The notes under the pieces were generated by a model. The model saw only the letters and a program-made list of their open reading frames with translations. It had not been told where the DNA came from and searched no databases. From positions 1 through 64,000 of the forward strand of contig CAWETU010000001.1 in assembly GCA_963812135.1 (NCBI GenBank): a DNA stretch of 64,000 nt, given 5' to 3'. The position numbers and the translations under genes are program-made. Source of the stretch: Vulcanimicrobiota bacterium. GTDB lineage: Bacteria > Vulcanimicrobiota > Vulcanimicrobiia > Eremiobacterales > Eremiobacteraceae. This document shows positions 1 to 64,000 of the stretch, piece by piece. How positions within the stretch are numbered: the stretch's first letter is position 1; every line of letters begins with the position of its first letter.

Positions 1-16
1 AGTCGTAGTGAAGTAG

Positions 17-2917
17 TCAGACTTTAAGCGCTTCTTCTACGGCCTGGTCCTCCGACCACGCAGCTCCCTCGGCCATGAGCTCCGCTAGCCGGACGTCGCC
101 GAAACGATCAAGTAGCGGCTTCATGAAATAGTATGGATCGACGTCGACGAAGGTATCTCGCATGACGGGTTGCTCGCGAAATCTCGACTCTGCGTTGCCG
201 AGCAGTCGGGCACCGACGTCGCGCTGGTCACGTTGCGTGGCCACGCCAGCAAGTATTTGCAATGCAAATGTGATTCCATGCGGCATCAACTCGTCGCGGC
301 TCAACTCCAAGACCGCGCGACCGTGATTGCGGGCTTCGGCAACGGCGCCCGACATTAAGAGTAGAGTAGCTAAGCAGAACTCGGCCTGCACATCGCCCAG
401 GGGATCTTGGGTCAACAGCGCTAGAGAATGTGCCTCCCGACATAGCTCTATCGCCCGATCGGTATGGCCGTCTAATTGCGCGGCTCGTGCGCGCTCGGTT
501 AGAATTACCCAGCGATTGCGATCGTACAGAAGCTTCATACTCTCGTACTCCACAGCCATTCTGTTCGAAAGTTGTCTCGCGACGTCCAAGTTACCCCGCT
601 TTCTGTTCAAACGAGCAAGAAGCCAGAGATTAAAGGCGATTCGATACTTATCAACGGCCCGCTCAGCCCTTTCGAGCGACTCCGTCGCCGCAGCTTCGGC
701 TTCGTCGAGCCTGTTAAATGCGGCGAGAGCTGCTCCGTAGAAGAACAGCAGCCTTCGAAGATGCACCTCCTCGCTCACGGAGCGTGCAAAGCCTATTGCT
801 TCTTCGCATACGCGAAGCGCCTCACCCATGTTGGCTTGACTGTATGATCGCGCCCGATGGGCGGCGATAGCGACGGCTAGTGTTGGATTGTCCTCATACG
901 TGGCGGCGGCCTGTGCTAGTTCTAACCAGCGCAGGCCCTCATGGTAGTGCCGACTGAACCAGAATGCTCCAAGGTGTTCCACAATCTGCGCGCCGATCAT
1001 GGGATCATTGCGCCGCGATAGGCTCCATTCGAGCGCTGCACGAATATTGTCGAGGTCGGCTTCAATGTTTCCGAGCCAGACAAGCTCAGGGGTTTTGCGC
1101 CAATTCTCGGCAGCTTGACGCGCGAACTCGGCGAAGTATTGAGCGTGGCGCCGTACGGTTTCATCAAACTCGTGCTGTTCCTTTAGGCGCTCAAGGCCGT
1201 ATTGTCGTAGCGGCTCCATCAGCCGATAACGCTGCGATTGCGCGCTAACCTTAACGGCCACGAGCGACTTATTCGCAAGCGACGAGAGGTTGTCGAGAAC
1301 TGAAAGCTCGTCGAGCGGTTCGACGTCCCAGACCGCCGGGACCGCCTCGATCATGAAGCCCCCCTGGAAGATTGCGAGGTGCCGAAACATCGCTCGTTCA
1401 GCTTCGGAAAGCCACTCGTAGCTCCAGTCGACCGTTGCGCGCATCGTCTGGTGGCGCGGGTGCGCCGCACGGTCAACCCCTTTTAAGTACTGGAACTGTT
1501 CGCGCAGCCGCTCAAGCAGCTGATGAACGCTCAGAGTCTTCACCCTGGCCGCAGCAAGTTCGACGGCGAGCGCGATGCCATCCAAGCGCCGGCAAATCTC
1601 GGCGACATCGCTCGCGTTGTTGTCGGTGAAGGCGAAATGCGCGTCGACTGCACGGGCGCGCTCGACGAAGAGCGCAACGGCGCTAAACTTCAGGGTGTCT
1701 TCGGCTGCAAGCTTGCCCTCCGGCGGCGGCACGTCGAGCGGTGGCAAGGTGTACACCTGCTCGCCACCGACGCCGAGAGGGGCTTCGCGGCTGGTCGCGA
1801 GGATCGTGATCTGCGGGCAAGCCGTGAGCACCGAGCCGGCCACCCGTGCTGCTTCGCCCACGACGTGCTCGCAGTTGTCAATGATGAGCAATAGTCGTTT
1901 GTGCTTCATGTGGGAGAGCACGCGGTCGAACAGCGCACTGAAGCCTTGCGACGTTATCTCGAAGGCCGAGGCGATCTCCGGCACAACGGAATCCGCACCA
2001 GAAACCTTCGCGAGATCGACGAACCACGCACCATCCTCGAAGGCGTCACGGAGTTGGGCGCCGACGTGCAGCGCCACACGCGTCTTGCCGACGCCTCCGG
2101 CGCCGACGATCGTCACAAGCCGTGATTTCGTGAGGAGCGCCTTGACCTCGCTCGACTCGACATCGCGCCCCACGAAGCTCGTCGTTTGGCGTGGAAGATT
2201 GGAGGTCGGTACGTCGAGCGACCGTCGCCCAATATAACCGAATCGCTCCTCGAAAGCCGCAGATGGTTTTTCGTCGACCTCTGACAAAGCTTTGCGGCAA
2301 CGCTCGACCAGTACAGTCGCCGAGGTGCTCCTTCCAGCGCGCAGCTCGGCCTCGATCAGCACCGCGTACGCCTCTTCGGCGTACTGATTCCGCGCCAGCA
2401 GCCATCGGGCGGCTTCGGAATCCCGTCTTATGCGAACGGCCCTGGCCAGCACACTTTCATACAGCGCTGCAAGCCGCTCGCGCTCGGCAACGGCCCAGTC
2501 GTCATAGTCGCCCTCGAGAAAATCGCCGCGATAGAGCTGCAGCGCTTCTTGGCTGGCTGCGGCGTCCTCGTGTGTGGCGAGCGCCGCGAACTGCAGGGCA
2601 TCGACGGCGGTGTCGGTTGTCCAGCGCACCACCGCCTTGTTGGCGACGATGCAATCATCGGGGTCCAAGCCGGTCGCTTTGACGCAACGACGGATATTGG
2701 ACAGCACTGTCTTCAGCCTGTTCCGCGCATGTTCGGCGTCTGTGTCAGGCCAGAACAGCTCGAGGAGGCGTTCGCGGGAGATGTCCGTGCGGGGGTTGAG
2801 CGCCAAGAACGCCATAAGGGCCCGCCCCTTTTGCGTATCGGGGCGAGGCGCTGAGCTCCCGTTCGCGCTGAAGGCAAAGCCCCCAAGCGTCGTCAGCTCG
2901 GACGTCGGCATCATCAC
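17..2917 (-). CDS. AfsR/SARP-type transcriptional regulator (wHTH + BTAD + P-loop ATPase + TPR-like C-terminus)
   Basis: N-terminal KGRALMAFLAL...RERLLELFWP; BTAD-like LYRGDFLEGDYDDWAVAERERL; SNLPRQTTSFVGR; Walker A GAGGVGKT; Walker B LLIIDNCEH; ICRRLDGIALAVELAAAR. Exact start among GTG/ATG/ATG (2917-2911) uncertain. Confidence 0.9.
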   Translation of the reverse strand: MMMPTSELTTLGGFAFSANGSSAPRPDTQKGRALMAFLALNPRTDISRERLLELFWPDTDAEHARNRLKTVLSNIRRCVKATGLDPDDCIVANKAVVRWTTDTAVDALQFAALATHEDAAASQEALQLYRGDFLEGDYDDWAVAERERLAALYESVLARAVRIRRDSEAARWLLARNQYAEEAYAVLIEAELRAGRSTSATVLVERCRKALSEVDEKPSAAFEERFGYIGRRSLDVPTSNLPRQTTSFVGRDVESSEVKALLTKSRLVTIVGAGGVGKTRVALHVGAQLRDAFEDGAWFVDLAKVSGADSVVPEIASAFEITSQGFSALFDRVLSHMKHKRLLLIIDNCEHVVGEAARVAGSVLTACPQITILATSREAPLGVGGEQVYTLPPLDVPPPEGKLAAEDTLKFSAVALFVERARAVDAHFAFTDNNASDVAEICRRLDGIALAVELAAARVKTLSVHQLLERLREQFQYLKGVDRAAHPRHQTMRATVDWSYEWLSEAERAMFRHLAIFQGGFMIEAVPAVWDVEPLDELSVLDNLSSLANKSLVAVKVSAQSQRYRLMEPLRQYGLERLKEQHEFDETVRRHAQYFAEFARQAAENWRKTPELVWLGNIEADLDNIRAALEWSLSRRNDPMIGAQIVEHLGAFWFSRHYHEGLRWLELAQAAATYEDNPTLAVAIAAHRARSYSQANMGEALRVCEEAIGFARSVSEEVHLRRLLFFYGAALAAFNRLDEAEAAATESLERAERAVDKYRIAFNLWLLARLNRKRGNLDVARQLSNRMAVEYESMKLLYDRNRWVILTERARAAQLDGHTDRAIELCREAHSLALLTQDPLGDVQAEFCLATLLLMSGAVAEARNHGRAVLELSRDELMPHGITFALQILAGVATQRDQRDVGARLLGNAESRFREQPVMRDTFVDVDPYYFMKPLLDRFGDVRLAELMAEGAAWSEDQAVEEALKV

Positions 2918-3021
2918 CGATGCGGCTGCCCAGACCGTTCGCCCTTCTTACGATTGTCTTACGCGGGCAAGCTACGATTCGAGGTGCCCTTAAGCCACTA
3001 GTCATAGAGGAGGACACCGCA

Positions 3022-3774
3022 ATGCTCAATCGTTGGCTTCCGGCCGCTGCTTTCTTCTTGACCGCAGTCTTGATGTTCGGAGCCGGCTGCGGGACGAACT
3101 CAGCGCTTCCGGGGTCCCCCCAGGGCGGATTACCGACGGGCGGTCAGACAAGCCCGCCGACAGTTCCACCAACAATGCCCGCGACAGTACCACCGACGGT
3201 TCCGCCAACAATGCCGCCAACTATCCCGCCGACGATTCCGCCGGCGTGTTCGGGCCAAAATTCGGTCGCTGTCGCGAATCAAACTCAGGGCGAGACAATC
3301 GCACTTCCCGCCGTATGCGGGTTCACCGGATCCGTCGCAATTCCGTCGAGCAATTATGCGAGGCGGCTCGGCGTGGACCTTTTCGTGCCGGTGTCGAACA
3401 CCGGGCCTTCCGCTCCGACAGGGACGACCACCGGCATCCTGTCAGTCATTGCGTCTACGGATGGAAACCTTGGGGGCGGCAACTTCGACCCAGGCTTTCA
3501 GATGGTCGTGACGCTACCGCCGGCGATTCCCACGTCGGGAAAGTCGTTCGTGATGGCAGCATGCTCATATACCACTTACTTTTTGGGAGCACCGCCAAAC
3601 TGCAGTGGGACTGTGCTCGTCAATGCCTCGGTCAATGGGCAGACACTGACATTCAACGATCCCGCCGGGTTTAATATCAGGATATTCATCGGCTGCGTTA
3701 GCTTTAACCCTCGACATCATTGCCCACCAAATTCAAACGGGGCGACGAGTTTCGTCGCGAATATCTACTACTAA
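3022..3774 (+). CDS. Hypothetical lipoprotein with Pro/Thr tetrapeptide-repeat linker and Cys-containing beta-rich C-terminal domain
   Basis: RBS GAGGAGG ~3007-3013 before ATG 3022; hydrophobic signal ending in lipobox-like FGAGC; (PPT[VMI]) repeats. Confidence 0.75.
   Translation: MLNRWLPAAAFFLTAVLMFGAGCGTNSALPGSPQGGLPTGGQTSPPTVPPTMPATVPPTVPPTMPPTIPPTIPPACSGQNSVAVANQTQGETIALPAVCGFTGSVAIPSSNYARRLGVDLFVPVSNTGPSAPTGTTTGILSVIASTDGNLGGGNFDPGFQMVVTLPPAIPTSGKSFVMAACSYTTYFLGAPPNCSGTVLVNASVNGQTLTFNDPAGFNIRIFIGCVSFNPRHHCPPNSNGATSFVANIYY
3154..3249 (+). repeat. Degenerate 12-bp tandem coding repeat (PPTV-PPTM-PATV-PPTV-PPTM-PPTI-PPTI-PPAC)
   Basis: Eight consecutive 12-nt units such as ccgccgacagtt, ccaccaacaatg, ccgccgacgatt. 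Confidence 0.85.
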
Positions 3775-3818
3775 CCCAGCCGAATAATATTCGGCGCAAC
3801 GGTTCACGGTCTACGAAT

Positions 3819-3853
3819 CGCAGAATGAAACCTGGTGCGGGCTTCATTCTGCG
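3819..3853. terminator. Hairpin between convergent genes, possible terminator
   Basis: Perfect 11-bp stem cgcagaatgaa / ttcattctgcg; no clear U-tract. Confidence 0.45.
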
Positions 3854-3990
3854 CTCGTTGTCCGCCGGAACTTCGCGGCCGTTGCCAACGGAGACCGAAT
3901 CGCACCGGCGACGGGCCTGAACTTCCATCAACCCTTTACATGGAGACGAACAAGAAGAAGCTCCGCGAGGACTACAAAGACAGGCGACCC

Positions 3991-5577
3991 TCAGCGCATC
4001 CGCGTGCGTGATTGTTCGCGCATGAACTGCTCGACATAGTACGGACCGCAGCCGCCTTTGCCGGTGATGCCCGAGCCTTTCCAACCGCAGAACGACTGCA
4101 CGCCCGGCCACGCGCCCGTCGTCGCGCCGGTACGCCGGTTGACGTAGAGCACGCCCGCTTCCATCTCGTTGAAGAAACGTTCGATCTCTTTGTCGTCTTG
4201 CGAGAACAGGCCGCCGGTCAGGCCCAGCTTCGAGCGATTGGCCTCCGCCAGTCCGCGATCGAACGACGGCACGGTGCCGACCGCTAAGAACGGCAAGAAC
4301 AATTCGCGCTGATACAGCTCGTTGTCGAGCGGCAGCTTGACGATCGTCGGTTCGACGTAGTTCCCTTTGTCGAGCCGGTCGCCGCCCAGGCGCTCTCCGC
4401 CGGCGAGCATGGTGCCCGCTTTGCGCGCCGCCGACGCAGCCTCTTCGAATTTCTTCACGGCGGCTTCGTTGATGACCGGTCCGAAATAGACGTCGCGTTC
4501 GGTCGGATCGCCGATCTTGATCTTGCTCGTCTTCTCGAGCAGCATTTCGATGAATTTGTCGGCAACGCGTTCGTCGACATAGACGCGCGAGCACGCGCTG
4601 CACTTCTGGCCTTGATAGCCGAACGCCGAACGCATGACGCCGTCTGACGCCGCGTCGAGGTCCGCGCTTGCGGTGACGATCGCCGCGTTCTTGCCGCCGA
4701 GCTCGCCGAGCACGGGCTTGGCGTACGGACCGCTTGCGCCGACGTCGCGCAAGATCTGCATCCCGACCTCTTGCGAGCCGGTGAACGCGACACCGTCGAT
4801 GCCGGCGTGGTGCAGCAGCGGCTGCCCGACTTGCTCGCCGGGTCCGTAGATGAGATTGAAGACGCCCGCCGGCACGCCCGCCTCGTGATAGGCTTGGGCG
4901 AGCTTCGAGCCGGTGAGCGATGCCATCACCGAGGGCTTGAGCACGACGGTGTTGCCGCCCAGCAGCGCGGCGCTCGACATGCCCGTCGCAAGCGCGAGCG
5001 GGAAATTGAACGGCGAGATCACCGCGAACACGCCGTACGGCCGCAACGCGTCTTGCGTCTGCTCGTTGGGCGACAGCTGGCCCAGCGGTCGCATGTAGCC
5101 GTTGGCCGCTTCGACTTGGTCGGCGTAGTAATCGATCAGATCGGCCGCTTCTTCGGCATCGCCGAGCGACTCGAGCCGGTTCTTGCCGACTTCGATGCTC
5201 ATGAGCGCGGCGATCTCGTAGCGCCGGCCGCGGATGTTCTCGGCGGCGCGGCGCATGATCGCGACGCGCTCGCGCCACGGCATCGCGCCCCAGTGTTTGT
5301 GCGCGCCGCGCGCGGCCGCGACGGCGGCGTCGATCTGCGCGGGACTTGCGCTGTGGAACGAGCCGATGTGCACGCTGCGGTCGATCGGGCTGTGCCAATC
5401 GAGCGCCGGTCCTTCGCCTTTGGCCTCGGCGCCATTGATGAACAGATGGTGCGCGCGGCCGAGCTCGCCGCGCACTTTGACGAGCGCGGTGTCGAACTCG
5501 CGATGGATCTCATCCATATTGCCGCCAACGCCGGAGTACGTGATCTTGGGCTGCTTGCGTGGCGCTTGAACGCTCAT
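3991..5577 (-). CDS. Aldehyde dehydrogenase, P5C-dehydrogenase/RocA-like subfamily
   Basis: ISPFNFP, FTGSQEVG, ELGGKN, catalytic GQKCSACSR, TGAWPGVQSFCGWKGSG. Confidence 0.88.
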   Translation of the reverse strand: MSVQAPRKQPKITYSGVGGNMDEIHREFDTALVKVRGELGRAHHLFINGAEAKGEGPALDWHSPIDRSVHIGSFHSASPAQIDAAVAAARGAHKHWGAMPWRERVAIMRRAAENIRGRRYEIAALMSIEVGKNRLESLGDAEEAADLIDYYADQVEAANGYMRPLGQLSPNEQTQDALRPYGVFAVISPFNFPLALATGMSSAALLGGNTVVLKPSVMASLTGSKLAQAYHEAGVPAGVFNLIYGPGEQVGQPLLHHAGIDGVAFTGSQEVGMQILRDVGASGPYAKPVLGELGGKNAAIVTASADLDAASDGVMRSAFGYQGQKCSACSRVYVDERVADKFIEMLLEKTSKIKIGDPTERDVYFGPVINEAAVKKFEEAASAARKAGTMLAGGERLGGDRLDKGNYVEPTIVKLPLDNELYQRELFLPFLAVGTVPSFDRGLAEANRSKLGLTGGLFSQDDKEIERFFNEMEAGVLYVNRRTGATTGAWPGVQSFCGWKGSGITGKGGCGPYYVEQFMREQSRTRMR

Positions 5578-5586
5578 GATGTCACC

Positions 5587-6987
5587 TCAGTCGACCGGAG
5601 CCATGGTAGCGGCCGAATCTATTCGGCCGTTTCCCGAAACGTTTTCATTCGATCGCACGACGTCGGCGATCGTCGTGCGCAATTTCTCGACGAGCTCGTC
5701 GATCTGCGCCCGCGAGATCGTCAACGGCGGCGCGATCATGACGAGATCGCCGTTGATGCCGTCGGCATGGCCGACGTTCGGCCACAGGACGAGACCGTTG
5801 TCGCGTGCGCGCGCGACGATCCGCTCGACGAACTTGCGCTCGCGCGCGAACGGACGCTTCGCGGCGCGGTCTTCGACGAATTCGACCGCCGCGAGCATGC
5901 CGATGCCGCGGACGTCGCCGACGACGGCGGCGATCGCATCGTCGTCGCGCAGGCCCTGCAGCGATGACTGGAGGTAGCTGCCGACGTCGTGCGCGCGTCT
6001 CACCAATCCCTCGCGCTCGATGTAGCGCAGCACCGCCAGCGCCGCGGCGCTGGACAGCGCGTGGTGCGAATAGGTCTGGGCGTGAACCAATCCGCCGAAC
6101 TTGCCGCGCGCCAGCGTGTCGACGAGCGAGCGCTTGGCGAGCATCGCCGAGAGCGGCGCGTATCCGCCGTTGAGCCCTTTGCCGAGCGTGATGATGTCCG
6201 GCACGATCGGCTTGCCCGCGGCGTCCTTGAAATGTTCGAGCGCGAAGAACTTGCCGGTGCGCCCGACGCCCGTCAAGACCTCATCTGCGATGAACAAGAC
6301 GCCGTGCCGGTCGCAGATCTCGCGAATGCGGGCGTAATAACCGGGAGGCGGCACCGAGGCGCCGGTCGACGAGCCGCCGATCGGCTCGGCGATGAATGCC
6401 GCGACGTTCTCAGATCCCGCTTCGAGGATCGCCGTCTCCAACGCGTCGCCGGTCAACGAGGGGTCGTCGCTGCTCGGCGCGCGATAGGGATACGGTGCGT
6501 CGATCATCAGCACGTCCACAAGCCAGGGAGAATAGACGGCGCGGTAGTGCGCGCGCGCCGACGCGGAAAGCGCGAGCAGCGTGTTGCCGTGATAGCCGGG
6601 CGTGCGCGCGATGACGATCTGCCGGTCCGGTTCGCCGCGCTCGACATGATACTGACGCGCAAGTTTCAGCGCGGCTTCGACGGCTTCGGAGCCGCTGCTC
6701 AGGAAATACGCGCGATCCACCTCGGCAGGCGCCACTGCCGCGAGCGCGTCCGCGAGCGCTTCGACCGGACGCGACGTGAACGCGGTGCCGTTCACGTACG
6801 CGATGGTTGCCGCTTGCGCGGCCATGGCATCGGCGATCTCGCGCACGCCGTGGCCGATGGACGCGACCATCGCGCCGCCGCTCGCGTCGAGATACTGCTT
6901 ACCGGCGTCGTCGTAGAGATAGACGCCCTCGCCGCGCGCGATGGTGGGCAGCGCGACGCCGAGCTTTCTATAGAAGACGTGGCTCAT
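5587..6987 (-). CDS. Class III PLP-dependent aminotransferase
   Basis: YLDASGG, SSGSEAVEAALKLARQY, YHGNT, FIADEVLTGVGRTG, PLP lysine in TLGKGLNGGY; ATG 6987 overlaps upstream gene end. Confidence 0.92.
   Translation of the reverse strand: MSHVFYRKLGVALPTIARGEGVYLYDDAGKQYLDASGGAMVASIGHGVREIADAMAAQAATIAYVNGTAFTSRPVEALADALAAVAPAEVDRAYFLSSGSEAVEAALKLARQYHVERGEPDRQIVIARTPGYHGNTLLALSASARAHYRAVYSPWLVDVLMIDAPYPYRAPSSDDPSLTGDALETAILEAGSENVAAFIAEPIGGSSTGASVPPPGYYARIREICDRHGVLFIADEVLTGVGRTGKFFALEHFKDAAGKPIVPDIITLGKGLNGGYAPLSAMLAKRSLVDTLARGKFGGLVHAQTYSHHALSSAAALAVLRYIEREGLVRRAHDVGSYLQSSLQGLRDDDAIAAVVGDVRGIGMLAAVEFVEDRAAKRPFARERKFVERIVARARDNGLVLWPNVGHADGINGDLVMIAPPLTISRAQIDELVEKLRTTIADVVRSNENVSGNGRIDSAATMAPVD
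5606..5630 (+). repeat. REP-like palindromic element copy 1
   Basis: GTAG C GGCCGAAT CT ATTCGGCC GT; inside the 3' end of the aminotransferase CDS. Confidence 0.75.
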
Positions 6988-8320
6988 CGAGCAGAACCGC
7001 TTCGTCAACGAGGGGGGCAGGCGCCTGCGGCGCGCTGCGCAGGGTCGCGACGATGTACGCGACGACGATGGGCAACAGCGCGAGATTGATAGCGCCGACG
7101 ATCATGATGAGCCGCGTGCCGGTCGTTCCGAGCGTCGCCATGAGTACGGCTTCGACCACGACCGCGCCGATGAGGACGCGGGTGCATCGATAGCTGCCTA
7201 CCGCCTGCAAGTACGCGATGCCGAGCGCGTCGATCGCCAGCAACGCCTCCGCGACGCCGTATTGCCGCAACAAATCGTGCGCCTGCACGAATGACGGCCC
7301 GAACGTGATGCTCAGCAGCGCCGAAGGCGCGAAGGTCGTGAATGTCACGCCCGCGAGCGCACCGACGACGCCCGCACCGAACGTGACTGCGAGCAGCCGC
7401 CCCAAGAGTTCGCGGCTGACGTGCAGCGCCGCCGCCGCCTTCGGCGCCATGACGAGCGCTATCATTCCGACGGCGAATGGAATCGTTCGTGCGATGATGC
7501 CGGCCGCGCCGTAAAGGCCAGCGTCGGTGCCGGAGAGATGATGCTTTGCGAAGAGCTGATCCATGAAGAGCAACAAGAGAACGCACACCGAGATCCACAA
7601 GAGTGAGAGCGCTCGGCCGCCGAGCTCGAGATGATCGTGTTCCGATCTCACGCTCGCGCCGGCGCGCGAGTAGACGAGCGGCGATGCGACCACTGCGAGC
7701 CCTGCGATCGAGCCGACCACAAAGCCGCCCATCGCGCCGAGCACCGCCATGCCGGCGGCGACCATCGCGAGCGCGGATGCGAGTTTGACGGCCATCTCGG
7801 TGATCATCGACGCAGCGAAGAGCCCGAACCGGTGCGCGCCTTGCGCCGCGCCCCGGAAAAACGCGCTGAAGATCGCGAACGCGAGATAGGCGGCGAACGC
7901 GAACCAGAGGGCAGGCTGCACGATGTGAAGGTAGGGACCGCCGAGCAACCCCGCGGCCAGCGCGATCGCAGCGATCGTCAGCGCCGCGCCCGCCGCAGCC
8001 GGAGCGACGGCGCGGACGAACGGCGCCACGCCGTCCACGCGCCGGAGCGCCCAGAGCTTTGCCGTGTCTTGCATCGCGACGATGCCTAGCGGTCCGCCGA
8101 AGACCCCAAAGATCGTGGCGGCCGCCGCAAGCGTGGCAAGCGTGCCGTATGCATCCGGACCGAGGCGCCGCGAGATCAAGAAATGGAAGAGATAGTTGAA
8201 CGCGTTGGCGAGGAGCGAGCCGCCGACGATGATCGCCGCATCGCCGCCGATGCGCCGCAGCGAAAAGCCGTGCGAGATATCGGGGCTCGCCGGGTCCGCG
8301 AGCTGCGCTCGCTCAGACAC
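6968..8320 (-). CDS. Wzx/MATE-like oligosaccharide flippase (MOP superfamily)
   Basis: Many hydrophobic segments; ANAFNYLFHFLISRRLGPDAYG; DQLFAKHHLS..DAGLYGAA; GTG 8320 overlaps larE stop. Confidence 0.8.
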   Translation of the reverse strand: MSERAQLADPASPDISHGFSLRRIGGDAAIIVGGSLLANAFNYLFHFLISRRLGPDAYGTLATLAAAATIFGVFGGPLGIVAMQDTAKLWALRRVDGVAPFVRAVAPAAAGAALTIAAIALAAGLLGGPYLHIVQPALWFAFAAYLAFAIFSAFFRGAAQGAHRFGLFAASMITEMAVKLASALAMVAAGMAVLGAMGGFVVGSIAGLAVVASPLVYSRAGASVRSEHDHLELGGRALSLLWISVCVLLLLFMDQLFAKHHLSGTDAGLYGAAGIIARTIPFAVGMIALVMAPKAAAALHVSRELLGRLLAVTFGAGVVGALAGVTFTTFAPSALLSITFGPSFVQAHDLLRQYGVAEALLAIDALGIAYLQAVGSYRCTRVLIGAVVVEAVLMATLGTTGTRLIMIVGAINLALLPIVVAYIVATLRSAPQAPAPLVDEAVLLDEPRLL

Positions 8321-9143
8321 CCGAGCTTCGCTCGGGTGCTGCAGCCGCCGATTCGTTGAGGCTGCCCGTCCGGTAGCCGCGCGGGTCGATCTCGACGCGC
8401 GCATAGCCGACATCGCCAAGCGCCGCCTCGACATTCGCTCTGCGCGCTTGCAGACGCGCGACGTCGCTCAGCGGCACTTCCACGCGGGCCAAGACGCCGA
8501 AGTGCCGCACTCGCACGGTTGGAAAACCGCTCGCGCGCAAGTAGCGCTCGGCGAGATCGATGCGCCGCAGATCGTCGTACTCGATGCGCGTGCCGTAAGG
8601 CACGCGTGACGAGAGGCACGGCGTCGCCGGCTTGCTCCACACCGCAAGTCCGAGCTCGTGCGCAAACGCGCGGACGTCGTCCTTGGTCATGCCGGCTTCC
8701 GCGAGCGGACTGCGCACGCCGCGCGCCAACGCGGCTCCTCGCCCGGGGCGCACGTCTAGCTGCGTCGTGCCATCATCCGCATTGAAGCCGTCGATGACGT
8801 GATCGAAGCTCCGCTCGCGCGCGAGCTGCGTCAATCGGCCGAACAGCTCATCTTTGCAGTAGAAGCAGCGGTTCGCGGGGTTGTCGCGATACGCCGGATT
8901 GTCGAACTCGCGCGTCTCGATCGTCTCGTGGCGAATGCCGATGCGTGCGGCCAGCTCGCGCGCGGCATCCAATTCGCCGCCGGCGACCGAGGCGGATACG
9001 CCGGTCACGGCGAGCGCGCGAGCGCCGAGCTCATCGTATGCGATCGCGGCCAGCAGCGCGCTGTCCACGCCGCCCGAGTATGCGACGATCGCGCTGCGCA
9101 AATCCCTGACGGATGCGCGCAGCAGGGAGCGCCTCGCGTTCAC
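8313..9143 (-). CDS. larE: ATP-dependent sulfur transferase LarE (nickel-pincer cofactor biosynthesis)
   Basis: PP-loop AYSGGVDS, NPANRCFYCK, RPGRGAA, SPLAEAG, PATPCLSSRVPYG, GYRTGSLN; GTGA overlap with larC. Confidence 0.92.
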   Translation of the reverse strand: MNARRSLLRASVRDLRSAIVAYSGGVDSALLAAIAYDELGARALAVTGVSASVAGGELDAARELAARIGIRHETIETREFDNPAYRDNPANRCFYCKDELFGRLTQLARERSFDHVIDGFNADDGTTQLDVRPGRGAALARGVRSPLAEAGMTKDDVRAFAHELGLAVWSKPATPCLSSRVPYGTRIEYDDLRRIDLAERYLRASGFPTVRVRHFGVLARVEVPLSDVARLQARRANVEAALGDVGYARVEIDPRGYRTGSLNESAAAAPERSSGV

Positions 9144-10385
9144 GCTTGCTGCTTGAGCCACTGGTCGATCTCGCTATCGATCGTGCGCATCGCATCGGCG
9201 AGCGCGAGGCCGCTGCGCGTCGCGATGGCACGGCAATCTTCGTACTCCGGGCGCGCTCGTTGGCCCGACTGCGTCGAGACGACCTTGACGCGCACCGGTC
9301 CAAGCGACGTCATCACGCTTTCGATCCGCCGCGGCAGCGTCACGCGCGTGACCGGCCAGCGGCGCACGCCGATGGTCGTCGTCTCCGCGAGCAGCGCGTC
9401 GGCGACCGCGTCGGAACGCTCCGCAGGCGCCAGCGCCGCGAGCAACGTCCCCGGTCTCCCCTTCTTCATCTGCGCCGCGTGCGTCCACACGTCGAGCGCG
9501 CCGGCAGCCACCAAACGCTCCGCGACGTGCTCGTACAATTGCGGATTCATATCATCGATGTTCGTCTCGATCTGCACGACGTCGCCGTGCGTCTCAGGCT
9601 GCGGTCCCGCGCTCTTGAGCGCGGGTTCCCCGATCGAGACGCGCAACACGTTGGCGAACGGAAAATCAGAGCGACCGGCACCATAGCCGATCCGTTCGAT
9701 CGTCAGCGGCGGGCGAAGCGCAAAACTCGCGAGCGTCGTCAGGATCGCGGCCCCGGTGGGCGTGACCATCTCAGAATCGAGATCGACAGCGTAGGTCGGC
9801 GCGCCGCGCAAGAGCTCCATTGTCGCGGGCGAGGGCGATGGCATCGCGCCGTGGGCGCCATGCACGGTGCCGCGGCCGCACGGCAGCGGCGAGCAATAGA
9901 CGGATTCGATGCCGAGCAAGTGCAGTCCAATGACCGCGCCGGCGATGTCGACGATCGCGTCCACCTGCCCGACCTCGTGGAACGCGATCTCGTCGACGGG
10001 TACCCTGTGTACGCGCGCTTCCGCCGCGGCGAGGCGCTCGTAGACTTTGATCGCACGGCTTTCGACCGCGGCGGGATATCGCGCCGCGCGGATGATCTCG
10101 AGCACGTCGGCAAGCGAGCGATGCGGATGCCCTTCATGATGATGCTCGTGTGTAGTGGTCGAATTTATTCGACCGTCCATGATCCTCACCAGGCACGTCG
10201 ACGTCGAGATACAACGCGCCGATGCCGCGCTTGTGCACGGGATCGGCGTGCAGCTTCCAACCGCGCACCGGCAGCCGGCGCAGTTCGCGCTCCAGCGCGT
10301 CAAGGCTCAAGCCCGCATCGACGAGCGCGCCGAGGATCATGTTGCCGCTCGCGCCGCCGAAGCAATCGAAGACGGCGACGCTCAT
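9140..10385 (-). CDS. larC: Nickel insertase LarC, frameshifted near 10150-10185
   Basis: N-terminal FDCFGGASGNMILGALVDAG in one frame; HEHHHEGHPHR, AEARVH, FHEVGQVDAIVD, TPTGAA, ETNIDDMNP, MKKGRPG, ETTTIGVR, PEYED in another; ATGA overlap with larB. Confidence 0.9.
10152..10176 (+). repeat. REP-like palindromic element copy 2
   Basis: GTAG T GGTCGAAT TT ATTCGACC GT; inside larC at the frameshift. Confidence 0.75.
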
Positions 10386-11146
10386 GGAAGGTTCCGGTCG
10401 TGCAGAGCGAGGTGATTGATACGCGACGCCACGCATGCCGCGCCGAAACCATTGTCGATGTTCACCACGCTCACGCCGCCGGCGCACGCGTTGAGCATCG
10501 TGAGCAGCGCGGCGAGGCCGCCGAACGACGCGCCGTAGCCGACGCTGGTCGGAACGGCGATCACCGGACGATCGGTCAAGCCGGCGATAACGCCGGGCAA
10601 GGCGCCATCCATACCCGCGACCGCGACGATCGCGTTAGCCGTGCGCAGCGCGCCGACATGGCCAAGCACGCGGTGCAATCCGGCGACGCCGACGTCGTCG
10701 ATCCGCGCGACCGCGTTGCCCATGATGTCCAGCGAACACGCCGCCTCGGCTGCGACCGGCCGGTCCGATGTGCCGGCGCTGACGACGCACACGAGTCCGG
10801 CGCGCTCGACAGGCGTCCGCTCGTAGACGATGGCGCGCGCGTCGGCGTCATAGCGCGCGTCTCGAACCTGTTCGTTGACCGCCGCGAACGCGTCGGGCGT
10901 TGCGCGCGTGGCCAAGAATCTGCCGCTCGAGGATGCAAGCCGGGCCGCGATGGCCGCGATCTCGTCAGGACGCTTGCCCGGACAGTAGATCACCTCGGGG
11001 AACCCAGTTCGCTGCGCGCGCAGATGGTCGAGCGTCACGTGCGGTATGTCGCTCGGTCCCGCGCCTTTCAGGTGCGCGAGCGCCTCGTCCACCGAAACGG
11101 ACCCGTCACGCAACGCATCGAGCAGTCCGCGCAGAGTGTCGTCCAT
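10382..11146 (-). CDS. larB: Nickel-pincer cofactor biosynthesis carboxylase/hydrolase LarB
   Basis: DHLRAQRTGFPEVIYCPGK, SAGTSDRPVAAEA, DVGVAGLHR, VAGMDGALP, AVPTSVGYG, VVNIDNGFGAA. Confidence 0.93.
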   Translation of the reverse strand: MDDTLRGLLDALRDGSVSVDEALAHLKGAGPSDIPHVTLDHLRAQRTGFPEVIYCPGKRPDEIAAIAARLASSSGRFLATRATPDAFAAVNEQVRDARYDADARAIVYERTPVERAGLVCVVSAGTSDRPVAAEAACSLDIMGNAVARIDDVGVAGLHRVLGHVGALRTANAIVAVAGMDGALPGVIAGLTDRPVIAVPTSVGYGASFGGLAALLTMLNACAGGVSVVNIDNGFGAACVASRINHLALHDRNLP

Positions 11147-11207
11147 CGCGCGTGGTTCTGTGGCGGAGCGCCGCCGCCCCGCCGAACACTCCGTCACGCG
11201 TTCTTGA

Positions 11208-12540
11208 CTAGATGGGATCGGGTGGTTTCAGGCTACGGGGCTGGCGTAGGAAATCGGCCGGCTTCATAAAGGTCGCGACGGGTTGTAATGGCGTCACGGG
11301 CTGTGTGAAATCGAAACAGTCCTGGAGCGCGTCCGCGCGCGCGTCGACAGTGCCGAGCGACGGCAATCCGAAGGTCGCCTCCGTGAAGTGGAGGATGCTG
11401 CCGAACTCGTGCTGCGTGTGCGACACATAACCGTGTCGCGCATACGGCGACACCACGAGCAGCGGCACGCGGAATCCCAAGTCCCATGACGTCGAGTTGC
11501 GGCGGCGGCACGTGATCGTACCAACCGCCCCAATCATCCCACACGATGAGGATCGCGGTGTCGTTCCAATACGGGCTCGCGCCGACGGCGTCGACGATCG
11601 AAGCGACCCATGGCGGCCCGGTGGCGCTGTTCGCCAACCCATGGTCCGAATTCGTCAGCTGTGGAACCACCCAACTCACCTGCGCAAGATTGTCGTTGGC
11701 GATATCCGTGAAGACCGTCGTCTCCGGCGTGATGACGTTCCTCGTCCAGTCGCTGCCGTAGCGGATGTGGCGGATCGCATCATAGGCGTTCCAGATGTAG
11801 AGCGGCTGGGGCACGTAATACCGCCAGGTGACGCCCGCCGCATCCATCGAGTCGGCGAGCGTCGGATAGTCGAAGCAAGGAAAGACCCCGGGCGTCTCGG
11901 TGCCGTTGGCCGCTAGTTGCGCGGCCAGTGAACCAGGCGTGTCATCACAACCCCAATATGGCCCATTGGGAACCTCGGCCACATCGTCCGATTGGCCCGC
12001 GATGAGGTATTGATGCGCCGGGAAGCTCGGGCCGCTATTCGACGCGAACATCCTGTCCGCCAGCGTGAACTGTTTGGCAAGGTCCCAGTACGGCTTGGTC
12101 TCCGACTGAGGAAGATAGGAATAGGCGAAGTTCGGCGGACCAGGCGTCGGGCAGTAGCCGCACCCGACCGTCGTGTAGGTCCCCTCGGCATTGAAGTCGT
12201 CCATTAGACCCGCATCGTACGCCGCGGTGAAGCTCCTATGGAAGTGGCCGTTGTCGAGGCTGCCATCGACAAAAGGAACCGGCGCGAGCGGCTGCGGCCC
12301 GAGCTTCGTCTGGCCCACCGTCACCGTATCGGCGCCCGGGAAGCCGTTGAACATGTTGTCGAAACTGCGGTTCTCCTGAACGATGATGATCACGTGCTTG
12401 ATATATGGGCTCACGGACGCGTTTCGGGGTGGCGCTGGAATGCTCGAATGGGCACACGCGGCGATCGCGGTCGCGCAAAGCGTCAATAGCGTCACACACA
12501 AGGTTCGCACGCGCGAACCGCTCGTTTGCGGCTTGCTCAA
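11208..12540 (-). CDS. Phosphoesterase (phospholipase C/acid phosphatase family) lipoprotein, frameshifted near 11480-11490
   Basis: IKHVIIIVQENRSFDNMF, GPSFPAH, WDDWGGWYDHVPPP, then LGFRVPLLVVSPYARHGYVSH in another frame; lipobox-like IAAC; TTG start after GAGGGG. Confidence 0.85.
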
Positions 12541-12694
12541 CTCGTACCCCTCACGCCTAAGCGGGAAGCGGCGTTGGCGTGTGATACGGAGATGCCAAAC
12601 GCGCACCTTCTCACGGCGGGTGAGAAAATGCTTAGACAACCCTGAGCGGGGGAATTGGGCACCGTCTGCGCAGAACCACGAATGGGAGGTTCGC

Positions 12695-13933
12695 ATGTCA
12701 CTCGCCGCCTCGTCGGACCGCGCCGATATCCAGGTCTTCCGATACGCGCAGCGCATGGGCCGCCTCAAGGCAAGCGCCATCCGCGAGATCCTCAAAGTCA
12801 CCGAACTCCCCGACGTCATCTCGTTCGCCGGCGGGCTTCCCGCGCCCGAATTGTTCCCGGTCCGCGAATTCGCGCGCGCTTGTCAAGAGGTTCTTGACAC
12901 CGACGGCGCCGCGGCCATGCAGTACAGCGTCACCGAAGGCTACACGCCGCTGCGCCAATGGATCTGCGACTATCTGCGCACGAGCAACGCCATCGAATGC
13001 GAGCCGCACCAGGTCCTCATCATCAGCGGTTCGCAACAGGGACTCGATCTGATCGGCAAGGTGCTCCTCGACCCCGGCGACTACGTCGTCATCGAGAATC
13101 CGGCATATCTCGGCGCGATCCAAGCATTCGACGCGTACGAGGCGCGTTATCTGAACGTGGCGTCCGACGACGACGGCATGCGGACCGAGGATCTGGACCG
13201 TCTGCTGCGCCAAGCGCCGGCCAAGCCCAAGCTCGTCTATCTGGTGCCGAATTTCGAGAATCCGACCGGCGTCACGCTGAGCTTGCGTCGCCGCCACGAA
13301 TTGATCCAGATCTGTGCCGATCACGGCATCCCGATCTTCGAGGACGATCCGTACGGACGTCTGCGCTATTCCGGCGAGACGTTGCCGTCGATCATGGCGC
13401 TCGCGAAAGGGCGCAACACGATCTACATGAGCACGGTGAGCAAGATCATCGCGCCCGGCATGCGCGTCGCGTGGCTCGTGCTGCCCGACCCGGCGCTCTA
13501 TGAGCGCGTCGTGCCGGCGAAGCAGGCGGCGGATCTGCACACGTCGAGCTTCACGCAACGCGCCGTGTACGCGTACGCGCGCGTGCCCGGCCAAGTCGAA
13601 AAACATATCGCGCAGATGCTGCCGGTCTATCGGCGGCGGCGCGACTTGATGCTCGCCACTCTGGCGCGCGCGATGCCACACGGTTCGTCGTGGACCCATC
13701 CGGACGGCGGACTGTTCTTATGGGCGCGCGTCCCCGAAGCCATCGACACACAAGAGCTCTTGACGCATGCCTCCGAGAAGAAAGTCGCGTTCGTGCCCGG
13801 CGCGCCGTTCTGGGTCAACGCCGACGTGCGCAACACCATGCGTCTGAACTTCAGCAACGCGTCCGAGGATGCGCTCGAGACGGGGATCATGCGGCTCGGC
13901 GACCTGGTGAAATCGCATCTGGCCAAAGTCTAG
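12695..13933 (+). CDS. PLP-dependent aminotransferase class I/II (LysN/MocR-catalytic type)
   Basis: RBS GGAGG 12685; SAIREILK, ISFAGGLP, GSQQGLD, PNFENPTG, EDDPY, TVSKIIAPGMRV, MRLNFS. Confidence 0.92.
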   Translation: MSLAASSDRADIQVFRYAQRMGRLKASAIREILKVTELPDVISFAGGLPAPELFPVREFARACQEVLDTDGAAAMQYSVTEGYTPLRQWICDYLRTSNAIECEPHQVLIISGSQQGLDLIGKVLLDPGDYVVIENPAYLGAIQAFDAYEARYLNVASDDDGMRTEDLDRLLRQAPAKPKLVYLVPNFENPTGVTLSLRRRHELIQICADHGIPIFEDDPYGRLRYSGETLPSIMALAKGRNTIYMSTVSKIIAPGMRVAWLVLPDPALYERVVPAKQAADLHTSSFTQRAVYAYARVPGQVEKHIAQMLPVYRRRRDLMLATLARAMPHGSSWTHPDGGLFLWARVPEAIDTQELLTHASEKKVAFVPGAPFWVNADVRNTMRLNFSNASEDALETGIMRLGDLVKSHLAKV

Positions 13934-15509
13934 CGTTCTCGCGTGCGTCGCGGCGCTGCTCGGCGCGGCGTTGGCCGCGTCGCCCGCGAATGCCGATCGC
14001 CATCGGCAGACGGTCAGCCTCTCCGGTGCGGCCGTCCGTTTCTACGCCTTGCACCTCGTGCTCGATGCCAACGGCCGCGCGTATCTCGACGACGGCGTGC
14101 TGCACGTGAGCGCGACGCATATCACGCTCGATCTCAAAGCCAAGCGCTACCTCGCGATCGGCGACGTCGTCGTGCAAAGCGTCGCGAACTCGAGCAGCGC
14201 GCGCGGCGATATCTTCGGCGAGGACTTCGACGCGCATCGCGGCTTGCTCGTCTCGCTTGACGAGCCGCCGATGCGCCACGTCGTGCAGGGCGGCGATATC
14301 GGTGGAGAACCGCCGGCGACCGGGCCGCAAGAACAGCCGCTCTTGGTGCCGGACTTCAGCGGTGAAACGCCGTTCGCGACGGCATCCCGCGCGGTCGCGC
14401 ACGTCGGCGCAGACGTGCGCTTGACCGACGCGAAGGTTGCGCTGCCGGGCGCGCGCAGCTTGCCGCTGCCCTCCTATGTCTACACCTATTCGCCCGACCC
14501 CGGCTACGCGGTCAGCAACCTCACCGGCGCCAGCGAAGACGTGCCGCTCTATTTCGGCAGCACGCGCGACTCGGTGCAAGGCATCCACTTCATCTATCGC
14601 CCGGACGTCAAATTCGCGCTCGGCTTCGACCAGCGGATCGTCGACACGCCCAACGGTTATGCGCTCGCATCGATCTCGCCCATCTTCGGCAATCAGAAGA
14701 CCTTCAATTTCACGTGGCAAGACCGCATCAACGCGCACACGCAGCAGTCGCTGACCTCGACGAGCATCGAAGGACTGGGTACCATTAACTCGTACGACGT
14801 CAGAGACGGCCTCCACCGTTCGTTCCTGGAGCTCAACGGGTCGCAATTCCATCAATCGCTCGGCGCGCTGCTCGGGTGGCAGAGCTACGACCAGGGCATG
14901 GCGCATCAAGGCGTATTCTCCAATCTGTTGTTCCATCTGCGCAGCGAGATCGGCACGACCCACACGCCATTGACGCCGGGTTACTCGCCGTTCCCGCCGG
15001 ACATCTTCTTGCCGCAGTGGTACGCGCACGTCGGTTTCGAAGGGTATATCGCGACCAAGCCGCTCGTGCTCGGTCCGGAGACGACGCTCGTCGCGTCGGC
15101 CGACGATCGCTTCACGCACGATACGTTGCCGCATCTGCAGAACTTCCAGACCGAAGCGCTCACGCTGACGCAGCGTATCAATCGTCTCATCACCGTCAGC
15201 GGCAGCATCATCGACTCGCCCATCCACGACTGGTATCCGACGGTCAACGCCGGATATGCGAGCCGCTTCACATCCGAGAGCGCGACGTTCCAATACAATC
15301 ACGGCAACGTGTTCTCGCTGTTCTTGACCGGTTCGCACGCGACGGGTTCGACGCAGCTGCCGGGCGGCGTGCTGGTCACGCCGTGGGTCACCGGCGCGGA
15401 TGTGCGCTTCCGCGTGAACCGCGCGCTCTCGGTCGAGCTCGGCCGATCGTATTACTTCGGGTTCTTGGGCCAGCGCTTCAGCTCGCTCACGTTCCAGCTC
15501 TTCCCGTAA
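13911..15509 (+). CDS. Putative outer-membrane beta-barrel protein with LptD/OstA-like N-terminus (paralog A); start codon unresolved
   Basis: Frame open from 13911 encodes signal-like RIWPKSSVLACVAALLGAALAASPANA; jellyroll-like LVLDANGRAYL..VSATHITLDL..LAIGDVVV; amphipathic strands; aromatic C-terminus SLTFQLFP; similar to 43842-45596. Confidence 0.6.
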   Translation, partial: NRIWPKSSVLACVAALLGAALAASPANADRHRQTVSLSGAAVRFYALHLVLDANGRAYLDDGVLHVSATHITLDLKAKRYLAIGDVVVQSVANSSSARGDIFGEDFDAHRGLLVSLDEPPMRHVVQGGDIGGEPPATGPQEQPLLVPDFSGETPFATASRAVAHVGADVRLTDAKVALPGARSLPLPSYVYTYSPDPGYAVSNLTGASEDVPLYFGSTRDSVQGIHFIYRPDVKFALGFDQRIVDTPNGYALASISPIFGNQKTFNFTWQDRINAHTQQSLTSTSIEGLGTINSYDVRDGLHRSFLELNGSQFHQSLGALLGWQSYDQGMAHQGVFSNLLFHLRSEIGTTHTPLTPGYSPFPPDIFLPQWYAHVGFEGYIATKPLVLGPETTLVASADDRFTHDTLPHLQNFQTEALTLTQRINRLITVSGSIIDSPIHDWYPTVNAGYASRFTSESATFQYNHGNVFSLFLTGSHATGSTQLPGGVLVTPWVTGADVRFRVNRALSVELGRSYYFGFLGQRFSSLTFQLFP

Positions 15510-15552
15510 GCGCACAGGTCCCATCAGCGCCGATTCGAAAGTGGTCCCGTCC

Positions 15553-16639
15553 ATGAAGATCCTGGTCACCGGCGGAGCCGGCTATATCGGCGTCGTCCTG
15601 TGCGAGCGTCTGCTCGAGGCGGGCCACCAGGTGCGCGTGCTCGACCGGCTCTACTGGGGCCGCACGCCGCTGGCACATCTGCTCGATCGCATCGAGCTCG
15701 TGCACGAAGACGTGCGCGCGATCGACTCGCAAGTGCTCGATGGGATCGACGGCGTGGCGCATCTTGCCGGCCTCTCGAACGACCCGACAGCCGAATACAA
15801 CACGGCCGCCAATTGGGAGATGAACGCCGACGCGACCGCGCACTTGGCCAGTCGCGTGCAAGAAGCGCGGCATCGAGCGGTTCACGTTCGGGTCGAGCGC
15901 GTCCATCTACGACGGCCTTGGCGAGGGGTTGTTCGACGAGACGGCGCCGGTCAATCCGCGCGGCGCCTACTCGCTTTCGAAATTCGCGGCCGAAGAGTCG
16001 TTGCGCAGCATCGCCGGCGGAGGTTTCTCACCCGTCATCTTGCGGCAGGGTACGGTCTACGGTTTCAGCACGCGCATGCGGTTCGATCTTGTGGTGAACA
16101 CGTTCATTAAAGATGCCCTGTTGCGCGGCACGCTCTTCCTGCACGGCGGCGGATGGATGTGGCGGCCGTTGGTGGATGTCAAAGATGTCGCGCAAGCGCA
16201 CCTGCTTTGCCTCGAAGCCGGACCAAGCGTCGTCGGCGGCCAGACATTCAACGTCGTGCACGACAATTTCCAGATCCGCCAGCTCGCGATGCTCGTCGCG
16301 GGATCGCTCTCGCTACACGACAAGACCGTGCGGCTCGAAGACGCGCCGGTTCCCAAGATCAATCGCAACTACCGCTGCACGAACCGCAAGCTGACGGAGA
16401 CGCTCGGTTTCACGCCGCACGTGACGGTCCTCGAATCCATCGAAGGCATGCTGAAGCAGCTGCCGCTCGAAGATCCGGCGGAGCTCGCCCACCCGCGTTT
16501 TTACAATATCAAATGGATGACGCTGCTCGAAGAGATCGTCGCGACGCACGCCGGCGAGCGATCGATCTGGGACGTCGTGCCTACGGAGCTCGATAGATCA
16601 GACGGACGAGTCCCATCCAAAAACCTTCAGTCGCTCTGA
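15553..16639 (+). CDS. NAD-dependent nucleotide-sugar epimerase/dehydratase, frameshifted near 15850
   Basis: TGGAGYIG, HLAGLSNDP, then SSASIY, YSLSK (YxxxK), RMRFDLVVN, WRPLVDVKD in a second frame. Confidence 0.88.
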
Positions 16640-17030
16640 ACGCGACGATCGGCAAGAGCCACGGACCCTCCGGCACGAAGCCCTCTTCGCGGTCGATCAG
16701 GCCGATGATCCACGCATGTCGCACGGGCAGTCTCCGCGACCAGCGCGCGACTCGTTCTTCGTCATAACCGCGCAGGCGCAGCGCGACGAGCACCGCACCG
16801 TCATCTGGACTCTGGGCTACGACCTGCGCGAACTGACTCGTCGTCATTCCGATGCGGTGCAAGAACGCGATATCAATGGGCGAGTGCCCGAACAGATAAT
16901 TTCCGAGCTCGCCGCGCTGCTTCATGCGAGCTTTGTCGATCAGACGCGGCAGCCAGCGGATCCCGTCGAGCGTCTCGCTCCAACGCCGCGGCGTTGGAGC
17001 GGTCGAGTTTACTCGACCGTCCGCACTCAT
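16581..17030 (-). CDS. DUF5069-like small protein
   Basis: PRRWSETLDGIRWLPRLIDKAR..GELGNYLFGHSPID..FL resembles DUF5069; ATGA overlap with rmlD. Confidence 0.6.
   Translation of the reverse strand: MSADGRVNSTAPTPRRWSETLDGIRWLPRLIDKARMKQRGELGNYLFGHSPIDIAFLHRIGMTTSQFAQVVAQSPDDGAVLVALRLRGYDEERVARWSRRLPVRHAWIIGLIDREEGFVPEGPWLLPIVAFRATEGFWMGLVRLIYRAP
16996..17020 (+). repeat. REP-like palindromic element copy 3
   Basis: GGAG C GGTCGAGT TT ACTCGACC GT; within the first codons of the DUF5069-like CDS. Confidence 0.75.
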
Positions 17031-17893
17031 CGCACGTGCCCCTTCGCCTTCAGGTAGTCGCGTAGTCCGTCGCGCCATGGCCGAGCGGTCAAGCCGAGCT
17101 TGCCGAGCTTCTCGCTGGCGAGCGCCGAGTACGCCGGCCGGCGCGCGCCCATCGGCAGATCTTTGATCTTGATCGGCTCCGCTCGCACGCGCAGGCGGCA
17201 CTCGGTGAATATCTCATCGGCGAATTCGCGCCATGAGACCGCGCCCTCGTTGGACAGGTGATACGTGCCCGACGGCGCCTTGCGCTCCAACAAGTCCAGC
17301 AGCAGCGCCGAGGCATCGGCGGTCGAGGTCGGCGACGAGATGATGTCGTCGACGACGCGCGGGCGCTCGCCGCGCTGCCCGCGTGCGATCATCGTCTCGA
17401 CGAAGTTACCGCCTTTGCCACGGCTGCCCGACACGCCGAACAAACTGCTCACGCGGATGATGTAGTGCGCTTTCACGAGCCGCACGAGCGCCTCGCCCGC
17501 GGCTTTGCTGGAGCCGTAGACGGAGAGCGGTGATGCCGGGTCGCTTTCGACGTACGGCGTCTTCTTCGTCCCATCGAAGACATAGTCGGTGCTGATGTAC
17601 ACCGGGATCGCGCCTCGCGCAGCTGCCGCTAGCGCGGCATGATACGCGCCGTGGACGTTCACTTCGATGGTCGCCGCCGGCATCAGCTCGCAGTCATCGG
17701 TCTTGTTCATCGCAGCGGTATTGACGACGACGTCGCCGGCCCCGATGCTTGCGAGCGCTTTGTCGAGCGAGGCGCGATCCCGCACATCGCAATCTTGATG
17801 GCCGAGCGCCAGCACTTCGAAGCGACGCGCGTGCGCGGCGCGCACGAGATCGCTGCCGAACTGCCCCGGAGCACCGATGACGGCGATCTTCAT
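17027..17893 (-). CDS. rmlD: dTDP-4-dehydrorhamnose reductase
   Basis: GAPGQFG, YISTDYVFDG, PLSVYGSSKAAGE, NFVETM, SSPTS, RRPAYSAL. Confidence 0.9.
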   Translation of the reverse strand: MKIAVIGAPGQFGSDLVRAAHARRFEVLALGHQDCDVRDRASLDKALASIGAGDVVVNTAAMNKTDDCELMPAATIEVNVHGAYHAALAAAARGAIPVYISTDYVFDGTKKTPYVESDPASPLSVYGSSKAAGEALVRLVKAHYIIRVSSLFGVSGSRGKGGNFVETMIARGQRGERPRVVDDIISSPTSTADASALLLDLLERKAPSGTYHLSNEGAVSWREFADEIFTECRLRVRAEPIKIKDLPMGARRPAYSALASEKLGKLGLTARPWRDGLRDYLKAKGHVR

Positions 17894-17912
17894 CGGACGT
17901 GATGCGCCGCGC

Positions 17913-19529
17913 TCACCGTGGAGCGGCGGCCGATGTCGCGCGCCGCTCGACGTAGTCCGCGCCCATCGCCAGCAGCATCGCGAGTTCGCGCACGCGCAGC
18001 GCGGTGCCCATCGCGAGAAAGACGACGCCGCCCGCCAACATGGCGACCGCGAGCGTGGTCGCATGCTGGAACAGCGTGCCGGCGGGGTGCCACAGGAGGC
18101 GGTGCACGACCAGCGCCGCGCCGGCCATCGCGAATGAAGCGATGCTGACGCGCAGGATGCACGAGCCTATGAGATCGCCGCCTTCGTCCACCGGGCCGAT
18201 GCGCCGGTGGAGCAGCCAGAAGAGCACCAATGCCTCGGTGAGCGACGAGGCGGAGTTCGAAATGGCCAAGCCGTTGACGCCGTACGGTCCGACGAGCAAC
18301 GCGGACAGCACGATGTTTTGCGCCATCACGCCGACCGCGACGACCACGGGTGTGCGCGAATCGCGCATCGCAAAGAAGCAGCGCGTCAGCACGATGCTCG
18401 CCGCGATGCCGAGCAGACCGACCGCGTAATATTGCAACGCGCCGGCGGTGCGTACGACGTCGCCATAGGTGAACGCGCCGCGTTCGAACAGCACGCTCAA
18501 GATCGGCTGCGCCAGCACGATCAACATCGCTGCGGCTGGGATGGTGATGAGTGCGGTCATGCGCAGGCCGGTCGATGCGGTCTGGCGCAACGCCGTCGTC
18601 TCGCGCGTTGCGAACTGCGCCGAGAGGATCGGGAAGATGACCGTCGCGATCGCCACCGCGAAGAGCTGCTGTGGAAACCCGACGAGTTTGGTCGCGTAAT
18701 TCATCGCGGAGATGGCGCCGGCGGGCAGCGACGAGGCGAAGTACTTGTCGACGAGCAGGTTGACTTGCCCGACGGCCGATCCGACGATGATCGGGCCGAG
18801 GATGACGAACAGCGCGGTGATTCCCGGGTGCTTGAGGTCGATGACGAAACGGTATTTGGAGCGCCTGAGGAAACTTGGGACTTGCACCAGCAACTGCGCG
18901 ACCAACCCGGCCGCGTAACCGAACACCAGCGCGTAGATGCCGTATTGTCTGAAGAACGCCAACACTGCGACGACGGTCAGGACATTGAGCGCGATGCCCT
19001 GCAACGCGGCTGCACGGTAGCGCTGTTGCGCGTTGAGGACCGCTTGGACGACGCCGGCAATCGAGGTGGCGATGATCGCGGGCATGAGGATGCGCGTCAT
19101 GCGCACTGTTTCCGCCAGGTGATCTGGCGGGAAGCCGATGGCGACGATGCGGACGATCCACGGGGCGGCGAGCCAGCCAATCGCCGCGGCGACGAGCAGC
19201 ACGAAGAAGAGCACGTTGATGACCGTGCTCGACAAACGCCACGCGTCTTCTTCGTGTTTGGCGGCGAAATACTCTGAGAACACCGGCACGAGCGCGCTGA
19301 CGAGCGCGCCGTTGAACACGCCGAACACGAGCGTTGGGATGATCGCCGCCACGATGAACGCGTCGTATTCCCAGGCTTCGCCGAAATACTTGGCATTGAC
19401 GACCTCGCGCGCGAAGCCGAGCAGCATGCTCGCCAGCGTGGCGAGCATGACCGCGACGGTCGATGCGGCGACGCTCAGCCTCGGGTGCAGCGGCGTCGCT
19501 GCTGGCGCGCTCTGATGAGGCAGTGCCAT
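17913..19529 (-). CDS. murJ: MurJ/MviN lipid II-type flippase
   Basis: LASMLLGFARE, DAFIVA, GALVSALVPVF, QVNLLVDKYFAS, YATKLVGFP, LFERGAF, FFAMRDSRTPV. Confidence 0.9.
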   Translation of the reverse strand: MALPHQSAPAATPLHPRLSVAASTVAVMLATLASMLLGFAREVVNAKYFGEAWEYDAFIVAAIIPTLVFGVFNGALVSALVPVFSEYFAAKHEEDAWRLSSTVINVLFFVLLVAAAIGWLAAPWIVRIVAIGFPPDHLAETVRMTRILMPAIIATSIAGVVQAVLNAQQRYRAAALQGIALNVLTVVAVLAFFRQYGIYALVFGYAAGLVAQLLVQVPSFLRRSKYRFVIDLKHPGITALFVILGPIIVGSAVGQVNLLVDKYFASSLPAGAISAMNYATKLVGFPQQLFAVAIATVIFPILSAQFATRETTALRQTASTGLRMTALITIPAAAMLIVLAQPILSVLFERGAFTYGDVVRTAGALQYYAVGLLGIAASIVLTRCFFAMRDSRTPVVVAVGVMAQNIVLSALLVGPYGVNGLAISNSASSLTEALVLFWLLHRRIGPVDEGGDLIGSCILRVSIASFAMAGAALVVHRLLWHPAGTLFQHATTLAVAMLAGGVVFLAMGTALRVRELAMLLAMGADYVERRATSAAAPR

Positions 19530-19630
19530 CGCTGACCATTTCTCAGACTTGCCTGGACGCGCCTACCACGCGAGGGCCTGGGAACTCGCAGGGTGAAGCC
19601 GATGTGCCCTTGGGGTAGGAGTCGCCAGAG

Positions 19631-20692
19631 CTGAAACACCGGCCTCATATCGCCGTTGTCATCCCTGTCGCACGCTGGCAGCCGCGATTACTGCGCTGCT
19701 TGGCTGCGTGCGTCGAGCTGACGTACGAGCCGCGCACGATCATCGTCGTCTCGGACGCGCCCATCGCGCTGCCGGCCGGATGCCGCATTTTCTCAACCTT
19801 GTCACTCACGCGGAGCGCGTCACCGGCCCGGGCGCGAAACGTGACTTCGCCCGAGTCGCGTTTTCCGACGCCGACGTCTACGCGTATCTCGACGACGACG
19901 CGTTCCCCCCGCCGCAATGGCTCGACATCGCCGCAAAGGTGCTTGCGGAGCATCCAGCAGCCGCCGGCGTGGCCGGCCCCGGCCTCGTCCCCGACGACCA
20001 GACGTTCTGGGAGCGCGTCAGCGCGGCTGTCATGGAGATGTACGCGGGCAGCGGACCGTTGCGTTTCCGTTTCCGGCGCGAGCGCGCGCGCGATTGCGAT
20101 GACTTCCCCGCGTACGATCTGTTCATCCGAAAGCAACGGCTCGACGCCGCCGGCGGTTGGGCGACGAACTGGTACGGCGGTGAGGACAGCGTGCTGTGCG
20201 CGAGGCTCGCCGCGCGAGGCGGACTCATCCATTACGATCCGTCGCTCGCCGTCTATCATTATCGCAGGCGGCTAGTGCCCGAGCACGCGTGGCAGGTCTG
20301 GAACGTCGGGCGCTCGCGCGGTTGCCTCGTCCGCGGCGGGGATGCATTATCGCGCCGTCCGGTGTTCGCCGGGCCGGTATGCGTCGTCGCGTTGGCCGCG
20401 CTCATCGTCGCCGCTCTTGCGATCTGGCTCTACCATCTGGACAGCATGCGCGATTGCGGCGGCAGTCTATCTCCTCATCGCCTGCTTCGCGCCGGCAGGG
20501 GTGCCGTTGGGCGTGCGATTCCTGACGCCGCTCGCGTTGTTGGTCCACCATGGCGCGTACGCGTTAGGCATGGCCGTCGGAATCTTGACGGGCACGCGCA
20601 CCGTACGCGGGGTGGTCTTGCGCTCGGGCGAGCCTGCACTTGTCCTCACGGATGTGGGCCGCGCCGCACACGAAAGGTCGAGCATAGCGTGA
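19631..20692 (+). CDS. GT2 glycosyltransferase with C-terminal TM helices, two frameshifts (~19780, ~20430)
   Basis: HIAVVIPV...IIVVSD in frame 1; GPGAKRD, YAYLDDDAFP, GGEDSVLC in frame 2; TM tail in frame 3; start (CTG after AGGAG) uncertain. Confidence 0.75.
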
Positions 20693-21399
20693 ATGCACGC
20701 ATTGTGAAGGACATGCTGCGGCCGTTCTTGCCGGCGAATATCCGCAAACGGTTTGCGTTTTCCGCGCAGGCGAAAGCGATCATCAAGCAGCACGATACGC
20801 AGACGGTGGAGACGGTGCAGGCGCTCAATGAGAAGTACGCCACGCCGGTGATCGGGACGGTTCGCGTCTGGGATCTGCTCGAAATGTTGGCGGGATGTGT
20901 CGATCCCACGGATCCCGGGCTCTACGGCGCGAGTCAACTGATCCATACCCTTCAGGTCCTCGACGCGATGGAAGACGATCACTTGACGGATCGCGACATG
21001 CTCTGCGCGGCGCTCGTGCACGATCTTGGCAAAGTGCTCCTCTTGCACGGCGAGAGCCCTGAGAACGTGGTTTGTATGAACGTCCCGATCGGCCGGTACA
21101 CGCCCGGCGTCGGTCTCGATAATTGCGTCTTCCAATGGAACCACGACGAGTTCGCATATTCCAGGCTCAAGGATCACGTGCCGGAACACGTCGCGTGGCT
21201 GGTGCGGTACCACAGCATCATGCTCTCGAAGTGCAGACCCTTGATGAACGAGCAGGACCGGGATTGGACACGACGATATCTGGTGCCGTTCCAAAAGTAC
21301 GATCTGAAGTCCAAGTCACCGTACGCGGTTCCTCGTAGATCGCTCGCGGACTACAAAGCGCTGGTCGAAGAGCTTTTCCCGCAGCCGATCATGTTTTGA
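20689..21399 (+). CDS. Myo-inositol oxygenase (MIOX)-like HD-domain di-iron enzyme
   Basis: HDTQTVETV, VWDLLEML..VDPTDP, HTLQ, LVHDLGKVL, GLDNCVFQWNHDEFAY, VRYHS, FQKYDLKSK align by eye with MIOX motifs; GTGA overlap with upstream GT2. Confidence 0.8.
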   Translation: MNARIVKDMLRPFLPANIRKRFAFSAQAKAIIKQHDTQTVETVQALNEKYATPVIGTVRVWDLLEMLAGCVDPTDPGLYGASQLIHTLQVLDAMEDDHLTDRDMLCAALVHDLGKVLLLHGESPENVVCMNVPIGRYTPGVGLDNCVFQWNHDEFAYSRLKDHVPEHVAWLVRYHSIMLSKCRPLMNEQDRDWTRRYLVPFQKYDLKSKSPYAVPRRSLADYKALVEELFPQPIMF

Positions 21400-21421
21400 A
21401 GCTGGAACCGCGTCCGGTCGA

Positions 21422-22654
21422 ATGCAAACGATAGTGCTCGGTGCCGGCATGACCGGCATCGCGGCAGGCCGGGCCTCTGACAGCGTCGTCTACGAATCGT
21501 GCGATCGGCCGGGCGGGCTGTGCGCCTCCTATTACGTCCCGCCCGGATATCGATTTGAGCTCGGCGGGGGGCATTGGATCTTCGGCGGTGATCGTTCGAT
21601 TTCTCAACTGCTGCGCGACGCGACCCCGATGAAAGCTTATCGGCGGCGCGCTGCTTTGTATTTCGCGAAACAGCAACGCTACGTTCCGTATCCCTTGCAG
21701 AGCAATCTTGCGCACCTTGAGCCGGAGGTCGCGCAACAGGCGGCGGCGGAAATGCAAAACGCCGCCAAACACGAACTCGAACCCGCGCGGAACATGAAGG
21801 GTTGGCTCGTTCAACGCTTTGGCCCGACGTTGTGCGACTACTTCTTCAATCGCTTTCACGAATTATATACCGCGGGCTTGTACGACCGGATCGCCGCGCA
21901 GGACGAGTACAAGTCGCCGCAGCGTGCGAACCGCGGCTACAATGAGGACTTTGTCTATCCGATCGCCGGCCTGGATTCGCTTGCGATGCGGCTGGCTGAG
22001 CCGTGCGTCGTTGCCTACGGGAAACGCGCTACCGGCATCGATGTCCAACGTCGCGAGGTGACCTTTGCAGATGGCAGCGGCGCGAAATACGATGCGCTGA
22101 TCTCTACGCTTGCTTTGAACCGCACGCTAGAGCTGGCGGGGCTGGACGTCGCGGCCGAGAGCGATCCCTACACGTCGGTGCTCGTGCTGAACATCGGCGC
22201 GACGCGCGGTCCCGCTTTTCCTGATCAGCATTGGCTGTACGTCACCGACGCCGAGTCGGGCTTCCACCGCATCGGTTTTTACAGCAACGTCGATCGTTCG
22301 TTTGTGCCGGCGACAAATGGCCGCGGCCCGTCTCGCGAGAGCTTGTACGTCGAGCGGGCGTATGAGGGTGGCGCTAAACCGGATGCGCTGCAGATCAGCA
22401 GATACATGGACGCCGTCATCAGGGAATTGCGGCAGTGGTCCTTCATCGATGAAGTCGAGGTGGTGGACGCCAGCTGGATCGATATTGCATACACGTGGTC
22501 GTGGCCGGGTTCCGCGTGGCGCCTCGAGGCGCTACAGGCGCTCGAGGGTCGCAGCATCCACGCAGTAGGGCGCTACGGGCGCTGGATCTTTCAGGGCATC
22601 GCTGATTCAATCCGCGACGGCTTGACCGCGGGTGCTCGGTTGGGGCGCGGGTGA
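21422..22654 (+). CDS. FAD-dependent oxidoreductase, UDP-galactopyranose mutase-like (fungal/trypanosomatid type)
   Basis: GAGMTG dinucleotide fold, PGGLCAS, GGHWIF, YVPYPLQSN, NEDFVYP, GRYGRW. Confidence 0.6.
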   Translation: MQTIVLGAGMTGIAAGRASDSVVYESCDRPGGLCASYYVPPGYRFELGGGHWIFGGDRSISQLLRDATPMKAYRRRAALYFAKQQRYVPYPLQSNLAHLEPEVAQQAAAEMQNAAKHELEPARNMKGWLVQRFGPTLCDYFFNRFHELYTAGLYDRIAAQDEYKSPQRANRGYNEDFVYPIAGLDSLAMRLAEPCVVAYGKRATGIDVQRREVTFADGSGAKYDALISTLALNRTLELAGLDVAAESDPYTSVLVLNIGATRGPAFPDQHWLYVTDAESGFHRIGFYSNVDRSFVPATNGRGPSRESLYVERAYEGGAKPDALQISRYMDAVIRELRQWSFIDEVEVVDASWIDIAYTWSWPGSAWRLEALQALEGRSIHAVGRYGRWIFQGIADSIRDGLTAGARLGRG

Positions 22655-23608
22655 GATGATCTGTTCAGCCGGTGATATTCGGCCAGCCGGCGGCTCTGAT
22701 TGAATCATCTTGGGGCGTCGCTTCAATCCCTCGACCAATCCCTTCACGATGCCTGCCCAAGGACTGGGGCGACCGCGTTGACGGATCAAGTATCCAAGAA
22801 ACAAGACCGCATGGTGAGCGACGAAGACGAGTTTCTCGCTGGCGGTTAGCGCCCGGCTGTACAGCAGTATCCAAACGTAATTGCGCGCGGAAACGGAGAG
22901 TCTTCCCGGCAAGGTGAGCCTCTCGTCGTCTTGCCTGGTCGTGTGACACACGATACTGTCCGGGACGAGCAATCCTCGTTCATGTTTGAGAATGCGCGCC
23001 GTGTATTCAAAATCATCGGCCAGGATAAAAAAATCCGCGATCGGGTATCCGTGCAGCGCGACCGCGCGACGCGCGATCAGCGCGGAGACAAACGTGCACG
23101 CCCGAATGCTTTGGTAACCGAGCGCCCTGATCGTTTCGGTATATCGCCGTTCCGCATCGCGCCTGTAGACGATGCCGGTCCGCGGATGGGGCTGACCATC
23201 GATCCAGGTGACAGCGCTTGCAAGCAGCAAGGGCTTGCCGGACGTCGGCATGCGAACGTGCGCCGTGAGTAGAGCTTCGAGCGCGGTGTCCGCCGCGATC
23301 GCATCGTCGTCCATCAGCCATAGCCAGTCGAAGCCATCGGCGTAGGCGCGTTCCATTCCCAAGCTGAATCCGCCCGCACCTCCAAGATTCTCGGCGGGCG
23401 TGACGTATGTGAGTGGGAATCCATAGGTAAGATCCGGTGGGCGTGCCTTAGGTCCGTCTGGATCCGCGGCGTGGTTATCGATCACATACACGCGGTCGAC
23501 CGGCCGCGACTGCCGGTCAAGGGCGGCGAGACATTCTCGCAGCTGCACCGGCCGATCATAGGTCACCACGATGACGGCGACCTTTGCCGCGCGTGTCGCC
23601 TCGCTCAT
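22607..23608 (-). CDS. GT2 glycosyltransferase, GlfT1-like
   Basis: VIVVTYDR, VIDN, ENLGGAGGF, WLWLMDDDA, TFVSALI, FFILADDFEYTARI. Confidence 0.8.
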   Translation of the reverse strand: MSEATRAAKVAVIVVTYDRPVQLRECLAALDRQSRPVDRVYVIDNHAADPDGPKARPPDLTYGFPLTYVTPAENLGGAGGFSLGMERAYADGFDWLWLMDDDAIAADTALEALLTAHVRMPTSGKPLLLASAVTWIDGQPHPRTGIVYRRDAERRYTETIRALGYQSIRACTFVSALIARRAVALHGYPIADFFILADDFEYTARILKHERGLLVPDSIVCHTTRQDDERLTLPGRLSVSARNYVWILLYSRALTASEKLVFVAHHAVLFLGYLIRQRGRPSPWAGIVKGLVEGLKRRPKMIQSEPPAGRISPAEQIISPAPQPSTRGQAVAD

Positions 23609-23660
23609 CCGTCGTCTTTGCGCCGCGAGTCGCGGGAACGCCTGCTCATCGTGCAAACGC

Positions 23661-24527
23661 TTAGCCGATCGATCCCTTCGTGGACTCCGACATCGGCCAT
23701 GCGGAATCGGTCGTAGGACTCTTGCGCGAGCTCGACCAGCAGTACATGACGATCCAGCAGAGCCCGCCCAGCGGTTTGCGCAGCGCACTCGCAACGATTG
23801 CCCCGAGCTTGGCCGTCAACGGCGCGGAGCCGATGCCATAGCGCTGTCGCAGCTGCCTTTCTCCCTCGAGCACGCGCCGCGACGTGCGCCAGTAGTCGAT
23901 CGCGGTCGCGGACGGCTTGAGACGACACCGGGCCTCGGGCACGTTGACCACCACGCCGCCGCGTGCGACGATGTGCGCGGCGACGAAATGGTCTTCATTG
24001 ATGAGATCGGCGGGCATCTCGATGGCTCTCACCAAGTCGCTCCGGTACGCGACGAACTGGCTCACCGCGTAATGCTGACGGTGTGGGCCTGCCTTGAGCC
24101 GCGCAATCACATCGTATGAGAAACTCGATGCCAGCGACGCCATAGTGAGGCGGCCGGCTGTCGGTTCATTGGCTCCGATCGCGATCGCAGCGCCGCCGTC
24201 GATGGCGTCCACGAGACGCTCGAGCGCGCCTTCATCCACGGCCGTGTCGGCATTCACACGCACGACGGTGTCGCCCCGCGCCGCTTGGTAGAGACGCTCG
24301 GCGGCCGGCGTGCTCCCTACACGGCGCTCGCCGCGCATCAATCGAATCACAGGATAACGGGCGGCGCTCGCTTCGGCGATAGAGGCGGTCGCATCTGTCG
24401 AACAATCGTCGTAGACGAGGACTTCGCGCAAATGATGCTTCTGGTATCGCGCCTGACAGATGGAATCGAGCAGCGGGCCGATAGATCCGGCCTCATTGAA
24501 CGCGGGGATACAGACTGAAAACTCCAC
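23661..24527 (-). CDS. GT2 glycosyltransferase
   Basis: SVCIPAFNEA, VYDDCSTD, VNADT, LINEDHF; start uncertain. Confidence 0.8.
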   Translation of the reverse strand: MEFSVCIPAFNEAGSIGPLLDSICQARYQKHHLREVLVYDDCSTDATASIAEASAARYPVIRLMRGERRVGSTPAAERLYQAARGDTVVRVNADTAVDEGALERLVDAIDGGAAIAIGANEPTAGRLTMASLASSFSYDVIARLKAGPHRQHYAVSQFVAYRSDLVRAIEMPADLINEDHFVAAHIVARGGVVVNVPEARCRLKPSATAIDYWRTSRRVLEGERQLRQRYGIGSAPLTAKLGAIVASALRKPLGGLCWIVMYCWSSSRKSPTTDSAWPMSESTKGSIG

Positions 24528-24618
24528 CTCGCGGAGTTGGGCGCGCGGAAGGATGGGCCCTCGGTCAAGCCCAGCTTGGCAGCAGTGTTGCCCGGCGAGA
24601 GCGTTGAAGGCTAAGCGG

Positions 24619-25419
24619 GTGAGCAGACTCCCCGGCAAGATCAGCGTCATCATGCCCGCCTTCAACGAAGCGTCGCATATCGAGCGCAATCTGCGCGAGA
24701 CCGTGGACACGCTCGCCGGCATTGATTGCGATTTTGAAGTCATCGTGGTGGACGACGGCAGTCGCGACGATACGTGGCGCGTCGCCGCCGCCTCCCTCGC
24801 CGAACACTATTCGAACGTGCGCTTGTTGCGCTACGACGAAAACGAGGGCAAAGGCAACGCCGTCATGCGGGGGACGGCGGTGGCGACCGGCGACTACATC
24901 GTGTTCCTCGACGCCGACATGGACCTTCACCCAGCGCAACTTCCGGCGTTCTTCGACATCATGACGCGGGAGAACGCCGACGTCGTGATCGGGAGCAAAT
25001 TGCACCCGCGCTCAGATGTGAATTATCCGCTCTCGCGACGCATCGTGACGATGGGCTATTACACACTCGTTCGGGTGCTGTTCGGGTTGCCGCTGCGAGA
25101 CACGCAGACCGGCCTCAAGGTCTTCAAGGCGCCGGTCTTGCGCCGGGTCTTCCCCAAGGTGCTGGTCAAGCGTTTTGCCGCCGACATCGAAGTGCTCGCA
25201 GTGGCGCACTCGCTCGGCTACAAGATCTGCGAAGCGCCGGTGACCTTGCGATTCCAACGCAGCTTCGGACGGATCCGCACGCGCGATGTGAAAGACATCG
25301 TGCAAGACACATTGGCCATTTTCTATCGGCTCAAGATCCTGCGCTACTACGATTCCATCAGCGAGGAATGGCCGGCGCCACGCCAAGAGATCAAGGAGCT
25401 CGTCGGCAGCAAGCGCTGA
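24619..25419 (+). CDS. Polyprenyl-phosphate glycosyltransferase (DPM1/DPG-synthase-like GT2)
   Basis: SVIMPAFNE, VDDGSRD, NEGKGNAV, FLDADMD, DVVIGSK, DTQTGLKVF, FAADIEVL. Confidence 0.85.
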   Translation: MSRLPGKISVIMPAFNEASHIERNLRETVDTLAGIDCDFEVIVVDDGSRDDTWRVAAASLAEHYSNVRLLRYDENEGKGNAVMRGTAVATGDYIVFLDADMDLHPAQLPAFFDIMTRENADVVIGSKLHPRSDVNYPLSRRIVTMGYYTLVRVLFGLPLRDTQTGLKVFKAPVLRRVFPKVLVKRFAADIEVLAVAHSLGYKICEAPVTLRFQRSFGRIRTRDVKDIVQDTLAIFYRLKILRYYDSISEEWPAPRQEIKELVGSKR

Positions 25420-25426
25420 CGAGCTG

Positions 25427-26530
25427 CTACAGCGGAAGCGCCGGAAGCAGCGTTTTCAAAGCGCGCACGAATTCGTCGTACGTCCTATCCCAATCGTATT
25501 GCTTCGCGTCGTCACGCGCGCGTTGCGACATCGCCGCGATTTTGGCCGGATCGATCAGGACGTCGGCGACGGCGTCTCCCAACGCCACCGGATCGCCGGG
25601 CGGCGTCAGGATGCCCTGGCCGGGCTTGATGCTGTCACGGATCCCCGGCACGTCATATCCCGCCGCAGGCGTGCCCGCCGAGTTGGCCTCGGTGACGACG
25701 AGTCCCCAGCCCTCTCGCACCGAAGTGAGCAGCAACATATGCGCCGCGCCCAACCGCTCTTGCCGTTCCGCCTCGGAGAGTCTGCCGAGGAAACTCACGC
25801 CTGGCACCTTGCTAGCGGCCTGAGCGAGACGGCGGCGATAGCGTTCGTCGTCAGCGCGGCCCACGATCCAAAGCTCCGCGTTCGGTATGCGCGATCGGAT
25901 CCTGGCGAACGCGGCAATCGCGTGCTCGACGCGTTTCGACGGCGTCAACCGGCCGACGTAGATGAGCGCCGGCGTTTCGTTCTTCGAAGCGGCGGTGACG
26001 CCGTCCATGACCGGTGGGGCCGGCATGGCGATGACCTCGATCGCGCCCTTCCAACCGAACTGGCGCAAATCGCGTTTCGACGATTCCGAAATGGTGATCG
26101 CGGGCATCGTGCGGTACCAGGCGTGGTAGAGACGCTCGGAGACGACGCCGAGTCCAGCGAGCCCCATCGGCGCCTCGTACCACCACACGTCGCGCGCCAG
26201 TTGCGGCACAAGCGCCACGACGTTCTTGCGCTCGTAGAGCGGCGTGAAGAACGGGATCGTGTTGATGTGGTCGATGAGAACATCGTACTGCGGGCGTTCG
26301 CGCCGGAGCCAACGATAGGCCGCGGCATACACGCCATAGCGCCCACCGCGGCGCACGTGACGCACGCCATCGATCGTTTCTTCGCTGGGCCGACCGGGTA
26401 CGTGCGCGGAGAAGAACACGACATCGTGACCCGATCGCGCGAGCCGTTGTGCCAATCCTTGCGCCAGGGCCTCTGCGCCGCCGCTGCGCGGGTGCGCAAG
26501 GTCGCGCCAAGCCAAGAATATCACGCGCAT
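25427..26530 (-). CDS. GT4 glycosyltransferase
   Basis: WRDLAHPRSGGAE, YVGRLTPSK, SVREGWGLVVTEANSAGTP. Confidence 0.9.
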   Translation of the reverse strand: MRVIFLAWRDLAHPRSGGAEALAQGLAQRLARSGHDVVFFSAHVPGRPSEETIDGVRHVRRGGRYGVYAAAYRWLRRERPQYDVLIDHINTIPFFTPLYERKNVVALVPQLARDVWWYEAPMGLAGLGVVSERLYHAWYRTMPAITISESSKRDLRQFGWKGAIEVIAMPAPPVMDGVTAASKNETPALIYVGRLTPSKRVEHAIAAFARIRSRIPNAELWIVGRADDERYRRRLAQAASKVPGVSFLGRLSEAERQERLGAAHMLLLTSVREGWGLVVTEANSAGTPAAGYDVPGIRDSIKPGQGILTPPGDPVALGDAVADVLIDPAKIAAMSQRARDDAKQYDWDRTYDEFVRALKTLLPALPL

Positions 26531-27378
26531 CGAAAGCTGCCGGGCTTTATGTCGTCCCCGATCGGTAGATCGAGTCCGAAGTCGACTGGACGAGCGCTCA
26601 GCGTGCCGAAAGCGCCGCCGACAAGCTCGGCTGATTTCATTGTGACCAGACCCGCAGTGAGGACCGGATGGCGCAGCATGCGCCCGGCTCCGCGCAGGAG
26701 CGAACCGCGCAGCGGGCTTATCCGTTTGAGCGCTTCAGCGCCGTGCTTGCGGACAAACGCCGGCATGCTCCGACCGTAATAGTATTTCTTGAGATAGAGA
26801 TTGCGCAGCGACTGCTTGCCTTCGTCGTGCAGGATCATCGTCTTCGCAAAAACGATGCCAATGGGCCCCGCGGCGCGCATCGACATGTCCCAATCTTCCG
26901 GCCCCGTCAGCGATTCATCGTAGCCGCCGAGCGCGACCACGCGATCGCGGCGGAAGAACCGCGCGGCCGCCACGAGCGCGTCGTCTTCGTAGAACGACCG
27001 CTCGAAGACTTTGCACGCGGACCAGAACCCCTCGCCGAAGGACCGCTCCGGGATCGCGACCGCTTGGGCACCGGCGGTTGCCGCGACGATTGACGAACTG
27101 ACGACATCGGGCTGGAGGACCATATCGGCGTCGAGGATCATGACGTACTCGCCGCGCGCGGCTTTGATGCCGGCGTTTCGTTGGGCTGATCGCTCGGGAC
27201 CCGCGTCGATTACCACGTCGGCGAGCTGTTGCGCGATATCCGTCGTTCCATCGGTGGAGCGATTGTCCACGACGATGACTTCAAGCGGCGCGTGATCTTG
27301 ACGCCGTGCGCTTTCCAAGCACGCCGCGAGCGTTCGTCTTGAATTCTTCGTCGTGACAATGAGCGAAACGAGCGCCAA
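26521..27378 (-). CDS. GT2 glycosyltransferase
   Basis: VSLIVTTKNS, VDNRSTD, GPERSAQRNAG, LDADM, GGYDESLTGPEDWD; start uncertain. Confidence 0.87.
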   Translation of the reverse strand: MALVSLIVTTKNSRRTLAACLESARRQDHAPLEVIVVDNRSTDGTTDIAQQLADVVIDAGPERSAQRNAGIKAARGEYVMILDADMVLQPDVVSSSIVAATAGAQAVAIPERSFGEGFWSACKVFERSFYEDDALVAAARFFRRDRVVALGGYDESLTGPEDWDMSMRAAGPIGIVFAKTMILHDEGKQSLRNLYLKKYYYGRSMPAFVRKHGAEALKRISPLRGSLLRGAGRMLRHPVLTAGLVTMKSAELVGGAFGTLSARPVDFGLDLPIGDDIKPGSFRCA

Positions 27379-27489
27379 CTGCAGTCCCCCAGGGCATCCT
27401 GATCTTTTTCTCAAGTTGACCTTGTGATGGATGGTACCTCCTCGTGCGGGAGCGGCACCTGCATCTCCGGAATACCTGGTACTCCTACG

Positions 27490-28410
27490 ATGATATCAGA
27501 GGCGCCACCGTCACTGACGGCTGCAGAGCTGTACCTCGACTTGATGAAGCGCTGCTTGACGCGGTCGCTGTTTCGCAATGCGCGTGCCGCACAAGCGACG
27601 CGCGTCGAAAAATTCGGTCGTTCGGTCGCAGGCGCGTTGCGCGCGTTCGGCGCCCCGATCTATCTCCGGCTCTTGCGCGCGGGACCGCTGCGCTCCGCCG
27701 CCGCCGCCGCCGAAACGCCTTTACGCCGGGCTTTCGTTCGTCTTGCCCCACCGGGCCCGCAAGCGCTTGACGAGGGCACGGTGTGGCCCGAAGACGCTGA
27801 AACGATGATCGGCCACAAGCGGCTCGACAACATCCAGCAGTGCGTGACCGACGTCTTGCGATCCAATGTTCCGGGCGACCTCGTCGAAGCCGGCGTGTGG
27901 CGCGGAGGAGCGGTCATCTTCATGCGGGCGATCCTCGAAGCGTACGGTGACCGGGCGCGCTGCGTGTGGGCCGCGGATTCGTTTCGCGGGTTGCCGCCGC
28001 CGGATCCCGCGCGCGCGCCGGCGGATGGAGGCGATGTGCTCTTCGCGTTCCGCGAGCTCGCGGTCTCGCTCGACGTCGTCAAAGAGAACTTCAAGCGCTA
28101 CGGCTTGCTGGACGACCGCGTGAACTTCTTGGTAGGCTGGTTCAAAGACACGCTGCCTGCTGCGCCGATCGCACGCCTCGCCGTGCTGCGTATCGACGGC
28201 GACCTCTACGAATCGACGATGGACGCGCTGCGGGCACTGTATCCCAAGCTCTCGATCGGCGGCTACGTCATCGTGGACGACTATGGGAATCTGCCGGGCT
28301 GTCGCGCGGCGGTGGAAGACTACCGTCGAGAATTCGCGATCAGCGAGACGATCGAAACCGTGGACTGGACCGCGATCTATTGGCGCAAGGGCGCCGGCCG
28401 AGTCGTCTGA
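27490..28410 (+). CDS. TylF/MycF/NovP-family sugar O-methyltransferase
   Basis: AETMIGHKRLDN, PGDLVEAGVWRGG, ADSFRGLP, GWFKDTLP, LRIDGDLYEST, GGYVIVDDY. Confidence 0.92.
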   Translation: MISEAPPSLTAAELYLDLMKRCLTRSLFRNARAAQATRVEKFGRSVAGALRAFGAPIYLRLLRAGPLRSAAAAAETPLRRAFVRLAPPGPQALDEGTVWPEDAETMIGHKRLDNIQQCVTDVLRSNVPGDLVEAGVWRGGAVIFMRAILEAYGDRARCVWAADSFRGLPPPDPARAPADGGDVLFAFRELAVSLDVVKENFKRYGLLDDRVNFLVGWFKDTLPAAPIARLAVLRIDGDLYESTMDALRALYPKLSIGGYVIVDDYGNLPGCRAAVEDYRREFAISETIETVDWTAIYWRKGAGRVV

Positions 28411-28413
28411 TCT

Positions 28414-29109
28414 TTAGCCAGCCGCCGGCTCGCCGGCCACGGCTTGCACGAAGATGTTGCATATCCCGGACCGTTCCGACAAGAACTCATCGCGCCGATG
28501 CCGTTCGACCACGCCTTTCAGCGGCGGTTCTGACCGCAGCAACCACTTGAACGCGTACAGGCCGATGTTCCCCGCCAACTCCCAAAGGCCGCCGCGAACG
28601 ATCGAGTCGACGGTGCGAAACCCCGCGTCGGCGAGGATCGCCACGATGCGATCTCGCGAATAGTGGCGGTGGCCGAAGTACCACGCGGGATCGAGCAGCA
28701 TCGAAGCCGGGTGCGCATACGGCGTCGAAAGGACCAGCCATCCGCCGGGCTTGAGCACTCGCCGCACTTCCTTGAGCGCCGCGACCTCGCAACGCGGCGG
28801 CACGTGCTCGATGACTTCGAACATCACCGCGCCATCGAACGAATCGTCGGCGAAGGGAAGCGAGAACACCGACCCCACCGCGTATTCAGCGCGCGGCGCA
28901 TTGCGCCGCGCTTGCGCGACGATCGAGGGTTCCACGTCGATCGCGGCGATATGCGAATCGATCCTGCCGGCGCAGAGATATTCGAACCAGCCGCTCGCGC
29001 ATCCGATGTCAAGGATCCGCGGGGCGAACGTCTGAGAGCTCGCGAGGCGTACGCTGAGCTCATGCCGAGCGGTGAGACGCTCGGCGACATCGCTCGAATA
29101 GGGCTTCAA
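28414..29109 (-). CDS. Class I SAM-dependent methyltransferase
   Basis: ILDIGCASG, LPFADDSFD, FEVIEHV, VLKPGGWLVLSTP. Confidence 0.88.
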   Translation of the reverse strand: MKPYSSDVAERLTARHELSVRLASSQTFAPRILDIGCASGWFEYLCAGRIDSHIAAIDVEPSIVAQARRNAPRAEYAVGSVFSLPFADDSFDGAVMFEVIEHVPPRCEVAALKEVRRVLKPGGWLVLSTPYAHPASMLLDPAWYFGHRHYSRDRIVAILADAGFRTVDSIVRGGLWELAGNIGLYAFKWLLRSEPPLKGVVERHRRDEFLSERSGICNIFVQAVAGEPAAG

Positions 29110-29840
29110 CCCGGCGGACGCCAGCCGCGTTGCTCAGCCACCAGCTTGTTCGCCAGATAGTAGCTCTCAAAGGTCCCGGCGTCGGTCCACCAGCCGTCGA
29201 CGATGTCGAACGCGAGGTCCCCGCGCTCGATGTACGCGTTGTTGACGTCCGTGATCTCGAGCTCCCCGCGCGCGCTTGGAACGAGACGACGGCAAAACTC
29301 GAAGACGGCCTGATCGTACATGTACACGCCCGTCACCGCGTATCGGCTCTGTGGCTGCCTGGGCTTCTCCTCGATTCGCACGATCCGGCCATCGCGCATG
29401 ACCGGCACGCCGAAACGCTGCGGATCGGGCACTTCTTTGAGCAGCAGGCGTGCGCCCGACGCCTGCCGCTCGAACGCGGCGATGTGCGGCGTGATATCTT
29501 TTTCGAGCAGATTGTCGCCGAGGATGACGACGATCCGCTGGCCGGCTGAGAAATGCTCGGCGAGCTTGAGCGCGTCGGCGATGCCGCCGTCGCCTTGTTG
29601 GTACGTGTACGAGATCTCATCGAGCCCGAACTCTTTGCCATCGCTGAGCAGCCGGAGGAACTCACCGGCGTGGTTGCCGCCGGTCACGATCAAAATGTCT
29701 CGGATGCCTGCGCGCACGAGCATCTCGATGGGATAGAAGATCATCGGCCGGTCGTAGATCGGCAGCAGATGCTTGTTCGAGACGCGGGTCAACGGCAACA
29801 TCCGAGAGCCCAGACCGCCCGCCAAGATGACGCCCTTCAT
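29106..29840 (-). CDS. rmlA: Glucose-1-phosphate thymidylyltransferase (short form)
   Basis: MKGVILAGGLGSRMLPLT, NKHLLPIYDRPMI, LGDN, EEKP, SARGELEITDVN, WTDAGT. Confidence 0.9.
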   Translation of the reverse strand: MKGVILAGGLGSRMLPLTRVSNKHLLPIYDRPMIFYPIEMLVRAGIRDILIVTGGNHAGEFLRLLSDGKEFGLDEISYTYQQGDGGIADALKLAEHFSAGQRIVVILGDNLLEKDITPHIAAFERQASGARLLLKEVPDPQRFGVPVMRDGRIVRIEEKPRQPQSRYAVTGVYMYDQAVFEFCRRLVPSARGELEITDVNNAYIERGDLAFDIVDGWWTDAGTFESYYLANKLVAEQRGWRPPG

Positions 29841-30865
29841 ATCGGCTCTGAAAAAGAGTACTGCCGGCGATAGTATTGCGCGAATTCGCCCTGCACGATC
29901 GGGCGCCACCACGCCTCGTTCTCGCGATACCAGCCGGCCGTCTGCGCGAGGCCGGCCGCCAGATCCACCTGTGGTTCCCACCCGAGGGCGCGCAACTTCG
30001 AAGCGTCGAGCGCATAACGCCCGTCGTGGCCCGGCCGATCCTGCACGTAGCGGACATACGTGGAGGCTTCGAGGCCGAGCAGTTCGCAGAGCCGGCGCGT
30101 CATCTCCAAGTTGGTGCACCCGCTGTGCGGGCCCGCATTGTAGATCTGTCCGACGATGCCGTTGGTCAGCGCTTGCTCGACCGCATGGCAATGGTCGTCC
30201 ACGTGCAGCCACTCGCGCTCGTTGCTGCCATCGCCGTACAGCGGCACCGGTTTGCGATCGATCAAGTTCGTGAGGAACAGCGGCACGAGTTTCTCGGGAT
30301 ACTGGTACGGCCCATACGTGTTGGAACCGCGCGTGATGATCGCGGGCAGACGGTGGGTCTCGACATACGCGAGGACCAGCAGGTCAGCGCTCGCCTTGCT
30401 CGCTGCGTATGGACTGCTGGGAGCAAGCGGCGCGTCTTCGCGCGAGCGTCCGTGCGCGACGCTGCCGTACACCTCATCGGTCGATACCTGGATGAAGCGC
30501 GGAATGCCCAGCTCACGTGCAGCCTCGAGCAGCACATGCACGCCGAGCACATTGGTGCGCAAGAACGCCGCGGGGTCCACGATACTGCGGTCCACGTGCG
30601 TTTCTGCGGCGAAGTTGACGATCGCATCGACGCCCGGTTCAATGGCCCCTCGGACGGCGTCCGAATCGCAGATATCGCCGCGCACGAAACGGTACCGCTC
30701 GTCGCCGGTCGCATCGCGCAGTTTTTCCTGGTCTCCTGCGTACGTCAATGCGTCGAGATTGACGATCGTCCAGCCGGGATGCCGCGCCAGCACCGAGCGG
30801 ATGAAGTGAGAGCCGATGAAGCCGCAGCCACCGGTGATGAGCAAGCGCATCGAGACATCGCGCAT
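29837..30865 (-). CDS. rmlB: dTDP-glucose 4,6-dehydratase
   Basis: TGGCGFIGS, DALTYAG, FAAETHVDRSI, STDEVYG, PYAASKA, YGPYQYPEKL, DRPGHD.RYA. Confidence 0.95.
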   Translation of the reverse strand: MRDVSMRLLITGGCGFIGSHFIRSVLARHPGWTIVNLDALTYAGDQEKLRDATGDERYRFVRGDICDSDAVRGAIEPGVDAIVNFAAETHVDRSIVDPAAFLRTNVLGVHVLLEAARELGIPRFIQVSTDEVYGSVAHGRSREDAPLAPSSPYAASKASADLLVLAYVETHRLPAIITRGSNTYGPYQYPEKLVPLFLTNLIDRKPVPLYGDGSNEREWLHVDDHCHAVEQALTNGIVGQIYNAGPHSGCTNLEMTRRLCELLGLEASTYVRYVQDRPGHDGRYALDASKLRALGWEPQVDLAAGLAQTAGWYRENEAWWRPIVQGEFAQYYRRQYSFSEPI

Positions 30866-31828
30866 CTAGGCCGCACAGCGCAGCACGAACGCCGCCTGAT
30901 CGCCGTCACGCCGGCGATTCAAGAGCCACGCTCTGACGGTCCAAGCGCCGGCGATCGAACGCACCAGCCGACGCGCGATATCCGCGAACCCGCCCGCCCT
31001 CGGCGTGCTGCCGCGGAGATAGTCGTCGCTGCCCGAAAATTGGAACGCGGTCGAGTCGTAGGTGCTCCGTTCGACGCGCAGCCCCGCGCGGCGAGCGCAC
31101 TCGAGCAGACCGCGTTGCGAAAAGATCGTGTGATGCCTTGGCGCGTCGAGCTGGACCCAGAAACGGCCGTAGCGTCTCCATGAATAACCGACCACCGGCG
31201 TGCGGATCACGACGCGTCCGTTCGCCGACAGGAGCGCCTTCACCGCCGCAAGGACGGCGGCCGGATCCTCAACGTGCTCGAGCGAGTGATTGAGAACGAT
31301 GATGTCAAAGGTCCCGTCCACATCTTCGACCAGTCCTCGGACGAGGCGCAGCGAGCCCGACCGTCCGTTCGCAGCGGCCGAGCTCGAGACGCCGTACGGA
31401 TCGACGCCGGTGAGATCTTGCATCCCTAGGTCGCGCAGGCGCTCCAACATGCGCCCCGCGCCGCAGCCGACGTCAAGAACCCGGGCACACGCGTCACTCG
31501 TACCGCGCAGGCCTACCCCCCAGCGTCCGCTGAGCGGGGAGACGATCGGAACGCATCGATCGTACGCGATGCGCAACGCCCTGACGTACCATCGCATGGA
31601 TGCCGAGACGCGCAGCTCGAGGTGCCGATAATACTTCTCCGGATACTGCGCTGCGCCGTCAGGCGGATTCGCGAGCGTCAACGAGCCGCATGCCGCGCAT
31701 TCGTGATACACGTAGCTTCCGCCGGTCCCGAACATCATCTCGGAAGCGTCGTGCGACGCGCATATCGCGGTCCCGCCGCACGCCCGGCACCCCATCATGG
31801 AGATGGAGGGAACTACCGCCTCAGTCAT
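30866..31828 (-). CDS. Class I SAM-dependent methyltransferase with N-terminal Cys/Zn-finger motif
   Basis: CRACGG...YHECAACG, VLDVGCGAG, NHSLEHVEDP, LDAPRH. Confidence 0.85.
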   Translation of the reverse strand: MTEAVVPSISMMGCRACGGTAICASHDASEMMFGTGGSYVYHECAACGSLTLANPPDGAAQYPEKYYRHLELRVSASMRWYVRALRIAYDRCVPIVSPLSGRWGVGLRGTSDACARVLDVGCGAGRMLERLRDLGMQDLTGVDPYGVSSSAAANGRSGSLRLVRGLVEDVDGTFDIIVLNHSLEHVEDPAAVLAAVKALLSANGRVVIRTPVVGYSWRRYGRFWVQLDAPRHHTIFSQRGLLECARRAGLRVERSTYDSTAFQFSGSDDYLRGSTPRAGGFADIARRLVRSIAGAWTVRAWLLNRRRDGDQAAFVLRCAA

Positions 31829-33024
31829 GCTTTCAAAGGTTCCAGCGCGAGGATCTTCTCGATGAACGCGGTCGCCTCTTGTTCTCGCAGCCGGCGATCC
31901 CACGCCCGCGCCTCGTCGCGTCCCTCCTCGCCGAGCGTGCGCGCAAGCTTCTCATCGGAGAGCACGTGTAGGACGCGCTGCGCGAAGCCGGCCTCGTCGC
32001 CGATCGGCGCTTTGAGCGCGCCGCGCGGGTATGTCACACGCAGTGGCGGTAGGTCGAACATCACGGCGGGGAGTCCGCACGCAAACGCTTCGGCCGCGGT
32101 CATGCCCGAATTGTCATACACGCTGGTGTGAAGAAAGACACGTGAGCCCCGCAGCACTTCGTATTTGCCCGAACCTTCGCAGAAGCCGAGCCACGCGATC
32201 GAGGACTCGATCCCAAGCTCGATCGCTTGCCGCCGCAAGCGGCGTTCGTAACCCGGGTCGCCGACGCCGACGATCGCGAGACGCAGGTCTGGCCGCTGGC
32301 CGAGCACGCGCTGCCAGATCCGCAGCAACCGCTCCAGACCTTTTTGCGGATGCAGCCGGCCGACGAACACGGCGTCGTACTGCTTCGTCGCATCACCGGA
32401 ACCGATGTGATCGAAATTGATCACACCGTAGACGGCGTGCAATCGTTCGCGCGGGTAACGGCGGCGAAGAAACTCCTCGGCGTCGACTTCGTTGGTGAGC
32501 ATGTTCCCATCAGCCTTGAGGACCGCCGGAAGCACGACGAGGCGTTGATACGAATAGAACGCAGCGAGGCGCATGTCGAGATTCTTTGTCAGCGTGCGGC
32601 TGTAATGCCCTTCATATCCGAATGCCGGATGCGGTACGAACAGATAGAGACATCCGATCCAACGCGAGGCAAGCCCCTCCTCGCGCATCCGCTGCGCCAG
32701 CAGAAGGTCTGGGATGAAATCGCTGGCAGAATACGCGATGTCGAAACGTTCCGGCCGCAGCTCGACGCGTCGCGTCTCGCGCCAGAGCCGGGTGTGGGCC
32801 GAGAGCAGCCCCGAACCAGGTATGCTGGTCTGCGAGACGATGCGAAAGCGCACGCCGCTGACGCCGTATTCGCGAAACGACCGCTCGCCGTCCGGCGTCG
32901 TCAGGACGCAGACATCGTAGCCCCGCTCTACCCACGAGCGCGCGAACTCGAGCGCGATCTTGGTGTTGCCGCCCATCGTGCCTGGCGGCGAGATCATCGT
33001 GGCGGCGATCGCGATGCTCTTCAA
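31825..33024 (-). CDS. GT4 glycosyltransferase
   Basis: MGGNTKI, FVGRLHPQKG, SVYDNSGMTAAEAFACGLP; TTGA overlap with upstream gene. Confidence 0.85.
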   Translation of the reverse strand: MKSIAIAATMISPPGTMGGNTKIALEFARSWVERGYDVCVLTTPDGERSFREYGVSGVRFRIVSQTSIPGSGLLSAHTRLWRETRRVELRPERFDIAYSASDFIPDLLLAQRMREEGLASRWIGCLYLFVPHPAFGYEGHYSRTLTKNLDMRLAAFYSYQRLVVLPAVLKADGNMLTNEVDAEEFLRRRYPRERLHAVYGVINFDHIGSGDATKQYDAVFVGRLHPQKGLERLLRIWQRVLGQRPDLRLAIVGVGDPGYERRLRRQAIELGIESSIAWLGFCEGSGKYEVLRGSRVFLHTSVYDNSGMTAAEAFACGLPAVMFDLPPLRVTYPRGALKAPIGDEAGFAQRVLHVLSDEKLARTLGEEGRDEARAWDRRLREQEATAFIEKILALEPLKA

Positions 33025-35312
33025 GGCGAGGCGCGCCGATCGGCGAGGAGAACGAGCGCGAGCGCGATCGTCAGCATGCAAAGTACGGCCAGCGACAGCG
33101 CTTGCAGCGCGGCAAACAAACGAGCGGGCTTATAGAAGATCGCCACATGTTGCCCGGCGTCCTGAGGGACGATCCAACCGTTGAGGAAACCATCGATCGG
33201 CACATGCGGCCAACCGAGCTCTTTGCCGCCGCCATCGACCCGCCAACCCGTCGAATAGCTTGAGTGGAGCACGAGGACGCGCGCGCCCGGCGCGAGCGTT
33301 GCGTCGTATGCCGCCGAGCCTCGTCTCGCGCTCTGCATAGGCAAAGACCGCGGTGCAATCTTGATGAGCTGATCCGGAACCGGCGTCTGGTCGCCGATCA
33401 ACCACGGGACCTCACCGCCGGAGAGTTGGAAAGCGCTCACCAAATCCGGCGCCGTGCTGCTTGGCCACACCGCCGCGCCGCTGTACGCGGACGCGTTCCC
33501 ATGCTCGATCGCGACGCGGTAGATGTCCAGCTCGCCGAACGTCGCGACGCGTTCGATGTGCGGTTGCGCGGCAAGAAAGCTGCGTATCGCTTCGGGCGAC
33601 AGGATGTCGCGGTACGGCCGCGACCACACGATGTCGTTGCGTTGCAGAATCCAGCCGACGCCCAACGCCGAGAGCAACGGCTCGATCGGCGCGCGAGAAC
33701 GCTTCCGGATGCGGTCGACGAGATATTTGAACTGCGGGCTCAACTCGGGCGTTCCCGTGATGTAGTTGATCGACTGGGTCGTGACGAGCAACGTCGGCTG
33801 CTTGATGAGCGCCGCCACGCCGTCGGCGCCGTAATAGCCCCAATCATACGGCATCTGATAGAAATCATCGTTGGGGAGCAGAAGCACGCGCGAATCATCG
33901 CGCTGGGCGTTGAGGTAGTCGGTGGCTTCGCTCCAATACTGGGGCGGCATGACGACTGACTTCGCATCGCCGTTCAGCCAAAGTTTTGGAATGAACTCGC
34001 CGCTGATGAACGGCACTCCGTTCGTGAGCAACAACAAGACGAGCGCGGCTGTCGCGAGCCGCGACGCGCGTGCGACATGCTGCACGCCGGCGCCGGTGCG
34101 TTCGAGATAGCGCGCCCCTCGTTCGACGAGCTCCGATATGCCGACGCCGGCAAGCACGAACATGCTCAAGTATAACGTGACATTCGTCGCCGGCTGAGGG
34201 TCGCGGAACAACCAAAAGAACGGGAGCTTGGCGTACAAGAATGCATTGATCTCCCCCAGCGGTGGGTGGTACCCCTTGCCGATGAATAGGGAGACAGCCA
34301 TGACTGCGAGCAGCGCCAAGACCCTCCGTCGAAACGGCGAGAATAAGTAGGCGGCGAGCGCGAGAGCCGCCGGCACGTACAGCGCGAGTCTGTACAATCC
34401 GGTCTGGTAACGAGCAGCCCACGGGAAATACTCGGGCAAAGGGTACGACCACGATCCGCGCATCGAGAGCATGTGAAGGATGGTCGCGCGCTGGTCGACC
34501 CAACTCCACGCGACCGGGTCGGCGAACGTCTGGGTCGCTGACCCGCCACTCGCGAAAAGCGTGACAAACGCTGCGTATGCCCACCACGCGTTCAGCGCGG
34601 CTGACGCCCCTAATCCCAGCATCAACCCAGGCAATATGCGTGGCAGCGTTCGCCAGTAGAGCGAGCCCCCGACGAGCCATGCGAGCGCCCAAAGAATCTC
34701 ATAGACGGCGATCGGCGGCGCCGTCGCAAGAACCATGAAGCCCAGACTCAAGAGTCCGATCTCGACGGCGAAGCGCAATGGGGGCGCCGGCTCGCGAACG
34801 CGGCGGACCAAGAAAGCCGCCGAGAGCGGGAAATAACCCATGGCGAACATCGCGATGGGATCGTGGAACGTGAGCGCAGAGTAAAAGGATAATGGAAGCG
34901 CGAGGCCGGCGGCGAGCGCGATGATCCGTCTCTCCGGGAAGAGCGTGCGCGCGAAAAACGTGACGCTCGACCCTGCGAACAGCAACAGCGCGAGCGACAA
35001 CACCCACTGCGCCATGGGACCGCTGAACCCGAGTCGCAACAAGAGGTCGCCCAGCAGCGCGAACACGGTCGTCCCCGGCGCATAGTGCGGCGAACCCAGC
35101 CCGCTATACGCGCTACTCCAGAGCTGGAGGCTTCGCTCGAGCTCGTGATTCCCGGGCATCACGTAGAGCGGATAGACGTCGCCCCACGCGAGGTATCCGT
35201 TCTTCGGAATCGCTGCCGCCGCGACGATGGTTATCGCGATCGTCACAATCGCGTAGAGCAGCGTTTCGCGATCGCGCAAGCGTCGCAGGAGTCCGCTCCA
35301 GACCTTTGTCAC
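33021..35312 (-). CDS. Multi-TM GT-C-type glycosyltransferase, AftD/DUF3367-like (paralog 1)
   Basis: GD..P near N-terminus, ~12 TM segments, PFFWLFRDP, PQYWSEATDYLN..RVLLLP, LGVGWILQRND, C-terminal LVLHSSYSTGW / IDGFLNGW. Confidence 0.65.
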   Translation of the reverse strand: MTKVWSGLLRRLRDRETLLYAIVTIAITIVAAAAIPKNGYLAWGDVYPLYVMPGNHELERSLQLWSSAYSGLGSPHYAPGTTVFALLGDLLLRLGFSGPMAQWVLSLALLLFAGSSVTFFARTLFPERRIIALAAGLALPLSFYSALTFHDPIAMFAMGYFPLSAAFLVRRVREPAPPLRFAVEIGLLSLGFMVLATAPPIAVYEILWALAWLVGGSLYWRTLPRILPGLMLGLGASAALNAWWAYAAFVTLFASGGSATQTFADPVAWSWVDQRATILHMLSMRGSWSYPLPEYFPWAARYQTGLYRLALYVPAALALAAYLFSPFRRRVLALLAVMAVSLFIGKGYHPPLGEINAFLYAKLPFFWLFRDPQPATNVTLYLSMFVLAGVGISELVERGARYLERTGAGVQHVARASRLATAALVLLLLTNGVPFISGEFIPKLWLNGDAKSVVMPPQYWSEATDYLNAQRDDSRVLLLPNDDFYQMPYDWGYYGADGVAALIKQPTLLVTTQSINYITGTPELSPQFKYLVDRIRKRSRAPIEPLLSALGVGWILQRNDIVWSRPYRDILSPEAIRSFLAAQPHIERVATFGELDIYRVAIEHGNASAYSGAAVWPSSTAPDLVSAFQLSGGEVPWLIGDQTPVPDQLIKIAPRSLPMQSARRGSAAYDATLAPGARVLVLHSSYSTGWRVDGGGKELGWPHVPIDGFLNGWIVPQDAGQHVAIFYKPARLFAALQALSLAVLCMLTIALALVLLADRRASP

Positions 35313-37585
35313 GCTTGATCCGCTCGCGAGCGCTGCAGGCACCAAAGCAAGACGAGCAGCCACGCGAGACCCAGGGCTTGCGCCGCCGTCTGCGCTGCAG
35401 CGACCCACTCGACAAGCCAGACCGCGCCGGTGTCGCTCAGCGGACCGAGAATCCACCCGTTCACGCAGCCGTCGATTCGCACGTGAGCAAGTGGTTGCGT
35501 CTCACCCAAGACGAGCCAGTGCTCGTCGTAGCGAGCGTTGTATCGCAACGCGCCTTGCGGCGTTGTCGAAATCATGATCCGCAGCAGCCATGGCGTCAGC
35601 TTGTCCGTATGCAGGCGGGTGAACGGCCCAGTCCCGGAGTCGTTTCTTACGTCCGGCGGCACGTGGCCCTCGAGCGCGACGACACACAGTCCATGACAGC
35701 GGACGCGCGATACGCCGGCCGGCACCGAGATCCAACGATATCCGTGCGTCGTCTCAGTCAATACGAGGCCATCCTCTGAGACGAGTGCGCCACGGACGAG
35801 CACGAGCGCTTCGTCATTGCCGGCCAACTCGATCAGCGCGGACGGATTCGTCGTCAGCGCCCCGCCGAACGGTTGGCCGAGCTCCGGATCGGCCGCGAAC
35901 CCTAGCCTCGCGTCGACCCAGCCATCGCTCGCGTGGACGAATTGGTTGTGCGGCACGATGCTGCGCGGTCGTTCATAGCTCGCCCACTGCGCCGGGACGC
36001 CATACCCACGCAGGCCCGCGACGTCGCCGAAGAACACTTCTCCCGCACCTGGATGGTTCGAGATCGACGTCGCCAACGGCGTCGCGATCATCGAGACTTC
36101 GGGGATCGCCTGTATGCTCTCGGAAAATGGCTGCCGATCGGGATTCTGCGGCGCAGGCGCGAGCGCCAATTGCTCGAGCAGCTCTCGGCTCGCCGACGTG
36201 TACCAAGGACGGTTGGCTATCTCTGACACACTGAGATTTGCGAGCGGTCGCCAGTCCCGAGTACGATCGTAGCGCGCCAATGCGCTATCCTCGGGCCAGG
36301 CCGGCACTTCTTCGTTTAACGGGGTCACCGATTCTGGGCGAACGATCGCGTCAGGATCGAGTCCGGCGAACCGCCCCATGTATCGCAGCGGTTGAAACGG
36401 CGGCACGAGCGCATAGCGTGTCTGCGGTCGAGCCACGTGCGATATCGCGGGGAGCGTCGCGCGGTTGGCCCACTGACGCGCCGGCGAGAAATGCGCCCAA
36501 CCTCCCATGAGGAGCACCGCTGCAACACACAAGGCCCACAGGAACAGCGCGTGACGAGACGCGGCGACTGCGGTAAGAGCGGCATAGCCGATCGCGGCAT
36601 AGCCGAGCACGTCATAGAGTTCGCGATATAACGCGAATGCCGGCACTCGTAGGAAGACCTCGGTGAAAATGCCGGCTAGGGGCCCCCGTAGGCCCATGGC
36701 CACGACGAGCACGATCAGGGTCGCCGCGCCGATGATGAATGCGCGCCGCGACGGCAGCAAGTAGATAAGGCCCACCACGGCCAGGATGACGATCAAGCCG
36801 ACCCCGACGTGGCCGAGCTTGTCAAAGCCAAGCGTGTATTTCGCGAAGTAGCCGCTCAAGAGCAATGCCGACGCGGGCGCGATCGATTGAGCTTGTTCCC
36901 ACGGCAGCGTGAGCGAGGTCGCCGCGAACTCCTTCGCGCGCAACAGGACGCCAAGCAGCGTCGGGCCACTCATGATGATCCACGTCGCGGTCGGCAGCCA
37001 CATTCTCATGCGCAGCGCCAAGACGAGTGCGACGATCAGCGCCGGCCCGAAGAACTGCAGCTGAGGCAGCGTGAACGCCAGCGCAAGCGCGCACACTGCG
37101 CCGCGAGGCCGCGTTCGCATCGCCTCCGATACCAATGCCATCGTCGCCGCGTACGCCACGATCATCGGCAGATGGCCGGCGACGACTTTGGTGTACACCC
37201 ACGGGTTGAACAACGCGAACGCAGCCACCGCGTTTGCCGCGAGCTCGTGCGCACCCATCGCGGTGGCGAGCTTTCGCGCTGCGAGCAGCACGCTCAGCGC
37301 GATGCCGAACACAAACGCGACGAGCGTTGGGAACGCGCCGAACAACGCGCCGACCGGCGCCAGCATGGCGACCAGCAGGTAGTTGTTCACGAACAGGTTC
37401 ACGCTACCGATGCCCTGCTCGCTCCAGCCGCTGATCGCGTTCAAAAACGGGTAGTAGTAGTCCGGCCAGTTCCAATCGTGCCGCAACGCCGGCACGCCGT
37501 TACTGCTGACGATGAGTGTGAAATACAGCGCGAGAACGCACGGGATCGCGAGCCACCGGAACTGCGCCAATCGGGGATCAGACAT
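35309..37585 (-). CDS. Multi-TM GT-C-type glycosyltransferase-like protein (more divergent paralog 2)
   Basis: RHDWNWP, FALFNPWVYTKVVAGHL, PAFALYRELYD, C-terminal LRYNARYDEHW / HVRIDGCVNGW shared with paralogs 1 and 3. Confidence 0.55.
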   Translation of the reverse strand: MSDPRLAQFRWLAIPCVLALYFTLIVSSNGVPALRHDWNWPDYYYPFLNAISGWSEQGIGSVNLFVNNYLLVAMLAPVGALFGAFPTLVAFVFGIALSVLLAARKLATAMGAHELAANAVAAFALFNPWVYTKVVAGHLPMIVAYAATMALVSEAMRTRPRGAVCALALAFTLPQLQFFGPALIVALVLALRMRMWLPTATWIIMSGPTLLGVLLRAKEFAATSLTLPWEQAQSIAPASALLLSGYFAKYTLGFDKLGHVGVGLIVILAVVGLIYLLPSRRAFIIGAATLIVLVVAMGLRGPLAGIFTEVFLRVPAFALYRELYDVLGYAAIGYAALTAVAASRHALFLWALCVAAVLLMGGWAHFSPARQWANRATLPAISHVARPQTRYALVPPFQPLRYMGRFAGLDPDAIVRPESVTPLNEEVPAWPEDSALARYDRTRDWRPLANLSVSEIANRPWYTSASRELLEQLALAPAPQNPDRQPFSESIQAIPEVSMIATPLATSISNHPGAGEVFFGDVAGLRGYGVPAQWASYERPRSIVPHNQFVHASDGWVDARLGFAADPELGQPFGGALTTNPSALIELAGNDEALVLVRGALVSEDGLVLTETTHGYRWISVPAGVSRVRCHGLCVVALEGHVPPDVRNDSGTGPFTRLHTDKLTPWLLRIMISTTPQGALRYNARYDEHWLVLGETQPLAHVRIDGCVNGWILGPLSDTGAVWLVEWVAAAQTAAQALGLAWLLVLLWCLQRSRADQA

Positions 37586-37679
37586 CTTTGGACGCACTCG
37601 AGCGCAGAGTCTTCGTGATCCGTTCCCCTAACTGCGTGAGCGCAAGAGTTTGCTGCGCGGCGATGAAACCTGCGCGACG

Positions 37680-38609
37680 ATGTCTGAAAAGCTCAAGACG
37701 GCGGTCGCACTTCTCTCGAAGGCTGTTTCGCGGCCTGGCGCGGCCGTCCTCGCCATCCGCCAGCGCGGATGGCGCAACGTCCTTGCCACTTTCCTACGCG
37801 CTGAACCTGCGGTCGCAACAACGATGGTCCGCGAACTGCAATCTCAATTGGCGCCGACGCCGCAGAATCTGACCGCCTGGTACGGCGGCGTGCGTTTCTT
37901 GCCGGTCGCCGACGAGCACCTGTACAAGGTCCGCCTGTCGACGGGTGAGGAGTTCCTCATCCGCAGATCGCGCGGTTGGCAAGATCTCGGTACGCTGCAC
38001 GAGGTCTTTATCGAAGGGGTGTATGCCGATCACCCGCCGATCGCCGGCAAGACCGTGCTCGACATCGGCGCGAACATCGGAGACACGGCCGTGTATTTCG
38101 CGAAGCGAGGCGCGCGCGTGATAGCCTTCGAGCCAGACCCACAGATGTGCGAGCTTGCTCGCCGCAACGTTGCCGGCAACGGTCTGCGCGCAGACATACG
38201 GTGCGCCGGCGTGGGCGCCGCGGAGCAGACCCTTGCGCTCTCGGCGACGCGCGATGGAGCCGACACGCTATCGGCGACGCTCTTCCCCGAGCACATCTCG
38301 GTTGACGAACGCCATGGCGAGACGAAACTGGTCGACGTCGTCGCTTTTGCCGACGTCTTATCGGAACTGGGTTCCGTCGACCTGGTGAAGATAGATTGCC
38401 AGGGCTGCGAGTATCCGTCGATTCGATCCCTGACGAACGTTGATCTTCGAAGAATCAAGAACGTCATGATGGAGTATCACGGCCGGAGCGCCGAGCTTGC
38501 GGACCAGCTGCGCGGATGCGGCTTCTCGGTACGCCTCAAGGGGACGATGTATTTGTACGCCGAGCGCATCGATGGCCGCGAGGGTGCGTCGCCGACACTG
38601 CTGGAATAA
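37680..38609 (+). CDS. FkbM-family methyltransferase
   Basis: VLDIGANIGD, VIAFEPDP, VDLVKIDCQGCE, MEYH. Confidence 0.88.
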   Translation: MSEKLKTAVALLSKAVSRPGAAVLAIRQRGWRNVLATFLRAEPAVATTMVRELQSQLAPTPQNLTAWYGGVRFLPVADEHLYKVRLSTGEEFLIRRSRGWQDLGTLHEVFIEGVYADHPPIAGKTVLDIGANIGDTAVYFAKRGARVIAFEPDPQMCELARRNVAGNGLRADIRCAGVGAAEQTLALSATRDGADTLSATLFPEHISVDERHGETKLVDVVAFADVLSELGSVDLVKIDCQGCEYPSIRSLTNVDLRRIKNVMMEYHGRSAELADQLRGCGFSVRLKGTMYLYAERIDGREGASPTLLE

Positions 38610-38616
38610 ACGTCAC

Positions 38617-39946
38617 ATGCATCGGATCGCCGTCATCGGAGCGGGCTATGTCGGGCTCGTTTCAGGAGCGTGTTTCGCCGAATTGGGCAACGATGTCGTC
38701 TGCATCGACGTCGATGCCGCGAAGATCGCTCGCCTGCGACGAGGCGAGTCCCCGCTCTTCGAACCCGGTCTCGAAGAGCTCGTTCGACGTAACGTGGAGG
38801 CGAGCAGGCTCGCGTTCACGCTCGATCTCGCAGAGGGTATTCACGGGCGCGAGATCGTCATCATCGCAGTCGGCACGCCGACCGCTGGCGATGGCCATCT
38901 CGACTTGCGCCACGTGCGGCAAGCCGCGCTCGACATCGCGGCGACTCTCGACGGGCCGAAGATCGTCGTCAACAAGTCGACCGTGCCGGTCCAAACAGCC
39001 GATCTCGTACGCTCGTTGATCGAGGAGGCGAAGACGACCGATCATACGGTCACAGTGGTCTCCAATCCGGAGTTCATGCGCGAGGGTTCTGCCGTCGCCG
39101 ACTTCATGCATCCGGACCGCATCGTGATCGGCGTCGATCATCCCGGCGCGGAGCGAGCTGCTGCGCGACCTGTACGCGCCGCTCGGCGCGCCGATCATCG
39201 TGACCGATCCGCGCACCGCTGAGATGATCAAGTTGACGTCAAACGCATTTCTGGCGGCAAAGATCTCGTTCATCAACGAGATCGCCGGTATCTGCGACGC
39301 GGTCGGCGCGGACGTGCGCGACGTGGTCGCCGGCGCCGGCGCGGACAAGCGGATCGGCGCGGCGTGCATGCAGCCCGGCCTCGGCTTCGGCGGCTCGTGC
39401 TTGCCCAAAGATCTGCTTGCGCTCCATCGGATCGCGGAGAAGAGCGGCGCCGCCACGCACCTGCTCGATGCTGCGCTCGCCGTGAACGCGGCGCAGATCG
39501 CTCACGTCTGTGCGCGGCTGAAGGGACTGCTCGGGGGACTCGACGGCAAGATCGTCGGCGTGCTCGGCTTGGCGTTCAAGCCTGGCACCGATGACGTGCG
39601 TGAATCGCCGGCGCTCGCGCTGGTGCGCCAACTGCTGCACGAAGGCGCGCGCGTGCGAGCGCACGACCCTGTCGCGGCGCGCAACGCCGCACGCGAACTC
39701 GAGGGCGACGTCCGGTTCGTCGGCGCCCCGCACGACGTCGCCGCGGGAGCCGATGCGCTCGTCATCGCGACCGCTTGGAGCGAATACGCCGAGCTCGATC
39801 TCTCGAAGCTGCGCCGCCTCATGCGTGGCGACGTGCTCTTCGACGCGCGCGACCTGTACGATCCGCGCAAAGTCTGCGAGGCCGGATTCACGTACGCGGG
39901 TATCGGCCGGCACGCGCCCGCGCCGGCCCGCGTCGCCGCGCCTTGA
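38617..39946 (+). CDS. ugd: UDP-glucose 6-dehydrogenase, frameshifted near 39150
   Basis: IGAGYVG, AVGTP, NKSTVP, SNPEFMREG; second frame AEMIKLTSNAFLAAKISFINEI, GFGGSCLPKD, GLAFKPGTDDVRESP. Confidence 0.92.
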
Positions 39947-40881
39947 AAGTCGTCATCACCGGGGCGGCCGGCTTTGTCGGCTCGCACTTGGCGGACCGAT
40001 ATCTTGCCGATCGTCATCAAGTCGTCGGGATCGACAATCTCATCACCGGCGACCTCGGCAATCTGGCGCTCGCACGCGCCAATCCACATTTCGAATATAT
40101 CAACGCTGACGTCGCCGTCGAAGGCTACGATCTCGCGCACGCGTGCGGCGGCGCGGACCTGATCGTGCATTGCGCATCGCCCGCCAGCCCGGTCGACTAT
40201 GCTCTCCGTCCGCTCGAGACCATGGCCGCCAACAGCCTCGGCACGAAGCACTGTTGCGAGGCGGCGCGCGCGTGGTCGGCGCGCCTGCTGTACGCATCGA
40301 CCTCCGAGGCCTACGGCGATCCGCTCGAGCACCCGCAGCGCGAGACGTACTGGGGCAATGTGAATCCCATCGGTCCGCGCGCGTGCTACGACGAGTCGAA
40401 GCGTTTCGGGGAGGCGATGGTCATGACGTTTGTCCGCACTCACGGCCTCGATGCGCGCATCGTCCGGATCTTCAACACCTATGGCCCGCGAATGCGCCGC
40501 GCCGATGGACGCGTGGTGCCGAACTTCATCGGTCAGGCGCTCGCGGGTCAGCCGCTCACGCTCTACGGCGACGGCAGCCAGACCCGCTCGTTTTGCTACG
40601 TCTCGGATCTGGTCGACGGCATCGTGCGCTGCGCGGATTCGGAGCGGACGCGCGGCGTGGTCGTCAACCTCGGCAACCCAGCGGAGATCACCGTCGCGCA
40701 ACTGGCGCGCGTCGTCTGCGAACTGGTGGGTGTGCCCTATACAACCGACCAGCGCGACATGCCGGTCGACGATCCGGTTCGTCGTCGCCCGGATATCACG
40801 CGCGCGCGGGAGTTGGTGGGATGGGAACCGCGGATCGCGCTCGAGGATGGGTTGCGCGAGACTATCCGCTCTTTCGCGTGA
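39943..40881 (+). CDS. UDP-glucuronate decarboxylase (UDP-xylose synthase) family
   Basis: TGAAGFVGSHL, ASPASPVDY, STSEAYGDPLEHPQRETYWGNVNPIGPRACYDESKR, RIFNTYGPRM, DDPVRRRPDI. Confidence 0.9.
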   Translation: MKVVITGAAGFVGSHLADRYLADRHQVVGIDNLITGDLGNLALARANPHFEYINADVAVEGYDLAHACGGADLIVHCASPASPVDYALRPLETMAANSLGTKHCCEAARAWSARLLYASTSEAYGDPLEHPQRETYWGNVNPIGPRACYDESKRFGEAMVMTFVRTHGLDARIVRIFNTYGPRMRRADGRVVPNFIGQALAGQPLTLYGDGSQTRSFCYVSDLVDGIVRCADSERTRGVVVNLGNPAEITVAQLARVVCELVGVPYTTDQRDMPVDDPVRRRPDITRARELVGWEPRIALEDGLRETIRSFA

Positions 40882-43051
40882 AGCCCCACGATGTCAACGC
40901 CAGTCCAGCCAGCAGCACGCAGACAGTGATGATGGCAAGCATTTGCAATGCGTGGAAGAGGCGCGCCGGCCGATAGACCAACGACACGCGAAGCGGTGCC
41001 CTGTCGGGAACGAACCAGCCGTTCAAAAGACCATCGACGGACACGTGTGGCCACGCGAGCTGCTTTCCATCCGCCTCGACGCTCCAATCGGGCGAGTAGC
41101 TGGCGTGCAGCACGAGCGCTCGCGTTCCAGGCGCCGCCACGACATCGTACCTCGCTGAGTCGCGGCGCACGCACGTGGTGGGAAGTTCCGACAACGTTCC
41201 GTGGCCAGCGGCATCGATGTCGTACGCAGACGCGCATTCGTGTCTTGTGTCGACGCGATAGAGGTCCAGCGCGCCAAACGATGCGACTTTGCGTATGGCC
41301 GGGCGTTGCCGCAGATATGCGTTGATGACGCTCGGCGCCAGGATGTGGCGTTCGGGGCTCGACCACACCACGTCGTTGCGCTGCACGATCCAACCGACGT
41401 CGAGCGTGGAGAACCATGATTCGATCGGCCGGCTCGAGCCCGTCCGGATCTCGTCGAGCAAGCGACCGTATTGCTGTCGCAACGCCGGTGAGCCGCCGAA
41501 CCAGCCGAACGGCCGCGGCGCGACGAGCAGCACGGGCCGTTGGATCCAGGTCTGCGCCACCGTGTCAACGCCGTAGTATCCCCACGCGTATGGCATCGCG
41601 TAGAAATCATCGTTCGGCAACAGCAAGACGCGCGCGTCGCCGGGTTGCGCGTTGAGAAAGTCGGCGGCCTGCTTCCAGTATGCCGGTGGGGTGAGGACCG
41701 ATTTCGCGGTGCCGTTCAGCCAGGTCGCCGGAATCACATCGCCGCGGATCACGGCGATGCTATTGCTGAGCAGGAGCACCATCAGCAAACACCACGCGCC
41801 GGCCATCGCGGCAGCAGCGTATCGGCGGTCGTGTCGAAACGCTCCTGCGACCTTGCCGGCGAACGTGGAGAGCTGCGTCACGGCGACGCCCGCCAGCGTG
41901 AATAGGCTCAGGTAGAGCGTTATGCCTGTCGCCTCCTGAGGATCGCGCAGCAGCCAGAAGAACGGCACCGTATTATAGAGGAAGGCGTTGACGTCGCCAA
42001 ACGGCTGATGGTATCCCTTGCCGAGGAACAGCGAGACGGCGCAGATCGCGACGAGCAGCCAGACGCGGCGGCGATACGGCGCGAACAAAACCGCCAGAGC
42101 GGCGAACACGGCAGGCAGATACAGCGCGAACAATCGATACCCGGACGAATACGCCTGGGCCCATGGGACATAGGCGGCAAATTGATACGACCAGAGCCCT
42201 TGCATGCTGAGCATGTTGAGTATGCTCGCGCGCTGATCGACGAACCCCCACGCGAGCGGACCCTCGAAGATCTGCGAGGCAGAGCCGCCGCTCGCGTACA
42301 ACGTCGTATAGGCGGCGTACGCCCACCACCCGTTGAGCGCGACAGCCGCAACCGCGCCGAGCGCGAGACCCGGCCAAATGCGCAACGTGCGGAATCGCAG
42401 CAGCGAACCGACGAGCCACGCGAGCGCCCAGATGAGCGCGTACACGGCGATCGGCGGCGATGCCGCGAGGATCGTGAAACCAAGGCTCGCAAGCCCGATG
42501 GTTATCGCGAGCCGGGCGTTCGACGCGGGGCCGCGGCTCTGCGTCATCATCAGGGCGGCGGAGAACGGGAAATAGCCGAAGGCGAACGCAGTGACCGGAT
42601 CGCGAAACGTGATGCCTATATAAAAGCAAAGCGGATACGCCAATCCTGTTGTCAGCGCGATGAGCCGGCGTTCGGGGAAGAGCGCGCGTGCGAAGAACAC
42701 GGCGCTCAAGCCCGCGAACTCCAAAAGAGCCAGATACAGCAGCCACTGCGTCGTCGGGCCATCGACGCCGAGCGCGAGCATGAGTTTGCCCCACAGCGCG
42801 AAGAGCAGGATCGCCGGCATGAACTGCGGCGAGCCGATCCCACTGATGCGGGTGCCCCAGAGCCTTATGGCTTCATCAAACACGTGGTTACCCGGCATCA
42901 TGTAACCCGGGAAGAGATCACCGCCCGCGAGATAGCCATTGCGGTGCAGGCTGAACCACGAGACGAGCGCAACCGCGAGCGCCACGATCGCGTAGACAAA
43001 TACTTCTCGGGCGCGTGGAGAACTCAAGCTCCGAAGCGCGGCCCGCGTCAC
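40862..43051 (-). CDS. Multi-TM GT-C-type glycosyltransferase, AftD/DUF3367-like (paralog 3)
   Basis: Colinear with paralog 1: NGYLAGGDLFP, PFFWLLRDP, RVLLLPNDDFYAMPYAWGYYG, VGWIVQRND, VDGLLNGW; GTGA overlap. Confidence 0.65.
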   Translation of the reverse strand: MTRAALRSLSSPRAREVFVYAIVALAVALVSWFSLHRNGYLAGGDLFPGYMMPGNHVFDEAIRLWGTRISGIGSPQFMPAILLFALWGKLMLALGVDGPTTQWLLYLALLEFAGLSAVFFARALFPERRLIALTTGLAYPLCFYIGITFRDPVTAFAFGYFPFSAALMMTQSRGPASNARLAITIGLASLGFTILAASPPIAVYALIWALAWLVGSLLRFRTLRIWPGLALGAVAAVALNGWWAYAAYTTLYASGGSASQIFEGPLAWGFVDQRASILNMLSMQGLWSYQFAAYVPWAQAYSSGYRLFALYLPAVFAALAVLFAPYRRRVWLLVAICAVSLFLGKGYHQPFGDVNAFLYNTVPFFWLLRDPQEATGITLYLSLFTLAGVAVTQLSTFAGKVAGAFRHDRRYAAAAMAGAWCLLMVLLLSNSIAVIRGDVIPATWLNGTAKSVLTPPAYWKQAADFLNAQPGDARVLLLPNDDFYAMPYAWGYYGVDTVAQTWIQRPVLLVAPRPFGWFGGSPALRQQYGRLLDEIRTGSSRPIESWFSTLDVGWIVQRNDVVWSSPERHILAPSVINAYLRQRPAIRKVASFGALDLYRVDTRHECASAYDIDAAGHGTLSELPTTCVRRDSARYDVVAAPGTRALVLHASYSPDWSVEADGKQLAWPHVSVDGLLNGWFVPDRAPLRVSLVYRPARLFHALQMLAIITVCVLLAGLALTSWGFTRKSG

Positions 43052-43845
43052 GGCAGATCGGCCCAGCGATAGACGGTCGTGTCGACGCTGAGCAGGTCGC
43101 TTCCCTCGATGAGGAGATCGCGCGGGGTGCGCTCGAGCCCGTTGCGGTCGCGCTCTGCGCTGTTCCACGATCCGCGCGTGAAGAGATAGTGGAACTCGCT
43201 GCCGGTGCGCAAGCGCAGCTCGATGAAGAAATGGATCGCGTCGCGGCGCTGCATCTTCACTGCTTGTGGATTCCAACCACCGGTGTCGGTCGTCATGAAC
43301 ACGTCGCTCGTGAACGGCGTGTTCGGCGGCACTTCGACCGTGATGCGCACGAGCGTGTCCGCGCTGAGCTTGCTGTTGTACTTCGGTTTGGGAGGTTCGA
43401 GCTCGGGATTGGGCTGCGGCGTGGAGGCCTGCACGATGTACTGGCGCGGGACCTGCGTGATCGAAACGCCTTGGGCGATCGGCTTGCGCGAAAAGCGTAC
43501 GGACGTCACTATGGCGTTCGCCGCGTCGAGCGTGGCGATCGCGTAGGAACCGGGCGCAGGTTGGCCTTGGAGCGGCGCGCCGGTGGCATCGTCGAGCAGC
43601 AGCGCGTTGGGTGCCAAGCGCAATGCGTCGCCGCTGGTGAAGACGATGAAGCCGAGCTCGACGTCGATCACTTGACCGTTCACCAGCAGCGGCAATGGTG
43701 TCGGCGACGGCGCCGCGATGTCAGGCGGCGGCGTTTGCGATGCTTGCGGGATCGGCGTCGGGAGCGCCACCACGCCGAGCGGCGACAAACCGACGCACGC
43801 GCACACCGCGACGCCGACGAGCAGGCTTCGAATGCGCGTCTTCAT
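43048..43845 (-). CDS. Secreted protein with C-terminal CBM20-like carbohydrate-binding module
   Basis: Signal peptide, Pro-rich linkers, VRITVEVPPNTP..DVFM....GWNP...FHYLFTRGSW..AERD..G...R...VYRWAD. Confidence 0.65.
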   Translation of the reverse strand: MKTRIRSLLVGVAVCACVGLSPLGVVALPTPIPQASQTPPPDIAAPSPTPLPLLVNGQVIDVELGFIVFTSGDALRLAPNALLLDDATGAPLQGQPAPGSYAIATLDAANAIVTSVRFSRKPIAQGVSITQVPRQYIVQASTPQPNPELEPPKPKYNSKLSADTLVRITVEVPPNTPFTSDVFMTTDTGGWNPQAVKMQRRDAIHFFIELRLRTGSEFHYLFTRGSWNSAERDRNGLERTPRDLLIEGSDLLSVDTTVYRWADLP

Positions 43846-45596
43846 TGCGATGTGATCAAGATCTGGAAGCGCGGGGTCCACGTCTGGCCGCCCCAATTGA
43901 AGAGATACGCGCGCTGCGCGTCGAGGAAGAGCACGCGCGTGATGCGCACGCGCACGTCACCGCTGATCTCGTAGCGCGGCGGGCCGGCAACAAGAGGGAT
44001 CTGTTCGGGCGAGTAGTTCGTCTGCGTCGCGGCGGCGCTGAACTGGAAGTCCGGCGACGGCGTCCAGACCGATGTGAGACCGTACGCGCGGCTCGTGGCG
44101 CGCAGAAAAGGTCCGAGCACCGGCGGCAGCCCGTTGCCGGAAGAGGGCAGCGGAACCACACCCATCGCCTGATTCGGCGAGATGATCGAGAACGCGTCGC
44201 GCGCCGTCGCGCTGTCGATGACGTCCGATCCGATAAGCAGCACGTTGGGCGTGATGCGCCGGCTGATCGTCGCGATGGTCGTCTGCTCTTGCACGATGTT
44301 CGGAAAGCTCAGATACGTCTGGCCGATGGAATATGCGAGATTGATGCCGGTCTTCAGCGGGCCCGGATATGAGGGCGTGAAGAGCGACCCGCCGACGTAA
44401 TAGCTCGAGACGTCGCGTTGGCCGCTGCCGCTCACGCCATACGCGTCATGTGTCATGCCGTATCCCGAGGTGAGCTTGTACGTAAGCCCCGTATGCAGGA
44501 GCTTTTGGTAGTAACCCTGCCATTGCAATCCACTGACAAACGCATGGTTTGGGATCCATGGATGCGACGGATCGCCGTAGTAGCCCAGCGCCGGCTGCGC
44601 GAGCAGGCTCGAGTATTCCTGAGTGAGGTCGAGCAACACCGACGACTGGCGGATGCCTTGGTTGTATTGCACGTCGGCGTAGCCGCTCGACGCGAGCGGT
44701 TGCGATAGTCCGTACTGGTAGGTGAACAGCTGCGTGTTGAGCCGCAGCGCGCTGACGGTCGACAGCCGATCGTACGCGAGCAGATTCCACTGTTTCGGAG
44801 GCTCGGTCGCGGGATTGAGGCTGAAGACCGCATACCCGGCCGGGAAAAGTGAGTGGTGTTCCAGCGACCAGTACGTGCTGATGGGGGAGACCTGATCGTA
44901 ACGGAAATGCAGCGCGTCGAGCGAGACCGGCGATCCGGCGAAATTATAGGGCACATCCAGCGCCGCGCCCGCCAGTGCATTGATGCCGAAATTCGGATTG
45001 GCTGAGAAGTTGTAGGTGTACGGCGGCAACGGCGTGGTCCACAGCGCGCCGTCGAACAACACGAAGGTTGCCGGCGTCATCCGCAAATACGTCGACGCGT
45101 TGATCGTCGCGGAGCGGCCGACGATATATGGCTTCGTGCCCGACACGTCGGGGATGAAAAATGCATCCCCGGGCATCTGGCGGCCCTTCTTCGGATTCGC
45201 ATAGTCGTAGCCGAAGAACGTCCATCGATCGGCCTCGGGCTCGAGCGGCACGAAATACTGCCGTCGGAAGACCAGGAAGTCCGCGAACGCGGCGCCTGAG
45301 AGTACCTCTGTGCCCGTGTGCAGCCGAACATGGCCGGCGACGAGCAGCCGGCGCAGGCCGAGGTTCATGACGAACACATCGCCTTCGATGACCGATCCGT
45401 CCGGCTCGGTGACTCGGACGTCGCCGCGCGCGACGACCATCGCAGCGTCCCCGTAGTACTCGACGCGCCTCGCCGTCACGCGGATCGGCGCGGCCAGTGG
45501 CGCGACGTGCGCGGTCGGGGGACCTGCGGCGACCGCGGTCGCGGGCGCAAACGCCACGAGCAGCGCGGCGACCGCCGGCGGCACGCGCGCTCGCAT
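43842..45596 (-). CDS. Putative outer-membrane beta-barrel protein with LptD/OstA-like N-terminus (paralog B)
   Basis: Signal MRARVPPAVAALLVAFAPATAVA; IRVTARRVEYY..MVVARGDVRV..IEGDVFVMNL..LLVAGHVRL jellyroll pattern; amphipathic strands; similar to paralog A. Confidence 0.65.
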   Translation of the reverse strand: MRARVPPAVAALLVAFAPATAVAAGPPTAHVAPLAAPIRVTARRVEYYGDAAMVVARGDVRVTEPDGSVIEGDVFVMNLGLRRLLVAGHVRLHTGTEVLSGAAFADFLVFRRQYFVPLEPEADRWTFFGYDYANPKKGRQMPGDAFFIPDVSGTKPYIVGRSATINASTYLRMTPATFVLFDGALWTTPLPPYTYNFSANPNFGINALAGAALDVPYNFAGSPVSLDALHFRYDQVSPISTYWSLEHHSLFPAGYAVFSLNPATEPPKQWNLLAYDRLSTVSALRLNTQLFTYQYGLSQPLASSGYADVQYNQGIRQSSVLLDLTQEYSSLLAQPALGYYGDPSHPWIPNHAFVSGLQWQGYYQKLLHTGLTYKLTSGYGMTHDAYGVSGSGQRDVSSYYVGGSLFTPSYPGPLKTGINLAYSIGQTYLSFPNIVQEQTTIATISRRITPNVLLIGSDVIDSATARDAFSIISPNQAMGVVPLPSSGNGLPPVLGPFLRATSRAYGLTSVWTPSPDFQFSAAATQTNYSPEQIPLVAGPPRYEISGDVRVRITRVLFLDAQRAYLFNWGGQTWTPRFQILITSQ

Positions 45597-46993
45597 TATG
45601 CGATCGGCGTGGCGGTTTCGCGCAGTTCGGTGGAAGCGGGTGCGACGGTCGAGGGCTTCGCCACGGGTGCACCGACCAGATCGCCGGCCGCCGCCCCGAT
45701 CAGCAGCCACCACAGCAGGCCGACCTTCGGGAAAAAGAACAGATCGTCGAAGACCTGGTGGAGCAGCAAGCACACCGTCGCGAGCAGCGCGGCGCGCGCC
45801 AACCACGACTTTCGGAGGCCGATCGCGCACTCGCGCAACACGACGACATCGAGCCCGAGCAGCGCGATGAAACCGATGAGACCTTGCTCGGCGAGCGTCT
45901 GCAGCCAGAGGCTGTTGGCGTGCGTTTGCACGTTGGCAAGGCCGACGCTGCCGAGCAAGTGCTCGAAGTTGCCGGCGCCCACGCCGAGGAGCGGATGCGC
46001 GGCGAACATCGTCAGCGCGGCGTTCCACAGCTCGTTGCGCGTACCGACGCCGCCGGGGTCCTGCAGCGGCACTTCTGAGAGCCTGAAGATGTCGAAGAGC
46101 AGCGCGAAGTTGTGAGTCGCCGTCCAGTACCAGCTGAACGCGATCCCAAAACCGAGCACGATGCCGGTCGCGAACGGCAAAGCCGATGCGCGCGCCGCGC
46201 GCCGGTCGATGAACCATAGCAAAATGAAACCGAGCAATGCGAAGGCCACACCCGAGCGCGACAAGGTGAGCGGCAGCGCAAGCGACGCGGCGCAGATCGC
46301 GATCCATCGGATCGCGCGGAGGCGATCGCCGAGCAGCAGCGGCGAGAGGAAGAGCACGGGCAATGCGATCTGCAGGAAGCCACCCAGCTGGTTGGGACCC
46401 TCGAGCGGCCCCGCGACGCGCGGTAGCGGGCGCTCGTTGATCCACACGCCTGATGGCGCGCCACCGAGCAGACCTTGCGCGATCGCGTCGAAGGAAACGA
46501 TCAAGACCGATGCGATGATGCCGCCTTCGAGCCATCGCGAGTCATCCCGTTGCTCGATGATCAAACTGGCGGCGCACCAGAACATCACGAGATACTCGAG
46601 CTGCTTCAGCGTTTCGCGCAGCACCGGACCGAAGAACGAGGCGCCGAAGCCCGAGATCGTGATCGCTCCGAGCACCGCAAGTCCCGCCACCATGATGCGG
46701 CGCGCGCTCGGACTTGCCGGCACCAGCGGTGCGCCGCGCATCACCAAGCCGATCGCGATGCCGATGATCACGACTTTCTCGAGCGTGATGGTCGTGCCCA
46801 TGACGTCGCGATAGAAGGCGAACGGAACAGTGAAGGCGATGAGCGCCGTCGCCCACTGCGGCCGGCGCAGCGCGAGCCATGCCGCGCCGATGCCGGCGAG
46901 CGCGAACAAGACGGCGGAGACGATCGTGAGAGGCGTTTGGTGGATGGTTTGATCGACGACCGGGGGCAGCAACAGGCTGGAAAGACTTACCAC
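45596..46993 (-). CDS. O-antigen ligase/polymerase (Wzy_C) family protein
   Basis: RVAGPLEGPNQLGG, TLSRSG, RNELWNAAL..F..HPLLGVGAGNF, HANSLWLQTLAEQGLIG. Confidence 0.88.
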   Translation of the reverse strand: MVSLSSLLLPPVVDQTIHQTPLTIVSAVLFALAGIGAAWLALRRPQWATALIAFTVPFAFYRDVMGTTITLEKVVIIGIAIGLVMRGAPLVPASPSARRIMVAGLAVLGAITISGFGASFFGPVLRETLKQLEYLVMFWCAASLIIEQRDDSRWLEGGIIASVLIVSFDAIAQGLLGGAPSGVWINERPLPRVAGPLEGPNQLGGFLQIALPVLFLSPLLLGDRLRAIRWIAICAASLALPLTLSRSGVAFALLGFILLWFIDRRAARASALPFATGIVLGFGIAFSWYWTATHNFALLFDIFRLSEVPLQDPGGVGTRNELWNAALTMFAAHPLLGVGAGNFEHLLGSVGLANVQTHANSLWLQTLAEQGLIGFIALLGLDVVVLRECAIGLRKSWLARAALLATVCLLLHQVFDDLFFFPKVGLLWWLLIGAAAGDLVGAPVAKPSTVAPASTELRETATPIA

Positions 46994-47691
46994 GCGCCTT
47001 CCCCGCGAAAGACAGCTGGGATCGTGCGCGCGAGGATCCACAGATCGAGTTGCGGCGTCCAATGACGCGCGTACCATACATCCATCGCCATCCAGCGACG
47101 GAACGGCACATTCGCGCGGCCGCTCACCTGCCAGAGGCCGGTGATGCCCGGCATCACGGAAAAGCGCCGCAAATAATGCGGCTCGTAGTTGAGCACTTCG
47201 CGGGGAAGCGCAGGCCGCGGACCGACGAGACTCATGTCGCCGCGCAGCACGTTCCAGAGCTGCGGCAATTCATCGAGGCTCGTGCGGCGCAGCACGGTGC
47301 CGAAGTCGTGCACGCGAGGATCGTCGGCGATCTTCAGCGCAGGCCCGTCGAGCTCGTTGAGGTGCAAGACGTGCTCATGCATGAGGTGCGCGCCGTTGAT
47401 CATCGTCCGGAACTTGTAAAAGCGGAATTCGCGGCCGCCTTTGCCCACGCGCATCTGCGAGAAGAACACCGGACCGGGCGAGCGCAATTTGATGCCGATC
47501 GCGATCAGCGCGTACAGCGGCGCGAGCGCGACCAACAAGAACGCTGACAGCGCGACGTCCATCACGCGCTTGAGGAAGAGCCAGGTTCGTGGGGTATCGG
47601 CGGTCGCAACGACCCAGTGGGCGGAGCTGATCCCTGGCGGCAGAGCCCGTCGCGCGACCTGCGCGGCGGTTCCGGTCGTCGCGACGATCAT
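46987..47691 (-). CDS. Priming polyprenyl-phosphate sugar phosphotransferase (Bac_transf, WcaJ/CpsE C-terminal type)
   Basis: KRVMD, SPGPVFFSQMRVG, FYKFRTM, DDPRV, SLDELPQLWNVLRGDMSLVGPRP, PGITGLWQVSGR. Confidence 0.93.
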   Translation of the reverse strand: MIVATTGTAAQVARRALPPGISSAHWVVATADTPRTWLFLKRVMDVALSAFLLVALAPLYALIAIGIKLRSPGPVFFSQMRVGKGGREFRFYKFRTMINGAHLMHEHVLHLNELDGPALKIADDPRVHDFGTVLRRTSLDELPQLWNVLRGDMSLVGPRPALPREVLNYEPHYLRRFSVMPGITGLWQVSGRANVPFRRWMAMDVWYARHWTPQLDLWILARTIPAVFRGEGAW

Positions 47692-48842
47692 ACGGTCAGC
47701 GGCTCCGGCGGCTCGAGGCCGAACGACTCCATGACGCGGCGTCCGACTTGGGCGTACGAATCCAGATCGCCGAGCGCGACGCCGGATTTGCCGGGCTGGT
47801 AGTCGAGCAACGGTGCGAGCTCACGTGTGTGGTCGGTGCCCGGTGCGGTCGGGTCGCATCCGTGGTCGGCTGTAACGATCAGTCGATCTCCGTCCTTCAA
47901 CCGATTGAGAATCTCAGGCAAACTGCGGTCAAGGGCCTGCAATGCTTTCGCATATCCGTCGGGGTCGCGCCGGTGCCCATACTTCGAATCGAAATCGTTG
48001 AGATTCGTGAAGCAGAAGCCGCCCTGTCCCGCATCTAGCCACTCAAGGGTCCTGGCGATTCCTTCTGCGTTGTCGCCCGTTCGGCTCCCCGCCGCAATAC
48101 CCTGGCAGCAGTATATGTCGCCTATCTTCCCAATGCCGCACGTCGGCACACCTGCCGCGGCCAGCAGATCGAGCACGCTGGGCGAGGGCGGGGCCACCGC
48201 GTAGTCGCGCCGCCCAGCCGTGCGCCTGAAATTTCCGGGCTCGCCCTCGAACGGCCGCGCGATGACCCGGTTGACGCGGTTCGGACCGGTGAGCATCGCT
48301 CGCGCTTGCTCGCACCAGCTCCATAGCATGTCAAGCGGCACGACGCGTTCGTGCGCGGCGACTTGGAATACCGAATCCGCAGACGTGTACAGGATCGGCC
48401 GACCGGTCCGCATGTGTTCCGCACCGAGCTCTTCGATGATCTGCGTTCCTGATGCGGTGCGATTGCCGAGCACGCGCCGCCCGGTGATCGCTTCAAAACG
48501 CTCGACGACGTCGGGCGGAAAACCCTCGGGGTACGTCGGGAAGGGCGTGCGGATGATAATGTTCATCATCTCCCAGTGTCCGGTGATCGTATCTTTGCCG
48601 GCGCTCACTTCGCGGAGTCTTCCAAACGAAGCACGCGGTGAAGCCGTCTGTTCGACGCCGCGAATATCGGTGACGTTGCCGAGACCGAGCGCTGCGAACG
48701 TAGGAAGGTGCAGGCCGCCCACCGCTGCGGCGGTGTTGCCCAGCGTGTTCGCGTTCGAGGAATCGTGGAATTGGGCGGCATCCGGCGCGGCGCCCACGCC
48801 GCCCGAGTCGATGACGAGGACGACGACCGCGCGCCCAGACAA
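47688..48842 (-). CDS. deoB: Phosphopentomutase
   Basis: LVIDSGGVGAAPDA, SAGKDTITGHWE, YTSADSVFQVAAHE, RVIARPF, FDSKYGHRRD, TADHGCDP, TDHTRE. Confidence 0.95.
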   Translation of the reverse strand: MSGRAVVVLVIDSGGVGAAPDAAQFHDSSNANTLGNTAAAVGGLHLPTFAALGLGNVTDIRGVEQTASPRASFGRLREVSAGKDTITGHWEMMNIIIRTPFPTYPEGFPPDVVERFEAITGRRVLGNRTASGTQIIEELGAEHMRTGRPILYTSADSVFQVAAHERVVPLDMLWSWCEQARAMLTGPNRVNRVIARPFEGEPGNFRRTAGRRDYAVAPPSPSVLDLLAAAGVPTCGIGKIGDIYCCQGIAAGSRTGDNAEGIARTLEWLDAGQGGFCFTNLNDFDSKYGHRRDPDGYAKALQALDRSLPEILNRLKDGDRLIVTADHGCDPTAPGTDHTRELAPLLDYQPGKSGVALGDLDSYAQVGRRVMESFGLEPPEPLTV

Positions 48843-48845
48843 GCG

Positions 48846-49274
48846 CTAGCGCAGGTCGACGGCGATGGTGCGTTTGGCGGTCGCGCCGTCCGTTCGGATC
48901 GCGGTGATCACCACGGTCTGATGCGGGTTATAAAACGGCAGCTCGGGGATCTGCAGACTCGTGCGGAAGATCCCCGGCGCTTGCTTCGGCACGTTGACGC
49001 GCACCGTGCCGACTTGCGCGGTCACTGCGGCGGCGTTGCTCGTGCATACCACTTGCGCCTCGACCTTGTCGCCGCGCCGTGGCTGGGCGGGAGAGAACGT
49101 GACGCCGGTGATCCGGACCGGGTCGGTGTTGGACGCGTACTGCACGCCGGGCGGCAGGGCGTCCGACGCGCGCACGGCCGCGGCGAGCACTATCGCGCCG
49201 GCCGCCGCAAGGGCCGCTGGGATGAGGCGTCGTCTCCACGAGGCCCGTGTCAGGTTGGTCAAGAAAATGTTCAC
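48846..49274 (-). CDS. Hypothetical secreted protein (small beta-rich domain)
   Basis: Basic N-region plus hydrophobic signal ending AVRA; co-oriented 3 nt upstream of deoB. Confidence 0.6.
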   Translation of the reverse strand: MNIFLTNLTRASWRRRLIPAALAAAGAIVLAAAVRASDALPPGVQYASNTDPVRITGVTFSPAQPRRGDKVEAQVVCTSNAAAVTAQVGTVRVNVPKQAPGIFRTSLQIPELPFYNPHQTVVITAIRTDGATAKRTIAVDLR

Positions 49275-49373
49275 CTAGTCTATTTGTTCCCGGGCGCGCG
49301 CCCGGGTATGCCCTCTTCTGAAGATAGGCCGGGTCGCGAGCGACCTGGCCACGCGCCGTTTCGGAGGTATTAG

Positions 49374-52300
49374 TTGGCGACGTCGCTTGGTCCCCTCATC
49401 GCGCGCATTGTGACGAACGCATCCGATGCGATCGCCCGCGCCGCCCAAGCGGTCGGCGCGCGTGCGGGCGTCGATGTGACCGAGACAACAGCGGCGGCAC
49501 GCCCGCCGGCAGTCGCAGCGTTGTGGCGCTCGCTTGGCGGCGTGCTCATCGTCTGGTGCGCGACGCCCGACAGCGCTGACCGGTTTGCCAACGATGCTTC
49601 CTTCTATCTCGACGATGCCGGCGACGTCGTGCGGGTGCTGCGTCCGCGCGACCGCGCAAATGCCGGCTTGTTCAATCCGACGGAGCGCAGCGCGCGGATC
49701 GAGACGCTCAGCGCGCTCGCCTCGGGCCAGCCAGGCATTTATTGCTTGCCGCATGCGAGCATGCGCCAGCCGCTGCCATCGCCGCAGCGCTTGCGCGATC
49801 TTTCGTTTGAGTTGCGCGCCGGACAGGACTACGCATGGGAGGATCTGCTCGCACGCCTCGTCGCGCTCGGATACGATCGCGTCGAGATCGTGAGCGCGGT
49901 CGGCGAGTTCACCGTGCGCGGCGGTTTGATCGACCTGTTCCCAGCGACCGCCGATCGTCCGATCCGCCTCGAGTTCTTCGGCGACACGTTGGAGAGCATC
50001 CGCGAGTTCTCGTTGTCGGATCAACGCTCGATCGATTCCATCGATGCATCGCTCGTCGCGCCTTGGAATGAAGACGTGCTGGCCAACGACGGCGCCTTCG
50101 TCGGCGACTACGCACCGTCAGCGCCAGTGGTCGTGGACGACGCCGAAATGATCGTCGCGATCGATCACGGCCTGGCCACCGAACACGACGACGGAACCAT
50201 CGCCGCGGCGGACGATGACGGCTCCACCACTGCGACCACGTCTACACGGGGAACGGCGGGGAACAGCGGGATAGTTTCCCTCCCCGCCTCGGCTCCGGCG
50301 GCTCTCGCCGCCTCCGACGTCCCCGCTCCTGACGCGGTCGCAGTGGTGGAGCCGACACCGTTCAGCCTTGGCGACATCTCGAAGCGTCTCGATGAGCGCC
50401 CGTTCGTGAACTTCGCGACTTCAGCTCCGCGTATCGCTCGTGCCGCAGACTTGACGATGGCCCTGCCGTCAGTCCCAGCACCGATCTTCAATCGCAGCAT
50501 GGAACGCTTCGTCAGCGATGTGCGTGCGCGCGTCGCGGCGGGCGAGCTGGTCGCGATCGCATCGGTCGGTCATCGCCGCATCCGCGAGGTGCTCGACGAA
50601 CACGATGTCGCCGTCTCTCCGCCGCCCAAAACGTGGAAGCGCGGCGACGGCGGCCGTGTCGTCGTGGCTGAAGGCGCGATCGATGCGGGCTTTGAGTTCA
50701 CGCAAGCCGGCATCGTCGTGCTGGGCGACGCGGAGCTGTTCGGACACCCGGCACGCCGTCAGAAGATCAGAGCCGTTAAAGAAGGCGTGCCCATCACCGA
50801 AGCCGATCTCAAAGTCGGCGAGTACTTCGTGCACGCCAACCACGGCATCGGGCAATATCTCGGACTCGAGCACATCGTCGTCAACGACGTCGGGCGCGAC
50901 TTCATGGCGCTCAAGTACGCCGGCGCGGATCGCCTCTACGTGCCGGTCGAGATGATGCATCTCGTGCGCCGCTACGTCGCCGGCGACGGCGCGCCGCCCG
51001 CCCTTTCGAAGATGGGCGGCAGCGATTGGGCCCGCGCGCGATCGCGCGTGCGCGAAGCGGTCGAGAAAATCGCCGAGGGTCTCGTGCGGCTGTACGCGGA
51101 GCGCGAGGCCGCACAAGGTCATTCGTTCGCGCCGGACTCGCCGTGGCAGGCCGAACTCGAAGAGTCTTTCCCCTACGATGAGACGCCGGATCAGCGCGCG
51201 GCGATCGAGGCGGTGAAGCACGACATGGAGCGCCCGCGCCCGATGGATCGGCTCGTGTGCGGCGACGTCGGCTACGGCAAGACCGAAGTCGCGATCCGCG
51301 CCGCGTTCAAGGCGATCATGGACCGCAAGCAAGTCGCGGTGCTCGTGCCGACGACCGTGCTCGCCGCGCAGCACTACCGCACGTTCACCGAGCGCTTTGC
51401 GGCGTTTCCCGTCAAGGTCGGCGTGCTGTCGCGGCTGCGTTCCAAGGCAGAACAGAAAGAGACGCTCGCGCAGCTGGCCGATGGCAGCGTCGATCTGGTG
51501 ATCGGCACGCATCGCCTCTTGCAGCGCGACGTCGGCTTCAAGAACCTCGGCCTCGTCATCGTCGATGAAGAACAGCGCTTCGGCGTCGCCCATAAGGAAC
51601 GGCTCAAAGAGCTGCGCCGTTCGGTCGACGTGTTGACGCTCTCAGCCACGCCGATCCCCCGCACGCTGCACATGTCGCTCGTCGGCGTGCGCGATCTGTC
51701 ACTGATCCAAACGGCACCTATCAACCGCATGGCGGTCAAGACGATCGTGACGTCGACGAGCGACGCGCTCATCGCTTCGGCGTTGCACCAAGAACTCGAT
51801 CGCGGCGGCCAGGTGTATTTCGTCCACAATCGCATCGAATCGATCTATGGCATCCGCGACGCGCTCCAGGCGCTTGCGCCGCGCGCGCGCATCGCCGTCG
51901 GGCACGGTCAGATGAACGAGCACGAGCTTGAAGACGTCATGGTCGGTTTCGTGAACGGCGACTTCGACGTGCTCGTTTCGACCACCATCATCGAGAACGG
52001 GCTCGATATCCCGAACGTCAACACGATCGTCATCAACAACGCCGAGCACTTCGGGCTCGCGCAGTTGTATCAGCTGCGCGGCCGCGTCGGGCGAAGCTCG
52101 CACCAGGCCTACGCCTACTTCCTCTATCAACCGCACCGCGCGTTGTCCGAGACGGCGCAGGCGCGCTTGGAGGCGATCCGCGAGTTCTCGCATCTGGGTT
52201 CGGGACTGCGACTGGCGATGCGCGACCTCGAGATCCGCGGCGCCGGCAACCTGCTCGGGCACGCGCAATCGGGCTTCATCGCGGCGGTCGGGTTCGACGC

Positions 52301-52799
52301 CTACTGCCAGATCCTGGAGGACGCGATCAACGAGTTGCGCGGCCAGCCGCACGCGCCGGACGAGCCGCCGCCGGTGTTGGACCTACGGGTCAGCGCGTAC
52401 ATCCCGAACGACTACGTGCGCGGCGCCAGCCAGAAGATCGGGCTGTATCAGCGGATCGCCGCGGCGCGCACGCTCGAGGCGCTCGCGGGCATCGCCGACG
52501 AGATGCGCGACCGCTACGGCCCGCGCCCCAAAGAAGTCGAAGCGCTCATCGAGCTTGCCCGCCTGCGTTTACTCGCAGCGGGGAAAGGAGTCGAAAAACT
52601 AGCGCTCGAAGGCCGACGATTGACGCTCGAAGTCGGGCGCCGTTTTTCGCTCTCCGAAAGTTCACTTCCGGCTCTGACGTCTCTCACTCGAGGAAACTTC
52701 CGTTTCACTCAGGGCGCGATTGTGGCTCAGCTTCCGCCGCACGACACCGCCGGCGACGGCAAGCTTGCGACTGTACGCGAGATCCTAGCGGCATTGTAA
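49374..52799 (+). CDS. mfd: Transcription-repair coupling factor
   Basis: RBS GGAGG 49363; UvrB-like RGGLIDLFP, VHANHGIG, MDRLVCGDVGYGKTEVA, VDEEQRFGV, LSATPIPRTL, QLRGRVGR, DLEIRGAGNLLG. Confidence 0.96.
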   Translation: MATSLGPLIARIVTNASDAIARAAQAVGARAGVDVTETTAAARPPAVAALWRSLGGVLIVWCATPDSADRFANDASFYLDDAGDVVRVLRPRDRANAGLFNPTERSARIETLSALASGQPGIYCLPHASMRQPLPSPQRLRDLSFELRAGQDYAWEDLLARLVALGYDRVEIVSAVGEFTVRGGLIDLFPATADRPIRLEFFGDTLESIREFSLSDQRSIDSIDASLVAPWNEDVLANDGAFVGDYAPSAPVVVDDAEMIVAIDHGLATEHDDGTIAAADDDGSTTATTSTRGTAGNSGIVSLPASAPAALAASDVPAPDAVAVVEPTPFSLGDISKRLDERPFVNFATSAPRIARAADLTMALPSVPAPIFNRSMERFVSDVRARVAAGELVAIASVGHRRIREVLDEHDVAVSPPPKTWKRGDGGRVVVAEGAIDAGFEFTQAGIVVLGDAELFGHPARRQKIRAVKEGVPITEADLKVGEYFVHANHGIGQYLGLEHIVVNDVGRDFMALKYAGADRLYVPVEMMHLVRRYVAGDGAPPALSKMGGSDWARARSRVREAVEKIAEGLVRLYAEREAAQGHSFAPDSPWQAELEESFPYDETPDQRAAIEAVKHDMERPRPMDRLVCGDVGYGKTEVAIRAAFKAIMDRKQVAVLVPTTVLAAQHYRTFTERFAAFPVKVGVLSRLRSKAEQKETLAQLADGSVDLVIGTHRLLQRDVGFKNLGLVIVDEEQRFGVAHKERLKELRRSVDVLTLSATPIPRTLHMSLVGVRDLSLIQTAPINRMAVKTIVTSTSDALIASALHQELDRGGQVYFVHNRIESIYGIRDALQALAPRARIAVGHGQMNEHELEDVMVGFVNGDFDVLVSTTIIENGLDIPNVNTIVINNAEHFGLAQLYQLRGRVGRSSHQAYAYFLYQPHRALSETAQARLEAIREFSHLGSGLRLAMRDLEIRGAGNLLGHAQSGFIAAVGFDAYCQILEDAINELRGQPHAPDEPPPVLDLRVSAYIPNDYVRGASQKIGLYQRIAAARTLEALAGIADEMRDRYGPRPKEVEALIELARLRLLAAGKGVEKLALEGRRLTLEVGRRFSLSESSLPALTSLTRGNFRFTQGAIVAQLPPHDTAGDGKLATVREILAAL
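50219..50354. repeat. 136-bp palindromic/MITE-like element in frame within mfd
   Basis: Arms 50219-50242 cggctccaccactgcgaccacgtc and 50331-50354 gacgcggtcgcagtggtggagccg are reverse complements at 23/24 positions; nested internal hairpins. Confidence 0.75.
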
Positions 52800-52810
52800 T
52801 TGGAGGAAGA

Positions 52811-53743
52811 ATGAATTCCAGGTTCGCGACGTTCGCATCGCTCTCGCTCGCCGCATGCGCGGTGCTGCTGATGACGGGATGCGGCGACCAGAAGGCCATC
52901 GCGACGGTCAACGGCCAGAAGATCACCAAGGGCGAGTTCGACGCAAAGCTCGAGCAGCAGGGCGGCAAGGCCGCGCTGCAGTCGATGGTGACCCAAGACC
53001 TCGTGTTCCAATACGCCAAAGATCACAACATCACGGTCAGCGACCAGGAAGTGACCGACAAGCTCAACGAGATCCAGCAGCACTTCCCGCCCGGCCAGTT
53101 CGAGTCGATGCTCAAATCGCAGGGCATCACGATGGACGACGCGCGCAAGCTCGTGCGTGAGAACCTGCTGACGACCAAGGCCGTCGATCAGAACATCAAC
53201 GTGACCGACGCACAAGTCAACGCGTATCTCCAGCAGCAGCACCTGGTCATCGGCCAGCCGTCGCAAGTGCGCGCGCGCCACATCTTGGTCAAGACCAAGG
53301 CGGAAGCCGACAATGTCGAAGCGCAGCTGAAAAAGGGCGGCGATTTCGCGGCGCTCGCGAAGCAGTACTCGCAAGACCCGGGGACCAAGGACAAGGGCGG
53401 TGAGCTCGGCTGGTTCGGACCCGGCCAGATGGTGCCTGCGTTCCAGAACGCGGCATTTGCCATGAAGCCCGGTCAGATCAGCGCGCCGGTCCAGACACCG
53501 TTCGGTTGGCACGTCATCCAGGTCGAAGAGACCAAGCCGCTGACCAAAGACGCTGCGGTGACGCAGATCAAGAAGCAGCAAGAGCAGCTGCAGATCACTC
53601 CGTTCATGACGCAGTTGCGGACGAGCGCGAAGATCGAGATCGAGGATCCGCGGTATCAGGATCTCTTCCCGAGTCCGCCTCCGACGGCACCGGTCGCTCC
53701 GGCGCCGGCCCCGGCAAGCCCAGCTCCGACACCGAAGAAGTAA
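52811..53743 (+). CDS. prsA: PrsA-like parvulin peptidyl-prolyl isomerase lipoprotein
   Basis: RBS GGAGG; lipobox MTGC; VRARHILV, DFAALAKQYSQD, GGELGWF, MVPAF, PVQTPFGWHVI. Confidence 0.9.
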   Translation: MNSRFATFASLSLAACAVLLMTGCGDQKAIATVNGQKITKGEFDAKLEQQGGKAALQSMVTQDLVFQYAKDHNITVSDQEVTDKLNEIQQHFPPGQFESMLKSQGITMDDARKLVRENLLTTKAVDQNINVTDAQVNAYLQQQHLVIGQPSQVRARHILVKTKAEADNVEAQLKKGGDFAALAKQYSQDPGTKDKGGELGWFGPGQMVPAFQNAAFAMKPGQISAPVQTPFGWHVIQVEETKPLTKDAAVTQIKKQQEQLQITPFMTQLRTSAKIEIEDPRYQDLFPSPPPTAPVAPAPAPASPAPTPKK

Positions 53744-53755
53744 CAGACCCGAGAC

Positions 53756-53791
53756 AAAGAAGAGCGCGGATTTCCGCGCTTTTCTTTTTTT
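53756..53791 (+). terminator. Rho-independent terminator after prsA
   Basis: Stem gcgcgga-tt-tccgcgc followed by ttttcttttttt and preceded by an A-rich tract. Confidence 0.85.
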
Positions 53792-53829
53792 GGAGGCGCT
53801 CGCCCACGCCTCGCGTAACTTTTGGTTCC

Positions 53830-55023
53830 ATGCCCACGCTTGCCATCGTCGGCCTCGGGCCGAGCGATAGCTCACTCCTTACACTCGGCGCGCTCGAACG
53901 TCTCCGAAAGGCTCCACGAACCGCGGTCTGCGCCGTTCCCGCATCCGTCTCCGACTACTTGCGTTCGAAGAACGTCAATGTCGTGCCGACGACGTTCGAG
54001 GGCGCTGCGTTGCTGCGCGGCGTCCCCGAAGCGATCCGTGCTGTCGTCGAATTCGCGCGCGCGGGCGACGCAGCGCTCGGCGTTCCCGGCCATCCGATGC
54101 TCGATTTCCCTGGCCTGCCGCATCTGCTGCGCGCATTGGAAGCCGCGAAGATCGACGTCGAACTCGTGCCCGGCGTGCCGCGCGCCTCATTGCAGGCCGC
54201 CACCGCGGCGCCGCTCGTGCCGTTGCCGCCAATCGCCGCGAGTCATTCGTGGGAAGAGCTCGTCGAGATCATGACGCGCTTGCGCGCATGCTGTCCGTGG
54301 GATCGCGAGCAGACGCATCAGACGTTGCTGCCCTACCTCATCGAAGAGGCGCACGAAGTCGTCGAAGCCGTCGACGAAGCCGACCCGAAGAAGCTATGCG
54401 GCGAGCTCGGCGACCTGCTCCTTCAAATCGTGTTCCATTCGCAGATCGCCGCCGAGAAAGGCCAGTTCAGCGTGGCCGACGTGATCAACGCACTGGCGGA
54501 GAAGATGATCCGCCGTCATCCGCACGTGTTCGGCGACGCGAGCATCTCGACGTCGCAAGAGCAGATGAAGTCCTGGGAGCTCATCAAGACCAAGGAAGCC
54601 GGCCACACGCATCGCGAGTCGCTGCTCGACGGCATCCCGAAGAGCTTGCCCTCGCTGCTCGGCGCGCAGCGCCTGCAAGAGAAAGCCGCGACCGTCAATT
54701 TCGACTGGCCCAAGACAGAGGGCGTGGTCGAGAAAGTCGACGAGGAGTTGGACGAGCTGCGCACGGCGGTCGACAGCGGCGAGCACGCGCACATCCGTGA
54801 GGAACTCGGCGACGTCTTCTTCACCCTGGTGAATCTCGCGCGCCGGCTCGGCGTGGACGCCGAAGCGGCGCTGCGCTCGGCGAACGTCAAGTTCCGCGAG
54901 CGCTTCGCATCCATGGAGCGCATGGCCGGCGGGGGCGCCACCGCGCTCGCCGGTCGCAGCCTCGAAGACCTCGACGTGTTGTGGAAGCGCGCGAAGGATC
55001 ATGAGACTGGACAAGTTTCTTAA
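53830..55023 (+). CDS. mazG: MazG nucleoside triphosphate pyrophosphohydrolase with YabN-like N-terminal methylase-type domain
   Basis: IVGLGP N-terminus; CPWDREQTH, LIEEAHE, ELGDLLLQIVFH, KMIRRHPHVFG, FDW, EELGDVFF. Confidence 0.92.
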   Translation: MPTLAIVGLGPSDSSLLTLGALERLRKAPRTAVCAVPASVSDYLRSKNVNVVPTTFEGAALLRGVPEAIRAVVEFARAGDAALGVPGHPMLDFPGLPHLLRALEAAKIDVELVPGVPRASLQAATAAPLVPLPPIAASHSWEELVEIMTRLRACCPWDREQTHQTLLPYLIEEAHEVVEAVDEADPKKLCGELGDLLLQIVFHSQIAAEKGQFSVADVINALAEKMIRRHPHVFGDASISTSQEQMKSWELIKTKEAGHTHRESLLDGIPKSLPSLLGAQRLQEKAATVNFDWPKTEGVVEKVDEELDELRTAVDSGEHAHIREELGDVFFTLVNLARRLGVDAEAALRSANVKFRERFASMERMAGGGATALAGRSLEDLDVLWKRAKDHETGQVS

Positions 55024-55261
55024 AGTCTCGCGCTTGGCCAAACGGCGCACCGACGCCAAAGAAGCGCTCGACGCAGGACGCATCGAGCTCGGCGGGCGGG
55101 CGGTAAAGCCTGCGCACTCGGTGAAGGTAGGCGATGAGCTGCTCATCCACTATGCGTCGCGTGACGTGCGGGTACGCATCCTGGCCCTGCCCGAGCGGCC
55201 GGGCGCCCGCGTGAAACCAGAATCCTTGTACACGGTGCTCGAAGAGCGCAAGACGGCCTAG
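55001..55261 (+). CDS. S4-domain RNA-binding protein (YabO/RqcP/Hsp15 family)
   Basis: MRLDKFLKVSRLAKRRT.AKE...GRI....VKP...VKVGD; position after mazG as in Firmicutes. Confidence 0.88.
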   Translation: MRLDKFLKVSRLAKRRTDAKEALDAGRIELGGRAVKPAHSVKVGDELLIHYASRDVRVRILALPERPGARVKPESLYTVLEERKTA

Positions 55262-55268
55262 GGGAACT

Positions 55269-56429
55269 TTGCGAATCGATCCGCTCACGATCGGCATGTT
55301 CGCCGATTCGTTCACGCCTGAGATCAACGGCGTCGTCACGTCGCTCGTCAGCTCGACGCGCGAGCTGCGTCGGCGTGGCCACCGCGTCATCATCATCGCA
55401 CCGTCGCACGAAGGCGCGGTCGACGATGATCCCGATGTCTTCCGGCTGCGCTCGTCGCCCTTCCCCTTCTATCCGCAGTTCCGCATGGCGTTCCCGCTGC
55501 CCGCCAAACTGCTGGCAACGCTGCCGCGCATGCCGTTCGACGTCATCCATGCGCATTCGATGTTCTTCATCGGCTGCTTGGGCGCGTATTTGGCGCAGTT
55601 CCGCAGGATGCCGTTGCTGTTCACCTACCACACGCTGTGGACCGAATACGCCCACTACGTGCCAGTCGATCCCGGCTTCACACGCTCGCAAGTCGTCTGG
55701 GTCTCGCGCGAGTTCTGCAACCGAGCCACCCGCGTTATCGCGCCGACCGAGGGCATCCGCGATCTGCTCGCCTCGTACGGCGTCGAGCGGCCGGCCGTCG
55801 TGCTGCCCAGCGGCGTCGACATCTCGGTCTTCGACTCCAGCGTCGCGCAAGCGCCGCGCATCCGCGCGGGCGGCGGACCGATCGCGCTGTTCGTCGGGCG
55901 GCTCGGCAAAGAGAAAAACGTCGATCTCGTGCTCGACGCCTTCGACGTCGCCGCGCGGCGCATCCAAGACCTGCGGCTGTTCATCGTGGGATCCGGACCG
56001 CACGAAGAAGCGCTGCGCCACCATGCGAATAGATTGCCTTCGTCGCCGCGCATCCGCTTCACCGGCGCGCTCGATCAGCACGAGCTGGGCGCGTATTACG
56101 CCGCGGCTGATGTGTTCGTGTTCGCGTCGACGACCGAGACGCAAGGTCTCGTGCTGCTCGAAGCGATGACGCACGGCGTGCCGGTGGCGACCGTCGATTG
56201 CGCGGTGACGCGCGAAGTCGTGACCGGCGAGTCCGGCATCCTGACGCGAGAGACGCCGCAAGATCTCGGCGATGCGATCGCGGCCCTCGTGCGCGCGGGT
56301 GAGGACGAACGGCGGCAGCGCATCATGGCCGCGAAGAACGTCGCGCGGCCCTATTCGCTTGAGGCGCTCACCGACAAGCTCGAAGCGCAGTACGCACAAG
56401 TGCGCGCGCAGGCGTCAGCGGCGCTCTAG
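55269..56429 (+). CDS. GT4 glycosyltransferase (diacylglycerol glucosyltransferase-like)
   Basis: IGMFADSFTPEINGVVTS, HAHS, FTYHT, FVGRLGKEKN, FASTTETQGLVLLEAM. Confidence 0.88.
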   Translation: MRIDPLTIGMFADSFTPEINGVVTSLVSSTRELRRRGHRVIIIAPSHEGAVDDDPDVFRLRSSPFPFYPQFRMAFPLPAKLLATLPRMPFDVIHAHSMFFIGCLGAYLAQFRRMPLLFTYHTLWTEYAHYVPVDPGFTRSQVVWVSREFCNRATRVIAPTEGIRDLLASYGVERPAVVLPSGVDISVFDSSVAQAPRIRAGGGPIALFVGRLGKEKNVDLVLDAFDVAARRIQDLRLFIVGSGPHEEALRHHANRLPSSPRIRFTGALDQHELGAYYAAADVFVFASTTETQGLVLLEAMTHGVPVATVDCAVTREVVTGESGILTRETPQDLGDAIAALVRAGEDERRQRIMAAKNVARPYSLEALTDKLEAQYAQVRAQASAAL

Positions 56430-56439
56430 ATCTTCCGAC

Positions 56440-57273
56440 GTGTTCTCGACGGATGCCAAAGACGAGATCGCCGCGGTCGCGTTCGAGCGTCCGTGCTGCC
56501 CCGCGAACTTCATCCGCGCGCTCGCCGCGTTCTCGGGCGGCGGGCGTTCGCGCATCGTCTCCACCGATCGCGCCGCCGTCGTTCGCGCGGCTCTGCGAGC
56601 CGCGAAGCTCGCCGGCATTCCGCTCGAGACAACCGCACCGGCGAGCGGACGTCTCCGGCGCGGCTCCATACGTGTAGCCAGCCACGGGTCGGTGCCCGTC
56701 ACGGGAAAGCTCCCCGCGCGCACGTGTTGCCGGCGCGCGTGGCTGCGCGCCGCGTTCCTCGCGTGCGGATCGGTGTCCGATCCGCACAAGGGGTATCATC
56801 TGGAGTTCGTCTGCCCTGACGACGATCGCGCTCGCAGCCTGACGCAAGGTCTCGCGGCGCTCGGCATCGATGCGGGCGTTTCGCGCCGGCGGCGGCGACC
56901 GGTCGTGTACGTCAAAGGAGCGCCGGCGGTCGTGGAACTGCTCGGCCAGATGGGCGCGACGCGCGCGATGCTGGCCCTCGACGATCTGCTTGCGGTGCGT
57001 TACACGAAAAACGTCACGCGCCGGCGCGTCAACAGCGAAGCGGCGAATGCGGCGCGCGCCGCAGCGACCAGCGTGCGGCAACGCGCGGCGGCGTTGCGCA
57101 TGATGCGCGGATCGCGCGTGCGGCGCTTGAGCGCGGCGCTGCGCGAAGCGGCGCATCTGCGCATCGCGCACCCCGACTACACGCTGGCCGAGCTCGCGGC
57201 GCGCGCCAAGCCGCCGGTGAGCAAAGCCGCCATGGCGTACCGGCTTCGCCAGATCGAGCGATTAGCGTCGTAG
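56440..57273 (+). CDS. whiA: DNA-binding protein WhiA
   Basis: [70 protein letters not shown]. Confidence 0.9.
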
Positions 57274-57294
57274 CTGCGCACGGAACGGCACGCG

Positions 57295-57319
57295 ACCGTC
57301 GAATGGATTCGACCGCTCC
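57295..57319 (-). repeat. REP-like palindromic element copy 4 (intergenic, whiA-gap)
   Basis: Minus strand reads GGAG C GGTCGAAT CC ATTCGACG GT. Confidence 0.7.
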
Positions 57320-57362
57320 AGCCCGTATATTGAGCCCCCGCACACCTTCAGGAGGACACGCT

Positions 57363-58381
<1,019 letters not shown>

Positions 58382-58385
<4 letters not shown>

Positions 58386-59575
58386 CCAAAGGCATCAGCG
58401 AGCTCGACGTCCGCGGCAAGCGGGTGCTCGTGCGCGAGGACCTCAACGTACCGCTGTCGGCGGACGGCCAGGTCGCAGACGACACGCGGATCGTCGCCGC
58501 GGTGCCGACGCTGCGCAACCTGAGCGACCGCGGCGCCAAGGTGATCGTCATGTCGCACCTCGGCCGCCCCGACGGAAAGGTCGTCGAGTCGCTGCGCATG
58601 GCGCCGGTCGCTAAGGCGTTGGCCGCTGCGCTCGGCAAGCCGGTGAAGACCGCAGATGACAGCGTAGGGCCTGCCGTGCAGGCGGCGGTCGCGGCGCTCG
58701 CCGACGGCGACGTCTTGCTGCTGGAGAACGTGCGCTTCCACCCCGAGGAAGAGGCCAACGATCCGGAGTTCGCGCGCCAGCTCGCCTCGCTCGGCGATGT
58801 CTACGTCAACGACGCGTTCGGCACGGCGCACCGGGCGCACGCGTCCACGGTCGGAATCACCGCGTATCTTCCTTCTTATATGGGGCCGCTGCTCGAGCGC
58901 GAGCTCGACGTGCTCGACGAGATCCTCGAGCGGCCGAGACGGCCTTTCGTGGCGGTGTTGGGCGGCGCGAAGGTATCGGACAAGATCGGCGTCATCACGC
59001 GCCTGATGCAGATATGCGACGCGATCCTCATCGGCGGCGGCATGGCAAACACGTTGCTTGCAGCTGAAGGCTTCGAAGTCGGCAAATCGCTGCGCGACCC
59101 GGACCTCGGACCGGCCAAGCAGATCCGAGCGGAGATCGACCACAAGGCGACCCGCGTCGAGGTGCTCTTGCCCGAGGATGCGGTCGTCGCCAAAGAGCTC
59201 AAGCCCGATGCCGAGACGCGCTTCGCCGAGGTCGACGACATCCGGCCCGATGAGATGATCTTGGACATCGGCCCGACGACGGCGGAGAAATTCCGCGGCG
59301 TCATCTTGGACGCGAAGACGGTGCTGTGGAACGGCCCGATGGGCGTCTTCGAGATAGATGCCTTCGCGGCCGGCACCGAAGCGGTGGGGCAGGCGATCGC
59401 GGACTCGGGCGCGATGTCGGTCGTGGGCGGCGGCGACACGGCGGCCGCGGCGAAGAAACTTGGCTTCGCCGACAAGATGACGCACATCTCGACCGGCGGC
59501 GGCGCGACACTGGAATACATCGAGGGCAAAGAATTGCCGGGCGTGGCCGCGTTACGCAGTGCGGCGAGCGCATGA
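58382..59575 (+). CDS. pgk: Phosphoglycerate kinase
   Basis: [62 protein letters not shown]. Confidence 0.97.
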
Positions 59576-60351
59576 GAGAGCCGTTCTTCGCCGCCAACTG
59601 GAAGATGTACAAAACCCCGGCGCAGGCTCGCGAGTATGCGACCGCGTTCGTGCCGCTCGCCGACACGTTCCGCGAGCGCGCCGCGATCGTGCTGTGTGCG
59701 CCGTTCATCGATCTCGTGCCCTTGCGCGAAGAGCTGCTGATCGCGGACGCCGACTCGTTTATCGAGGTCGGCGCGCAGGACGTGTTCTGGGAACAAGAGG
59801 GCGCATTCACCGGCGAAGTGAGCCCCGTCATGCTCGCGGGCGAAAGCGTCGAGTACTGCATCGTCGGGCACTCCGAACGACGTCGCATGTTCGGCGAGAC
59901 CGACGAGAGCGTTGCGAAAAAAATCTCGGCGCTGGTGGCCGCCGACATCGTGCCGATCGTTTGCGTCGGCGAGACGCTCGAGGAAAATCGCGCGGGAAAG
60001 ACGCGGGAACGGGTCGGCGTCCAGATCCGCACCGCCCTGGGCCATCTCAGCGACGCCCAGCGTTCGGACAACATCGTGATCGCCTACGAGCCGATCTGGG
60101 CCATCGGAACCGGCTTGGCAGACACGCCTGAAACGTGCGACCTTACCATCGGCTATATCCGGTCATTGGCCGGCGGGCTCGAGAATGCGACCATCCTCTA
60201 CGGCGGTTCGATGAATGTCGAGAACGCGCAGGCCCTATGCGCGTGTCCGAGCGTCGACGGCGGTCTGATCGGCTCGGCAAGTCTCGATCCGGTCAAGTTC
60301 GCGCAACTCGTGACGAACGGGCTGCGGGGTATTGATGCCGCCAACGCCTGA
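59572..60351 (+). CDS. tpiA: Triosephosphate isomerase
   Basis: ANWKM, GAFTGEVS, GHSERR, AYEPIWAIGTG, LYGGS, DGGLIGSASL. Confidence 0.96.
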   Translation: MREPFFAANWKMYKTPAQAREYATAFVPLADTFRERAAIVLCAPFIDLVPLREELLIADADSFIEVGAQDVFWEQEGAFTGEVSPVMLAGESVEYCIVGHSERRRMFGETDESVAKKISALVAADIVPIVCVGETLEENRAGKTRERVGVQIRTALGHLSDAQRSDNIVIAYEPIWAIGTGLADTPETCDLTIGYIRSLAGGLENATILYGGSMNVENAQALCACPSVDGGLIGSASLDPVKFAQLVTNGLRGIDAANA

Positions 60352-61870
60352 CGCGAAGCGCCGGGTCGTGCTCTGCATCCTCGATGGGTTCGGTATCTCG
60401 TCCGAGACGCGCGGCAACGCGATCGCTGCTGCAAAGATGCCGAACTATCGCGCGATGCTGGCGCTCTACCCGCATACGGAGATCGGCGCAGGCGGCGAGG
60501 CCGTCGGGCTGCCGCCCGGACAGCAGGGTAATAGCGAAGTCGGCCATCTGAACCTCGGCGCCGGGCGCGTCGTCTATCAGAGCATCACCCGCATCGATAA
60601 AGCGATCGACGACGGCAGCTTTGCGCGTAACCCCGTCTTGTTGCAATGCCTCGAACACGTCAAACGTACCGGCGGCACGTTCCATCTGTTGGGCTTGGTG
60701 TCGCCCGGCGGCGTGCACGCATCGATGAAACATCTGTGGGCGCTGCTCGACGCGGCCAAACCGACAGGTGCGCGTGTGCGCGTGGCCGCCTTCTTGGATG
60801 GACGCGACACGCCGCCCAAGAGCGCCGGTCCCTATCTCGACTCGCTCGTGAAGAAATGCGCCGAGCTGCCTGATGCGGGCGTTTCGATGATCTGCGGACG
60901 TTACTACGCGATGGATCGCGACAAGCGTTGGGACCGAACCCAGGTGGCGTACGACGCCCTGGTGCGCGGCATCGGGTACACCGCCGCCAACGTCGCCGAC
61001 GCGCTGGGTGCCGCCTACTCGCGCGATGAGACGGACGAGTTCGTCAAGCCGACGTTGATCGGACAAGCCGCGCCGATCGTGCGCAGCGGCGATGCATGTC
61101 TCTTCTTCAACTTCCGGCCCGATCGCGCGCGCGAACTCACGCGCGCGTTCTCAGACCCGGCGTTTTCCGAATTTCCGGTCGAGCATTTCGCCGACTTCAT
61201 CTTCGCCACGATGACGCGCTACGACGATTCGTTCCCGAACCCGGTGATGTTCGGCAGCATCTTCGAGGAGCACACGCTGGGTGAAGTCGTGGCGGACGCG
61301 GGCATGCATCAGCTGCGCCTCGCGGAGACCGAGAAGTACGCGCACGTGACGTACTTCTTCTCGGGCGGGCGCGAGGAGCCATTCGCCGGCGAGGAGCGGA
61401 CGCTGATCCCGTCCGCGCGCGACGTCGGCACTTACGATCACAAGCCCGAGATGCGCGCGCCCGAGATCACCAAAGCCGCCGTCGATGCGATTCATTCGCA
61501 GCGCTACGATCTGATCATCATGAATTACGCCAACCCGGACATGGTGGGCCACACCGGCAAGTGGGAGGCGATCATCACGGCCCTCGAGGTCGTGGACGAT
61601 TGCCTCGGCAAAGTCGAAAAAGCCGCGCTCGACGCGGGCGCGGTGCTGCTCGTCACGGCCGACCATGGCAACGCCGAAGAGAAGATCGATCTGAAGACCG
61701 GCAAAGAGCTCACCGCGCACACGGCCAATCCCGTGCCGCTGGTGCTCGTGGGTGACGGCGCCGGTCCGCTGAAAAGCGGCGGGCGTTTGTGCGACGTCGC
61801 GCCCACCATCTTGCAGCTCATGGGATTACCGCAGCCACCGGAGATGACGGGGCACAGCCTCCTGCCTTAG
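60335..61870 (+). CDS. gpmI: 2,3-bisphosphoglycerate-independent phosphoglycerate mutase
   Basis: ILDGFG, GNSEVGH, DGRDTPP, GRYYAMDRDKRW, FNFRPDRAR, ETEKYAHVT, NPDMVGH, TADHGNAE. Confidence 0.97.
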   Translation: MPPTPDAKRRVVLCILDGFGISSETRGNAIAAAKMPNYRAMLALYPHTEIGAGGEAVGLPPGQQGNSEVGHLNLGAGRVVYQSITRIDKAIDDGSFARNPVLLQCLEHVKRTGGTFHLLGLVSPGGVHASMKHLWALLDAAKPTGARVRVAAFLDGRDTPPKSAGPYLDSLVKKCAELPDAGVSMICGRYYAMDRDKRWDRTQVAYDALVRGIGYTAANVADALGAAYSRDETDEFVKPTLIGQAAPIVRSGDACLFFNFRPDRARELTRAFSDPAFSEFPVEHFADFIFATMTRYDDSFPNPVMFGSIFEEHTLGEVVADAGMHQLRLAETEKYAHVTYFFSGGREEPFAGEERTLIPSARDVGTYDHKPEMRAPEITKAAVDAIHSQRYDLIIMNYANPDMVGHTGKWEAIITALEVVDDCLGKVEKAALDAGAVLLVTADHGNAEEKIDLKTGKELTAHTANPVPLVLVGDGAGPLKSGGRLCDVAPTILQLMGLPQPPEMTGHSLLP

Positions 61871-61988
61871 TCCATGCTGGCAAACTCTGATAGGACGTAG
61901 CACGTCGCCGGGCGGCGGGAAAAGCGCCGATTAACTCTGAACGCGAGCAGCCCTCTACCCGCACCCACAGATCATTGGAGCGTTTCCC

Positions 61989-64000
61989 ATGGATCGTCCT
62001 GCTGAAGACCTGCAGCGAGAAGTACTACCGATTCCGGATCCCGCAATACGTCGGCGTCACGACGTACGACGCGAAAGACCCTGACACGAAATACCCGCCT
62101 ATCCAAGACGTTCGGCCGCCAAAAGGCGCGCCCAACGTCCTCATCGTCCTGATCGACGACGCGGGTTTCGGCTGCTCGAGCGCTTTCGGCGGGCGTCATC
62201 AATACGCCGACCGCCGAGCGGCTGGCGAAGAACGGGCTCAAATACAACCGCTTCCATACGACGGCGTTGTGCTCGCCGACGCGGCAGGCGCTCCTCACCG
62301 GCCGCAATCATCACGCGGTCGGAATGGGCAGCATCACCGAGCTCGCGACGTCGGCACCGGGGTACAATTCGATCCGGCCAAAATCGGCGGCGCCGCTCGC
62401 TGAAACGCTCAAGCTCAACGGCTACTCGACGGCGCAGTTCGGCAAGTGCCATGAGGTGCCGGTGTGGGAGACGAGCCCGATGGGACCGTTCGACCATTGG
62501 CCGTCCGGCAGCGGCTTTGAGCATTTCTACGGCTTCGTCGGCGGCGAAACCAATCAATGGGCGCCGGCGATCTACCAGGACACAGTGCCGATCGAACACC
62601 CGGCGGATCCGGACTACCACTTCACCGTCGACATAACCGACCGCGCCAGGGAATGGGTCGGCCAGCAGCGCGTCCTCATGCCCGACAAACCATTCTTCAT
62701 CTATTTCGCGCCGGGCGCGACCCACGCCCCGCACCACGTGCCCAAGGAATGGGCCGACAAGTACAAAGGCAAGTTCGATCAAGGATGGGACAAACTGCGC
62801 GAGCAGATCTTCGCCCGGCAAAAAGAGCTCGGCGTCATCCCGAAAGATGCCGAATTGACCAAACGGCCCGACGAGATACCCGCTTGGGATGCCGTGGATC
62901 CGAAGATGAAACCGGTCCTCGCGCGCGAGATGGAAGTCTACGCGGGCTTCCTCGAACACGTTGACTATCACGTCGGCCGGCTCATCGACTCGCTTGAAAA
63001 GCTCGAAGTCCTCGACAACACCCTGATCTTCTATATCATCGGAGACAACGGCGCATCCGCCGAAGGCACGCTCAACGGCACGTTCAATGAGATGTTCATG
63101 CTCAACGGGGTCACCGGCATCGAGACGCCCGAGTTCCTGCTCGAGCGTGTCGACGATTTTGGCGGTCCGAAAGCCTACAACCACTACGCCGTCGGGTGGG
63201 CGCACGCGATGGACACGCCGTATCAGTGGACCAAACAGGTCGCGTCGCATTGGGGCGGCACGCGCAACGGCACGATCGTGCACTGGCCGAACGGCATCAA
63301 GTCGAAGGGCGAGATCCGTTCGCAGTTCCACCACGTCATCGACGTCGCTGCGACCGTGCTCGAGGCCGCCAAGCTGCCTCGTCCTGCCTTCGTGAACGGC
63401 ATCCAGCAGATGCCGCTGCACGGCTTCTCGATGATGAATTCGTTCGACGATGCCAAAGCCGCAGACAGCCACGTGACCCAGTACTTCGAGATGTTCGTGA
63501 ACCGCGGCATCTACCACAAGGGATGGACCGCGGTGACGCGCCACAGCACGCCATGGGTCGTGCAGCCGCTGCCCCCGTATGACGCGGACGTCTGGGAATT
63601 ATACGGCCCGGACGACTGGACGCAGTCGAAGAACGTCGCGAAAGACAACCCGGATAAGCTGCGCGACTTGCAACGCCTGTTCCTCATCGAAGCGGCGAAG
63701 TACAACGTGTTGCCGCTCGACGATCGACGCGTCGAACGCTTCAACCCTGACCTCGCCGGCCGGCCGCAGCTCATCCACGGCGACTCGCAGTTGCTGTTCG
63801 GCAGCATGGGGCGCTTGAGCGAGAACTCAATCGTCGTTCTCAAGAACAAGTCGTTCGCGATCACCGCTCAGATCATCGTGCCGGACAAGGGTGCGCAGGG
63901 TGTGATCGTACACCAAGGAGGCCGTTTCGGCGGATGGAGCCTCTACGCGAAGGACGGCAAACTGACGTTTTGCTACAACTGCTTCGGCTGGAAGGTGTTC
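61989..64000 (+). CDS. Arylsulfatase (formylglycine-dependent), two frameshifts (~62043, ~62195), runs off window
   Basis: APNVLIVLIDDAGFG; ALCSPTRQALLTGRNHH (CxPxR); FGKCH; APGATHAPHH; GDNGASAEG; RBS GGAG 61977. Confidence 0.88.

What the first reader, a model, noticed from the sequence alone, without database searches (positions are those of the whole stretch)
5606..57319. REP-like palindrome family that sits inside proteins in a shared reading frame
Seen: four 25-bp copies with consensus G[TG]AG-Y-GGYCGART-NN-AYTCGRC[CG]-GT at 5606, 10152, 16996 (+) and 57295-57319 (-). The stems covary (GGCCGAAT/ATTCGGCC, GGTCGAAT/ATTCGACC, GGTCGAGT/ACTCGACC). All four have the same orientation relative to local transcription. 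Three are in CDSs and give a common peptide: NGRIDSAAT (aminotransferase C-tail), DGRINSTTT (LarC His-loop, frame ambiguous because of the frameshift) and DGRVNSTAP (DUF5069 N-tail). The intergenic copy is also in frame with gap (DRRMDSTAP). Established: GTAG/GGAG tetranucleotide plus hairpin is the signature of REPs associated with RAYT/TnpA-REP HUH nucleases, which are normally extragenic, and Rickettsia palindromic elements are the precedent for coding insertions. Inference: a lineage-specific miniature element that adds peptide to tolerant protein termini and loops.
Basis: partly seen in the sequence, partly recalled or inferred. Interest (0 to 1): 0.8.

Follow-up and report, generated by a model that had tools for sequence, protein, structure and literature searches.

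The report
Hairpin repeat family inserted inside genes
A 24-base hairpin repeat of the known REP type occurs about 200 times in this small soil-bacterium genome, and nearly a third of the copies lie in frame inside ordinary housekeeping genes, an uncommon but already described behaviour.

Summary
All four window copies exist (4 hits against 0.47 expected). They belong to a family of about 200 copies, (a)T-G[T/G]AGC-GGTCGAAT-NN-ATTCGACC-G, in this 2.79 Mb genome.

Of 197 well-tagged copies, 96 are intergenic, 40 overlap a gene end and 61 lie wholly inside called CDSs. In 28 of the 40 overlapping copies, the TAG of the tag is the stop codon. The host genes include ValRS, CysRS, SelB, PurL, FabH, NuoC, PBP1A and LarC. 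Of 37 clearly internal copies, 24 use the single frame xGRI(N/D)ST(A/T)(T/P).

It is a genuine RAYT-type REP family. In a sister genus, Y1-transposase genes are flanked by inverted repeats with the same tag and outer stem. This genome and two element-rich congeners have no Y1 transposase. A fourth congener has one, but it is flanked by a different REP.

At orthologous sites the stems are conserved with compensatory changes, while the loop drifts at about the synonymous rate. The tag has shifted from GGAG to GTAG in this genome at many shared sites.

Intragenic GTAG REPs are already in print (Di Nocera 2013). This is therefore a new member of a known kind. The LarC frameshift is probably an assembly error or a strain variant.

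The parts
5606..5629 (+). REP copy GTAGC-GGCCGAAT-CT-ATTCGGCC-G, antisense inside the class-III aminotransferase ORF (5587..7008, minus strand). It encodes NGRIDSAAT at residues 460-468 of 473, after the Pfam domain ends at residue 446.
   Evidence: The orthologous site is filled in G005 and G006 with the compensatory GGTC/GACC stem, and carries no element in G002 and G003.
10152..10175 (+). REP copy GTAGT-GGTCGAAT-TT-ATTCGACC-G, antisense inside LarC (Ni_insertion family; ORFs 9140..10303 and 10134..10487, minus strand). It encodes DGRINSTTT just before the His-rich stretch.
   Evidence: The site is filled in G001, G005 and G006, and in frame in G005 and G006 (my reading of the alignment). 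G003 shows no element. The window's one-base frame break at 10177-10180 is absent from independent soil contigs.
16996..17019 (+). REP copy GGAGC-GGTCGAGT-TT-ACTCGACC-G, antisense in the first codons of the DUF5069 ORF (16581..17030, minus strand, with an ATGA overlap with the upstream RmlD-like gene). It encodes DGRVNSTAP.
   Evidence: The site is empty in G001, G005 and G006. The G005 N-terminus reads MSSRPRRW against MSADGRVNSTAPTPRRW here, a gain of 9 residues.
57296..57319 (-). REP copy GGAGC-GGTCGAAT-CC-ATTCGACG-G with one stem mismatch. It is intergenic, 23 nt after the stop of ORF 56272..57273 and about 42 nt before the likely TTG start of gap.
   Evidence: Its hairpin is weak (z = -0.97 as DNA, -0.83 as RNA).

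Best explanation
This is a REP (repetitive extragenic palindrome) family of the GTAG-tagged, RAYT-associated class. The unit is 24 nt: a 5-nt tag G[T/G]AGC followed by a 9-bp stem with a 2-4 nt AT-rich loop. Inference: it was spread as single-stranded hairpin DNA by a Y1 HUH transposase (RAYT) in the ancestor of a sub-clade of this genus of Candidatus Eremiobacterota. The transposase gene is no longer present in this assembly. Most copies sit just downstream of genes, and the tag often supplies the TAG stop codon. The unit is 8 codons long and four of its six frames are open, so copies landing in linkers, loops and termini of proteins do not destroy the gene and persist. Selection then enriches the frame that gives the small hydrophilic peptide GRI(N/D)ST(A/T)(T/P). 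Shown: family anatomy, copy number, distribution, in-frame insertion relative to element-free orthologues, kinship to repeats that flank RAYT genes, and conservation of the stem. Inferred: the transposition mechanism, the loss of the RAYT gene, and the claim that the peptides are translated and tolerated.
For: Anatomy and copy number.

Distribution, using my own gene calls (2666 genes, 89% coding): of 197 tagged copies, 96 are intergenic although only 10.7% of the genome is. They are depleted between divergent genes (7 of 95 against 20.9% of intergenic bases). In tandem spacers they lie closer to the upstream stop (median 17 nt against 48.5 nt). In 28 of the 40 copies that overlap a gene end, the TAG of the tag is the stop codon.

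Intragenic copies: 61 of 197, of which 51 are in high-scoring genes and 37 lie at least 60 nt from both gene ends. By Pfam the hosts are housekeeping genes, and most of these copies fall between domains. The peptide aligns to gaps in Thermus ValRS and Nqo5 and is missing from orthologues in G002 and G003.

Lineage: 125-165 copies in 3 of 6 congeners, 0-1 in the other three, and 0-2 in 34 other genomes of the family and class at up to 1 mismatch.

RAYT link: Y1_Tnp genes of G018 and G009 (sister genus) and of metagenome contigs L327, L329 and L331 are flanked by inverted copies of G[GT]AGCGGTCG...CGACCG(C). This superfamily pattern has 436, 283 and 213 copies in the three genomes of that genus, all of which have a RAYT gene.

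Turnover in several lineages: three G000-specific copies have empty sites in 1 to 5 relatives. Of 75 copies in the relatives' loci, 14 have empty sites in G000.
Against: No PF01797 match, even at E <= 10, in G000 (98.4% complete, 6 contigs), G005 or G006. tblastn with seven RAYT proteins gives only noise. No transposase lies between inverted copies in G000.

The one RAYT in the genus (G001) is flanked by a different REP, which has 152 copies in that genome only.

Close pairs are head-to-tail in 14 of 16 cases, not the inverted REPIN dimers thought to be the mobile unit elsewhere.

No fixed insertion length or target duplication could be read from empty sites; the gaps were 24-34 nt.

Stems at orthologous sites are far better conserved than synonymous sites, which a dead relic would not show.

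Gene calls are my own crude ones. No protein or RNA evidence shows that the inserted codons are translated.
Confidence: 0.8

Rival explanations
1. The hairpins are kept by selection for a host function, not as relics of a transposon. The function could be a binding site on DNA for a host protein, or an RNA hairpin that protects 3' ends, terminates transcription or pauses ribosomes at domain borders. This may hold in addition to a REP origin.
For: In 30 orthologous pair comparisons, stem positions are 92% identical (442 of 480). The two loop bases differ in 24 of 60 cases, and flanking third codon positions are 64.5% identical. Of 25 changed stem pairs, 11 are compensatory doubles and 5 keep a G-T pair. 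The element is an island: 77% identity against 47% in the 40 nt on either side. The tag changed in concert: GTAGC 103 and GGAGC 9 copies here, against 40/101, 45/100 and 16/97 in G005, G006 and G001. This includes shared sites, where G005 has GGAG at 8 of 9. No RAYT is present to explain fresh copies. Of 96 intergenic copies, 11 are followed by a T run, like terminators.
Against: The copies sit in unrelated genes and in four frames, with no common position relative to promoters or starts. Three congeners do without the family. Orientation flips at shared sites (ValRS in G005; PBP1A and site 1562907 in G001), and copy number varies at one spot (PurL linker; the intergenic space at 1841690). Both suggest turnover or replacement rather than static conserved sites. 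Pairs of relatives are not independent. Only 11 of 96 intergenic copies look like terminators.
Confidence: 0.3
2. The palindrome is the operator of a transcription factor or another promoter element.
For: It is a perfect dyad with an AT-rich centre. The copy upstream of gap lies next to a TATATT box.
Against: Only 7 of 95 intergenic copies lie between divergent genes. Sixty-one copies are inside CDSs and 28 supply stop codons. About 200 copies with an asymmetric tag do not fit an operator.
Confidence: 0.02
3. The repeated unit is a selected peptide module (GRINSTAT) and the DNA palindrome is incidental.
For: Twenty-four of 37 internal copies use one frame.
Against: Half the copies are intergenic. 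Three other frames give unrelated peptides (VAVEFIRP, RSNKFDRY, SGRIYST). Third codon positions inside the stem are conserved while flanking ones are not. ValRS carries the element in opposite orientation in G005, which gives a different peptide at the same site.
Confidence: 0.03

Closest known systems
GTAG-tagged REP families with RAYT genes (REPtrons), as catalogued by Di Nocera, De Gregorio and Rocco 2013 (PMC3733652; abstract and passages read)
   Same: A terminal GTAG-type tag next to a 6-9 bp stem. Hundreds of dispersed copies. Sub-families with compensatory stems. A preference for positions downstream of ORFs. The tag supplies TAG stop codons. Some species lack the transposase gene. Related repeats flank Y1 transposase genes in inverted orientation.
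   Different: [quoted passage not shown] The host is an uncultivated phylum. GGAG is the majority tag in three of the four species. The copies are mostly singletons or head-to-tail pairs. No cognate RAYT exists in any of the four element-rich genomes.
Intragenic GTAG REPs of Opitutus terrae and other species (same paper, Additional file 3; 70 occurrences of 'terrae' in that file)
   Same: Single 7-9 residue inserts in helicases, tRNA synthetases, UvrD and similar proteins, at variable positions and often at the termini. The authors interpret them as neutral inserts in loops and linkers.
   Different: Here one family in a 2.8 Mb genome gives 61 intragenic copies (31% of the family). It shows a strong preference for a single frame and conservation across species. 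I did not count what fraction of O. terrae REPs is intragenic.
Rickettsia palindromic elements (RPE). That they insert in frame in ORFs is taken from a passage of PMC3733652; their lengths are recalled.
   Same: Palindromic repeats inserted in frame into genes that stay functional.
   Different: RPE-1 is much longer (about 100-150 bp, recalled). According to that paper RPE-4 and RPE-6 belong to the CGTC-tagged class, not the GTAG class. There is no sequence similarity.
REPIN/RAYT populations of Pseudomonas and E. coli (Bertels and co-workers; PMC5581495 and PMC8049555 seen in a search listing only)
   Same: Long persistence of repeat populations that are vertically inherited with the genome.
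   Different: REPINs are inverted dimers that depend on a single-copy RAYT gene. Here the copies are monomers and no RAYT gene is present.

Membership tests
GTAG-type REP (RAYT-associated) | A terminal GTAG or degenerate tag directly beside a short perfect palindrome (stem 6-9 bp) | tested here: met
   columns -5 to -1 read G, T/G, A, G, C in 185-206 of 220 copies. The 9-bp stem runs C-GGTCGAAT...ATTCGACC-G. Searches give the GTAGC and GGAGC counts.
GTAG-type REP (RAYT-associated) | High copy number, dispersed over the genome, lineage-specific | tested here: met
   about 200 copies on all large contigs; 4 of 7 genomes of the genus carry the family.
GTAG-type REP (RAYT-associated) | Mainly extragenic, downstream of ORFs, rare between divergent genes | tested here: met
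   49% of copies lie in the 10.7% of the genome that is intergenic. Divergent spacers hold 7 of 95 intergenic copies. The median distance to the upstream stop is 17 nt. Even so, 31% of copies are intragenic.
GTAG-type REP (RAYT-associated) | A cognate Y1 (RAYT) transposase gene flanked by inverted copies of the repeat in the same genome | tested here: not met
   none in G000, and none in G005 or G006. The RAYT in G001 carries another REP. The feature is met in the sister genus and in metagenome contigs for repeats with the same tag and outer stem.
GTAG-type REP (RAYT-associated) | Sub-families that differ by compensatory stem changes | tested here: met
   paralogous copies; 11 compensatory doubles at orthologous sites.
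REPIN (inverted REP doublet as the mobile unit) | Most copies paired in inverted orientation at a fixed short distance | tested here: not met
   of 16 close pairs, 14 are head-to-tail and 2 are inverted. Most copies are single.
Rickettsia palindromic elements | In-frame insertion in ORFs that remain intact | tested here: met
   The sequence class and length of RPEs are not shared, so this is a likeness in behaviour and not membership.
Intrinsic terminators | A G+C-rich hairpin followed by a T run at the 3' end of a transcription unit | tested here: not met
   only 11 of 96 intergenic copies have a T run. Examples are (sites 1832772 and 1846878).
Transcription-factor operator | Sites concentrated in promoter regions | tested here: not met

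The most novel reading that the evidence does not exclude
The copies are actively kept alike in genomes that have no Y1 transposase. Some other trans-acting reader of tag plus stem would then do the work, such as a host protein, a repair or gene-conversion pathway, or an unrecognised nuclease. It would replace or correct copies in place, including those inside essential genes. This would explain three findings: the genome-wide GGAG-to-GTAG switch at shared sites, the compensatory stem changes with a freely drifting loop, and the orientation flips. REP maintenance would then be separable from RAYT.
Probability: 0.2. Interest if true: 0.7.

Novelty: new member of a known kind. Interest (0 to 1): 0.42.

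Why it matters
This extends RAYT-type REPs, and their habit of decorating proteins, to Candidatus Eremiobacterota, a phylum known only from metagenomes.

It also offers a clean natural comparison. Sister species exist with and without the family, and sister genera with and without the transposase. That comparison can address an old question: are REPs maintained by their transposase, by the host, or not at all?

On the practical side, annotators of these genomes should expect 8-9 residue inserts, spurious N-terminal extensions and tag-derived stop codons at about 100 genes. Single-base frame breaks next to the hairpin should be treated with suspicion.

Tried and rejected
Programmed frameshift, split gene or translational bypass at the LarC copy was rejected. 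A near-identical soil contig (run X1) lacks one base at 10180, and contigs of X2 and X3 lack one at 10177. By my own reading of the window sequence, the X1 deletion restores one frame (GEDLDGRINSTTTHEHHHE). G005 and G006 are in frame.

A replication-linked orientation was tested. dnaA lies at 0.307 Mb, and gene-strand and GC3 skew switch near 0.3 and 1.6 Mb. The copies are 11 plus and 96 minus from 1.0 to 2.37 Mb, and 23 plus and 16 minus from 0.3 to 1.0 Mb. The bias is strong but does not follow the replichores, and it remains unexplained.

A search for a transposase between inverted copies found only MreB, an SPFH protein, a sigma factor and a SpoU methylase. A weak tblastn hit at C1:2214378 lies in an amine-oxidase-like ORF, identified by my reading of its FAD-binding motif.

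Rfam gave no family in the window. The earlier-findings look-up returned nothing.

The sequencing-run data showed no empty alleles at the three window sites. The RNA run X20 did not show a contig across any copy among the rows listed; this is no evidence either way.

Exact insertion borders and target duplications could not be read at 75-80% nucleotide identity between species.
Full report
**Observation.** The degenerate core gives 4 hits in the window against 0.47 expected by chance, and none of 100 shuffles reach 4.

The window is the start of contig C1 of a 2.79 Mb genome with 64% G+C, in 6 contigs and 98.4% complete. Across the genome the core occurs 130 times exactly, 183 times with one mismatch and 220 times with two.

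I oriented the 220 copies by their asymmetric flank. This gives a sharply bounded unit, (a)T-G[T/G]AGC-GGTCGAAT-NN-ATTCGACC-G, with no conservation outside it. Two stem pairs vary in a compensatory way: pair 6/11 is A-T 159 and G-C 41, and pair 2/15 is T-A 182 and C-G 17. As single strands, three of the four window copies fold clearly better than shuffles (z -3.0 to -4.5). The fourth, which has a stem mismatch, does not.

**Where the copies lie.** No gene finder was available, so I wrote a dicodon-based caller (2666 genes, 89% coding). All coding statistics below rest on it. I kept the 197 copies whose tag matches in at least 4 of 5 positions.
- 96 are intergenic, although only 10.7% of the genome is.
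- 40 overlap a gene end.
- 61 lie wholly inside a called CDS.

Intergenic copies avoid divergent spacers (7 of 95 against 20.9% of intergenic bases). In tandem spacers they lie nearer the upstream stop (median 17 nt against 48.5 nt). In 28 of the 40 overlapping copies, the TAG of the tag is the gene's stop codon. Only 11 of the 96 intergenic copies are followed by a T run. Close pairs are mostly head-to-tail (14 of 16), with spacings of 26-46 nt.

**Copies inside genes.**
- Of the 61 intragenic copies, 51 are in high-scoring genes and 37 are at least 60 nt from both gene ends.
- By Pfam the hosts are ordinary housekeeping proteins: ValRS, CysRS, SelB (two copies), PurL (three), FabH, the E2 acyltransferase, NuoC, PBP1A, an acyl-CoA synthetase, a UvrD-like helicase, aspartokinase, a rubrerythrin-VIT1 fusion (two), LarC and the class-III aminotransferase.
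- Most copies fall between Pfam domains or at termini. A few fall inside a domain envelope (PBP1A, NuoC, the acyl-CoA synthetase, PMT, LarC).
- The encoded residues align to gaps in Thermus thermophilus ValRS and Nqo5.

Four of the six frames of the consensus are open, and all four are used: 30, 13, 8 and 6 copies (chi-square p = 1.5e-5). Among the 37 internal copies, 24 use the frame xGRI(N/D)ST(A/T)(T/P). The hydrophobic frame VAVEFIRP is found mostly at gene ends, where the coding status is doubtful.

**Relatives.** With up to one mismatch, the tagged pattern has 163 copies here. In the same genus it has 125, 158 and 165 copies in G001, G005 and G006, but 1, 1 and 0 in G002, G003 and G004 (G004 is 72% complete). 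It has 0-2 copies in 34 further genomes of the family and class.

All came from records titled as a Candidatus Eremiobacteraeota MAG, which is my only basis for the phylum name.

**Orthologous sites.** Synteny within the genus is good, at 70-82% nucleotide identity. I examined 30 G000 copies.

| Genome | Filled | Empty | Other sequence |
|---|---|---|---|
| G005 | 8 | 3 | 3 |
| G006 | 9 | 1 | 4 |
| G001 | 4 | 4 | 6 |
| G002 | 2 | 2 | 12 |
| G003 | 0 | 2 | 11 |

The remaining sites could not be aligned on both flanks. The window copies behave as follows.
- The aminotransferase copy is shared with G005 and G006.
- The LarC copy is shared with G001, G005 and G006.
- The DUF5069 copy is private to G000. 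It adds nine residues to an N-terminus that reads MSSRPRRW in G005.

Two further private copies were seen, at 1840308 (empty in five genomes) and at 2151520. In the reverse direction, 75 copies in the relatives' fetched loci gave 31 filled, 14 empty, 15 other and 15 unmatched sites in G000. Gain or loss has therefore continued in several lineages.

Some shared sites carry the element in opposite orientation: ValRS in G005, and PBP1A and site 1562907 in G001. Others differ in copy number (the PurL linker; the spacer at 1841690).

**Conservation.** These figures come from 30 orthologous pair comparisons; the pairs are not independent.
- The 18-nt core is 88.5% identical (478 of 540) and its stem positions 92% (442 of 480).
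- The two loop bases differ in 24 of 60 cases.
- In the flanking coding sequence, third codon positions are 64.5% identical and first plus second positions 90.5%.
- Of 240 stem pairs, 215 are unchanged. Eleven changed on both sides and still pair, 5 changed on one side to a G-T pair, 7 are broken in one genome and 2 changed otherwise.
- The 40 nt on either side of the element are only 47% identical.

The tag has also moved in concert. With the rest of the pattern exact, GTAGC and GGAGC copies number 103 and 9 here, but 40 and 101 in G005, 45 and 100 in G006, and 16 and 97 in G001. Where G000 has GTAG, G005 has GGAG at 8 of 9 shared sites and G006 at 7 of 10. A decaying relic would not behave like this. 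The pattern points either to selection on the hairpin or to replacement or conversion of copies in place.

**The transposase question.** The Pfam Y1_Tnp model finds nothing in G000, G005 or G006, even at E <= 10. tblastn with seven RAYT proteins of the family finds only noise. The genes lying between inverted copies are housekeeping genes.

G001 has one Y1_Tnp gene, but it is flanked by a different GTAG repeat, which has 152 copies in that genome alone.

The link comes from outside the genus. The Y1_Tnp genes of G018 and G009 (sister genus, same family) are each flanked on both sides by inverted copies of G[GT]AGCGGTCGAG...CTCGACCGC. The same holds for metagenome contigs L327, L329 and L331, found with a profile of these transposases; L331 carries one GGAGC and one GTAGC copy. 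These repeats share the tag and the outer stem with the element studied here. The common pattern GKAGCGGTCGAR-N4-6-YTCGACCG has 436, 283 and 213 copies in the three genomes of the sister genus, all with a RAYT gene. It has 114-144 copies in the four RAYT-less genomes of this genus.

The element is therefore a true member of a RAYT-associated REP superfamily that has been orphaned in this genus, unless the gene lies in unassembled sequence.

**LarC.** In the window the LarC frame breaks at the element by one extra base, and G001 shows the same. G005 and G006 are in frame. Soil contigs from three independent runs, one of them near-identical, lack one base at 10177 or 10180. By my reading, the near-identical contig's deletion at 10180 restores one open frame through the element. 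The break is best read as an assembly error or a strain variant, not as recoding.

**Comparison with what is known.** Di Nocera and co-workers (PMC3733652; abstract, passages and supplementary hits read) already describe each of the following:
- GTAG- and CGTC-tagged REP superfamilies;
- sub-families with compensatory stems;
- tags that supply TAG stops;
- species without REPtrons;
- REPs inside genes, most numerous in Opitutus terrae and Rickettsia conorii, including tRNA synthetases and UvrD.

They read these as neutral inserts in loops and linkers. The sequence found here appears neither in that paper's supplements nor anywhere in the searchable library, and Rfam has nothing in the window.

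**Verdict.** The finding is a new family of a known kind in a little-known phylum. It has an unusually high intragenic share (31%), a marked frame preference, and evidence of maintenance without a transposase gene. Two things remain unexplained: the strand asymmetry along the chromosome and the concerted tag switch.

Noticed in passing
window 8319-8337, and 19 further places in the genome: A second GTAG-tagged repeat family, GTAG[G/A]-ACCCGAGC-NNN-GCTCGGGT, usually followed by a second CGAGC...GCTCG hairpin. It has 20 exact copies in G000, some inside called CDSs (first seen). This genome therefore holds two REP families and no RAYT gene.
   Followed up: partly
window 10177-10180: There is a one-base excess next to the LarC copy that breaks the frame. 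Independent soil contigs lack one base here. G001 shows a break of the same phase at the same element. Single-base errors next to these hairpins may be systematic in such assemblies.
   Followed up: partly
G000 contig C1, whole length: There is a strong strand asymmetry of the element: 11 plus and 96 minus between 1.0 and 2.37 Mb. It does not follow the replichores inferred from dnaA (0.307 Mb), gene strand and GC3 skew. G005 shows the mirror bias, 124 forward and 34 reverse. Copy density is also uneven, at about 60 copies between 1.8 and 2.3 Mb.
   Followed up: partly
L057 (G001:C3:117700-122000), 1849-2482: A complete REPtron: a Y1 transposase ORF with an HIH motif, flanked by two plus two inverted copies of TGTAGGGGCCGATCTTTAGATCGGCCC. 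That repeat has 152 copies in G001 and essentially none in its congeners.
   Followed up: yes
window 16973-16996: The tag of the DUF5069 copy and the host sequence beside it form a perfect 12+12 nt palindrome, GCTCCAACGCCG/CGGCGTTGGAGC, which is absent from the empty sites of G005 and G006. This could be chance, or a trace of how the copy arose.
   Followed up: no
G000 C1:1843511-1844704 and C1:1697624-1698817: A 1.2 kb stretch is present twice at 98% identity, and is 90-93% identical to second loci in relatives. Its size and its position beside tRNA genes suggest a duplicated tuf gene. I did not check this.
   Followed up: no
G000 C1:2.2-2.37 Mb: GC3 skew, corrected for gene strand, rises to +0.07 to +0.11 here, unlike the rest of that replichore. 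This may be foreign DNA, an inversion or a misjoin.
   Followed up: no
G000 contigs C3 and C4 against C1:1944446 and C1:1947269: The small contigs repeat stretches of C1, with identical flanks around copies of both repeat families. This looks like strain heterogeneity or uncollapsed duplicates in the assembly.
   Followed up: no
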